A stretch of DNA of 64,000 nt from Trichoplax adhaerens (taxonomy: Eukaryota > Animalia > Placozoa). The position numbers were made by a program, and so were the translations under genes. Numbering within the stretch: position 1 is the stretch's first letter; each line of letters starts with the position of its first letter. The notes under the pieces are model-generated. The model was given only the letters and a program-made list of their open reading frames with translations. It made no database searches and had not been told where the DNA came from. Below, piece after piece: positions 1-64,000 of the stretch. The stretch is from NCBI RefSeq assembly GCF_000150275.1, contig NW_002060943.1, positions 5,600,008 through 5,664,007 of the forward strand, given 5' to 3'.

Positions 1-858
1 TCAAATGGAATGATCCGTCCCAAAGAATTTGTCATAAAATTAAGAAATGACCAGGCTTTGTTTGCTAATTCTGCTAATGGTAATACTGATGCTTTGACAA
101 ATATGAATGATAGTGAATCACAAATATTCTCTTCTGACCATGATATTGGTAGTCCTAATGGTTTATCATCAGTACAAGGAACTGTAGCTTCTAAAGCTTC
201 TGACCTAAGCCTCGATCGAGGAAACAATAAAATGAGTTTAAGTAAGAAATATTTTTCTTCAGTTCTTGAATTAATGAATAGAAAGGCAAAACTTCCACGT
301 AAACGTAAGCATGATGAATTGGATTTATCTACGGAAGGCCATTCTTTAGGTAATCATTGCTTTGTAAATGAAGAAGGTTATGAAATTAGGAATGAATCAG
401 TTACTGAAGATCATGAAAGTGCTCAATGGGGAGTAGAATTCTTATTCTATTACTTACAAGTGCATTATCGGGGAAAGTATCCTACATGCAGTTATGAAGA
501 GACTGACGAAGGGTTTTTATTGAAAGGTGTTGATGAATACAACAAAATGTTATCGCTAAAAGTAAATTGCCATGGTTTAAAATCGAATAGTAAGGATCGT
601 CCGGTTGACATTGAAATTATAAAAAATAACAGCAAACGATTTATCAAAGTGAAATCTACTACCAAGGATGGAGATATGATTATCAAAATCAGTAGAAATG
701 AGTGGAAGTTTATGCGTGCATCGGGAAGTCGCTATCAGTTATTTTGTGTCTATGGTATACGCCAGCTAGATAAAGTTAGAATAGAGAAAATTGAAGACCC
801 GGCTTCAAAGTTCTTTTCTAATGATTTAGTTCCGTTGGAGATATGCTTTAAGGTGTAA
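1..858 (+). CDS. 3' part of a DUF3883/NO VEIN-C-terminal domain protein (sacsin-like ATPase-nuclease paralogue 1), truncated by the window start
   Basis: The frame is open from base 1 (TCA AAT GGA ATG). The C-terminus WGVEFLFYYL...RPVDIEII...FIKVKSTT...ISRNEWKFM...YQLFCVY aligns by eye with the C-termini of the ORFs at 42739, 56218 and 62359 and with the DUF3883 pattern. Confidence 0.8.
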   Translation, partial: SNGMIRPKEFVIKLRNDQALFANSANGNTDALTNMNDSESQIFSSDHDIGSPNGLSSVQGTVASKASDLSLDRGNNKMSLSKKYFSSVLELMNRKAKLPRKRKHDELDLSTEGHSLGNHCFVNEEGYEIRNESVTEDHESAQWGVEFLFYYLQVHYRGKYPTCSYEETDEGFLLKGVDEYNKMLSLKVNCHGLKSNSKDRPVDIEIIKNNSKRFIKVKSTTKDGDMIIKISRNEWKFMRASGSRYQLFCVYGIRQLDKVRIEKIEDPASKFFSNDLVPLEICFKV

Positions 859-2075
859 TGATGATTGCGTTATTAGAAAAATGGAGATGCTTTACGAAAG
901 GGGTGTGCTGAATACAAGTATAGAATATGTCGTGTAACACATTATAGTAAAAGTATTTGTAAGCATTTACGGAAACAACGCAATGATACCCGCTTTTGTG
1001 TTGGATGAGAGATTAAATGAGAATAGTTCATCGTAAGATTTTGTTCTATAAAAGTATATCTTCTTATGCACTATGAACTTTTTATGGGATTTGGCGTCGA
1101 GATGCAATCTTTGCCTGGGTAATATTTGTTGTAGCTATTAATTTTTGATTTTGTAAGCATTAATATCGAAAGGTTTACCCTGTTGCAAAGTGCTAAAGTT
1201 CTTATATATTGATTTTAAGATTTAGAATCGTATCGAATCAGCCTTTCAGGCGTTGCGTAGTTGGTAGTTCACGTTGTAAATATCGTTTTTACTGAAGCAT
1301 GTTATAGTAAGAATTATTGATAGTATGAGAATTAAGTTAAAGGTGAGAATAGCGCAACTAGAAATAATCCTGTGTTGCCTAATTGGTAGTGCAGTAATTC
1401 TAATTATTAGCAGGTTGTGCGATTTTATGCAGTTACATTTTTTTTGCAATGATAAATTGAAATGAAGTAGTTACAACATTACAAAATAATTGTTTTGATC
1501 ACGGTCTCTGTTGTAAATGGTAACATATGCACGTTTATCGACGCATTGTAAAAAGTAGTATTTTACGAGGTAGTAAGAAGTTTTAGTGTATGTATGGCGT
1601 TTATAGCCGTAGTAAATTATAATTATCAGAAGAATAAGAAATTGTAAGCTTTCAAATACGTAAAAGAGCCGGTTTATGTATAAAGTTTTCATATCAAGCT
1701 TAAAGGACTTTCAGAACAACAGAATTTGTAATAGCAACCCAACATTTTATGACAATAATTATGTTTTGAGTACTGCTATAAACAAATGAATAAAATGTAT
1801 AAAATTTCAATATAGTACAGAATTATAACTCGAAGTGTATTTCCTGTAAGAAGCGATTCGAATCAGTAATTTAGAAGATTGCATTCACATGCCGTAAACA
1901 TCGTAAATCCCTTATTGATACCTAGCCAAAATAAGTAGATGTACGTCTAAGTACAAGCCTGGTAACATTCTTTATCGTATATATAAGGTTTATAATAACG
2001 GTGGGCTGGCTATTACTAATTTTAATTAATAAAAAAATGTAAAGATTTTCAATAAATTTCTTTAATAAACTTCAA

Positions 2076-4564
2076 TTACAGGAACTTCTTTACTGACATA
2101 GACTCTAGTTGTTTTCGGAGTTTGGAAGATAAATGAAATCCTTTTGCTGAGGTAATCCTACGCTTTTTATATTTGTAAACGTTATTCCTTTTCATGCTAA
2201 TTTTGCGATTTAAGATATTATTCGTAACCTAAAGCAGCATAGGAAATATGGTTACAATCTCCTGCCAAGGTTTTCATTTAACATATTTTATGTATTACCA
2301 AATTTATTCGATCTGTAGCTAAATAGATTCGAAATTAATTAAGTTACCATCGATTCATTGAATTTAGTTGCTTTGTCGTTATCTTCTACTTTTGTAGTAT
2401 GGTGACCGTTAATGTCAGGAATTGCAGATTTCGATTTAATATTGTCCAACTTAAGGCGTTTACCTGAAATTGCGGCATTTTCTTAAAAACAAAGATATCA
2501 GAATATTTTAATACTCAAAAGTTGTAGTAAAGGATAAAAAGCAATGCTATAAATATACTAATAACTCATTAGATAATAAAGACTGACCGAGAGATCTTGG
2601 CATTTTAGACATCTGTTGTTTATATTCTACAGGTGATTCTTCAAATCTTATATGTGTATTACTAGCTATCCGATCTATCAATTATGAAATGATAGCAAGG
2701 ACAAGCGCATAAGTAGATTAAGATACTTCATAATATTTTCAATATGCGCAAAACACCATCACACAAGTCTTATTACCACTACTGGTACCAGGTTTATTAC
2801 GTAATATTAGGTTATCAAAGCGAAAAACGAACGGGATACTAGGAGGTATCCAAGAATTCATTCTTGCTTCAACACATTCCTACATTTATATTGCATAAAT
2901 GCTCAGTTTATATATTTTTAAAAAAGATAATGTCTTTATTATAAGTTATTATTATGACTTACATGGCCATAGTGTCCCTTTTTACCACAATTGTAGCAAT
3001 AGACTCTAGGGTTTTGGGCGTTCAGAAGTTCGTCAGGCGGCTTTTTCGGAGGGCCAAATTTAGTCTATTCGTTGGATTATAAAGTGGCGATAGTCAATGT
3101 AGGCTTTGTGTTTAACAGTTTCAGTGCAAATACGAGCATTTTTTAATATTTACTGGCTAAATATACTTACAGTAGCATAATATTGCCTCCATCTGTCGGG
3201 ACACTCCTTAAAATACCGTGATAAGACGGTTAAATGTATGTATCCATACACAGTCAAAAATTATTCCTTTCTAAAGCTCATATGCCTGCTAGCGCATTCT
3301 AGTATATAAGCTGTGAAGACTGGCCTCTTTAGATGATAAATAAATCTATCGTTTACCTTCTCTACATGGCCCCTCATGAAACAACGTCGACAGGTTTTTC
3401 TTTTATCTTTCGCTAATCCATTAGGACATTCCTAGAAAGCAAGTATTACTTGGGACGACAAGTGAATGAGAAATCGATATGAGCAGAGTAGTACCTTGCC
3501 TCGGTGGCCTTGTTGATCGCACTTGTAACAAAATTGATTAGGACATGAATTCAATTTATGTCCAATTTCACCACATATTCTGCACGTCATTTTCTATAAA
3601 TCGATACAATACAACCGTTCTCAATTGATCGACCTATCTTTGCTAGTTCATTCAGGTTAGACATACCTTTTTCATGGGACATTGGTATGAAAGATGTCCA
3701 AGTTCCAGACAAATATGACACTTTCTGTTGATTACGTGGTTAGTATTATTGAAGTAACGAAACTTCTTGCCTATCGTTCCCTATTATTTGTAGAAATATT
3801 GGTAGAGTTGAATTAAAAATATTGTTGGAAGAATACCGAAAATTCATGATTACTGTATGTATATTTTAAGTTGATGCAATTGAAGGATGCAGATTAATTA
3901 CAAAGTTACCATTACTTTAGAAATTGGAAGGACCACGTCTGTTCATACAGCCATACCATTAGATCAAAATGGAAAAAAGAGCATTATTATAATAGGATAT
4001 AATCAAGAGGTCGATATGCTAATGCTAGTTGAACTTAATAGTAACAATGGCTGGCTGCATCAATTAATTATGGTACAGTTGTAAGCCGATTTTGGATTGG
4101 TGTATAATCAATCCGATAATTACCGTTATCATCCGAATTAAAAGAGACTATATCGCCAGGCTCGTCTTGCAAAACATTCGTCTTAATACAATCAGCTTGA
4201 GTTTCTGTTTTAAGAACTTGGTTGTCGCCTACAGTCAAAAAGGCATAGGAGATTTTAGGCTTTTCAAAGGTTACGATTAGTGAACTGTATAGTGTACACT
4301 TAGCAGATTAGTGCAGACAATCGCAATATTAAAGGTAGGCCCTTTAAACGATGTACACGTATTAGAAAGTTCAGTTGGATAACTAGGTTGATGATACTTT
4401 CTTACTTTATAAAAGCAAAGACTGCTCTGTTACAATAAATAATGCTTCAGTTGCTTTTTTATTTACCTTCTACACTGTTGCCATTGTAAAGGCTAGAGAG
4501 ATCAGAGGTGTAATGATATAATCCATAAATTTTATCCGCTGTATCACTATCTACATCGCTGTCC
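2076..4564 (-). CDS. ZCCHC7: ZCCHC7/Air1-Air2-like CCHC zinc-knuckle protein (TRAMP RNA-binding subunit), multi-exon; first exon(s) not resolved
   Basis: Hand-spliced GT-AG exons with consistent phases give [14 protein letters not shown]...KFRYF...[72 protein letters not shown] and [15 protein letters not shown]. These are five knuckles plus the (I/L)WRxY linker motif typical of Air2/ZCCHC7. Stop TAA at 2076-2078. Confidence 0.85.
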
Positions 4565-6719
4565 CTATTGAAGATAAAACATATTCGTATTTATTTGATT
4601 CCATCTATGGCACTCCGAGATTAGAGGAATCCACACGAATCCCTTATAACAGCCAAGTTACAAACTACCCTAAATTTGAATTATAACAAGTATATGAAAT
4701 CTAAACTAGTCAACTATATCATGCCAATCAGAATAGAGTCGCATGTAGCATTGAAGGGCATTGGATAGACTGCACATAAACACATTAAATGCACTTCAAA
4801 TGAGTTTGCCGTATTCTCTTCCTCTAATATAACATCGTCAATGCATCCCACTTATTTATACAAGATAGAATAATCCTTTTCTCACCAATTCAGGTCAGTT
4901 TCTTGTGCTATCATCTTGAAGAATTCTTTTTAAATTGGCTACCTCGAGTTTTCAACGAAGCTCAAGCTTAGTTGGTCATGGTTAGCCACTAAATCGCCTT
5001 GACGATGACTTTTGCTGTCAAATTTCTAGTTTCGCTATTTCTTACAGCAATCTTAACTCATCTTGTAATGGTTAATATGCCACTAGCAGTGTTCCTCTAG
5101 CTTTTACAAGCCAATTATAAGGAGAATGCTGCTCTTTCAGGCCTTAAACTGACTAATTCTGCCTTGCAGAAGGCTTTCCAGAGCTTGGAGAGGATTTTTG
5201 AATGAGCTCAGTCACGGTATTTTGCTATACTCTAGTGTAAGCGTAGATATACTGTATGGTGGACGAGTATACGCTACATGTGTCAGTATGACTTACCGAT
5301 CTCATTCTAAAGGTGACAATGCAGTAGACTAAGAGTCCCCACACGCTCGTATGCTGTGCTTAGTAAAGTGTTACGGACAGGTGTGCGGGTACTATAGTGA
5401 CACTAGTATATTTGGAGCACGTTCGCGGTACAATATCGCCAGGATCAATGGAAGCAGTTTCTTACTATATTGAAAGTGGCATGATGAAATTGCCAGAGTG
5501 AAAAACATATTACGTATAGTACTGATTGAGTGGTATAATTGAAGGCGAAGAAGGCCGTCCGTCACGTCCGAGCAAGGCGCATCTCGATAATAAATGGCGA
5601 ATGGAAGGCGAAAGCAATTTCGAGCTTATGCGAATATTTGTGCAGGCTCAATATTGCAAAATGGATTACTCTCTATTCGCTTACAGCATTCATTCTAAAT
5701 GAAGCATATTCGTATTTGTAGATGGAATTTGAAAACTACTCCTATTATTACATGTCGTACCAAAGATGTGAAGAAATTGGCATAAGAATGCAGTAGTGCT
5801 CGTAGCTGGTGATTAATTTCCATAAATAAGCGAAACGATCGATCTAAATTGCTGGGATGTCAGTCAAACTTGATTTTTGTAATAGTACAAGGCTTTCATT
5901 TGCCTCAGAATAATATTGAGTATCTAGAAATGACCAGTAATGCATGCTTAGTGTGGTGTATGGTTTTCTTTTAACCCTAACCACAATCGACATTTACTTA
6001 TTTTATTGACATATCCAGTTGTACACTGCATACTAGCTATCACAACTGTAATTAGCTGAAATAATTACGGTTTGATTCTACTGTGGTTCAAACTCTACTT
6101 CACTGTATGTCATGGTATAAAGGCAGAGACCATTGCAAGTGTTATTAGCTAATGCTACGCAACACCGATACAGTAGGATGTCGCTATTGCCAAGTAGCTT
6201 ATACTTGTATTTAGATCCTGTTAGTTCGACTACTAATACTGTACCTCTTGCACTTTTAGCAAATACGGCACTGTAAATAGCTGCAAGGCAAGCGATTAGT
6301 CTAAACAACGGTGCTACGAGTTATAGCATAATTTGTTCGCAAGCAGGTACGTAAAGTATCACGAGTTGCTTGTTCAACTAGTCATCAATTGCAGTATAAT
6401 TATAACTCTGAGCTATCAGGTACTTGCTAGCCTGATAAACTTTATGCCCCAGAAATACTCTATCCATATTAACGTTGTCCACGATCTTTACTATAAACAC
6501 GACATTGCCTGGCGTCATTCTTGATACTGGATATTATTTTAGAAAGATTTTTTTATATTAAGACTATAGCAACAAGCTTCATCTATCAATACATCAGAGT
6601 TAGGTGGATGCAAAGGTAATAATTTATATCTGTTGATAACAATTAATTGTAAAAATCGAGAATTACGTATGTAGATTTAAATTGCAATTACTACGACATA
6701 AACTATTATATCTTGTGTT

Positions 6720-7503
6720 TTCTTAAACGCTTATAGCTATTTATCTTTAATGTATTATACCAATAAAGTCGATTAAAATAACTTTTAGGATTATATTGCC
6801 ATATTATGATAACAGTTGGAATATTCAACCGTGATTGTTTCATTCATTAATATCCTTCAAGCGTGAAGAATTACATGTTTATATATAGGTTTGTGACATG
6901 GAATACGCATAGTATATTATGCTCTATTAAACGCTTGTAGAATTTTCTTATTGATGTATTATACCAATAAAGATGAATAAATAGCGTTAACAATTCTATT
7001 GGTATATCATGATAGTAGTTGGAAAATTCTATCAAAATTATTTCATCTTAGTAACCTTCAAGCATGGAGAATTAGATGTGTACCATATACGTAAATAAAT
7101 TGCTACAAGTGTGGCATGGACTCTAATATCGTATGATTTATTAAACACTTCCAGCTGTTTATCTTGGATGTATTATACCAATAAAGATGATTAAAATAAC
7201 AAGGACGATCGGCATATCATGGCAGCAGTTGGAATTCAATCGCGATTGTTTCATCTTATCTATATAAATTAATTACTAACGGTCAACCCTGGAAAATTAC
7301 ACATGTATCTATAATAAATAAATTGCAACAAGTGCGGCATGGACTGTAGTACCTTATACTCTATTCAAGGCTTGCAGCCTTCTATCCTCGATGTACAATA
7401 TCGCTAAAGATGATTAAAATAACGTTGACCATTGCATTGGCATATTATGACACTAGTAGGAATATATTCAATCGCGATTGTTTCATCTTATTAACCTTCT
7501 AGC
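6720..7503. repeat. Four degenerate tandem copies of a ~200-220 bp unit
   Basis: The core GTATTATACCAATAAAGATGATTAAAATAAC...CAGTTGGAA(TA)TTCAATCGCGATTGTTTCATCTTA recurs at about 6752, 6956, 7170 and 7393. Confidence 0.8.
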
Positions 7504-8680
7504 ATTGTTAGGTTCAAGAAATAGTAGAAATTGGACAATAAATGGAATGTAGGCCTGATCTATCTCTATCTCAGATAATACTGTTAATTTCCGAGTAGTT
7601 ATTGTTTACCGTTATATAGCAGTTCCGATGTTGCCACTACAATACAATTTATCATCTAGAGGAGTTCCCTCCTCGCTTGTCGCTAGGCAACTATTCTGCA
7701 AGGTTACTATAGTCTGTCACATTTTATATTAGTCATTATTATCAAAAACTAATCTAAACTACGATAAACTTTCTTCGATAGTAATAGGGCGAGGTAAAGC
7801 CATCATGAATGAAGATCAGCTGTGCTATAGGCAAAAATAAAATCCAGTATAGTCCAGCGAACTATTTAAAAGAAGTGCGACAATAATTGGTTACTCTTGC
7901 TAACAGGTTAGATAATCTTTCTAGAAAATTATCCAGTAGTAATGAAGCAAAATCAAAAAGTAACTTTATTAGATTATAATTAATCGACGCCCAGATTGAT
8001 GATCGTGAGAATATCTCATCTGATCCTATAGCGCAAACTATTAAACGACAAGGTTGCAGTTTTTCTTCATAGCCAAGAGGTACTACTCAACATAGAGTAG
8101 GCCTTAAATGAAGATTACATTTAAGATATGGGGATATCTAGATTAGTGTTAGCAGATTTATGGCTTATCGAGATTTACAAAAGTATTACTAGAATTTCAT
8201 AACTGATGTATTAAGTCAGCATAATTTCAAATAACAAGATTTAATCTGACATTGTTCGTATCTTAACTACCGATGCTTGATTTGTGACATGTTAACATCT
8301 ACGAAAGCGATGAAGAAAGCCTCAATCAAATAGAGTAATCTATTACATTGTATGACTTTAAAATTTTCTGTCTTAAAATTCAATGTTTCTCGACGCCATT
8401 TATTTTGTAAATACATTATTAATAGGTCTAGAATAGAAGATACATTATACTGTAATTTACTCGGATAAAAAATATACTAGTGATCTTTTCAGCTTAATTT
8501 GTGATTAGCACATTGTTTTAAACAATAAACCGAGAAACCAGCAACAGAAATGTTAGTATATCCATGTTATGTCAAATTTTTATTCTCCATAGGGTGGCAT
8601 TAACTATATTTGAATTAATAAGGCTAATTTACAATTTTAAAATCGTATTATAAAGGAAAAAGGGATTAAAATCTTTCTAC

Positions 8681-11600
8681 ATGGGGACGATAGTTGGCAA
8701 AGATCGCCAACCACAACCACCGTCCAAGACACTTGCACGATCAATTACAGTTAAAAGTAATGCTAGCATACTATCTAGTGATTACTATGATCCAACGGAA
8801 GAATCCAATGTCTCTGTCAGCAATCTCATCGTTTCTTCCTTATCCTTTAACATCCATAATGCTGTAACTTATGAGCAAGCATTAACCAATATGTGGCAAA
8901 ATATGCCTAATAAACCTAGATTATCATTTGAAGATGCTTTCAAGGCTGAACCAACTACAGTGGTTGAATTTTGGAAATTAATTCGAGATACAAGTTATAA
9001 AAGTGATGTAATTGGCGTATCTAAGATGTCTAGAGCAAGAAGATGGAAAACAATTCGATTGTTCGTTTCTTCAACATTCCGTGATTTCCATGCTGAACGA
9101 GAAGTACTAGTCAAAAAGGTTGGCCAACATAATGTATAATCTTTATTTGATTCGTTTTTTATGAAATAACTGCTTCTTACAAATATCTTGTATGGTGAGG
9201 TATAATATTCAATAATAGATAAGTTATCGTATATATCATAGTTAAATGATTGGATGAAATATCAAGCAGAATCTATGAAATATTTTAAAATATGAACGGA
9301 CAATAGCTCCGCGAATTAAGTCAAAGCGCTATATCAATTTGATCATGTCTATCCCTATCCATCAATTTCTTTAATCACAATAAATCTATAATGAATTATA
9401 ATTAATTTATTGAGAAAGTGAACAAAAGTTGAATTTTTAATAGCTATTGATCGTTAATTGATTATTAATGCATTATTTACCGTACATAGTTATACAGTAT
9501 TGCATCTACTTGGATGATAAATTTTAGTAATTTTATATGGCTGTATTTCTACGAGCAGAAATAGGCTCAGCTTATTCAGTTTTTACATCGACAATATTTG
9601 ATTTGATTACAACGCTAGGTATTTCCTGAATTAAGAATATGGTGTGAAGCACGTCGATTTCATTTAGTTGATTGCGATTTAAGATGGGTAAGACAAATCC
9701 GTAAAGAAAGTAACTTTTACAACATAATCAAAGTGTGATGTTCTGTCACTTTGACAGCAGATTTGTAGTAAATTTTTCTGTATAGCATTTGGCAATTTTG
9801 TATCCTGGTAAATTCCGCTTCAGCACTATAGGCAACCGAATGCTATATGTTATTTTCCTTCAAATTTACTGTTATATCCATTTTATGATATACCCGATAA
9901 TTTCCTATACACAATGTTCTATGCAGTATAGTATTTGCTAATTTCTGTTGTTCTTCTATAATGCTTTAATATTTACTGAAGTATTATTTAGAGTAATCGC
10001 TAATTTTGATATTATGTTTCCGTTGCAGCAAACCGCATAATGACAGTTTTTTTATGCGTATTTTCAATTTCAGAGTTCTAGCCTCTCTAATAACAATATA
10101 TACGTTTCATTAATATTCCTATACAGTATTTTCCAAGCTTAACTACAATATCTATCTGACTATAGCTAATGTAGCGTGTTTCCTATGTTACTTGTCGATC
10201 TTTGATGAAATATCCTAATTGGAAAAAAAAGAATAATATATACGTCCAATATTTAACAAATTTTCTTCATATTTTACTTGGGCTGTAGTACTTATGAATG
10301 GGACTAGCTCTATATACATTAGTTCATTCATTCTAAGTTAGTTTCATCATCTTTTTTTATAGATATCTCAAATTAGAATAAGCACTAATGGTGTTTTTAC
10401 TCAATACTAGGGCGTTCCTAAAGATACTACATCGGAAAAAACAATACGTATATGTATGAGTGAGCTTGATCGATGTTATGAAGATAATATACGACCGTTC
10501 TTTCTCAATATGATTAGGTAGTTAAGAAATCGTAGATACTGTTCATGATCGAATTAAGTTATTGATAAGATTTCTTTTTTGTTGCATTTCACTTTTTGGT
10601 ATATCTATTTGCGCTCAGTTTCTAATTATTGAATGTTGCCTAATTAAATGGAATATATGCATACTGTTTATGAGCATTCTATGATTATAATAACTGATAG
10701 CTGGCTTTATGAATATGATTAGTGATAGAGTAGGATGGATACCACCAGTAGAAGAAATTTCTTCGTCACTAGCTCGTGAATATGGTTGGATTAAAAACGC
10801 CTCAGTAACAGAAATGGAAATTATTCATGGAGCAATTAGGAAATATAACCCAAATGGTGAGTGGAATCGCTTAACCATCTTACAAGTATAGTACAATTGC
10901 ATCGCCTAGATACCAGTGACATGATACAAATTGCAACTATCTAATTATAACTATTATAATATCTAATGAATCGCATGTAGCATTATTTATGATGCGTGAT
11001 CCAAGCTATCTGCACAATATGCCAGATAATGTAAAACAAGATTTTATTGAAGAAGATGATGAAGCGATAGAGAAAGTCAAAGCATTGAAGACTTGTTTGC
11101 GCGCTCGATTTAAGGTAACGTAATAGGGCTAAATTGATATAAGATCCTATATGTACTGGATGTTATTATGACTTTATATAATATTAGTTACTTAATAAGC
11201 ATTTTAACTACAGCTTACTGTAAGCACCTGACGCCAAAATTTATTTCTTGATATCTTTATTATCTTAATATAATTCTAATCATGCATCACATCAATTGGT
11301 ATTGATTAGTGCGGTAGCAATCGAACCATTTGAAATAGATACATGTATGAACTAAGTGTAATTTTACTGAGTAGCCGTTTGACCATTAACACACTTGATA
11401 ATTTAGTTACGGAGCTCACTATGATAGACAAGCAACATTATTTAATAGCGCTACATTGGATATTTACTTTAATTATAGGAAATAATTAATTCTTAACGAG
11501 CATATACTCATTTATTACTAATTGTATTTCTTTCGCTTTTTTAAGTCTATGTTACCGTAGATGAATGAGATTCGTAAAAAGAATGTAATAGAGAATAATC

Positions 11601-14600
11601 ATTTCCTGTAACAAATGAGCTTAACACATTGATCGTTCAATAATCTGATAATGACAAACAGCTTTTACTCATTAGAACGCTTACTGTAAGGAATTAAATA
11701 TAATTTGATGTATTTTGCTATCATTTAGCCGGAAAATATTATCCGATACCAATGTGAATATAGTCATATTGACCCAGCCACAGGAAGATCTGTTATGACA
11801 GGGCTTTATGGAGATAATTCTGTTTTTGCTAAAAAGGTCGGCATTACTTATCGACTCAATATACATTGATCTAATATCAGAAGGTTTACCTTAAGTAAAT
11901 GCTAACTTTAAACATAACAGGTACTAGAACATTTTAAACATCGAATCTCCAAGCAGTATCCCATGAATTGTAAATCAATGTCATTAGAAGAAGCATGTGA
12001 TGAATCTCACGAGGTAGTATACCTAGTGTAATTATGAGAGCCTTTAGCTATATTTAAACGATTAATTTTTAAGGCAAAATAATCATTCTAATTCAATATG
12101 ATGATCATACTGATAAGACGTAGCGTTAAAATCGAGTGAAATATTGGATTTCAGACATTTTTAGTTAGCCGATCGTCAGCAGTTTTTGGTCGAGATGCTA
12201 TTCTGCAATTGGTATGTTGATATAGTTATCGTCATAAATGAAGCAGTAGAGCAATAGCTGAAAGCCTGCTGCTACAATTTGTTTTTTATCCATAAGTAAA
12301 TTAACTTAATTCACATTCTATTTCAGATTCAAGATTATATCTTCGAACAAAACGATCATACAATGCTGACTGTATGTGGCGAAGCTGGTGCTGGTAAGAG
12401 TGCAGTAATTGCTAAAAGTGCTGAAATTACAATTGGAAAATTAAATCAAAGATATCATCTGATAGGGTAAGACTATCCATGTTTAAAAAGCATGCATCTA
12501 TTTTTAAGGATAGTACAGTAGCTATGTATATATATATATACATTAGCTACAGTTATTATAGGATGACTCATATTTTGAAAGAAATTGACGTTTGTTTTTG
12601 ACATTTTGGGATATCCAGAAAGAAAAAATGGACAACTTTTTATCATTTTATTGGTGCAGTGCCAGGTTCAACAGATATTGGAAATTTGATACAACGATTT
12701 CTGAAAAGGATGGAGTATAAGGTATTGCTCAATGAAATTCTTTACTTCTAGTACTAGAAACCTTATTTACTCAATTCTATTCTGTAAACTTTTCCTATAA
12801 AAATATTGACGATAATCTACCGTAGATTGGGCAGAAATGTATATAAACCTTCCTTAAGTTGTCTTCAGACTTAATAATTCTTGCTACTCACAGCTTAGCT
12901 AAAGTTGAATATAAGGAAGAGATTGGCGGAATAAATTATGCCACTTAACATTTTCTTTCTCTCCATTTAACTCATTTACTGGCTAATAGTTTTTTGAGAT
13001 TGGCATTCTGAATGATTTTGCTAAGCTCAAAGTATAAAATGTCTTTGATCTAGTCAATTATTGATGAATTCTATCCACTATGAAATTAATATAAGGCTTA
13101 GCGTATAACTTCAGATTCTAATATTAAACCCTTCCAACATGTTTCAGAATCGTCAAAACACAAAACTTCAATTCTCTGTAGAATAGCTACGACTAGATTC
13201 TGATTAGACAATTATTAACAATGACGATTACTGTAGTTTTTTAATGTCGCAAAATGAGCTATAAAGCCTCTGATAAATGAAATAATGGCAACATTCAAGA
13301 GAGCTTGGAATAATAAACATATAACTATAAAAAAGTAGCCACATTAATGAAGAGAATTTTTAATCATTTTAGGGCGAAATTCCTACCGATATGGATGCTT
13401 TAATACGTTTAATGGCTAATGTTCTATCCAGTACTTCAACTAAACCTGTCATCATATTTATTGATGCCATAAATCAAGTAAGTCACTTTACTAGTATGAG
13501 CAGTATGCGAATATCGAAGCTTTTAGGTTATAACTTTGCATCTCTTGTACAAATTAATGTGATAAGTTGTCATTCCTATTGAAGCTTTTATGAGTTGCTA
13601 TAAGTTAGTTAGAGACTATTTCTCACTGATTTTAATCACGACAGATATTATAATAATTATAATTTCATGATACCTTAACTATTTAGCTTGAAACTTTTGA
13701 GAAAATAAAATTCTAGAAACTGACATCCTATAGCCATTCTCTGACCTAACTTTCCTGTTATAGAAAAAGTAGACTTATTTTATTAGCTAAATATGATGCA
13801 ACATGCAAAACACAGTATAAGTTATTTGCTTACAATACTGCTAGATGTAATTACTTCTTCTTTCTTGCTAATCACATATGATTTAGCAAGCACTTTTTTT
13901 GTGCATAAAAAGACATCCAAGTTGAGAATATTCTTTTTTCTAATTTCAGTTGGACGATAATTTACATGCCCAATTAATGACTTGGCTTCCTCAAGAGCCT
14001 TCACCTAATGTTAAAATTATCGTTTCTGTGATTACCGATACAATTTATCATAAAAATTTAATGCTAAGAGCTAAGAAACCCAAGGAATTGAATTGTGATT
14101 CGCTTGAGATGGAAGCAAGAGCAGTACGTTGATTTAATATTGAGCTTTACATGAATTTATCTTAAAATTAGTAGCAATTAAGATGAATTACCAGTGATAT
14201 CCTAAGATTATATTACAACCATACGTTCTAGTGGATTTTTTAGTAAATTAATTAGATAGAATGTCTTACAAAGCTTCGATTAGATTGATTCTTTAAAAAT
14301 AGCATAGCTCACTTACTTACTGTTCTGTGCTAGGAAATCGTCAAGCAGTCGCTAGCCAAGTTTAACAAACAACTCGATGAAGAACAAATGGCTAAATTAC
14401 TGTCTAAGAAAGGATCGTCTAATCCTCTATGGCTGTCTATTGCATGTGAAGAACTTCGTATATTCGGTATATTTGATAAAGTTACGGAAAAAATTGATGG
14501 CTTAGCGGATGATGTTGTCAGGTAACAGTTAGATCATCTTACTATCGTCATTGCTTGATAATGATACAAATAAGAAGCGGGAGGGATTATAGAGAGGATC

Positions 14601-17600
14601 ACTTATAGTATTTCATTCCTTAAATTGGTACACTTATAAGTAGATACGCAAGAAATAGGATATATTTTAAGATCAGTATTTTCACTACGCTGCAATAAAT
14701 TAAGTTTATTGAGAAACAATGAACAGCTTTCTAGCCAGAGAAAGATATTCATGTCGGGTAGGATACGTGTATGCCTTATTTGTGACGAAGTGGTAGAATT
14801 TATTTCAGTAATCCATATGTTACCATTTGTATTGGCAAATAGACGTAAAATAGATTAATTTTTAGGGGTGTCATGAACTCAGTGAAAAATTTACTTAGAT
14901 TATAGTATAACAAAGCTGTGATGCGCTAAAACTCTTATGCTTTTAGTTTGCTAGAGCAAATCTTAATGTCATTTGAACAAGATATTGGAGGATCATTGCT
15001 TGTGGCTACTGTTTGTTTACTGGAATGCTCTCGATATGGTTTACTAGAAACGGAGTTGTTATCCATTTTAGGAGGAATTGGAGACGAATTAGATTCCGGC
15101 ACATTTGAAACCATAGGTAACGAAATTCGTTGCATTTCAATATCTCTATTAAGTGCAAAACAAGCAAGAATAATTTTAAAATTTTAAAATATTACTTTGG
15201 CTCCATTACTCCTATTATAACACCCTTGCAGCAATTGGAATAATTTCATGGGTCTTAAAATTTATTATTAGTTCTGCCGGTAGCATTGCTTCGTAAATTT
15301 TAGGGCAATAAAGCTAGATTACTAAAAGTTAAGAATATTTTTTATGGTTAATTTTAAAGTAGTTCAACTTATAAATAGACCTATAGCATTAATCAATGAA
15401 TAGATTCAATCTCTTTAGATATGACGTAAATTTTTATTTTCATTTTTAGGAACGATAAACGGAAATCTAACATTTGATGAGAGTCGTCCATTACCAGCAG
15501 CAATGTGGGCCATCATCTATCGATCATTGCGACCATATTTAAGACCTTGTGGAGATAGTGGAGAAGGTCGTCTGGACTTTTATCATCGCTCTGTCAGTAA
15601 AGCTGTAAGAAAAAGGTATATTGTTCAATGTCGTTATCATACATGATGCTAGAGCTGGAAGGATGTAGAGAGTAAATGCTTTAAATATTTACATGGCATA
15701 CTTTTTGGTTTTGCTGCAAACCATAACAGTTCTTTTTGAAATTTAACTTTAGATACTTTAGTGGAGAGGAAAGTCACAGAAAACAACAGTACATTAAATG
15801 GCATAAAATTTTAGCTGGTTATTTTGAAACTGCCGACAATATTGATCGAAAAGCGGAGGTAGTCTTGAGCTATTTTGCAATACAATATTTACTATATCCT
15901 AGCTTATAAATCATTGCAACTTCATATGTACAGGAACTGCCTTACCATTTAGAGAAGTTAGACGATCCTAATCGTTTAGCTCGATGCTTGCTAGATTGGC
16001 CGGTCTTCATGAAATTGAGCAAGGAAGAAAATAATTCGAATTTACTAAAATTTTGGAGCATGGTAAGTGTAGTAATACTTTCGCCGAATGATTTATACAA
16101 AATCACTAGAAGGTCTTCTACCATAAGCAAAAGTCTATTTTTCTACTTTTTATAATTTCGTCAAATCTTTTTTAAACTAAAATCAAGAATCATGGCTAAG
16201 AGCTGCTTTTTTACTGTACAGTATACAACAAAATTGAGCTTAAGGTCGAGCAAATTAATAAGGATCAATAAAAATTTCAGCTTTGCATTAAAATCCATCA
16301 TTAGTCAGCTCTCATTGAGCTGTGTAGTTTATCAAAAAGATTGAGATTATATCGCATTACATCGAAGCTAACGGTAAATTTAGGATAATTACCTTACTAA
16401 TTATTAATTATTATAATATTAGATTGGAGGATATGATGTAGCCGCTCATTGGTATGAAAAAGCGCTTGCTAAACTAGAACAGGAAGATGGTATTAATGGT
16501 GCTTTAGCTGAAAAGAAGGAATCAGTTACTCGTTTTCTGTTAGTTTTCAACTAATACAGTGATTGATAGCGAGAGAATACTACTAATATATATTTTTGTG
16601 ATAGTAGCAAAGAAATTATCGGCTTCAATTGCATTATTTTTACTATAAGTTTGTAAGAAATAGATTATAATTTCATTCTTGCAGATGTCGTGCAGGCCAG
16701 CTATCTGCAGCAAAAGGAATGATCGAAGAAGTGATTGATATTGAAACGTCATTATTAGGTAAAAGAAACGAAGAGCTGGCTGACTTATTGCAATTATCAG
16801 CAGAAATTCATAGCGAGGTAAGGAATGAAGAAAATTTAATCGGATAAGAATGCATAATTAGCTGCAGGATATTTGGAAATTGCAAATAAGCTGAGCGAGA
16901 TATTATCCTATTCCAACCCAATCAATACTAGATGATTCGTCTTGAGGGATTTATTGGTAATCGCTTACATAAAAATCATCTAACAGTTATCGAGTTGGCA
17001 CGTAACTCTATTAAACATAGGAAATCGCTAACGAGTAGAGAACATTTGGTAAGTTGTTTCTTTTTTTGTCAGAATAGAATTTCACTTTGATGTATTCGAT
17101 TTGAACCTAGATTCTAGGGTTGGAATATGCTAGAAACATATATAAAATCTTATAATATCGTATCTGTTCTTATGATTTGCTTAAATATAATGATATTTAC
17201 TAGTATAAGGACATATCTATTTTATAATGTGCGATCGGATTTTATTAGTTTCAACTAGGAAAAACTGAGTTACTGCTTGCACTCCACTGTGGAGGTTTAG
17301 CAAGAACGGAGTTGACAGAAACTAATGATAGCAGGCCTAAATATAAAAATGAAGCTGATATTCACTGCCAAAACGCTCTTAGAACATTTGAAAAGGTATA
17401 ATTATAGTATAAATAGTCTTAACTTTTAGATCTAATAACTATTAAGGAATCAGTTTAAATTAAAATACCAAATTGCTTTGACAATTTTGTTAACTTACTG
17501 GATTTCGGCAAAGAAATATATTGTATACCGTAGTGATTTCAGCTAATTAAAACATCAAATTTAAAGTATCATCAATCATGATACAGCATTGCCTAATGTC

Positions 17601-18799
17601 TACGCTACTATTAAGTACATTTAAATTTTTTGGTTACAAGAATGTATATCAGTAATTTTGAAGCTTAGAAATTTTAGAATATAACTTATTCATCTATTCA
17701 GTAGTGGGTCGTTGAAAGGTATGCTTTAAGAATCTCTATACAGTAAATGTGCTTCTTAAGTATACCTGAAATCTTGTTAAAAATTCATTCTGATAGTGGA
17801 TAGAGTTCAATTAGAATAGAAGACCTTCTGTTAAGTGGGTAAAACTAAATTCAATCTATTTCTAGTTGATTTTAGATATTACATCATTATTTATAGTTTT
17901 GTATCCGCCACAGATAGTATTGGTCATCAGTGTTCATTTCGCTAAAATACTCAATATACTTACGAGTCAGTGCTTAGGAATATTAACGTATTTATATTTA
18001 TAGCAAATACTAAATAACGAAGATTAAGCAATGTATATCATATCTTTATCAGCTGGCCGATATTGGGCATGTTGCCGAATGCTACATGACTTCAGCGGTA
18101 TTTATTTGCGAGCTAGGTTCTGATATCCAGCTAGAGGTAAAAGATTACATATCAGTATCTTCGTTGAATGTTTCAATTTCCTTAAAATCATAAGTTTTGC
18201 TGATCTAAGCGATAAATTCTTGTTGATTGTTCTAATTTAGTAATATGTAATATAAAATTTGATTACGCAGTAGATCAACTAGATTGTTTTGATACTACTT
18301 TACTAGACTTATAAAAAAGCTTACAACTTATGCAAGCAAGCATATGGGGATGATCATATCCTGATGTTACGCATTCAAAATAATATGGGAATAATGTATG
18401 AACATAAAAAAGAATATCAGTTGGCTTATCAGCATTATAAGCGGTGGTATGAAATTTGTATCAATGTAAGCCCAAAGATATTATTGTCTACGCGTAGATT
18501 CTAATGATATGTGATATGATATCATTTTGATTTTGTATTTAAATCATTTTAAACTATATAAATATTAAGAAAATAGGAAATTTATTTTGATTTAGTAATT
18601 ATCTACAATGATACAATACTATAATCTTAACATCTGTAAATTCATATTCATATAGGTGCTTGGACCTAAGCATCCGAAAACAACAATGGCCTATAAAGTT
18701 CTATTGCAACCTAAGTTTAAGAATATGACAAATGAGCAAAATAGTCAGCAACAAGATCAATCACAATCAACATTAATACTAGAAAATTTAGATGACTAA
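8681..18799 (+). CDS. DUF4062 - NACHT/AAA STAND NTPase - TPR protein (TTC41/NPHP3/TEP1-like), about 24 exons
   Basis: Spliced exons (8681-9118, 9619-9687, 10411-10517 ... 18656-18799) give the DUF4062 motifs RLFVSSTFRDFHAERE and DLRWGV, Walker A GEAGAGKS (about 12378), Walker B IIFIDAINQ (about 13451), NPLWLSIACEELRIFG, FYHRS, ELPYHL and kinesin-light-chain-type TPRs (YGDDH...NNMGIMY, VLGPKHPKT). Stop TAA at 18797-18799. Confidence 0.9.
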
Positions 18800-20458
18800 T
18801 GAAATAGAATTGGACATTGGTTAATGACAGTATCTTTTACGAAATCTTCTTACTATGCAAACCTTCAAATCGATCTAGAATGACTTTATCGCGCATAAAA
18901 TGGAAAGAAGCATCATTATGAAGAATTTAAAATAACGCGAATGTTACAATGATAAGATACAAACTAATATTTAGGTATCAGTAATGGAACGAATAAGTTT
19001 CTATGATATCCAAGGCGATGGATTACACCCAAGTTTTTTTACAAAGATGAAGTAATTAAAAATTACTTTACTCCTGCTACATATTAATAGATTGATTTTG
19101 GATCATAACATTGACTATTTTCATCTTGGCTTTTCAACCGATACCATGAAAAAGTGGGAGTCTTCCTTAGAAACTGTTATCATAATGAAAAGCTTTATAT
19201 ATTATAAATACCTTAATTAATGACAGAAAATTTGACTATATCGGATACTTTAAAGGTAGTCTTACAAATTGCCTTTCACCGAATTTTTGCAATAGAACGA
19301 CTTTATCTTTATTTTTTAAAATAATTTTAATTTCTACTTAGAAACGATGAGAGGAGGTCAAAATGTTGGCAGTTTTTGCAAGATGCTTTCTATCTTATTA
19401 GAGATATGGTTGCATCTCACTTCTTTTGCAAACATTTATTAGAAACCCTAAATCCTAAGTAGAAATCATAAATAGAATGTATCGACAAGGCTGCAATCTA
19501 GTACTCACTCTATATAATACAGAAATAACTTACAAGTTTTGTTCTACAAAGGATTTGCTAGCAGCAGTATTGCCATGTAGTCGTATTTGCGAACTTAAAT
19601 TCTTTATAGTTATCTTTCATTAGGATAGAGACCAAATGTTTCACTGACTATGGCAATTCTCATTAGATAGCCATTTATGACATTCTCATTTTAGGTTTCA
19701 GTAGATCGTTAATAGTATTCTATAAAGGAAAAGATTGATTTTATAATAACAAATTTTAATATTTCATATTGATGATCAACAGTAAACATTAATTACACTG
19801 TTGAGTCTCGATGTTAAAGAAGGCCTTTTTTGATATGGCACATACAATATGCAAGAATGAAAATTTAGTAATTTATTTTAAAAGTTATTTTTGTGATAAA
19901 TTCTATTCTATTTTATATTGATCTATGAGCTATCGATTCGGGCATTAAAGAAATAAAATTAGTTTCTTACGCATACTAACAAGTTTTAACACTTTCGAAT
20001 AGTTTTAGGGAAATTTATAAGGAAATAAAGAAATAGTGACGATAGTGAATAGCGACATCATATAAAATTGTTAATAATCATGTTATGAAGAAGCATTAGA
20101 GAATTTAGATCGGATGAATTTGTAAATTAAAATCCTAATTTTACTCTATTCAGTTTAATGTTGTAAATTATTTTAACATCTGATCTAAGGTTATACGTAG
20201 CTTTCATTTTTATATACCTATTTAATTTATCATACGTGACTCTTACAGAAATCAGTAAAATGGTTGAGTTCTTAACCATCTTAAAACTAGAACATTAATA
20301 TTGCCGAATTAAAAATTAAACGAACTCGATTACTATAGTAATTAAAAATTTGTTACTTATTGTAATTAACTGTAAACTTCCTGCATGTTCTACTTATAGA
20401 CTTACAGACCTTAGTAGCATGGTTGAGTTCTTATACAACTTAAACTGAAACATTCATA

Positions 20459-21046
20459 TGTCACAACCCTCACTTGTGGCAAAGGAAAGTAAAGAACTCT
20501 AGTGTAGTTACTTAAAACTTGGGCTATTTCTCCCAGTACTTTCAGTTTCTATGAGAGAAGTATTTGAGAACTCGATTTCTCGGCTGATCTCCACAGACAA
20601 CTGACTAATTATTACACTATTCTTCACGATATGAGTCTTGCCGTTTCTTGAGCAATTACTTTCTTTATTCTACAAATACACGCGCTTAAATAGGTTTCTA
20701 CAGTGAATTCCAATATTAACGAGTGAGAATTCATGCTTTACAAGTTACATTAATTAGTATAATACCATTACTAAATATACATGTCGATATTCTCACACTT
20801 AGATAGCTACAAGCTATCAGGTGTTAAGACGCTTAACCTTCATCCATATACAGCTCAATTTTTAGAGATTAACATACCTTATAAACCTACAGTAAATTAA
20901 CTGCTAACAACTTCTATTTTTATCTCATTTCTACCATCCTATTATCAGCTACAAGCGCATTAAAACATAGCACATAACCTTATCTTATCTATTCATAAGC
21001 ATTCATTAATTTACAGTTACTTAATTAGTAACGGCGTACCGTGACA
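20459..21046 (-). mobile_element. Solo LTR (588 bp) of an LTR retrotransposon
   Basis: TGTCAC...GTGACA inverted termini with a perfect 5-bp target-site duplication TCATA (20454-20458 and 21047-21051). On the - strand an internal TATTTAA is followed by AATAAA (about 20664-20693). Confidence 0.8.
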
Positions 21047-22023
21047 TCATATCACTTAAATAGAAAGAAATTCGAAGAGTTTGTTTCAATTTAGTAGACC
21101 CGAAATAGGAAATAGATAGCAAACTAAAAAAACAAGCAGTACTACTGGAGAATCGATCTATTAGAAATCTGTTCCTAGTCGACTACATGGCTTAGTGCTA
21201 AACACAGCTTTGCACTTTATTTCGATTAAATATGATCGGATTTCACCAAGGGCGGGGTAGCGAATAGATTATAAACATTGTTGCATCGATATGACGACAA
21301 CTATGCAGGAAATAGCCGAGAGGTCAGGATTATGACGCTAACCTTTTAAAGATATCGTGTTGCTACAAATATTATTAATTAATATAATATTGAACAATTG
21401 TTAAGTGCAGTCTGAAGATAGATTCATTAATTTACACTTTAAAGTCAGTTAAAAACTCATTGGTGGATAGAATTGAAAATTAAGGTATTTTCTTAAGAGT
21501 TAAGAGCCAACGATACGGGTCAGGAATATATATTTATTAGCATGAATAATGCCGATAGCTACCACTAATAGTATACATCTAATTGGTTTTCTAAGTCAAA
21601 TCATTCGTACAGAGCATTCAAAGCTAAAAGATCTTCACGCCTCGATACACGAATTTAAGTTATAACTACGCGCTAAAAATTGACAAAAAAACTAAAATGG
21701 AACTTTTAAGTAAAATTAGTAACAAGACTTTATTTCAATTTATATTTAAAATTAGAATCCAGAATTTGATTAACACTATCTTTACATATTTGAACATTAT
21801 AAGGACTGATGCTATTTCGCAATGATAGAAACCTATGTAATAAAGAAGAGCTTTTTCTTGTTATAAGGCCCATGTACTACCTATATTTACAGTGTAAATA
21901 AATACTATATACATACAATGCCAGTCCTATCTTATTATAATATAATATTCCCATAACTAGTAATCTTCATTTTTAATTTTCATATTTAGAATAAAATTAA
22001 TGCGGTCAATATAATCTTTAATA

Positions 22024-24660
22024 CTAAAATACATCCATAATAATTCCATGAGCTAAAGTCTCCCTAGCATTATGGTATTGTGATACTTGCTCAAGTTCTT
22101 CAGGAGCGATCAATTGACTTTTTTTAATATCCGTAGCAAAGCGATATATAGTGGAAATGACTTCTTTCTTTAGTTTTTTATCATTTAGTGCAGCCTCTGC
22201 ATTGCTATCTCCTAATGCAACCAATAATGGTAAATAACCGATCAAGAATGCTGCCAAAGGCTTGGCTAGGGATGTTAATCGTTGCAATTGACCAAAAGAC
22301 ATTATGGCTGCAAATGTAAAAATAACAATACACAGCATGCGGATAAATCGTATAAAAGTTCTCCTAGATGATCCTAGATGCTGAGCACAAACTTCCTTAT
22401 ATACAGCTAAGGGAACATAAGCTGCACCATGATGGTCTTCGAAAAATAATGTCTTAATTTTTTGCAATGGTGTAAATGTTTGATCTAATGATGTTTCCTC
22501 GTCATCATAAAGTGGCTGTTTGGGTATATCGATAGGATCGATACGAGAGTTTTTCATTTTTAATGGTGGCAAAGTATACTTTCGATGCTTTCTTCTTGTT
22601 TCCGGTTTATTTTGTTGTTGGTCATCGACAACAGCTTTGCCCAAGATTTCACGTTGCTTATCCAACGAAAACTGACTCTCACGGTTAGATTCTAATTTTT
22701 CACATATTTCAAATGCTAATTTTTTCAATTTTTGCTTTCTAACATAGCGATCAGATATCACCGAGAATAAATAGTATATAATGATCACGATAAATATAAG
22801 ATAGGGTGTACTGACATCAGCGTTAACAATTATTCCTACTACAGTAAATGCAAAAGTATAAAGAATGAGATAGGCCGACACTGCAAGCAGACCGATTAAA
22901 ATGATATAAAAATACAGGGAGCAAATGAAAAAGATGATGATCAATAAAATATTGCACAAACCAGTGATTTTACGCGATAATATTTTATGTACCCCAGCTA
23001 TGGAAGTTAAAAAGCAATAAACAAGGGGTATTGGCATCAATAAGAAAACAACAAAAACAGGTAGACATAATATTAAAACTACTACTGGGAGTAGACCGGT
23101 TGCCAACATAAAGCCGATACAGCTAAATAATTGTTCACACATATTAACCGATTGCAACATTTGCTTTTTAGCAGCTGTCCAATATTGAATTGGTGTATCC
23201 CACACCCAAATTCGATAATTACTCCAATAAGTTGAACTGAAAAGTAAGCTACGATTTTTTGCCACAGTACGATGGAATTTAACAATTTCATGGCTACCGT
23301 GAGTACTGAAGATTGCCGGTAAGTTGCTCTTTTCTTCTTTTCTTTCTTCATCGTCATCATCACTGTCATCTTCTTCAACCACTTGTAAATCATCTAACCA
23401 ATCGATAAACACATTATTGGTTAGCGAATCGGTGGTTAGTGTAGCAACTATCCAAGCACCAACGATGACAAATAAACCAAAACCACCACATACGGCAGGT
23501 ATTAGATATTCATAGAGTTGCTGTTGAGTTAAATTGGTTAAGTAGACTCTTTCAAATAGTTGTCGATTAATAGTTAATTGTAATGCCAAGAAAATAACGA
23601 TGACGATAGGGGATAATAAAATAAATAAAATTTGGTAGCAACGATTGGTTTTCCAGTTCCAACGCTTAGGCAAGACTTGAAATGGGACATCGCCATCTAA
23701 AATAATGAGTTCGGTATAGGAATATTTATCAAAATCAAAAAGTTGTCTTAAATTGCGCTTGTTAAAGGTAGCGAGTTCTTTATCATCTTGTATGCTAATT
23801 TTATGCTGCTTGCTAGCATCAGGTTCATCTTGATGGTTTATTCCATAGTCGTTATTATTATTTGCCTGTTGCTGTTTTTTATTTTGACGAGATGACGATC
23901 GCGGTTTCTTTCTTTTCGATCGGTAGAACCAACGCTCATATTCTTCGCTAACTTCATTTAAGATTTTTTCCGGGACGTACAAGACTACCAAAACGATAGA
24001 AGCATAAATCATTACATAAAGGATATTTAACCAGCCGTTAAGTTCAACAGGATGATTACAGTCCCAACTGCCAGAAAGGCTATCGAGCTCATTGCAGCAT
24101 TCATAAGCCAGTTGATTTTGTACCAGCCATAAAAATGCTTCAGATTGAGCTACACGATGGCACATCATATGTAAATTGTAATCCGTCTGAGTTATTCCCG
24201 ATAAAAATTTGCCTATAACTTTTCGTTTACAGGTTTCGTTTAAACTAGCTAAACAATTATTGGGTGTTGCTGTAATGTTAATTGTGGCTGTTCGTTGAAA
24301 TAAAGTTAACGTTCCCATACTAAATATATTGATATCAAAAGGTAACGCGAGATAGGATCGTCCATATGTTTCTAGCGCCCAAACCCATTTATCAGCTTCA
24401 TAACTTGAGGCAAGATTAGCCGCCAAGGATAAACCATTTGTGTCATTATTGATCGCCAAGGTTAATGTGATAATGCGGAATTTATTTTGCTTCTTTAATG
24501 CTAGAAATTTATTGATAGAATCTGTCGTTGCAGTTAAACTACATTGATTTAAGCAATCGTTAGAGGTTGCTGCTGATGTCGTTGATGTTTTAACTATAAT
24601 TAAGAGTAAAATGGTTACCAATGCATGAATTAACCAGCTTTGATTTCCCATCCTTGCCAT
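22024..24660 (-). CDS. Intronless multi-pass membrane protein (about 878 aa) with signal peptide and Cys-rich ectodomain, function unknown
   Basis: Long uninterrupted ORF. The likely ATG is at 24660 (MARMGNQSWLIHALVTILLLIIV...), followed by a Cys-rich segment and roughly 9-10 hydrophobic helices separated by charged loops. Confidence 0.8.
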   Translation of the reverse strand: MARMGNQSWLIHALVTILLLIIVKTSTTSAATSNDCLNQCSLTATTDSINKFLALKKQNKFRIITLTLAINNDTNGLSLAANLASSYEADKWVWALETYGRSYLALPFDINIFSMGTLTLFQRTATINITATPNNCLASLNETCKRKVIGKFLSGITQTDYNLHMMCHRVAQSEAFLWLVQNQLAYECCNELDSLSGSWDCNHPVELNGWLNILYVMIYASIVLVVLYVPEKILNEVSEEYERWFYRSKRKKPRSSSRQNKKQQQANNNNDYGINHQDEPDASKQHKISIQDDKELATFNKRNLRQLFDFDKYSYTELIILDGDVPFQVLPKRWNWKTNRCYQILFILLSPIVIVIFLALQLTINRQLFERVYLTNLTQQQLYEYLIPAVCGGFGLFVIVGAWIVATLTTDSLTNNVFIDWLDDLQVVEEDDSDDDDEERKEEKSNLPAIFSTHGSHEIVKFHRTVAKNRSLLFSSTYWSNYRIWVWDTPIQYWTAAKKQMLQSVNMCEQLFSCIGFMLATGLLPVVVLILCLPVFVVFLLMPIPLVYCFLTSIAGVHKILSRKITGLCNILLIIIFFICSLYFYIILIGLLAVSAYLILYTFAFTVVGIIVNADVSTPYLIFIVIIIYYLFSVISDRYVRKQKLKKLAFEICEKLESNRESQFSLDKQREILGKAVVDDQQQNKPETRRKHRKYTLPPLKMKNSRIDPIDIPKQPLYDDEETSLDQTFTPLQKIKTLFFEDHHGAAYVPLAVYKEVCAQHLGSSRRTFIRFIRMLCIVIFTFAAIMSFGQLQRLTSLAKPLAAFLIGYLPLLVALGDSNAEAALNDKKLKKEVISTIYRFATDIKKSQLIAPEELEQVSQYHNARETLAHGIIMDVF

Positions 24661-25029
24661 GTTATTGAAAGAAAATGGTGGAAGTGGAAGGGAGGCCCGA
24701 TAACAACTTGATCGTGGCAATTAATCGATGTTGCTATGGATACACAAATAACATTTTTCGACTCATGACGATCATAAATGACTACTATTAGTATTGATTT
24801 CTTGTCATTTGATTATGTGTACCAATAATAGAGATAGTCGTTGAGTATTGTTTGATAGTTGTAAACAATTATTTTCTAGTGTTCACAATTAAAATATTAA
24901 ATGGATCTAGTAGTTAAAAAGAATGCGTCCTTGCTCGTTGAATTTGATACAGTCATTAATATAGATGTGCATAGACGCCTACTACAGCCTATACAATATA
25001 ATCATGATGAAACGCCGAAAGAGGGTGTG

Positions 25030-25572
25030 CAAATTCCTGAATAGCTACAATCATCATCAAAAATTACTGGTAGCAGCAATAATAAACATCGGATTAGGTG
25101 ATTATACAGTCAAGGTCTGAATCTCATCACTCGTACTTTAATTACGGTAATTTGCTAATTACAGTTAATGGCTGAAAACTAAACGGAGAAAGAAGAGATC
25201 GCGGATTCCTAAGTAGCGGCAATGATCATCAAAAATTACTAGTAGCAGCAGCAATAATATAGCTCACATTCGATTTGCTCATTATTCAGTTAAGATTGGA
25301 ATCTTACCGTTCGTACTTTAATTACGGTAATCTGCTAATTACAGTGAATAGCTGAAAAATAAATGGAGAAAGAAGAGAATGTGGATTCCTAAGTAGCTAC
25401 AATGATCATCAAAAATTACTAGTAGCAACAATAATATAGCTTACATTCGATTTGGTAATTATTCCATTGAGATTGAAACCTTACCATTCGTACTTTAATG
25501 ACGGTAATCTGCTAATCACAGTTAATGGCTAAATGGCTAAACGGAGAAGGAAAGGTGTGATTTCCTGAATAG
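25030..25572. repeat. Three tandem copies of a ~175-180 bp unit
   Basis: ATTCCT(G/A)A(A/G)TAGC...ATCATCAAAAATTACT...TCGTACTTTAAT(T/G)ACGGTAAT(T/C)TGCTAAT...GGAGAA is repeated starting at about 25033, 25205 and 25385. Confidence 0.9.
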
Positions 25573-26683
25573 ATATATCCTTGAACATATGATCTAGTTC
25601 TAATGCACTTCATTATCCTAAAACAGCTAAGTTAATACCTACAACGGGAAAACTAGTGGAAAGTATCGTACTAATCCTGCAATTAGGTTTGGCTCTTATA
25701 TGTAGTGTACATTTAATTAAGGATATGCAATATTATGCTAATTATATTAAGTGAAAGGGTGGACTTACTGAATTATTCTCGTATCGAGTATATTAACGAT
25801 CACATCAAGATTTAAATCCAAGTCCCTTGTTGATCACGGTATCAATACAGCTTAAAGTTATCGACAGATCTTCATCAATAATGGTAGGGTTTACTGTGAT
25901 ATAAAGTATATTTGTTAAAGTTTATATTAAGGATCGAATTAAATTTGGCGTGCTAACAAAGGATGAAAAGGACTATGTAGACTAGGATATTAATTACCGG
26001 TATATGGATGTCTCAGAATGAGAGATAATTTAATCCAAGCGCAGCTTGATAGTTGGCATGATATCCTTGAATTTAATTACATAAACTATAATTTCAATTT
26101 AAGACTAAGAATCAGCTTTACAAACCAAGTATTAAATAGAAAAATAAGCGTACTATAGACGCTAGAATAATCAATAATTCTTATTTCACAAGTAGACTTA
26201 CGCTATTCTATATTGCCATAATGTAGATCATTATTTCAACCTTCATTACAATACAATTCTAAGTGACGTTTATTTAGTTGAAACAAGGCAAAATATCAGT
26301 AAAAATGTAAAGCTATAAGGCACAAAGCTTATCCTCATTGCTCTGTCTTCTTCATAGAAACGGGTTTAATTCTGCTACAAAGTTCTATTATTACCAAATA
26401 TTAGAAACAAGAAAAGACTCCTTGATAGATTTGATACGCCTTCTTTATTTTCAGTTATCGATCAGAAGTTTGACAGTTACATCATCTGATTTTAAAATAG
26501 ATCTGTTATCGTTGATCCATCTAAAATTACTGAAATACTGTAAATAAATTTATTACACCTACATAGATGAACTGCATTTCATGATTAACAAATCCTGCAA
26601 ATACAGTTCTATATCAATGATTTACGATATTGCTTAGAAATAAAATCAGGGTAACTGTAATAATATCAATTCCAACTGGCTGA

Positions 26684-27367
26684 TTATTTATTTACACAAC
26701 CAAACATAAACCACATTCCGTTGGTACTGCAGTGATCATCACTCTCCTCATCATCGGATTGGCGCACTTCCTTCATGATGGATCTTAACATGAAATCGCT
26801 TCTAGCTGGTTTTTCTATAAAATAATATTTTCCAACAGAGAAGTTAAGTGGCACTGTCGATATCTACTAAACTTATCTAGTTTGTAATTGGTATACCTGC
26901 AATGCACTGATTATATATATCAGCATTATATAATTTGCTCAAATTGACGAAGAATTTTTGGACACCATTAGGAGTGTTGCAAGGTTTGGTGCCTACGGCT
27001 AGGCATCTTTCTAAGATTTTCCAACGGTCACATGATACCTTAGAGCTATAACCCAGTTCATATTTTAAAGTATCCATTTTAGCAAATTGAGCGCAAGTGG
27101 TTAGGGATACCAGGGCTTCTGGACAACTAGCTGATTTCTTGAAAGCTGTATAGTATTAAATAAAAATATAGTGATTAAGCTTTAGTACCTATATGTAGCG
27201 AATCCCTGTGGATAGTGGTTATGAATAACATGATATTCGCCATAATATATTGACTCACGCCATAGAGGATCCCAATTTTCTAATTCATTTTCTCTTTTTG
27301 ACACTGAAACGGCATTTATAGCTGCTGTAGCCAAAAGTGCAGATAACATTAAACTGATGGTATGCAT
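26684..27367 (-). CDS. Small secreted Cys-rich protein / candidate peptide precursor, 162 aa, 3 exons (27367-27259, 27145-26897, 26814-26684)
   Basis: Donors GTGAGT and GTATAC, acceptors TACAG and TATAG, both introns phase 1 (113 and 82 nt), 489-nt CDS with no internal stop. Signal peptide MHTISLMLSALLATAAINA, 8 Cys, upstream TATA box. Confidence 0.8.
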
Positions 27368-27451
27368 CTTGTAATCAATAGTGTGAAAGTGAATACAAGG
27401 GGCTAAGGATGCTGTAATTAGAATGAGAGTCTAGACTCAATTGCAGTCTTA

Positions 27452-27457
27452 TTTATA
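27452..27457 (-). promoter_or_regulatory. Putative TATA box of the secreted-protein gene
   Basis: TATAAA on the - strand about 85 nt upstream of the ATG at 27367. Confidence 0.45.
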
Positions 27458-27949
27458 TGCTTCCAGCTGATCGTCAATTTAGTTTCGGTTGAATCAAATG
27501 ATTGGTAGTATATTAGAGAAATAGTAGCACTCTGTTTTGCTAAGGAATTTCAAATGGATCAATATCTGATATGAATAGTTTTCCTTGGTCCATTTAATAT
27601 GACAGGAAGATCATGTATGAATTATTAATTACCGCTTGTGGATGTTGAAATGGATAACATAATGGAAATAGATATTGAGTCATCGAGGAAGAAGATTATT
27701 TCAAAGTATCCTTGAATTAATAAATTCAACCGATTTAAGATCGACTAATGTAATACGATATATTTATATCAATAGAATGATTCTTATATTAAAGGTACTA
27801 ACTTGTAGAGTTTGGAATACTGTATTAGTAAATATATTTCACGCCTAATGGCTAAAATATTCTGATAGCCTAACGAATTAGTGTCTATGAGGGAATATCT
27901 ATCAGAAATATTCTCATGGTAGAACGGTCAGTTTCTTTATGAAGCTACC

Positions 27950-30900
27950 GTGGTAGTTTATTTTTCATAAGGTTTCAAACTGATTAATAAGTTATCCTCC
28001 ATTAGAGTACTTAAATTTAAGAATATTATTATAATAAGATATCGCACTTATTGATACCTAAGTTTTAATGAGATATTCTTATGTTGAAACATATTTTAAC
28101 ACAGAAGAGTGGTTATTCTAGAATCAATATTTGCAGGTAAATTCAAGTAATATAAATAAATTAATCTCCGTAAGACAGTATTTTATTTAGTTATAATACA
28201 AAATTCGCGAAATTATCCTGTATCCAGTATTAATTTGAGCCCTAAAATTATGTGAGAAATTAAACTTTCTCAGACGATAGTTACTTCTGTATGTATTCTA
28301 AAAATATAATACAGTTATTTTAAAGCTACTTTCCGCGTAGTTTTTCTTTGAAATAACATAATATGTTATTGCTGCTATTAATGAGATTTAGAATGCAAGA
28401 CCACACTTATGAAGTTATTCTATATATTATTTTGTTTACTAATACTTAGTTATAGAATGAATTTATCAATATCTATTAAATATTTCATGTAAAAATAAGC
28501 GGCATGGTAATTTATTCAAGATATTTTCTGTCTTGAACCCTGAGTATGTGCATGTATAGTCGTAGTGAACACTTGATCAACATAAGTTATTGCCAAAATA
28601 AATCGGTAGTATTCATGGCGTTAAACGAAGTAGGGGAAATCCATTGAATACATAGATTACGTTTTAAATTTCCCTTTTATTATCATTACCTCTGCATATA
28701 TCGAAATACAATTGAGCATGATGAAAACTCAGCGTCAGATAAGCAATTGACCTAATTTCTATAGAGATTTATGAAAAGTAAATTTGGATCTGTAAAACTA
28801 ATCGAGTTAAAGAAACATTTCTATTTGTTAAATACAATCCTTTCTTTCTAAGATATGACGGTAAATTACCAAAATATTAATTCTTAACAAAGCGTATTCA
28901 AGACATCAATCATTGTTTAGGTGGATATTAAAGAAGAATACGGCTACTTCCTATAGCGGTACTTAGAATCTGCTAAATTCTAGAATTTTTTCTGATGCTT
29001 GCAGCTGGCAAGGTTAATTATATAATACTATTGCACTCGATCTAAAGAAAAATACTTTAAGGTTCTTTATACGGTATACAATCATATCTGTTGATAATAA
29101 ACTGCAATAATCTGGTATTGAAATCAGAGGCTAACAAAAATCAATTATCGGATAGATCAAATTGTAAAAATAACAAAAGCGTGATTGACGAATTGCGGGT
29201 TTTCTATTCTTGCTTTTATTGTTATTAGGCAGTAAAATAACAATTAAAATTACCGATAAACATATGATTTAATTCATTTTTGTAGTACAATATCTCTGGA
29301 CAAATAATCAGTATGCATGAGATTCTAAAAATGATCACGATAAAATAGGCCAAATTTCTTTATTCATAACTAAAAAATGCTCTGCCCTTGATAGTATGTT
29401 ACTAGCTATATTGAATACCAGTTGTTAATTAGAGTATTGTCTTCTAAAATTTTTTGTCAATCTTATAGTTTATAGAACTTTAAATCACTTGGATATCTAT
29501 TGAGGGCTAAAATAAACTAAAAAATGCACTGACTGAGGCAATAAATACATCTGAAGTGTTTATATGTGAAGAATAACCATAAAATTCGGCCTTTGAATAC
29601 CTTAACCGAGTAAATAGTTATTATAGTATCTATAGTGCTGTGAGAGTCTAGGTTAAATTTTTAAATTCAGTCACTTATTACAGGAAATCGTTGTTTACGG
29701 TAAAGACAGATATTAATAAGTCTGCCTTCAAATTTCAATATTCGATTTAAAAGTAGTTAAGGTTAGTATGTCGACTCCAATAACGTTAATTTATCCACCA
29801 TGTAACAGATGTAGTTTCAGCTATTGCTAATAAAACTAATGAAATGAATTATTTCAGTAGACGCAAAAATTACAGCTTGTAAGCAATTCTGAGGAGATAA
29901 ACAACTGTTAGCATTATTGCTAATAGCTTGTAAATATTAATGAATCGCTGATAAATATCACGATTAGATTAATCTGTTGATTTATTAATTAGTTAATTCA
30001 GAATTGGTCATACTGTACTAATAGGCTAGTTGCATATTGTGAATAAATATTTGATAACTAATATGTATATAATTGCATCAGCTAGTTTTTATTATCTTTT
30101 ATGTCCTATCTTGAATTTTTCTATCCTATTCATGCTGATTTTTTGAGGTACTAATTGTTACTGTGTAAATATCTTAACTGTATAGATTTACGTGAAGTCT
30201 TTATTAATTTTTAATCTTATTTACCCTCCTGTTATTGTGTATCTCAAGTTTTATTGTCTCTTGTTCATCATAAATGTGCTACTAGTTCCATTACCGATAG
30301 CTATAGTGTGATAAATCAATTGGATGGGATATGCAAGCATTTAAAGTCTTTATTAATTTGACAAATTCCAGTCTTGCTTTTATGGCTTTATTTCAATTTT
30401 GTATTTATTCATACTCACTATCTTGATCCATTTTAATCTCATAATTATTTTGATATCGTTAGTTTTATTGAACACCAGTAGGATGGATGCGCAAATAAGA
30501 TTTATTAATTTATTATTATATAATCGCGTACGTATAACACAATTTATTTTTTCCATCTTGATTGTGCTAATTTTGTGAATACCAATCTTTTTGGTGTATA
30601 ATTGATTAATTACTTAGAACAAGACTTAGTTGATTGAAAGTATTTTTAAATCTATTGACATATGACTTTGTTTCTGTAGCATCTTTTCAAATTTATGAAA
30701 CCTTTTCTTCTTGATGCTACTAGTCATTCCTGGATCAATGATTGTAACGGAATTCATTATATTAGATGGATATAAAGATAAATTTTTGTCGGTTCATTAT
30801 CGCACACTTTACTTTTATTGCTTATTTCAAGTTTTTTTATAGAATGGAAGCTTTATATTATTTGCATTGATCGTTAGGTCCATGATTAATTTGTACAAAT

Positions 30901-31000
30901 TTTTTGTTATGCAATGTTGTTTTCATATGATAATTTTAATATTTTACGTCTTTGACAATTTATCGTAATTTAAGTGATCCTTTACATGTTTGCTGCTATG
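27950..31000 (+). pseudogene. Heavily degraded LRR-containing GPCR-like remnant (boundaries approximate)
   Basis: Broken frames show LRR-like pieces (LEYLNL, YNKISHL, GNPLN) followed by rhodopsin-like TM fragments (HADFL at about 30131, ITDSY/DRY-like at about 30289, IVTEF at about 30741), in the expected order. No intact ORF; read by eye only. Confidence 0.3.
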
Positions 31001-32639
31001 ATTTGCTGCAGTTAATTAATTTCATAAATAGCATGAGTTAGTAATGTCTACTTTAATGAATCATTTTGAAATTCACTTTTTAAGCGTTGTTTTCAAGACT
31101 AATATTTGTTATCTTAGTTATATTGATCCTTTGAACATGAAATTATGCAGATATAGTTGATTACTTATGAAGATTGAATACAAGTATTGGTTTTCGTTCA
31201 TTCATTCATTATTAATTAGTTAAATATTATAGAATATATCCTATCGCTAATGATGATTTAAACGATTCAAAAATATAAATCTCTTGGTTATTTTCTACAT
31301 TACTGACCATGTATGTTGCGCTTTTGGGTCAATAACGTAATAGTTTCAGCTTAATTGCGATCTTTGTATATTCATTATATCTTAGCTTGCAGTAAAAGGT
31401 TAGATATGAGATGTTATACGCCGGCGCGTTCAGATCAAATATAAATACCCTGTGTATCTTGTAAATAAATGTTCTAGCATATTCTATGATTTATTTGAAA
31501 AATAACATAATAAACCAGCTCTAATAAGGTAGTTATAATAATAAAGAGTGGAATAAATGGATTTGCAACTAATATCCTTATGAACACTAGAAGATTAAAG
31601 ACTTTAATATCTTATTGGTAATGAAGAGTAAATATCTTATTCTATATTGTATAAAACTCTATTGACAATACTATGAAAAGCCATAGTATACATTTATTAA
31701 TCGTTTTTTCCTGTAAGCTATAAGAATAAGGAATTTGTATTACGTCAAAGCAAGCGTTGTGTAAAACAATATCTAAATATACGGTAAGTTGTCAATTAAG
31801 TAGTTAAAAGTATTTCCTGTTTCAAAAATATTTTCATCATTTGAATGTGCTTATTGGTTGCTATTTTGTAAGAAATGAGTAATATCTAACAATAGTACTG
31901 CATAGCTGAAACCATGATTTAACACAGTAGCAAATAGAAATAGCCATGGACTACTAAAAGAAGACATGGACCTAAATGTCTCGTAACCTAAGCGCATAGG
32001 GCTTATGATAAATGAGGGTTGCTGATACCGCACATTATCTAGTGTATCGCGTGCGAGTACATGCACAGTAATATACAGTATCGTAGTGTAGGCATCGCGG
32101 CTATAGCCTCTGTTGGATGCAGAACGGTTCTTCCTTATTAATGTACTTTACTAATACATAAATAAGGATAAATATGAAAAGAATATTGAGTAGTCTGAGT
32201 AGTAGTAAAGTATGGTAAACGTACAGTGAGTTACTCTACCACTAAATACACAGTACAGTAGCAGATCTTTCAATCATCTCCATAGGACTGCTGCACATCC
32301 CTTCTTATCCTGCTAACTCATTTGTATTTAGAAGTCCATGACTGAACTATTGCAAGTGTCCAGTTCACACGAGAACAATAATAACACCAACCCAAGTAAA
32401 GCGCCTGAACGCTACCCATTTCCCTTGCAGCACTAAAAATACATTCATTTTCATTTCATTATTTTATATTTTATTCAACGGTAAAATCTTCCGAAAAACT
32501 AAAATCAAAATGCTAAAAATTCAATAATTTTGGCAGAAGACCTAGACCAGGACAGGACTAATCACTCTTTGGACGGACAGACATTTTAGGCCTCATGGCG
32601 TCACCACGAACCAACCGCCACCATAGCAAGTTAAATCAG

Positions 32640-32693
32640 GGACTTCTCCATGGAAAATCCATTTATAAAAATGGAATTTTCATGGAGAAGTCC
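32640..32693. repeat. Near-perfect 25-bp-stem inverted repeat (hairpin)
   Basis: GGACTTCTCCATGGAAAATCCATTT-ATAA-AAATGGAATTTTCATGGAGAAGTCC; the arms pair with about 2 mismatches. Confidence 0.85.
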
Positions 32694-32826
32694 ATGGTTC
32701 AACGGTCTTGTTCATTCAAACGTCGTGTAAAGAGTGTGTACTATATATACAGTGTACACAGTACCTATTCGAAATAGCGAAATGACTATCCAAAATTTGG
32801 ATAGCACTTGCTAGTTGCTATGTTAC

Positions 32827-33216
32827 CAGTACGGTACGGTACAACTTGGACTGTACTTCCGTCGGTGCTGTTGAAGTCCAAATTTCCGGTCAAAAGAGTA
32901 CAAACTGATAGTCAAGCTTTCTCATCAAATCCGCTCGGCCGGGTTATCCAATCTTAAGGAAATCTGTGCAACACTTGGCACTTGCTAGTTGCTACATTCA
33001 AAATGATCAATTATTATGAAATGGTCGACAATCCGTCCCTCCATGGTTTCTCTTTTAGTTGTCCTGATGCAGTACGGTACGATTTAGACTGTACTTCCGT
33101 CGGTGCTAGTGAAGTCAAAATTTCCGTTCAAAAGAGTACAAACTGATAGTCAAGCTTTCTCATCAAATCCGCTCGGCCGGTTATCCAATTCAAGGAAATC
33201 TGTGCAACACTTGGCA
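32827..33216. repeat. Two near-identical ~150-bp direct repeats (32827-32980 and 33070-33216)
   Basis: GACTGTACTTCCGTCGGTGCT...CAAAAGAGTACAAACTGATAGTCAAGCTTTCTCATCAAATCCGCTCGGCCGG...AAGGAAATCTGTGCAACACTTGGCA occurs twice. Confidence 0.9.
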
Positions 33217-33895
33217 GTATTATCTTGCAATATAGAAGTTATATATTAAAGCTTGTAGTGTACTGTACATACGCCCAGTAGTAATTCAACCATGGTCTGG
33301 CACCGTCCATTAACACTTTGTCGAAATCAACGCTATCGCGATGACCAAGATCCGCGATTACAAAGACGTCTCCCGCCGTCTGGCCCTAGATGCTAGATAT
33401 TTTAAGCAAGATCCTAGAGCTCCACAATCTAGTGATCATCAAAGTGCCTGCCATCATGGTAAGCACGGATATCAGGCGAAGGCTCAGTATCGCGATCGTA
33501 CAGAATTACAGCATATAACAGCTATAATACCTAAAAGCATAAGGTTTCTGGATGGGACGCACAGTGCAAGTTTAGTTTTTACGCAACATTTTTTTGCCAC
33601 CTATAAAAAGAATGTCGGCCGTAGCGGTAAATTTATACGTAGCAAAATTGCATTCTATCTTTGGCAGGACAAAGTAAATTACGCTTGCCATCAACTGTTC
33701 CTTTTATGCTTAAAATATATATTTTATTAAAGCTTGTAATGGGAAATTACCACTATTAAAATCTTAATACAAGTTTAGTATTTGTACAGTTTGTACCAAC
33801 TATACGTACAGTAGTTGATAATTAACCAACAAAAATCAGTTTAATATTGGCTAGGTAAAGGGATCAACAAGATTTTATTTATAATATTCAGCCTT

Positions 33896-34267
33896 TTAAG
33901 TACTAGTAGATTTATAGCTCGGATGATGGGTTAAGATCGTTACGAGCTTTTGGACCCTTATCTATAAAGATAACATGAAAAAAGTGCTAGACTCACTGAA
34001 AAAAAAACACCTGCACTAATCTATTTTGTCGGGGTTCTTAATATTCTTATTGGAATGGTGTTTGTTACAAATTTTAATTATTGGTACATGGGTGTTGAAG
34101 TTCTTGTAACCTTGTTAGGTTGGTTATTTCTTATCCGAGGCCTTATTCTCATGTTTTTCCCTAAAGCTTTTGACAAAATGCTTTAGAACTATCAAAGTTC
34201 TTATATTCTCTTTTCATTGATCGGAATTGCATGGGGAATTGCCCTCACTTGGTTTGCTTTCAGATAA
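33896..34267 (+). pseudogene. Bacterial-type small 4-TM membrane protein, pseudogenised (not in the ORF track)
   Basis: Reconstructed as STSRFIARMMG*/IVTSFWTLIYKDNMKKVLDSLKK/TPALIYFVGVLNILIGMVFVTNFNYWYMGVEVLVTLLGWLFLIRGLILMFFPKAFDKML*NYQSSYILFSLIGIAWGIALTWFAFR*. Frameshift in the A-run at about 33999-34008 and an internal TAG. Confidence 0.7.
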
Positions 34268-34276
34268 AGCTTATGA

Positions 34277-34302
34277 GGCGCCAAAGTGATACTTGGCGCT
34301 TT
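34277..34302. terminator. Rho-independent, probably bidirectional, terminator relic
   Basis: The GCGCCAA(A)GT-GAT-ACTTGGCGC stem followed by TTT lies between the stop at 34267 (+) and the stop at 34321 (-). Confidence 0.65.
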
Positions 34303-34320
34303 AAATCAAATGCATGTTCA

Positions 34321-35468
34321 TTAATGCCTTTGATGATAAATTGCTGTATGAACGGAATTGCACTTTTCAAGCTCACTAGTTTTATCGTTTGGCACAATAT
34401 CCCATAGAACAAGACCACCATTACTCATTCTCTTATAAAGCCTACAATTGCGGCCGTCAGCTAGTCGTTGTTCTGCTTTTTCCGTTTGATCAGAATGTTC
34501 ATGAAGTTGTCGGTGCAAATTCCACCGTAATGAACATTTTCGGTTGGAAAATGCGCTTTGTAGGGAAGGGTTTTAAAGAACTCGTTAAAGCCGGCTTCAA
34601 GTGCTTGTCTTTCGTCCTCTGTTTGATTTTCTTCGTAGGAGCTTACTTGTTCAGAGAGATTGGGATATCGAGTTTTTAAATGAGGAAACGGAATTTCCTG
34701 TGCTAAACTGCCCCAACCTTTCAGTGCCGTCCAATCGATTTCTCCTGCATCGGTTGTTGGAAAAGATTGGGTTGAAAGGAATGTAAATGCTGCACTTTCA
34801 AATTTTTTACAGAAATCAAGTATTTTATTAAATTCTTCAATCTGTTTTTTAAGGCCATTTAGTTCACTCTTTAGGGCACGCCGATTCTTTTCATGGACCC
34901 AGATCTTAAACTGACAATCGGGATGATCAAAGCGAAATCCTCGGAAGTTGGAGTTTGTAGAACTTTCATTCCATGTTGCAGAGAGCCGTTTGAGTACAAA
35001 GTCGCGGTGATGTAGGGGTTGTTCTTGTCTGATAAGGGTTTCCCAATCAACTGTCTTTGTCCCACGGGGGTCATCTTTATGCAATTTTCCTGCAAAGCAA
35101 ATGAAAGGAGGAATCCCATTAAGCTCCCATTCTTCTTGTCTGTCAAAACACCATCTGTTGCTAGCATTTTTTTTATAAACATCAACAACCTTTGCTTTTC
35201 TTTTAAGACTATCTAGGGCTGTAGAAGAAAGTGCAAAAGTTCCACACATTTCTTCTTGAATTTCGTTCACTCCAGAAGAATCAACTGATCCCATACGACC
35301 TTCATAAAAAGGTAATCCTTGATTTGCTGAAAGAAGAACAAAAAAGCCATCACGCATTACATACAAATAAGGAGTGACAACTTTGGTATAGTCAGTTCCA
35401 TTTCCTAGCGTCGTTGGAAAGAGTTTGTTCCAAAGAGAACCAAATTGTTCATGAGTGGTACTCGGCAT
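34321..35468 (-). pseudogene. Bacterial-like hypothetical protein (about 380 aa), probably frameshifted near its 3' end
   Basis: ORF 34461-35576, with the likely start MPSTTHEQ at 35468. The overlapping frame 34321-34518 continues to a stop just before the terminator, suggesting one frameshift. No family recognised. Confidence 0.55.
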
Positions 35469-36094
35469 TTTTATAAGTGCTTTTTTGATGATGATGGTTA
35501 CGTTGTTCAAAAGCGAGTTGGTTCCGAAAAAGATGAGATGTAAATTTCTGTACTCCTGCACGAGGTCCAGCACCAAAAAAAATAAGTGTGGTCACGTGAG
35601 TCTTGATTGAGAGTTTAGCATTGTGAGTGGCTAGACCAATCATTATAACAGAAGCTGGACCATGTAGGTAGTGTAATTGACGTTGACTGAATCGTTGCTT
35701 AAAGGTAAGGGGATGTGTATAAGAGCAAGTAGAATTTAGAACAGATGCTAAGGCAATTCCATAGCATTGATTTAGCAAAGAATCACTTTGTAAAGCCGAT
35801 TTATGCCAAAAGTAATAATACCGTAGTTACTAAATAATTAGTAATTTACTTTATTTATTTACTTTATTATTTAATTTATTTAGGAAGTTACTAAATAATT
35901 AGTAATTATTGCCAAAAGTAATAATACCCGTAGAAAATAAATTGATTGAAGCGGCGACCGCTGAACTCAAAGCAGCCATCTAATCCTCCTATAAAAATTG
36001 CCATAAAACAGGATAATTAGAAAAAAGAATTAAAACAAGGATAGATTTTACGTTCATTGGAGTTTTTGGATAGGTTCATTGGTGACACAATCTG

Positions 36095-37820
36095 GTGAAT
36101 AAATCGCAGTTTCCGGTATACTGGAAAAAAAATTTTATGCTATACGTTAATGGTAAGCTTCACTCTGAGAAAAACCTTCCAGGAATCATCCATTTTGATG
36201 AAAATCACACGATTACAGAAGTTCAAGAGTACAATCAAGGCGTTCTTCATGGGGATCATATTCAATACCATCCAAATGAAAGACAAAGTTATCAAGTACG
36301 CTATGTCAATGGAAAGAAAGAAGGGATGGAAAAGTGCTTTAATTCTAGTGAAGGAGAGTACGTTGACGGAAAGATGGTTGGAAAGCATTGGAAAAAACAT
36401 GAAAATGGAACGATGGCTTTCCTCGCAACTTATGATAAAAAAGGATTACTCAAAGAACCGATTCGCGAATTTGATGAAAATGGTCAAAAGATTGCTGAGT
36501 ACTCTAGAAATCCTGAAGGGCAGTTTCATGGAAAATTTCAATCTTGGTTTTCTGATGAAAAGCTACTAACCGACGGCTATTATGTTAATGGAGAACTTGA
36601 AGGTGAATATGTCCAACACTTTCCTTCAGGTCAGGTAAAACTTAATGGGAATTACAAAAACCAATTAAAAGATGGCCTTTTCCAAGAGTGGTATGAAGAT
36701 GGCAAACTTGCTTTTAGAGGAACGTTTAGCCAAGGCAATCGCAATGGAGAGTTCTGCGATTGGTATTCCAATGGGCAAATGAAAACTCAGAGAAACTTCA
36801 AAGACTCCTTATTTCATGGAGACCAGAAAGATTAGCATGAAGACGGAGCTCTCAGCGTTGAGGCCCGTTATGAAATGGGCAAAAAAGATGGAACTTTTAC
36901 ATCATGCAATCCAAAAGGGATCCTTCTTTTTGAAGGCGTTTTTGACGAAGATAGACCTATTGGAACACATACTGCCTACTATGATTCTGGACAAAAGTTG
37001 GAGATCTTTCACTTCTTGGATGGAAAGCAGGAAGGAAAGCATGACCAGTACTACTAAAATGGTTAAAATTAAATTGAGCGAAACCTTTAAAAATGATCTT
37101 ATTGAGGGAGAAGCTCTAGGTTATTTTGAAGATGGAAGTGAAGCGTTTATTAGAAATGCCAAAGAAGGAAAGCCTGTTGGGGTTCAAAAAGAATTTTATC
37201 CTCCTTGTAAAGGGATCAAAGGAACACTATCCAGTCTTTATTTCCATAATGACAAGGGTGAGCTTCATGGAGAACAGAAGTCTTATTATCCCAATGGAAT
37301 TGTTCAAACATCGATTGGCTATGAGAATGGTCAGCTGCATGGATTAAAAGGTTTATGGGATCAAGAAAGCAACCTTCTTGAAGAATACAAATACATAAAA
37401 GGCAAATTGGAAGGGCGCCACTTTGAAAAAGATCAAGAGGGACCAGAAATTGTTTATCATTACAAAAATAATAAACGAGAGGGTCCACACTATATCCACT
37501 ATCCTTTAGATGTGACTGAAGGAGAAAAGGTCAAAGCCATTGAAGGAACTTACCTAAACAACAAGATCCGTGGTAAAGTCACTGAATACGATCCTAGTGG
37601 GGCAAAGATTAGTATCACGGCCTACAAAAATGGAAAGAAAGATGGAGATTCAGAGCTTTTCCATAGAAATGGTCGGATAGCTATTCGGTTAACATTCAAA
37701 GACGATTTAAGAGAGGGTTCTTCCTATCAGTACTATGCTTCAGGTCAGCTTTACAGAGAAGTTGAGTTTGTAAAAGATCAGAAGGAAGAATAGGAAAAAA
37801 CTTACTTTGAAGATGGTACT
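36095..37820 (+). pseudogene. MORN-variant repeat (YwqK antitoxin-like) protein, pseudogenised and truncated
   Basis: Continuous G..HG....Y(Y/F).NG.....Y.NG repeats across ORFs 36095-36835, 36875-37057 and the 3' part of 36816-37793. Lesions: TAG at 36833 (QKD*HEDG, Trp expected), TAA at 37055, a frameshift at about 37065, and TAG at 37791, after which EKTYFEDGT continues. Confidence 0.85.
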
Positions 37821-40800
37821 GTCGAATTTACAATTGTCCCATTTGTACAGTACAAGTGTACATCTGTACCGTATTCAAGAAATCAACTGGCTTTTGAAGT
37901 TGTTTATAGCAACGAAAGAATTTACATATATATGATAGTTAATCATCCACGATAGTTCGGTATAGTACAGTACAGTTATGCATTTATTGAGCCATCTTCA
38001 TGCGAGCATTTAGGGTTGTTCACGCAGTTACAGTTTTGAACTGCAGCATTACGGCATATCAGCATTGATAAATTCAACACTAAAGGCAAATGTTGAACCA
38101 ATCCCAAATTTCGTTTTGTTCATTAAATTATTATAATTGTAACGATTACAGGGTGTCGAAATTTTAAGGTAGTAGCATTTTATTTTATTTAATTTATACT
38201 ATCAGCTTGTAGGGAAAATACGTTATAATCATTGAATATTCAATTATGAATCGTAGTAAGTGCGTTTCAGGATATTTTTGGATTTAGCCTTCAATAGATA
38301 GTGTACGTATACCATCTATTTTCTTTCATATGGTACTTTTACAATTTTGTTTTCAAGTCTCAGGCTGAAAGTGGACGCTCAAAGTCGGAGCGCATGTATA
38401 GATCGAAATTGTGAAAATCATTTTCATTACTTTGTATGAATTTAGCTTTATATTTGTATCACTTCTTAAACAACTACACCTGCAAGCCTTTAAAGTGCAA
38501 TAAAATTACAAATATTGACAAGATAGACTGATTTGTTCCCCAGGAATAAATCCCTTGATCAAATTTTTACAGTTAGTGTAGTCGGTGTATTACAGTACTG
38601 CAAGATGCATAGTCACACAGTGACCATGGTAAGAATATTCGATTTGGTGACATTCACTAATGTTTGTGAAATTGTGAACATGTAAGTAAGCTTCCAAGCT
38701 GTAACTGCAATCGCCTGTCGACAACACTTTTAGAATCAATATGCCTAAAAATTTCCTATAACCAATTGCTAGTTTAGAGTCGGCAGTGATATATAAAGTA
38801 AAAAGGACCAGTACAGTACGTTGAAGCATGACAGGCGAGGAATCGACGAGCTGATCATAATAACGAAACATAGATTTCCATGATTAATTATGGACTGTGG
38901 TCATAGTATTATCCGTCTTAATAATAGTAGTAGATGTATTAATAGTTATGATTTAAAAGATATTTCAATTCCTCTCTTAAATAAATTATATGGTAATAGC
39001 AAGAGTGAAATCAGCTTAAAATTTATACGTGAGCCCGGTGAACTTATTTTAATTTATGTTTCATATAAAATTGGACGTATAAATTTTGAACTAAAGCTAA
39101 TAATTATACCCTGTAATAATTTCAGCTAATTAAAGCAGTTTTGTGTTAGAAAAATATAGCGATAGTACAGCATGTAGTATAGTACATACCATAAGTGTCC
39201 TTCATTTTCCTATCGAACTGCTTAACAATTGATATTAATATGTACTACATACAATTTACTTATGTGATAGGAAGTACTATTAACTATCCATATGTATGGG
39301 ATCCTGTTAGAATAAATAGAGAATAGGGTTTAGTATCATCATTGTTATAAATCTCTTTAGGAAGTTTGTTATAAATTTTGAAATATTTATTATTAATCAA
39401 TCGGAGTACGTAGTTACTCTATTCATCTTTGAAAATAGCTTCATGTACCAGATTTATATAAGTAATATATACTGATTAATATATTTTCAGTAAAGCTAAG
39501 GTTTTGGTATGTTATGACCGATGCTATAATACAAGAATATAACGTAAAGTATCTGTGCTTTATCTATTTGGACACAGCAAGCCTACTTCATAGCTTATAA
39601 CTTATTAGGATAACCCTTTTAATATCAGTTTTTATGTTTAAAACTATAAAATTGTATCCAGGTTATGCCACGGCCTTCTATTGAAGAGATACTGATATAA
39701 TTATAATTTATTTTTATTTTCGACATTATCCGAAGATTCAAAAAGAAGAACTATCAGATTTAAATACTAAGTTTAGGCCAATATCGATAAATTTATTGTC
39801 AGTAAAGCTTAAGCTTTTAATAATACAGTACAAGAAGATAGTGAAAAGTATCTTTAGTTTTTCCAACTTGACATAGCAAAGCTGCTTCATATAGCATATA
39901 ATCTGTTAGAACCGCCCTTTTAATACTAATTTTCTATGATGATATTTTTTCGATGCTATTTTTGCATTTATTTTTTTACAGACAATATTTTTAATCAAGG
40001 TGGACAACTTTGCTTTAACCAGCTCAACAGAACCACTTGTTATGCTAAGATATATCAACATGACAATGCCATTAAATTGCTAGTAATTTTAGCGCCATTT
40101 ACGGTAGTCAAGCTGTATCGTTTCAAGAATCATATTTCATCCATAATTTGTCATTAAATTGGAAGATTGTCGACATACAGCTGTCACAAAACAGCTTTCG
40201 TGATCGTACCTAAACTAGTCTAATCTACTCTTATGGTTCTCCTACTAACTCCGGAGATCCTCAGTAAGGGAAAACTAACTTATTCCTATACTATAGTAAT
40301 CGAGTCAAACGATAGGCTTAGGTTAATAAATTTCTTTATTACTAGCCCATTTACGTTTGTACTAGTGTACTCTACGTTAACCTCAGTGGAACTGAGATTA
40401 AAAATTAATAATCAAGCTTATATACAGTTTCATATGTCACAAAAATAACCCCGGTGCTAATCTTTCATATTAAATTATATAATGTGCAATATAGGCTTAT
40501 TATAGATCCGACTAGATCGAGTGTTACTTAATACTTGCCACTAATTAATATTATTAATTAGCACCTTATTAAGTAACATTATAATCTTCACAGCTTGAGA
40601 TTTTAATTGCTAACACAATATCCACTCTGTATATTACTACGATAATTAATAACAAAACTCAGTTAACAACTAGGTTGTTGTCGAGATCGGCAACCTCCAT
40701 AATAACATTATTACACATATTAGATCAAAATACTATTCTTTTCTGAGCGAACTCCGTCACAACAGCAAACTGTGAAAATTACTTTATTTTCGTCATAATT

Positions 40801-42738
40801 ACCTAGCGTGGATTAAATAGCTAGACTTCATTCTTGATATGATATATCAAAAACCAGAAATAACCTGTAGATTTGATATCTTGGTTTGATTCTTGACCAG
40901 CTTATAGACTGCTCATACACAGCTTATTACGATTGATTTTTTGCTTACTGAAATTAACGTTTATTGATTACTGGAGCAAACAACAATTTATATTAGATAT
41001 TTTAATTAACTAGGCAATTATTATTTCGGAGCTTGGATCCGTAACACTGAAACACTCATAGCATGGACTATGTAATAAGACAGAGAGAAACCTTATCAAT
41101 GTAGTTAGTCAGGGATTGTTACTATACACGCCTTCTGCCGCCGCGAATACCGTGTTAAAAGAGAAAGAACAGCACACACACTATGCCAAAATTATACGGA
41201 AGTAATAATATGTTAGAATTGAACTGAATTTATTAGAAGTTATGCTGATCACAATACTTGAAATCATAAGAAGTGAGTTTACACTATACAGAGCACTATA
41301 CTCTAATATGTAAGTATGTAGTACAGCCCTAAATAAGCTTAAGACTAAGATTCTAGAATTATAGGAAAAAAGATAAATTGTACGCTAAATATTACAAGAT
41401 TGTATAAGTGTCTAATTATGGAAGATGCTAACAGTACATATTGTAGAAATTCTATTGAGATGCTTATATTAAGATTCTTAGATAATAATAGATTGGTCTA
41501 AATATGCTACTACAGTGAGATTTGTTTTGCGACACTTCAATTAGAAGCGCAAATTATTAATCGATAGCGCGATAGTAAATTTAGGCATGACTTTGTAACT
41601 TAAGAGAGGATTAAAAAAATTATTGTTATCATAATCATCAAAGCGACTACTATAATTAACAGAGTATTATTATATCATTAATATCTTTTAAATAGTCTCC
41701 GGTAGGTTTATTCATAGGAAGGAAACTACTACTCAAATAGGAAGAACTTAAATGGAGATGCTGCCTATTCGAAATGAAAATAAACTTGAGCTTGCTTAAC
41801 CTACTTTCGAATTTAATGACATGTAGAAACATAGAATATGCTATGAACCTTTAGTAAAGCTAAGAATGATATGACTGAACTAGGTCATTGTCTTACCTAA
41901 TTGTTCGTAAAATTGATATTGTACAGTATATAATTTTTTCTTAGGATAGAAATCACTTTTGAGCATTCAGGTGTATCAATCTTGGAAAAATAGCTCATGA
42001 TACCCAATTTTTCGGTTATATCCCTTGCTTGATAGATGTACCATAGGACATTTGCAGAGTCGTGAAAAATCAACTTAATATGTGCCATATTAATACTATA
42101 CGGCTTGGCATAATTCAAAATCCTTTACTGTTACTAGTCTTCATGATGATACAATTTGCAATAAGAGACATTTTCAGATCTTCGCTACAAGTCCAGTTTT
42201 TAAGACATGCGCCTATCACGGATGGCAATTCATATCTAATGTAGATATAATTTCATGGATGAGATTTCGGCTATTTTAGTGTTTATATCGTATGTTTTTT
42301 CAATTTATTTCCATGTAGAAATTACTCTATCGTCCGTTATTTATTTGTTTAAATTATTAATGTTGCTGCTGCTCCTAGGTTTTAAAAGAAATTACTCTAA
42401 AGTATCGTAGTCTTTACCATAGAGTATTTAATAATTATAGCTTCAATTGCTATCGTCACCCATTTCTTAACATTTGTGAATTACTATTTTTTTACTTTAC
42501 TTTAAAAATCAACTGTTTTATCAACTAAGGGTAATTTAGCGGATCCTTAATTTCAAAGGCTTTGTCATTTTTTGATGCCGAAATAGTTAAACTTAAACTC
42601 CATAAGTTCTTTCTCTATTTAAATCAAGTAATAGCATAAAATTAGGTAGCTTCTCGCATTGGAAGCTGTAGACAATAATCTATGGAAGGTTTGGAAAGGA
42701 ATGATTCTACAAACAATTTTCTGTAGCATGCTTCTTCG

Positions 42739-45700
42739 TTAGAATTTAACTACTAATCTAAGTGGCCGATGAGAAGTAGTAATTTTAGATGGTAAATTTT
42801 TAATCCTTTTTATTGGTCCTTCCCTTTTGTTGCCAGCATTATAGACAAGGAATAATTCATAATTATTACCCTCATCGCACATTGTCTCCCATTCTTTTTC
42901 TGTAATATTAAAGGACGCGTTATCATGATAAGTGGTCGATTTAACTTCGACGTACGACTCTTCGACGTACGACTCTGGATCGTCATTCTTAGTAATTTTT
43001 ATATCATATGGTTTTTTACTTTCATTTTCATAGTTTTCCCAGACAATTTTATACGTTACTTTTTTATCATTCTTATCGTACCCAGATAGAGTATACGAAT
43101 TACCATCAGTGTCAACATGGAATTCTTTAAGGTCTCTCTTATAGTAGTCCTGAAGATATAAATAAGCAAATTTTTCGCCCCATTTACCAATTTCCTGATT
43201 ACTTGCTTTAGATATTTCAGAATTCTCCTGTTTTTCATTTGCTCTTGGAATGCTACATGGTGATTGCTTATTTGGGTCTGTATGGATAGATGACGGCTGC
43301 GATTGGTTAAATGGTTGCTTCGATAATCTCGAAGTAACCCCTTCTCGAGTAATAATTGGAAAATTTGTTGCATGATTTCGACCAGAATTAGGTTTACCTA
43401 GGTTATCAACTTCGTTAGAATTAACGAATTTCAAATCTTCTAACTTTATCTTTAGGTCCTTATCATTTCTAGGACTCCCTAAGCTATCAGACATTTGTTC
43501 TTCAAGCCATTTTGAAAGATCTTCGGGGTCCCAAGTGCAAGATAGCCGACGCAAAACGTCTACGTGAGTTTTTTCTTTTTCTTGGTCTAGATTTGACTTT
43601 AAATAATTAATTAAAACATCTATAATGTCTTTTAGAAGAATATCTTTAACGAATGATAAATCCTGATCGTAAAGAATAACTTTAGCTGAAAAACGATTCT
43701 GGTCTTCCTTATCAGGAGATCGTTTTATATACAAGCTATCAACTAGATTAAAATTTATATTCTTTAGACAATTACGCCATTTATCGTAAAGTTGTTTAAT
43801 GTAATCTTTTCTTTCATTCACTGAAAGTGTTGTGTACAGTAATAGATTAAATATCAATTGTCTTGTTTTGTCACACGAAAGCGATGAATCCTCTTTTATA
43901 ATAGACCCGTTTATCGATTTTTCATCAATAATCTGGATTGAAAAGTATTTACATATAATTTTCATATTCGCTATTGTTAAGTTATCAGGTCGTTTTAACA
44001 TGTATTGATTAGGTTGAACAAAAGTTTTAGGACAGGATATGAAACAAAGTGATTTAGCCAATTTTAGACTTCCATCTGTCGACGGTAGTTCAATATTTGC
44101 CTTTCGTAGCTTTTCTAAATCTTGGTCATCCCACTGTGATATAATAATCTTTTGATATATGTTACCGAATTTGGTAATATATTCGTTCTCCTTAGTAGTG
44201 ATAGCTTCAAATAATTTAATAGCATCTTCAACGCTTAATGTCTTACGGGCTCCTAGTAGGTGCATAAGCTTGCTCGATAGAGTAATAGTGCAGTCATCGA
44301 ATATGGTTTGCATTTGCGGTAATATCCTACCTAGGTCTTCACCTAAATCATCGATAAAAGTTGATTCATTTGTATACAATTGATTCATGCGATAGCAGTT
44401 ATCATTAGTTGCTTTAATACATTCAGCTTTGTTAAGCATAAATGTTAAATAGTGTTCGGGGTCATCTTGCTGATTACTATTTAGTCGATTCTTTTTAATG
44501 TCATCCTTAAATTTTTCAATATTATCAATTATATCTTTCTCCCTACTTTGTAAATATTGAAAGAATATTCTCGCATAATCAGCTTCAGGTAAGCAATTTA
44601 TATAAGGTAGATAAGCAATATGAAACTGAAAGTCATCTGAAAAGGTTAAATGTTGATAATTCTCCAAATAGCATTTATAACATTTAAGATCATCTGCAGG
44701 TATTTTTTTCTTTAGAAGGGTGTTATATGTAGCAGAATCACAAAAAAAATTTAAAGTTTCTAGCACGCCTAATTGTTTTAATGTGTGTTTTAATGTTGAC
44801 TTTAAGTTCTCGCTTTGTTCGTCTTCTAGTACTGATTTTAGTTTGTCATAATAATCTTGTGAAACGTAATTGACGTCATGGCATATAGTCGGTGGGTTTT
44901 CAAAGACAATTTCTAATGGTAAATAGCAATCTTTAGCTAATTGCATGGATCCATTAGTTACTGCCAATTTCAAATTTAATAATCCTCCATTCTTGCCGGA
45001 TTCAATCTCTAAATTATCGCTAAATTGACATAAAAATACCACAATTTCAATTGAGAAATCTTTATCAATGTCTTCTCCATCTTTTAATAATTTAGCTATC
45101 TTTTCAATAATAATTTGGTCTTGTATTTCTTTGAGTCCAAGGCTTTCTAAACATGGTTTGGCATCGGGAATATTCAATATATCTTTACTAATAAGAGTAA
45201 GTTGGAGTTTAGCTGCAAATTTTTGATATTTAGGATTAGGTAAGAATAAATTGGAACTTGAAAATAAAATATCATTGTTGGCCAATAAAATTTTTTTATC
45301 CTTATAATCCTCCCTTTCAGATTCAGATTCAGATTTATTCCACAAACCTATCAACATTTTAATTAACTTTAGGTATTTTTCTCTACCATCTTCTTTTTTC
45401 AAACATTCATCGGCATATATTTCTACTTTTTCGGATAATTCCTTCAGCGAAAACTTACGCATCTCTTTCTTTAGAGCTTTTAAATCGTGATGTACAATTT
45501 TAGATGCATTATCGTTGTCCAGAAACGAAAATGTCTTGTAGAATTCGATTTCATCTATAATAGCCTCATTGAATTTCAGCAATTTTTTTGGATCTGAATC
45601 AGACGGAATGAATTCAGTATCTTCCAGAGCTTTTTGAACCCCTTCTTTGTAAGCTTCTTGCAACTCTTTTGGGACATTGTTTCCCAGTTTTTGTTCAAAT

Positions 45701-46926
45701 AAATCCAATATTAAGTTGCGATTTTTTTTATCATTTCGAGCAATAGTTTGTAGTGAAAGTATGTGTGAACTTCCGATATTCTGGAATAAGAATAAATTCC
45801 ATTCATTTACTAGTAACTGCCTCCTTTCCGGATAGATTAAGAAATCAGAAATGATGTAGAATGGATAGTTAAGATCAATGTTTGTTGGAAAGTAACTAAA
45901 TAATTTTTTTTTTTTAGCTTCATTGGTTATTTTGCCTTCCTTATTCAATCTGTTAGCAAACATGATACGTGTGCTTTTAGCTTTCTTTAGCGTCTGTGGG
46001 CATTCATAACGATTGTAATGTTGGAGTTTCTCTTGTAAATCTTCAGGAATATCTATGGTGCGCTCTGTTACCAGCCAAGATGTTTTATTTGTTTTTTTCT
46101 TTGGAGTCGTTGAGTCTTTCTTGATTTCGTATCGCTTCAAGTATGTATTATTTTTTGGGGATTCTAGTCCGGCAGTCTTTCCTGATTCTGTATTGCTGCA
46201 CTCATTTTCATCTCGTGAAGTTCTTTCTAAACAGATTTTTGTATTATTTGTATTATTCGTCTTATTCGTACAAGTTTCTAAAGAAATCATTTTTATCTTT
46301 CGTAGATACAGCATAAATAGCAGTGATTTTTTAAGATCTTGGAACAAGTCCTCAATAATCTCATCCTTTTTGAGTTTGAATAGGAATTGGGTGTTATAGC
46401 CTGGAGGAACATTTGCAATACGGTGTGGTAGATCTTTATTCTCTGTCCAGATTGGAATAACTTGCCATGGATAATCAGAAGCTAGATCTGATTGAGAAGG
46501 TTTATTCCATTTTTGATAAGAACTATCGAAGCGAAAAGTATATCCGCCGGATTTGATAAAAGCGGCGTCTGAAAAAACGAATACCGATTTAAATCCCATA
46601 CCTATATAATCGTTATTATTTGAGTTGTTCTTCTTGCTATTAGATTTTGATTGTGTATTGCCACAGATAGCCTCGACATTTCCAAGATCAAAAGCTTTGC
46701 CTGTATGTGAAACGCTTAAATATCTTTCTTTGATTTCAATCTTGAATGATAAGCTGATATCGCTGTGATCGTTGGCGTTTCGTAGCAACTCAAAAATAAT
46801 TTGTTCTCGATTTTTAGCAAAAAATTGAATATCTTCATTGATTCTACCAGCTAGGTTAGCTGCATTGCTGTCATTTTTACATCGCTGGTCGAATATATCT
46901 TCAATTTCCCCTTTCTTGTCCACCAT
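42739..46926 (-). CDS. Sacsin/NO VEIN-like GHKL ATPase + DUF3883 nuclease protein (paralogue 2), intronless, 1395 aa
   Basis: N-terminal IFELLRNAND, SHTGKAF, GMGFKSVF, SGGYTFRFD, PWQVIPIW, YFPT...YPFYIISDFL...R (sacsin-repeat/HATPase_c_3 pattern). C-terminal IGKWGEKFAY...PYDIKI...YVEVKST...ITEKEW (DUF3883). Confidence 0.88.
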   Translation of the reverse strand: MVDKKGEIEDIFDQRCKNDSNAANLAGRINEDIQFFAKNREQIIFELLRNANDHSDISLSFKIEIKERYLSVSHTGKAFDLGNVEAICGNTQSKSNSKKNNSNNNDYIGMGFKSVFVFSDAAFIKSGGYTFRFDSSYQKWNKPSQSDLASDYPWQVIPIWTENKDLPHRIANVPPGYNTQFLFKLKKDEIIEDLFQDLKKSLLFMLYLRKIKMISLETCTNKTNNTNNTKICLERTSRDENECSNTESGKTAGLESPKNNTYLKRYEIKKDSTTPKKKTNKTSWLVTERTIDIPEDLQEKLQHYNRYECPQTLKKAKSTRIMFANRLNKEGKITNEAKKKKLFSYFPTNIDLNYPFYIISDFLIYPERRQLLVNEWNLFLFQNIGSSHILSLQTIARNDKKNRNLILDLFEQKLGNNVPKELQEAYKEGVQKALEDTEFIPSDSDPKKLLKFNEAIIDEIEFYKTFSFLDNDNASKIVHHDLKALKKEMRKFSLKELSEKVEIYADECLKKEDGREKYLKLIKMLIGLWNKSESESEREDYKDKKILLANNDILFSSSNLFLPNPKYQKFAAKLQLTLISKDILNIPDAKPCLESLGLKEIQDQIIIEKIAKLLKDGEDIDKDFSIEIVVFLCQFSDNLEIESGKNGGLLNLKLAVTNGSMQLAKDCYLPLEIVFENPPTICHDVNYVSQDYYDKLKSVLEDEQSENLKSTLKHTLKQLGVLETLNFFCDSATYNTLLKKKIPADDLKCYKCYLENYQHLTFSDDFQFHIAYLPYINCLPEADYARIFFQYLQSREKDIIDNIEKFKDDIKKNRLNSNQQDDPEHYLTFMLNKAECIKATNDNCYRMNQLYTNESTFIDDLGEDLGRILPQMQTIFDDCTITLSSKLMHLLGARKTLSVEDAIKLFEAITTKENEYITKFGNIYQKIIISQWDDQDLEKLRKANIELPSTDGSLKLAKSLCFISCPKTFVQPNQYMLKRPDNLTIANMKIICKYFSIQIIDEKSINGSIIKEDSSLSCDKTRQLIFNLLLYTTLSVNERKDYIKQLYDKWRNCLKNINFNLVDSLYIKRSPDKEDQNRFSAKVILYDQDLSFVKDILLKDIIDVLINYLKSNLDQEKEKTHVDVLRRLSCTWDPEDLSKWLEEQMSDSLGSPRNDKDLKIKLEDLKFVNSNEVDNLGKPNSGRNHATNFPIITREGVTSRLSKQPFNQSQPSSIHTDPNKQSPCSIPRANEKQENSEISKASNQEIGKWGEKFAYLYLQDYYKRDLKEFHVDTDGNSYTLSGYDKNDKKVTYKIVWENYENESKKPYDIKITKNDDPESYVEESYVEVKSTTYHDNASFNITEKEWETMCDEGNNYELFLVYNAGNKREGPIKRIKNLPSKITTSHRPLRLVVKF

Positions 46927-47399
46927 TTTCTATTAACATCGACGTCTATCTCTCTCCCTTGGTACCTATATTAATATTGATAATAAAGGTTCATATATAT
47001 TTCAATGTTAATAATAGTAATAGATATATTTGTATTTACATATATGTAAATGTATAAGTACAATGATTACACTAGACAATAGGGGAAGCGGGTTTATACT
47101 TTCTATAATAATTTATTGTCAAAATTTTGAAATTTGCCTTAACTCTTAGATTAGACAAAGTGTTATAGCTGGAGTCTTATGATGAAAGAATTAAAATGTA
47201 GCAATACTATCGCTTCAAAATGCTTTTATCTATAATATGAAAATTGATGGTAGTACGAGCAGCTTTCTTTATTTAATATTGTTTTAGTACGGCTAAGTGT
47301 AATTTTAGAATTTCTATCAAAGAATTCTTCATAGTAGTTTGAGATAATAATTGCTGCATCTTTCTACACTGTATAATCCAACGATAAAATCGATCAAAG

Positions 47400-49350
47400 T
47401 ATCTTATTGAAATATAAACGGCATTTGTTGTAAGGGAACAGAAGGGCATTCACATGCCTATAAGACTTTTATGTCTGCTATACAATATCAACGTGAAAGT
47501 TCGGAATATTATAGTCTAAAATAGGTTATCGCAGCTCATGGCTATATTAAGGGACTTGATAAATATTTTACTCGCTGCAAGTATGAGCAATAAAGAGTTA
47601 ATAATAGTCGACTTAGGCTTTGCTTTTAATACTGAGTTAGAGTAAAGCAAGAGAAATACAAGACCCATTAAAAAAGTAATGGGACTGCTTCGATATCTTG
47701 AAAATACTTTATTTATTCATAACATTTAACGTTAAAACCTTCAAAGTAATCACCGACAGCTTCATCGCACTTACTCGTACGTAATCAAGGTTGATTTTTA
47801 GAATTCTCTTTCAAAAATTACACTATAGAAGTAATTTATAGCTGTAAGAAAAAAATGAAGTATTGATGAAGTAGAAAAATCCAGGAATCTTACCCACTGT
47901 TAGTAGTTTTGACTAATTTAATTAATTAATTACGCTAGAAATTATCCTTGAAATCAATATTCTGCAAACTCGATCACTTTATCCAGCCTGCAATTATGCA
48001 ATTTATTATTATTATTCCATCTTAATTTTGTTAAGTACTATATTGAGTTATATATATTATTTTGCAAGTTTAACTTGGCCGACATTTAGTACGTTTCGGC
48101 TAAACTGTAAATATACGCTCGTTAAGTTAATATAGTCCTGAATACTTTAGTTTTAAAAATAGAAAATAATTTATAATAGGTTACTAGCTAAATTTGGAAA
48201 GGAATTATTTGTAGAATCTGTCTGAACTTGTGTGATAAACTTTCATAGCTTCGTTGCAATTACTTTGGAATAGCACATAATAGTTTTATACCAGTAATAA
48301 ATCTTAAGTTTTTGTAACACCAACTACTCTGTAAAATACTGTATATGAAGAGCTACGTAATTTGGTAGTGCTGTTATAGAAATTGTAGAGAAGTGCTAGA
48401 TGTTTGAGAGGTTATATTGAAGTAAGATATTATGGTTATTTGCTGTACTAGTTGCTAGTATTTCCAGCTTCTGTTATAACTTCTTTTCCATTGGTAGTTG
48501 CCATTGTACTACGTTTCATTTACGATTATTTATACGTTTGGTATTAGAATAGATCAAGATTAAGATAAAGATGGTATTTCTCTCAAAAGATGCGCTGGTT
48601 CAGGTAGGGTATTATTGCAGTTGTAGTAAGTCCCAAAATTTTTCCTTTATCACTAATAAAAGTCTCTGAACGGGTAGGAAATTAAATGACATGAAGTCTG
48701 CTATTAGTCAAAAATATGTCAATGTCACTATTTTTAATTCACTATTATAGCTTGAGTATTGCTAACTACGGCGATACTTGAACGATAGTAAAGGCTAGAA
48801 AACGTTGTAATTCTCGTTGACAATCTATCTTAAGGCGGTGAATGTTTTTAACTGGAAACATGCCTTAATAATAGAATATTGCTCTAATGTCATAGAATTA
48901 AAATTGTAATTGGTACTTTGAAATACAGCTCAGCTCTTTCATTCCGCTACATGATTGCAATTTACTATGGACTATCTAACTACTGTGAAAGATAAACTAT
49001 TTACTAGCTATAATTACCTGCTTCAGAATTGCTTGCTTGGCTTTACTTCTGGTATTTATCGAAGTTAATTAAATGCTAGAAAATTCAGATTTAATGGATT
49101 AACTTTATCGTTATTATATCCCAACGATAACGAATATTTGTCCAATTTGATAGCTTATTTTCTTCTAAAAATTTTCGAAGCGACTATGGAAAGTTATCGT
49201 TGTTTTCTATATCAGAATATAGACGAATTTCTAAATCTAATAAAATACTAAGCGTCACTTATTGCGCTTATCTATCCAGGTCTGAGTGATATCAATCTCG
49301 GTAACTCAATCAACATAGCTGTGGTAAGAGAATGGGTAGATAGTACATAA
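47400..49350 (-). pseudogene. Degraded LRR-GPCR-like remnant (boundaries approximate)
   Basis: Minus-strand fragments LPRLISLR, LAFN*LR*IP and SSLQNIDFKDN, then the hinge/TM1-like SCDNLF*TIIFRTFTLIL at about 47480-47540. Many stops and frameshifts. Confidence 0.35.
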
Positions 49351-50951
49351 GTAATCAAGTTTTAATCCTAAATTGTTATCTAATAAATAGTAATGTCTTA
49401 AGGCGTTGTTTTTGATTCTACAGAAGAATTGAATGGAGCGTTTTGTTTGATATGCAATCTATTGTATTTATCATTAAACACTATTATTAGTAGTATCATT
49501 AATAATTGGTAAAAGATAATTAAATACTATGAATATTCATCAGTACGGTGTTGATTAATGTTATTTTGCACATATAAACAATGCTATTTTTTAGATCTGC
49601 TTGGCATGGAAATTTTTCCGAACCACGCCTGGACCCGGAAGTAAATTGATAATAAAGTGGATAAGCACTGTTCCAGTATCTTCAGTGCCATCTACGGTAG
49701 CTAAGCCTTATCGTTTCAAGAATCACATTGCACTTATAAACTTGTAAGATAGTCGAAATACAGCAAGTTCCGAAATCATTTTGTTATCATTATGATTACT
49801 TGACGCAGATTTGATAGCTCGACTTTATTCTTGTTATGAAACTAAATAATGTAAGTGACGTCAATAACCCATCGAATAGATAGCTAGAGCAATTTTTTGT
49901 TAAGAAGTTAAATGATGTATGTGACGTCAAATAACCTATCAAATTGATAGCTTGGCTTTATTCTTAACCTTCTTCTAGACTGCTCTTGCACAACTTTTCA
50001 CGATTTAATTTGTTTTTACCTAAATTAGGAACTTCTAAAAGATTTTCAAAGTATTATAAGATAACTAAGCGTAATTAAATTACAAATAAGTGATGTTAAA
50101 ACAATGATTAATACCTCTTAGAATATTTAATTAAATACAAAATGTTGCCGTTGGCACTTTTAAAGGTTTCCTTACAGCAACTACCGATGCTAATTTTTTC
50201 GTGATGACGTAGAATTTAATGTCTAATTAATGGTTTTAAATAATTATGAATAGAATAGTATTGATATTTATAAAAATAACGCATTAACGCACTTAGTTTT
50301 GCCCACCTAAAGTGCAACGGAATAAATAGAACACCGAAAGTGCCAGTCTAAAATCTCTTAAAACTTGAAAGTATAGCACATTCTATTACTGTCTATAGTA
50401 CTAAAATCGCAAGGAATCAGCTTATAGTTACTGTATTTTTAATATCGGAACTAAATGGTGATGATCGAGTGACTTAAACTGAGATATTCGATAAATTTTG
50501 AAGCGTGCATTTCAACTTTATGTTGTAACCGTAAACCCGTAACACACAATCTTCTAAACCCTAGTAATGAATTTTTTCCCTTAATGTCATTGTATTGCCA
50601 CTAATTAAAAAGTTCTAAATTGTTACTATTCATAATAAATCTTATAAAATGCTTCATTGTTATTATAATGGTAATAGAAACTAAATAAACTTTTATATCT
50701 AGCGTATCGGCGTTCCGTAATTTTCTAACTGATGATTGCATGATTCTAAGAGAAAATCCAGTCGCAGATTAACATTTTATCTCGCCATTCACTTCATAAT
50801 GACCACATTGTACACAATCTTTGCAATGGAACGGTTTAGAGTGCTATATTGATCTCGAAAGTTTGTAACTCAAATAAGGATGTGGTCGCGATGACTTTTC
50901 ATCTCTCTATTCATAACCACAAGACAGTACGCGTATGCGAGTATCAGTAAC

Positions 50952-51570
50952 TGTTACGAGCTAGGAATAGCCCTAGCTTGCAGCAAGGATTGAGAGAGTG
51001 ATTTGTACCCTTTACTACTATTATTTGGAATACCAGATAATTGGTATTCCAAGGCAGATTGGATTTAACATAGAAAGACCTTCAAGACTTACTAGAAAAT
51101 CACAATCTAATTTATTGTCGGCGAACTCGCCGTTTATATAGGCTTCGGACCTAAACCGGTTTAGCTACGCAAGTCACCTTGTCTATTAGAAATTAACCAA
51201 ATTAATACTCTAAAGAGATTCTATCTGTACAGATTAGATACAGCTTAATCCTATTAAATTTACTGTAACAATATTAAAATAATCAATGCTTATTACTAGT
51301 TTAACAGATGCATATAAAGCTTTCCTACCAAGACATTTCATCTAAACTTAGGAATCGTACTTTGAATCTTAACACTTGGAGGTGATAGACATAATCCAGT
51401 TTAGCTGGTTGGCAATTACTACTTTAGTCTATATAATCCTAAATTAAGTATATCAACTGTTAACCACTAAAATTACAATTAAGGAGACCGTAAAACATTT
51501 CTGAGATATAAACATATATAGAACGTAACATAGAAATAAAGCATACGTCACGAAGATTACTTTCGTGACA
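50952..51570 (-). mobile_element. Probable solo LTR (619 bp)
   Basis: TGTTACGA...TCGTGACA termini (1 mismatch) flanked by GTAAC/GTAAT (5-bp TSD with 1 mismatch). On the - strand TATATAAA (about 51134-51141) is followed by AATAAA (about 51111-51116). Confidence 0.55.
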
Positions 51571-52159
51571 GTAATTAAAAACGATGCCATTTAAGGAAGC
51601 GTGTGAGAAAGTACCGTAAATTGTTAAAAGACAACAATGAATTATTTTAGCTTTACCACAGGCACAAGGTGATTGATGAATGGCAGCATTCGATTATATG
51701 ATGTCAGTTTTCAATTTTGATACATTTACGGAATCAATTCAAAAATAATCCTTTATCTAATATACCAGATTTACGAGTTCTTTCGAATCTTACAAAGTAA
51801 TACCATTGAGGACCAGAACTCTACTGTACGTTAAAATTTCGAACTGTTGCGACTTGAAATATTGCCTAATTATTACTTCAGCTAAAGGTATGGCTGTATT
51901 TATTAATAAATACTAACGTAGAAAGTTACGAACATAAGCTAACGGCGACTTAATAATGATTAGCTTAAAAGAGACTGTAAAACTAGTCTAAAAACACAGG
52001 ATCCTTACTAAATTTTTTAATATAAGCGAAATCTACATCGAACATGGGCAACAATTTTACTATTATGCTATCCTCTTTGTCAAGGTATACATTGGATTAA
52101 ATACATCAACAAGTCGAAAATGTTTTCACTTATTGCACACTACGTATTTACGGTTCAAA

Positions 52160-54470
52160 TGTTTGGCAAGTTGATGAGCAAACTTGACACTAGTTATCGG
52201 CTCATGGCTAATCCACGTACGTATCGTCCATGCGAGATCTACGCTAACGATTATAAATGCACTATTTTATAGCAAGGAGTATCTAATTCGGAAGAGACTC
52301 ATTAGACATGCCATGACAGATTGGTGGGAGATAAAATAATCCTATACAAGTGTTACATTGTGTAGCATTTATTTCCTACAACAGCCACTTCTCACAGCAC
52401 TACCATCATTATTAGTCGTATTCATTAACAGAGTGGCGATGGCCAGCGACATGTTTTAGACCTTTGGTATGTGGAGTTTGCCAAAGCTTCTTTTCCTTGA
52501 CCTTGGTTAGTTTAAAGTTGCCTGGTAAATTTCTAACCGCTGTCAAATAAGCTTAAGACAAGTGTTTGGAAATGAAGATGGTGGAGGAAATGCTGTACGT
52601 CTGTGGAGAGACTTAAAATCTTGCACCAGTCGCCCCCGCTTCTCGTAGATTACAGAGATTAGATAGAAATCTTTAAGATTAGATTAGATTAGATTAAAGT
52701 AAGGATTCTCGATAACATGATGGAGAACAGTTAATTAAAGAACAAAATGACTACAGCACCTTAACGTCTTTCTCTCTCTTCTCTCAGTACTCCTTAGTAA
52801 GGAGGTGCTACCATCACTGAATGTTTTAGTATGTATAATCGGTAAATGGAACGAATGCCACTGAAAGCGCATTTTTACGTTGCCACACGGCTCTACTACA
52901 TGAACGTGTATGGGAGAACTAATAGAATTTAGAAATTCTAGAAAAATTGAAAGCATCATCTGCAAACTTCGATTCTGTTATATATAGTACTGCTCCATAT
53001 GGTAATGCTCAGATATAAAATACAATAGTTGTCATACTGTAGGACCATACTAATTCCTGTTCATGTTATCGAGACACTAGAGCCAGCCCGAAATAGTCCA
53101 AATACAATCAAATCTAAACTCAAATATGTAAGACGCATCAATAAAGCAAAAAAGTAGTTGGTACAGTAAAAGCTAAATCAGGGCCATGCAAAAAAACATA
53201 AGAGGATGTATCTACTGCCAAGATGATCGCCAAGTTGATAAGCAAGATTGACACTAGCCTTCGTTAATCCATCAGTTGCCACTAGGTGATATAGCACTAC
53301 CACAACAATGATTATTACTCGTATTTATCAACAAGATGGCGACAGCCAGCTACATGGTTCAGACCTTTGCTATGTGAATTTGTCAATTTTCTTTTTCCTT
53401 GCTACAGGTTTGTTTGAAGTTGCCTTAAGGCAAATTTCTAACCACTATTAAATGACCTGATGCAAAAATATTTCGAACGGAAAGTGAAGAGAATAAGCGT
53501 ATACAGAAACTCAAAATCGCAAATTACTGGACGGTAGCATTATTACAAATCGTCTGTTAGTGTACAACACTGTGGAGACCAATAACTTTCAAAACAGTAC
53601 TGTATATGACGATTATGACAGCTTTAGCTTACGCCTGAGTATTACCATCCGAATGCTTTAATTTTTTTAGATTTTCTATAGGTTTTCCCAAGTCCCATTG
53701 TAGTACTTTCATTTTTAATTTCTGAAACTTACAATAATAGCAGGGACTAGTAAATGAAAGGCAGAGGAATCTTTTAGCAATGCAAGTTATACTGTGAGAT
53801 TCAATCCTCTAGTACAGTTTCTGCCTTAATGTGCAATTGCATATCATGAGAGTGAAACTCTTCTCAAAACTCTGCTATGATGCTGAAGAGTCTTGTAAAT
53901 AGTACTGCACATTGTCCGGTTTTCGATGTTACCAGTTAAAGTAACAGGAGAAATAGTTAGTCATCACATTTTTGCTAGTGAAATTCCTTGAAACTGCCTC
54001 CCTCTTTCTTTTTGTATTGTAGTTTAATAGTCATTGATGGCATACGACTACGTATCTGTATCTACAGTACTATAAAATGATCGCCATGTTGATAAGCAAG
54101 ATTGACATTAGTCACCATTAATCCATTCATCGTCAATGCGAGAGCTACAGTAGAGACTAATAAGAAATGCCATGATAAAATGATGCAAACTGTATTAATT
54201 ATAATTATTGCCGTTGTTTGCACTTATTGCTTTCGTCATTCACCAATCGCAGTACTACAATAATAATTATAATTATAGTTACAATCATCAGTCATTTGTA
54301 TTCACAAACAGGATAACCACAACTAGTTTCTGGTTAAGATCTTTGCTAAATGGGTTTGTCAAGGTATTTTCCCTTGGTATCGGTTTGTTTGAAGTTGCCT
54401 TGCAAATTTTTAGTCGCTGTCAAATAACTCGTAGACGTTAAAGTGTTTCGAAATGAAGAGTGGATGCTAG
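52160..54470. repeat. Three diverged copies of a segment spaced about 0.9-1 kb apart; possibly GPCR TM1-TM2 pseudogene fragments on the - strand
   Basis: GTTGAT(G/A)AGCAA(AC/GA)TTGACA(C/T)TAG...AGA(C/T)CTTTG...AAGTTGCCT...AAATTT recurs at about 52170-52580, 53225-53490 and 54080-54460. The minus strand reads (V/M)S(I/S)LLIN(L/M)AI, a TM2-like motif. Confidence 0.65.
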
Positions 54471-56217
54471 CGAGCAAAGTAAAGACCTGCTATATGTAAA
54501 CACTCAAGGTTCTAGAGACTGGCTCTTGCATTTTAATAATATGACCTTGAATATGATTTAGTTCGATTCTGTGATAATTAATGCACATCCATAGAGGTTT
54601 TTTTATTATCTCCATGGTAGGTCTTAATTTTACTGACAATATGGAGTATTACAGTATCCAAGTTTGTCGAATAATACTATCAAATTTTCGTTATTATCTG
54701 TTCTCTTATTCACGGTAGTATGATCAATGCTTCATATGATAACATAAATAAAGTGTATGTGCTGTTACCTGTAAATTTATTCAACGATAGTAAATACGGT
54801 ATTCTGTCTACGTAACACAAAACTCATATACTCTTTTAACGGCTTAGATATGTATAGTTGCATTGTAAGCTTACTTCACAAAGTAGCGTTAACAGTATTA
54901 CTTATCAATAACGATTAATATCAGTCATATTAGTGTCTAAAAGTTTATACTTGCTACGATTATGATACTAAAGGCTCAACGTTTTATTTAATTAAGATTT
55001 TTAAAGACAATATTAATTTAAGAGCGATCAAAAGCTATGAATTCTGCAGCCTTTAAATTTTTCTACTAAATATCTTGATCAGGAGAATGTATTGATTTTT
55101 CTATAATTACTACCAATTCGCAATCAAAATTTTTGTGGTTGATATCGTGTATTGATGTATAGGTTCTCCTTTTCCAATAATAGAGTGATATAGCAATAAT
55201 ACTAAATATTTCCAATACTTCGATACACAATTTTCATAATCTTGCTTACTCTTACTAATAATACCGATTTCTTTTATTTCCTATCTAAATTTTCATATTG
55301 ACATAGATAGTTGTAATAATTTATTATGGCAACTATATAATCAGCTAGCTCTATGTTATCTTTAGAAGTAACAATAAAAGTACTAGCTAGGGTACTAATA
55401 TAACAGGTTCACCGATAATAAATTATTTTACAGTACCGCATATGCGTATAGTTGGCGATAGCAATAAAAGATATTTTTTGGTGCGATGTACTATAATGGA
55501 GTTTCGTTGAATCGGCAATTACTTATTATTTAGAAATTGATGCCATATGGATTTTACTTATCTTTATATAATGAAGCAAATTTTATTTATCATAGGTTTA
55601 TGACGATGTATTATAAATACCAACAGGAACTGAGATAACTCCTTAATTTTAAACATCACATAGCTTATAGCAAATAATGGCATGATGTAACAAATTATTT
55701 GTTTAAAGGCAAATATCTTATTAGCAACCATTTTTACGTAATATTGACAGACTCTGTTAATATTTTAGCATGTCTATAATATAGATATTACCGTAAAATA
55801 AGAGGTAAAACTTATCTTTTACAAAAAAAATGGCGGAAATAAGCCAACTAATGATGTTCCTTCGTTATCAAATTAGTAATCCAATGATAACTTTAACCTG
55901 ATCTTTCCTACCTTTAGAATGAAGCGATATTTAAATTAAGATCACAGCTACTTATATTATAACTGTTAACGGGTTTTGACCGTAACCTAACCATTTCTAA
56001 ATAGAATGATAATTTAACGCCTATCTAGGATTAGTAGCTCGATCAGTTTTGCTTTAGCAGTATTTTCATTTATGGCTCGGAAATGATGCCAAACAGAATT
56101 GGTAAAATAGGTATTTGCTTTCATCTAAAACAAAATATTCAATTCAAAATTAACCTCATTCCAATGTAACACATTGTTATCACATGATTAATGACTACAG
56201 CTAACATTTCTTATAAG

Positions 56218-59200
56218 CTATATTTTAAAACGAATCTCCTTCGCAGTTGCAGGATTATTCATTAATTGAGATGCAGGATCCTTAATTTGTTTGATCGTAA
56301 CCTCCCCTTCTATTCCGGCATTATAAATGCAACATAGTCGATAATTTTTGCCTAGTTGGCACATATACTGCCATTCTTTTTGACTTATCTTGATAAAAAG
56401 ATTTTTATTTCTATAAGTAGTTTTAACTTCAATAAACTTTGAAATATTGTTTTTAATTACTTTTATGTCGGCTGATGAATTGCTTTCTTGACTGTAATTA
56501 AGCCAAGTTATGGTTACTGATAAGTTTTTTCCTCGACTATCAATGCCTCTCATAAATGCCGTTCCTAAATATTCGTATTCTATTAAAATAATACGAAACT
56601 GTTTCCTATAATAGCGTGTATAATATTGAAAAGCAAATTCTTCTCCCCATCGACCAGTCCATCGATTATGGCCCTTATTCTCATTACTGTTATTTTCTCT
56701 CTCCTTAGAAATACTTCTTATGTGGCCTACTTGATTACGTTGAATAGTAAAATTAGTTGATGTATCTGAATGATTTGTTAAGTTAGTACAATGAGTATAC
56801 TGTACTTGAAGGCCGGTATTTTTAAACAGTGCTTGAGATTTTTCGTCGTATTTCATCAAGCTAACATTAGCTCGGGCAGCATTTACAGGTTTGCAGTATT
56901 GAAGATAATTATCATCTTCAGATGAGCTTGTAGGCTCAGAAATATTTGAATTCGTCTCGCCTGTTTTGCCTACACAAGATGATTTGTTGATAAGTGTTAG
57001 CTGATGAGATACTTTGCGATTGCGAACGAATTCTTCTCTTGATAATTCACTTTTACTATGTTGCTCATAAATTTTATGTGTCCATATACTTGTTCGAAGC
57101 CTTTTACTCTCTGATTCTGTGCCGATGTTATCGTCTTCATCTAAGGATTCGAGAATATATTTTGGTTTTGTGCTGTAGTTCAAATGTGTAACATTTTCCG
57201 TAGTATCTCCGCCATCAGAATGGCTTTGTATATCGCCATCTGGTATGCAGTTCTCATCTATCATGAGTAAGGCATTAACGTTATAATTCTTTTTCTCTAG
57301 CCATCTGAGACGATCTTTTTCGGTATTGATTAATGATAATATTTCTAGATACCTTAAATTATCTTCAGATAATTCTAAATATGTTGCAATACTTTTTACA
57401 ATATCATCTAAATTGCTAGTTTCATCAGAATCATTATCATGTAGAAGTTTAGTACCAGTAAGTATAACTTCGATTTTGAAAGTAATTTTTGAATTGGCTT
57501 TAACCTCAAGTGCAAGTCTTTTAACTGCTAAAATATCGAGTTTATTCAGTTTTGCGTGCCATTTCTTGTATAATCGATTTCGGTAACTTGTAGATTTCGC
57601 TTCTGTTATAACAACCATTTTTAACAAATTTGTAATTAATGTTTTCATTTTTGAATTATCTTTAGGATGATCATAGATTATTTTATAGTCATTCGCCGTT
57701 AATATTTGAACGCCAAAATAGCGGCAAATCATTAACACATCTTGTACTGTTAGATTTGAAAATGACTTTAAAAGATTTCGATGCCTCACACCGCATAACT
57801 CTTTGTCAGGAATAAAATATAACGAACTGGTATATTGTAAAGATCCATCCGAAGCTAATATTTTGCTATTTGATTGCTTTAATTTTTCGTAATAAATATC
57901 ATCCCAAGGTGATGCTATCACTTGTTTATAAAGGCTTTGAAATTGATCATGATATTTTTGTGGTGATCTTGAATTAATGGCATTTATGAGTTTGATGACA
58001 ATTTGCACGGTTAGCTGGTTGCGAGCCCCTAATAACTTCATTAGATCCTCGGCTAGATTGATAGTTATACTACCAAATTTAGTTTGCATCCGTGGCAAAC
58101 AGTATTGCAGTTCTTTCTCTATGTGCTCAGCTAACGATGATGTATATTAATCACCCATCGAATAGAATTTTCCATCAGTAGCTAGGATGCAAGGAGTCTT
58201 GTTAAGCATGAATTTTAGATATGGCATAGCAGAATAAGAATAGCTATTTTTGTTAGATTTACTATAAATTTTAAATACTTTCATTCCTTCGATGACCGCA
58301 TCTTGATTTTGAGCTAACTGTTGGAAAAAGAATTTTGCATAATTTTTTACCTTTAAGCAACTCATATAGGGTAAGTAGGCTATATGATAATGATAGGACT
58401 TATTTAATTGGATCATATTGACATTCGTAATGTAATGACTATATTCTTCAAATTTATCAATATCACTACTATCAGAATTTTGATTGAATTCTCCACAAAA
58501 AAAATGAATTTCCTCTTTAACTTGCAACTGCAGTAGTATCGATTTGACTTTTTCTGCAGTTATTGATGTATGGCGGTAAGATTTGTAATCTATAAATCCT
58601 ATGTCTTCAGTTACAATTTTTTCAAGATCCAAGCGTGGTTTAAGTTCTGATGGCAAATAACAGTCTTTTGCTGCTCTGATGTTACCAGATTTAGTTAGTA
58701 ATGGCAATTTATTTAAATTGGAATATTTCAGTTCAAACTCCATTTTGAGGCAACATAATAATTGAACAATTTTAATAGATACGTCGAGATAAGATGGAGA
58801 ATGTTGCTTAACTTTGATACCTTTCAAAAAATTTTCAAGGATTTCAATTATTTTTGCGTCCGTTATGTGGCTGACACCTATACTTTTCAACTATTTGACT
58901 GAATCGGGAATCTCAAGCATGGCAGGATGTATAAAGTCAATTCCTAAAATTGATGGGTATTCTTTCAATTTCCTACTGACTGGTAGATAGACAGCAGAAC
59001 TGTTAGATAATTTATTTTGATCCGTCAATAGAAACGATATTTTTTGCATGTGTGTTCGTAATTCTCTATCTGTATATCCGAATGATGAACAGGTATTTAT
59101 CAGAAATTCTATAAGTTTTCCATAGCATGATTTCTCTATACAGATTTCGCTATATTGTTCTAAATTTTCTGTTAGTTTAAGTAAAGTAAAGTGGCTAAGT

Positions 59201-60567
59201 AATTTACTCTGATTTTCTAATCTGTAGCTTGCAATCAATTTACGTTTCGTTAAATCAATACTTGGAAATGCCTCAAAGAATCCTAAATCGTCCGAAATAG
59301 CTTCGCCCCATTTCAGTAATTGCCACTGATTAATATGAGAAGGTATGAAGGCGATTTTTGCTAGTTCAATATCGATAGTACTACTGTATACGTCGGTAAA
59401 TTGTTGCGATATAGTCCCTTTTAATCGGCGTGTTAAAAGTAATAAAACGTGATCACAATAATATTCATTTAGAGCAAATTCATGTAATAAAGCGATATGA
59501 AACTTAGCTATGCATCGAAACATATATTCATTCCATATATTAGTTAATAATTGTGTTCGATCTGCACTAAGTAAGAAGTCGCCATTGACTAGAAACGGTA
59601 AACCGGAGTACATTTGTGTAGGTAGATAGCAAAATAGTACTGCTTTATGATGGGCTTTTAACGTTCCTTCTTCGCCGAATAGGAATGCAAATTTGAGATT
59701 AACTGATGTTGCTTGTTTAAGTTTAGTCGGACATTCTTGATCGGGTAGTCGCTGTAACTTTTGATGGATTTCGTTAGGAATTTGTTGTTCGTCGGATCGA
59801 ATTAACCATTTACTCTTCAATGTATCGTTTACATATAATTCGTATTGATTAGACGTATCGAATAACTTTCTTAATTGAATAGAATCGATACGATTATGTT
59901 GACGAATTGTAATTTCTTGTATGTTACGTAAGAACAAGATAGTATTAGGTGTTTGCATCAGTATTTTAAGTGCGTTATATACCTTTTCAACATTATTCAC
60001 AGATCGAGTTTCGTCGACTAGTTGAAATAGGAAAGTAACATGTGACTTATTCAGTTCAAATACTTTCGGTAATTGATTTTGCTGTGTCCAAATAGGCGTA
60101 ATTTGCCAAGGATAACGTCTAAATCTATCGCTATCGTTATTACGCCATTTTGCATAATCGCGATCAAATCGGAAACAATAATTTCTAGATATAATATAGA
60201 CACGATACGATATTACAAATACAGACTTAAATCCGATTCCTTTAAAGCCAGTCTTGCTTAAATCGGTTTTCTTCCGTGTAAACTGTTGTTGTGCGTTATC
60301 ACAAATAGCTTCGACATCTTGATAATCGAAATGTCTACCGGTATGAGAAAAGGCTAAGTATCGTTGATTGATTTGGAATGTAACATGTATAGGTTGATTA
60401 TCGATAGCAGCATCATCAGCGTTTTGTAGTAATTCTAGAGCGAATTTCTCGGGACTGTTAAAAACAGTTTGGATATCTTTGTCTAGAGTGTTAGCTAAGG
60501 TAGTAGAATTTTTATCATTTTTACCTCGCTCGTCAAATAATCTTTCGATGTGTTCTTTTTTATCCAT
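56218..60567 (-). pseudogene. Sacsin/NO VEIN-like GHKL ATPase + DUF3883 nuclease (paralogue 3), 1449 codons interrupted by two in-frame stops
   Basis: ORFs 58891-60567, 58147-58890 and 56218-58098 are all in one frame and collinear with the 1395-aa paralogue. Stops are TAG at 58891-58893 and TAA at 58147-58149. Canonical ELLQNADDA, TGFKGIGFKSVF and TGRWGEEF...ADIKV...FIEVKTT motifs. Confidence 0.88.
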
Positions 60568-62358
60568 AATTTGTATTCCTCAATTTAATCTCGGTTATAT
60601 ATTGCGGTAATGTAGATTGTTGTAGCAAATAGATCGAAATGGTTAGAGTTCCGTAGGGTGTCGTTCCTACTAGCGTCTAGGGCTTTGCTATCTTCCGCTA
60701 CTAAATTATGCTCCTTGTCCAAGTAAATTAAAAAAAATTAGATGAAACTTGGATCTCTAATGAAACCTGCTGATGTTGGCACACGGTAACAATAGAAAAT
60801 TACTGACGCCACTAAAACTAAATTATACATTATTTTGTTTAGTGTATTGCAGTGTTGAAGAAACTTTTTTATTTATGAACAAGGATTACATCTGAATAAT
60901 TAAATCCTAATATTAAAATCGTCACATGACACACTGTAATGAAAGTCATAGCCGATCCAAGTAGCTAATATTTGGAATGTTGTTTATATTCTTTTTATGA
61001 TGTACGGTCATTTATTCTCCTGACAATCTGCTTCGCCAAAATGAGACATAAATAATTTGATAAGACTATAAAATAGTGCTAAGGTAATTCTTTAACCTTT
61101 TAAATAATAGGCTAAAGATTAATATAATCTATTGTTGCAATTAGTTAGGCATAGCTGCCATGGCATGTAATGTTCAGTAGTCTACCATTAAGTTCATTAT
61201 TAGCTGATTCTGTCCATCTTTTATTCTCACCTTTCCATGACTGGTGATCTTTCTACTGTTACTTTGATTCTAGGATTTCATCGAAATGCGTATATGTAAT
61301 TATAGAATTTGGCAAACTGCTGTGTATACTGACCAGGAACTAAAGTCGGTGTTATAGCCTATTACAATCAGGCGAAGTATATCTCCATCATACTTGATAC
61401 GGTAAGCTGTTAAGATTTTCAAATGAGTTGCAGCTTAAAACATTAACCAGATACTTTGAGAATTAATGTACTATATAATTAGATGTATAATTATAATCGT
61501 CGAAATTATATCATATAGAAATTTCACTCTCACTTTATATTGTCCCTATCATAATATCAAAAGAAATAGAATTAACCAGGCCTAAAACTTCTAGCTGCAT
61601 GCAATATTAAGGCATTATATAGTATTATGCTGTAATGTACGTTAGAATTGTGTCAGAACTGGTTTTGTATAGTAGTAAGTTTCGAAAGGAAACTGAAGTC
61701 CTGGAGGTTCTAAAAAGGAAGTCCATTCAATTCATATCATAATTTTATTTTAATCAAATAGCGCACAAATTGAGAGATATCGTTTAGCTCTGTAATATAA
61801 TAATAAGCTGGCAATTTCAGTCTTTAATATGATATGAAATGAAGCATAAAGAAAATTGTGCAAAGTTCAAAAATAAAAAATGTATAATAAGAAGGCAAGT
61901 TGAATGCAAAAGAAGTCACTAGCTTAAAAATATATACTGAATGCTAAGCTTAATCGTAAAATCTTCTATTCTTTTAGATATGTTAATGATTTAGTAACTA
62001 TTCTACTACTATCAAATTAAATAGTAGATAGATATCAGATACATCATAACTATAGCGAATTTGCATATGGAAGGAGCTAGTGCAATGACTGAAATAGAGT
62101 TGCTTTAACAATTAATTAAGTATAGCTGGAATGATGATTTAATGTCTGGATTGTAATTCAATGACAATCAAATTTATTACCGATACTTTAAGAAGTATAA
62201 TACTTGCGGCTAATGTAAATTGATTAAATATTAAATGATCACTATGATATTACGAACTCGCGTATTTTTGCCTCAATTACAATTTATTATATTATTCGAT
62301 TCCAGAGATTGCCAATAATATTAATTTTCCTTTACGATTACAAACGATTTCCAGTAAA

Positions 62359-64000
62359 CTATAAATTAAAGTAAATTTCCTTTGGAATTATAGATCCTTC
62401 CATTACTTTAGATATGGGATCTTTAATTTGTTTAATCAGGACATCTCCCTCTTTACCTGCGTTATAGATGCAAAATAATCGGTAATTTTTGCCATACTGA
62501 TGCATACTTAGCCATTCCTTTTGACTAATTTTACAAAAAAGATTTTTTTTCTTATAAGTAGTTTTAACCTCAATATACTTTGAACGATCATTTTTAATGA
62601 TGTTAATATCAGCAGGAAAATTGCTTTCTTGGTCTTTATTAAACCAGATTATTTTAACTGATAGATCTTTACCTCGATGATCAACTCCTTTCATAACTAT
62701 TGCTTCTCTATTGTTAGTTTTTTCTAGAGAACGAAATTTCTTTCGGTAGTAATCTTGAAAATACTTATACGCAAACTCTTCTCCCCATCGACCAGTCCAT
62801 CGATTATAATTATTATTACTTTTAATTTTGTTTTTTTTAATTTCATTTTCGTAGGCAGTGTTTTCTAATCGAGATGCTTCAAAAAAATTTACAGTAGGAC
62901 GATTAGATGACCAAGCAGATTTACTTGTCTCAGAGAAATTTGTTAAATTGATAGCTTGAATACACTGTTCTTTATCACTGGAATTTGCAAATAATGATGG
63001 AAAGTTTTCATCTTGCGTGTATTCTATCGCGTAGAAAGTAGCTTTGATCGCATCAGCGGGTTGACAATATTCTAAACACTTTTCGTCTTCAGATGAGCTT
63101 GACGATTTGGAGCTGTTCCTTTTACTAGCCTCACTCTGAATTGTCGTAGATTTTTTAACTTTTTTAAGCCTTTTACTTTCGGACTTGACATCGGTAATTT
63201 CATCGTCTAACGATGCTGATGTCAATACTGAGTGTAGATTAGATGGTGTAGATGAAAGATTTTGGGTCGCTTTTTCGCTAAGAATTGTATCGGCTTGATT
63301 TTCAGTATCATCACCTAGTAAACAATTCTCATCCATCATGTCCAAGGCAGCGATATTGTAATTTTGGTTTGTTAACCATCTAATGCGACTTTTATTGGAA
63401 TTAGTAATCACTAAAGTATTCAAAACATAATGATTAGCTTCCGATAGTTCTAAATATGCTGCAATGGCTTGTGCGATGTCATGTAAGTTATTGTTGTCAT
63501 CAAGATGATTTTCGTAAAAAAGTTGATTACTGGAAAGTGCCAGTTTATTTCTAGAAAGTATCGCTTCTACTTTGAAACTGATTTTTGAATTAGATTTAAC
63601 TAACAGAGCTAAACTTTCAACTGCTAATATATCTAGCTTATTTATCTTTTTAAGCCACTCTCGAAGCAACTGACACCGTCCACGATGACTAGGATTTATT
63701 TCAGTTATAGCAACCATTTTTAGTAAATTCTTAATCTCAGTCTTTATGATTGAATTATCTTCAGATTTATCATAAACTATTTCGTAATCATTTGCCTTTA
63801 ATTCTTTAACGCCAAAGTAACGGCAAATTATGAGCATATCTTCTTTTGTTAGAGCGGGGAAAGATTTTAGTAGATTTGGATGTCTTACGCTGCATAATTG
63901 TTTGTCAGGAATAAAATATAATGCATCAATAGATTGTAAGGATCCATCCGAAGCTAAAATTTTAGTATTTGACTGCCTTAATTCTTCGCACTGACTATCA
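62359..64000 (-). CDS. 3' half of ATPase-DUF3883 paralogue 4, truncated by the window end
   Basis: The frame stays open to 63999 (DSQCEELRQSNTKILASDGSLQ...). It is closely similar to 56218-58098, with intact TGRWGEEF...PADINI...YIEVKTT...ISQKEW. Confidence 0.85.
   Translation of the reverse strand, partial: DSQCEELRQSNTKILASDGSLQSIDALYFIPDKQLCSVRHPNLLKSFPALTKEDMLIICRYFGVKELKANDYEIVYDKSEDNSIIKTEIKNLLKMVAITEINPSHRGRCQLLREWLKKINKLDILAVESLALLVKSNSKISFKVEAILSRNKLALSSNQLFYENHLDDNNNLHDIAQAIAAYLELSEANHYVLNTLVITNSNKSRIRWLTNQNYNIAALDMMDENCLLGDDTENQADTILSEKATQNLSSTPSNLHSVLTSASLDDEITDVKSESKRLKKVKKSTTIQSEASKRNSSKSSSSSEDEKCLEYCQPADAIKATFYAIEYTQDENFPSLFANSSDKEQCIQAINLTNFSETSKSAWSSNRPTVNFFEASRLENTAYENEIKKNKIKSNNNYNRWTGRWGEEFAYKYFQDYYRKKFRSLEKTNNREAIVMKGVDHRGKDLSVKIIWFNKDQESNFPADINIIKNDRSKYIEVKTTYKKKNLFCKISQKEWLSMHQYGKNYRLFCIYNAGKEGDVLIKQIKDPISKVMEGSIIPKEIYFNL

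What the first reader, a model, noticed from the sequence alone, without database searches (positions are those of the whole stretch)
42739..64000. Expanded family of intronless Hsp90/sacsin-ATPase + DUF3883 nuclease genes in an animal genome: a candidate Tiamat-like innate defence locus
Seen: four paralogues in 64 kb (1-858, 42739-46926, 56218-60567, 62359-end). The two complete copies are about 1400-1450 codons and all four are intron-free as far as visible, while neighbouring host genes have about 11-24 exons. Copies 3 and 4 are close; copies 1 and 2 are strongly diverged. Known: a GHKL ATPase plus C-terminal DUF3883 PD-(D/E)xK nuclease is the layout of plant/animal NO VEIN-like proteins and, as I recall, of the single-gene bacterial anti-phage system Tiamat. 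Inference: a horizontally acquired ATPase-gated nuclease was domesticated (its base composition now resembles the host) and amplified in tandem with birth-and-death turnover, as immune genes do. Unambiguous bacterial DNA lies 5 kb away.
Basis: partly seen in the sequence, partly recalled or inferred. Interest (0 to 1): 0.88.

Follow-up and report, generated by a model that had tools for sequence, protein, structure and literature searches.

The report
Bacterial-derived Tiamat nuclease gene cluster in Trichoplax
A placozoan (Trichoplax) chromosome carries a cluster of four intron-free, transcribed genes descended from the bacterial anti-phage ATPase-nuclease Tiamat; this was published in an October 2026 preprint, so only the fine details found here are new.

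Summary
Four intron-free paralogues lie in one gap-free stretch. Copy 1 is 1462 codons, copy 2 is 1395 and copy 4 is 1439. Copy 3 (1450 codons) has two in-frame stops in this assembly.

All match the PADLOC Tiamat profile TmtA end to end (E 6e-138) and Pfam NOV_C. The N-terminal 460 residues fold like Hsp90. The genome is Trichoplax (105.6 Mb), and the family occurs nowhere else in it except one 2.1-kb fragment.

In my trees the four copies form one clade. It sits inside sequences from bacteria-like contigs and uncultured Gammaproteobacteria/Legionellaceae genomes. That fits a single transfer followed by local duplication.

The core claim is not new. bioRxiv 10.64898/2026.09.30.754977 already reports Trichoplax Tiamat genes as bacterial acquisitions.

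New details:
- The annotated "intron" in the sister strain H2 hides a premature stop.
- Synonymous sites between paralogues are saturated, so the acquisition is not recent.
- A 1.3-kb gene-conversion tract links copies 3 and 4.
- Stop codons differ between strains.
- Copy 1 lacks two nuclease catalytic residues, and copy 2 has a diverged ATP lid.
- Copies 3 and 4 are transcribed.

An immune role remains inferred. An earlier scan note (s1-756351) flagged copy 4 on this same genome.

The parts
1..858 (+). 3' end of copy 1 (full gene L004:715-5103, probable ATG at codon 12). It holds the NOV_C nuclease domain, with two of the four canonical catalytic residues replaced (GE to GV; ExK to KVK).
42739..46926 (-). 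Copy 2: intact 1395-codon Tiamat homologue and the most diverged copy. The nuclease motifs D...EVK are kept. The ATPase keeps the catalytic Glu and Asn but has a diverged lid (ELLRNANDH; NNDYIGMGFKS).
56218..60567 (-). Copy 3: 1450 codons in one frame with two in-frame stops in this assembly. It is transcribed and its catalytic motifs are canonical.
58891..58893 (-). TAG stop at codon 559 of copy 3. It reads TGG (Trp, as in copy 4) in three runs of organism B and in the H2 assembly. It is kept as TAG in RNA run X19.
58147..58149 (-). TAA stop at codon 807 of copy 3. It is kept in contigs of X14 and X15. It reads TTA (Leu) in the H2 assembly.
59239..60542 (-). Gene-conversion tract. CDS nucleotides 26-1329 of copy 3 are identical to copy 4 except for one base (nt 361). 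Flanks are about 65% identical downstream and unrelated upstream of the ATG.
61762..62358 (-). Probable 3' UTR of copy 4. Contigs of two probable RNA runs begin at 61762 and 61766. An AATAAA hexamer lies at 61745-61750.
62359..64000 (-). 3' part of copy 4 (full gene L003:259-4578, 1439 codons, intact in this assembly). NOV_C scores 73.8 bits. It is transcribed.

Best explanation
One bacterial Tiamat gene (TmtA, the subfamily of PADLOC profile PDLC03972) entered the placozoan germ line. The donor was probably a small-genome, host-associated gammaproteobacterium. The gene kept its intron-free structure, gained eukaryotic transcription, and duplicated locally into at least four or five paralogues.

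The paralogues have since diverged deeply. Some exchange sequence by gene conversion, and some carry null alleles.

By homology, each intact protein should be a dimeric Hsp90-like (GHKL) ATPase. ATP binding would control a C-terminal PD-(D/E)xK DNase that cuts single-stranded DNA or nicks DNA. The most likely use is restriction of foreign nucleic acid from viruses, ingested bacteria or symbionts.

Shown here: homology, fold, monophyly, bacterial sister group, chromosomal residence, and transcription of copies 3 and 4.

Inferred: direction and donor of the transfer, enzymatic activity, and the defence role. I put the defence role on its own at about 0.35.
For: - Homology: end-to-end TmtA profile match (E 5.8e-138) and NOV_C above cut-off in all copies.
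- Fold: the N-terminal 460 aa give a confident model (pLDDT 88.8) whose best PDB matches are Hsp90, TRAP1 and Hsc82 (E 3e-10).
- Catalytic residues: the catalytic Glu and Asn (ELLQNADDA) and the nuclease E, D, ExK residues are present in copies 3 and 4. Their roles are as mapped in 10.64898/2026.09.30.755639.
- Family size: the family occurs only at this cluster plus one 2.1-kb contig.
- Phylogeny: the four copies are monophyletic (SH-aLRT 99-100). Their sisters P0003-P0005 lie on contigs that are about 96% coding, with 14-83 bp between genes. The next relatives are Gammaproteobacteria and Legionellaceae MAGs.
- Donor lineage: an unusual Sel1-RNase III fusion gene lies next to the relatives in L017 and L115. 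It also occurs in the gammaproteobacterial MAG G003.
- Chromosomal residence: the window is gap-free. The same arrangement sits on an 832-kb contig of the independent H2 assembly, flanked by intron-containing animal genes.
- Transcription: an RNA run on record and two probable RNA runs cover the unique parts of copies 3 and 4 but not the spacer between them. A DNA run covers everything.
- Past constraint: dN/dS is 0.17-0.39 between paralogues.
Against: - No functional data exist for any animal copy.
- Null alleles (stops at codons 154, 559 and 807) differ between strains.
- H1-H2 differences in copy 4 are 16 non-synonymous to 3 synonymous. This fits relaxed constraint as well as diversifying selection.
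- Copy 1 lacks two nuclease catalytic residues, and copy 2 has a diverged ATP lid.
- Transcription of copies 1 and 2 was not tested.
- My trees contain no plant or metazoan NO VEIN sequences. Exclusion of vertical descent therefore rests on the hit list, the missing N-terminal extension and the preprint's tree.
- The origin of the sister contigs is inferred from gene packing, not from markers.
Confidence: 0.72

Rival explanations
1. The genes are bacterial-derived but no longer serve defence. Either they are drifting towards pseudogenes, or they have been taken over for a housekeeping or developmental role, as plant NO VEIN has.
For: - Stop codons differ between strains in copies 3 and 4.
- H1-H2 changes are mostly non-synonymous (16:3 in copy 4, 8:0 in copy 3).
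- Copy 1 has degenerate catalytic residues and copy 2 a diverged ATP lid.
- NO VEIN has developmental roles.
Against: - Three long ORFs (1395-1462 codons) stay open despite saturated synonymous divergence.
- dN/dS between paralogues is well below 1.
- Copy 1 differs less between H1 and H2 (0.09%) than the region as a whole (0.35-0.43%).
- Copies 3 and 4 are transcribed.
Confidence: 0.3
2. The genes descend vertically from the ancestral eukaryotic NO VEIN/Tiamat gene. They lost their introns (for example by retroposition) and their N-terminal extension, then diverged so fast that they only appear bacterial.
For: - NO VEIN-type proteins are widespread in animals.
- The Trichoplax branches are long.
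- No metazoan NO VEIN sequences could be added to my trees.
Against: - Among the best 120 of 5.8 billion proteins, the only named eukaryotes are Trichoplax itself and one spider. The named hits are otherwise bacterial.
- The closest relatives lie on bacteria-like contigs.
- The proteins begin at the ATPase with no extension.
- The preprint's global tree places placozoans with bacteria in clade 4.
- No intron-bearing homologue exists elsewhere in the genome.
Confidence: 0.06
3. The cluster is bacterial contamination or a misassembly, not animal DNA.
For: The genes have no introns, and DNA that looks bacterial lies 5 kb from copy 2.
Against: - The 64 kb is gap-free.
- The second assembly has an identical arrangement on an 832-kb contig between animal genes.
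- Contigs of a DNA run pass from spacer into gene.
- RNA contigs carry 5' and 3' untranslated ends.
- Four diverged paralogues in one bacterial genome would be unusual.
Confidence: 0.01
4. The transfer went the other way, from a eukaryote into Legionellales-like bacteria, which are known to take up host genes.
For: The nearest named relatives are Legionellaceae or gammaproteobacterial MAGs with 1.5-3.1 Mb genomes. Their neighbouring genes carry Sel1/TPR repeats.
Against: The Trichoplax clade is nested several nodes deep in a radiation spanning Pseudomonadota, Bacteroidota, Bacillota and Cyanobacteriota. A bacterial origin needs far fewer transfers.
Confidence: 0.03

Closest known systems
Tiamat (TmtA), single-gene bacterial anti-phage system (Millman et al. 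2022; biochemistry in bioRxiv 10.64898/2026.09.30.754977)
   Same: - Same end-to-end architecture: Hsp90-like GHKL ATPase, long helical middle, C-terminal NOV_C/DUF3883 PD-(D/E)xK nuclease.
- Full-length profile match.
- Catalytic Glu/Asn and E-D-ExK residues kept in copies 3 and 4.
- No N-terminal extension.
   Different: - Encoded in an animal chromosome, transcribed with untranslated ends, and present as a diverged tandem family.
- Best profile is PDLC03972 (1302 positions). From the residue numbers, the tested B. cereus protein is over 1500 aa. I infer, without having checked, that it belongs to a different TmtA subfamily.
- Copy 1 has lost nuclease residues and copy 2 has a diverged ATP lid.
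- Function in the animal is untested.
Trichoplax Tiamat homologues as described in bioRxiv 10.64898/2026.09.30.754977 (clade 4, 'recent' bacterial acquisition)
   Same: These are the same genes and the same conclusion: bacterial-like, flanked by intron-containing genes, few or no introns.
   Different: - The preprint names Clostridium and Paenibacillus as best matches. With metagenome data, my trees put those in the other half and place Gammaproteobacteria/Legionellaceae MAGs nearer.
- It counts one intron per gene. The copy 4 model I checked, in strain H2, uses its 'intron' to skip a stop at the invariant Trp154, and RNA contigs keep that segment.
- It calls the acquisition recent. The paralogues are saturated at synonymous sites.
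NO VEIN (NOV) of plants and NOV-type proteins of animals
   Same: They share the ATPase, the middle region and the NOV_C nuclease.
   Different: NOV proteins carry long N-terminal extensions (LOTUS domains in animals) and introns, and they group by host taxonomy. The Trichoplax proteins have none of these features.
Sacsin (human SACS)
   Same: The ATPase domain is distantly related. Pfam SACS gives 28.7 bits for the copy 3 N-terminus (below the cut-off) and 44.6 bits for copy 1.
   Different: Sacsin has repeated ATPase supradomains, a DnaJ domain and a HEPN domain, and it lacks NOV_C. There is no sequence match to any solved structure.

Membership tests
Tiamat / TmtA | Full-length match to a TmtA profile | tested here: met
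   For PDLC03972, copy 2 scores E 5.8e-138 over protein residues 4-1383 and profile positions 3-1289 of 1302. The copy 3 pieces score 6.5e-115 and 3.4e-33. The ends of copies 4 and 1 score 5.7e-29 and 1.7e-17.
Tiamat / TmtA | N-terminal Hsp90-like GHKL ATPase with a catalytic Glu (E44 in B. cereus Tiamat) and a Mg-binding Asn | tested here: met
   - Copies 1, 3 and 4 carry ELLQNADDA and KTG(Y/F)KGIGFKS.
- Copy 2 keeps the Glu and Asn, but three near-invariant lid residues are changed.
- The model of copy 4 residues 1-460 has pLDDT 88.8, and its top PDB matches are Hsp90, TRAP1 and Hsc82 at E 3e-10.
Tiamat / TmtA | C-terminal NOV_C/DUF3883 PD-(D/E)xK domain with the E, D, ExK residues | tested here: met
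   - The NOV_C domain scores 45.6-73.8 bits against a cut-off of 22.1 in all four copies.
- All four catalytic residues are present in copies 2, 3 and 4.
- In copy 1 two of the four are replaced (GVE and KVK), so this feature is not met for copy 1.
Tiamat / TmtA | Middle region of TPR-like repeats, Fold B and a metalloprotease-like fold | tested here: inconclusive
   The profile alignment runs through the middle without a break. I did not fold this region.
Tiamat / TmtA | Protects against viruses; needs the ATPase Glu | not testable with these tools
   Only bacterial data exist.
NO VEIN (eukaryotic NOV family) | Long N-terminal extension with eukaryote-specific motifs (LOTUS in animals) | tested here: not met
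   Protein residue 4 aligns to profile position 3, and the ORFs begin 1-12 codons before it.
NO VEIN (eukaryotic NOV family) | Groups with plant or metazoan NOV clades in phylogeny | not tested
- Indirect evidence: the named hits among the best 120 are bacterial apart from Trichoplax itself and one spider.
- The preprint places placozoans with bacteria.
Sacsin | Repeated sacsin ATPase supradomains plus DnaJ and HEPN domains | tested here: not met
   There is a single ATPase domain, only NOV_C and weak SACS hits appear in Pfam, and no DnaJ or HEPN is found.

The most novel reading that the evidence does not exclude
The cluster is a working, diversifying innate-defence locus of one of the simplest animals. 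It was acquired from an intracellular Legionellales-like bacterium. Its paralogues have divided the labour: copy 1 is ATPase-competent but nuclease-dead, copy 2 is nuclease-competent with an altered ATP lid, and copy 4 is fully canonical. They may act as mixed dimers. Null alleles and gene conversion are kept in play by an arms race.
Probability: 0.2. Interest if true: 0.7.

Novelty: already known. Interest (0 to 1): 0.4.

Why it matters
Transfers of whole bacterial defence genes into animals are rare, and they are useful for asking how innate immunity was assembled. Trichoplax is a tractable, very simple animal that eats bacteria and hosts bacterial symbionts, so it could serve to test whether a Tiamat-type ATPase-nuclease still defends a eukaryote.

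The headline is already in a preprint. What this report adds is practical:
- The genes truly lack introns.
- The one published gene model checked here (copy 4 in strain H2) hides a stop codon behind a false intron.
- The acquisition is old rather than recent.
- The nearest donors look gammaproteobacterial.
- The copies differ in which catalytic site is intact.
- Copy 4 (in H1) and copy 2 are the sensible ones to express and assay.

Tried and rejected
- Viral vector: a scan of IMG/VR found only distant relatives at 22-27% identity. No support.
- Plasmid vector: tblastn against PLSDB found only N-terminal matches at 24-29% identity, mostly haloarchaeal or Rhizobium. No support.
- Other placozoan orthologues: a search with the copy 1 N-terminal 451 aa, meant to catch fragmentary ORFs, found nothing above 47% identity. 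This proves nothing, because such genomes may be absent or fragmented in the database.
- Identity of the sister contigs: run accessions are not mentioned in any paper, cluster look-up gave no names, and no tRNAs are present. Only gene packing and a shared Sel1-RNase III fusion link them to bacteria.
- ESM Atlas: it gave the family name but no taxonomy.
- Sequence search of solved structures: no hit.
- Careful trees: the mixture-model tree and the bootstrap tree did not finish in the time allowed. The trees reported use LG+G4 with a short search and SH-aLRT support only.
- Bacterial fragment at 33.9-37.9 kb: its 371-aa ORF has only three metagenomic homologues and no PADLOC hit. I found no link to the Tiamat donor.
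- Exact look-up of copy 2 in other assemblies: not on record. Its state in H2 is unknown.
- Handling of copy 3: it was read through its two stops only with X in scripts. The single read-laying run used 6,000 letters.
Full report
WHAT IS THERE

- Copy 2 (42739-46926, minus strand) is an intact 1395-codon frame.
- Copy 3 (56218-60567, minus strand) is 1450 codons in one frame. It is interrupted by TAG at 58891-58893 and TAA at 58147-58149.
- Copies 1 and 4 run off the window. Fetched from the genome, they are 1462 codons (L004:715-5103, probable ATG at codon 12) and 1439 codons (L003:259-4578). Both are uninterrupted.

The window has no N runs. Protein identity is 67% between copies 3 and 4 and 31-38% for every other pair.

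The genome is 105.6 Mb in 1414 pieces. The best named hit belongs to Trichoplax sp. H2, so this is a placozoan.

WHAT THE PROTEINS ARE

Profile matches:
- PADLOC's TmtA (Tiamat) profile PDLC03972 matches copy 2 from residue 4 to 1383, covering profile positions 3-1289 of 1302, at E 5.8e-138. It also matches every piece of the other copies.
- Pfam NOV_C scores 46-74 bits in all four copies, against a cut-off of 22.1. The Pfam SACS hit to the copy 3 N-terminus (28.7 bits) is below its 32.8-bit cut-off; the copy 1 N-terminus scores 44.6 bits.
- NCBIfam's sacsin ATP-binding model just reaches its cut-off.

Fold: copy 4 residues 1-460, modelled with a 40-sequence alignment, give pLDDT 88.8. The best PDB matches are Hsp90, TRAP1 and Hsc82 (E 3e-10, probability 1.0).

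The second preprint maps the essential residues of B. cereus Tiamat: ATPase E44, and nuclease E1458, D1479, E1511 and K1513. In my alignments:
- Copies 1, 3 and 4 carry the canonical ELLQNADDA and KTG(Y/F)KGIGFKS motifs.
- Copy 2 keeps the Glu and Asn, but three near-invariant lid residues are changed (NNDYIGMGFKS).
- Copies 2, 3 and 4 keep all four nuclease residues.
- Copy 1 reads WGVE instead of WGEE, and KVK instead of EVK. Its nuclease is probably inactive.

HOW MANY COPIES, AND WHERE

Whole-genome searches with the protein and with NOV_C find only these four genes. The one exception is a 2.1-kb unplaced contig (C1021) carrying a fifth NOV_C domain, 45% identical to copy 4. No intron-bearing NOV-type gene was detected. 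No relics lie elsewhere in the window.

The independent Trichoplax sp. H2 assembly has the same arrangement on one 832-kb contig. It is 99.57-99.65% identical across flanks and genes. The flanking genes are PHAX, two Glyco_transf_8 genes, a zf-CCHC gene, a STAND-TPR gene and an SRCR/MAM gene, and their spans exceed their coding lengths. Contamination or misassembly is therefore excluded.

ORIGIN

Of the best 120 hits among 5.8 billion proteins, the named ones are bacterial apart from Trichoplax itself and one spider protein.

I built two maximum-likelihood trees: 76 rows on a fast alignment, and 34 rows on an L-INS-i alignment. Both use LG+G4 with SH-aLRT support only.
- The four Trichoplax copies form one clade (support 99 and 100).
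- They are sister (support 100) to three proteins from SRA-derived contigs, P0003-P0005.
- Next out come gammaproteobacterial and Legionellaceae MAGs.
- Paenibacillus, Clostridium and Flavobacterium proteins fall in the other half of the tree.

The sister contigs look prokaryotic. They are about 96% coding, have same-strand genes 14-210 bp apart, and carry MFS, Sel1, TPR and NACHT-like neighbours. The closest N-terminal relative (47% identity) lies on a metagenome scaffold with an SF1 helicase, a Sel1-RNase III fusion and a phosphopantetheinyl transferase. The same odd fusion lies next to the homologue in L017, and it occurs in the 2.5-Mb gammaproteobacterial MAG that carries L028.

I read this as one transfer from a small-genome gammaproteobacterium, followed by local duplication. 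The donor identification is inference.

Base composition is host-like (GC 32-34%, GC3 26-28%), but the bacterial sister contigs are only 36-38% GC. Composition therefore says little.

AGE AND DYNAMICS

Synonymous divergence between copies 1, 2 and the 3/4 pair is saturated (dS above 2). Between copies 3 and 4 outside the converted tract, dN is 0.34 and dS is 1.1-2.0. dN/dS is 0.17-0.39 throughout. The duplications are therefore old and were mostly under purifying selection. This does not fit the preprint's word 'recent'.

Copies 3 and 4 share CDS nucleotides 26-1329 with a single mismatch. Downstream they are about 65% identical, and upstream of the ATG they are unrelated. This is a recent gene conversion of the ATPase domain.

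Differences between this assembly (H1) and H2:
- Copy 4 differs at 19 codons: 16 non-synonymous and 3 synonymous.
- Copy 3 differs at 8 codons, all non-synonymous.
- Copy 1 differs at 4 codons. That is 0.09%, below the regional 0.35-0.43%.

In the H2 assembly both copies 3 and 4 read TAG at codon 154, which is a Trp invariant in 40 homologues. H2 copy 3 reads Trp at codon 559 and Leu at codon 807, where this assembly has stops.

The H2 gene model P0001 lacks exactly codons 151-183. The annotated 'intron' is therefore a device that skips the stop. RNA contigs keep that segment.

In the laid runs, position 58892 reads C (making TGG) in X14, X15 and X3, but T in RNA run X19. The TAA at codon 807 is kept in X14 and X15. 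In DNA run X3 a contig breaks at that base and depth halves there, which hints at heterozygosity.

The stop codons thus differ between strains and assemblies. Whether the codon-154 stop is real or an assembly error is open, because none of the four laid runs shows it.

TRANSCRIPTION

I laid four runs on 58001-64000. X19 is RNA on record. Its contigs lie on the copy 3-specific part (58001-59024) and on the copy 4 3' part (62567-64000). It has no depth in five consecutive bins of the spacer (60801-61800).

X14 and X15 are probable RNA runs from two other studies. They cover both genes and are empty over 60601-61000 (X14 over 60601-61600). DNA run X3 covers all 30 bins.

The contig over the converted tract continues for 118-120 nt into copy 4's own upstream sequence, which I matched. 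Contigs at the other end start at 61762 and 61766, about 600 nt past the stop and near an AATAAA hexamer.

No joint with minus-strand splice sites was seen. Copies 3 and 4 are therefore transcribed, unspliced, with untranslated ends. Contigs cannot give expression levels. Copies 1 and 2 were not tested, because only one read-laying run is allowed.

MECHANISM

By homology, the intact proteins should be ATP-gated DNases. B. cereus Tiamat hydrolyses ATP, cuts ssDNA at defined sites and nicks duplex DNA. Its ATPase Glu is needed for defence. A defence role in Trichoplax is plausible but unshown. I put it at about 0.35, against about 0.3 for decay or a non-defence role.

PRIOR ART AND NOVELTY

bioRxiv 10.64898/2026.09.30.754977 (1 October 2026) already reports Tiamat homologues in placozoans. 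It places them with bacteria in clade 4. It argues from flanking intron-containing genes and large scaffolds that they are genuine. It proposes acquisition from bacterial prey. The main finding is therefore already known.

- The genes truly lack introns, and the one H2 model checked (copy 4, P0001) uses a false intron to skip a stop.
- The copies are monophyletic, and the duplications are old.
- The nearer relatives are gammaproteobacterial.
- A gene-conversion tract links copies 3 and 4.
- Stop codons differ between strains.
- Catalytic-site losses are specific to individual copies.
- There is direct RNA evidence for two copies.

An earlier first-stage note of this scan (s1-756351) flagged copy 4 on this same genome.

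Noticed in passing
window 33890-37915: A stretch with higher GC (37-38.5%) holds two MORN_2-repeat ORFs (36095-36835 and 36816-37793) that overlap in different frames, probably one gene with a frameshift. It also holds a 371-aa ORF (34461-35576) whose only homologues are three metagenome proteins at about 40% identity. None has a PADLOC hit. I found no link to the Tiamat donor.
   Followed up: partly
window 22024-24720 (- strand): An 898-codon intron-free ORF has no Pfam or PADLOC family and no usable Atlas look-alike. The Atlas model is poor, with pLDDT 0.42.
   Followed up: partly
window about 8695 onward (+ strand); L114:22193-24356: In the H2 annotation, a multi-exon gene with DUF4062/AAA_16/nSTAND1/TPR_NPHP3/TPR_12 hits lies about 8 kb downstream of copy 1. 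It is an NLR-like STAND NTPase.
   Followed up: no
G000:C1021:1-2141 (L006): This unplaced 2.1-kb contig holds a fifth NOV_C domain, 45% identical to copy 4. Its frame is open to the contig start. It may be an unassembled fifth paralogue.
   Followed up: partly
window 59239-60542: In DNA run X3 the converted tract has a word depth of 103, against 34-38 on its flanks. That is about 2.7 times, where two copies would give twice. It may hint at a third copy of the tract. The tool warns that depth is not copy number.
   Followed up: no
window 63482-63655: One contig of X15 skips 172 bases with GT..AG ends on the + strand, antisense to copy 4. The shorter side is only 28 letters. It may be an antisense transcript or an artefact.
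   Followed up: no
L017:286-2496, L115:6236-8314, G003:C60:20423-22126: An unusual Sel1-repeat plus RNase III fusion protein (about 690-740 aa) lies next to Tiamat relatives on two bacteria-like contigs. It also occurs in a gammaproteobacterial MAG. It may be a conserved partner gene.
   Followed up: partly
G000, many contigs (e.g. C1397:89583-91085, C1398:1070636-1072054): The genome holds dozens of TPR_12-type matches inside very long open frames of 750-1490 aa. This points to a large family of intron-poor TPR genes.
   Followed up: no
G000:C1409:3646714-3647157: An RNase III-like match lies inside a 1444-aa open frame, far from this cluster.
   Followed up: no
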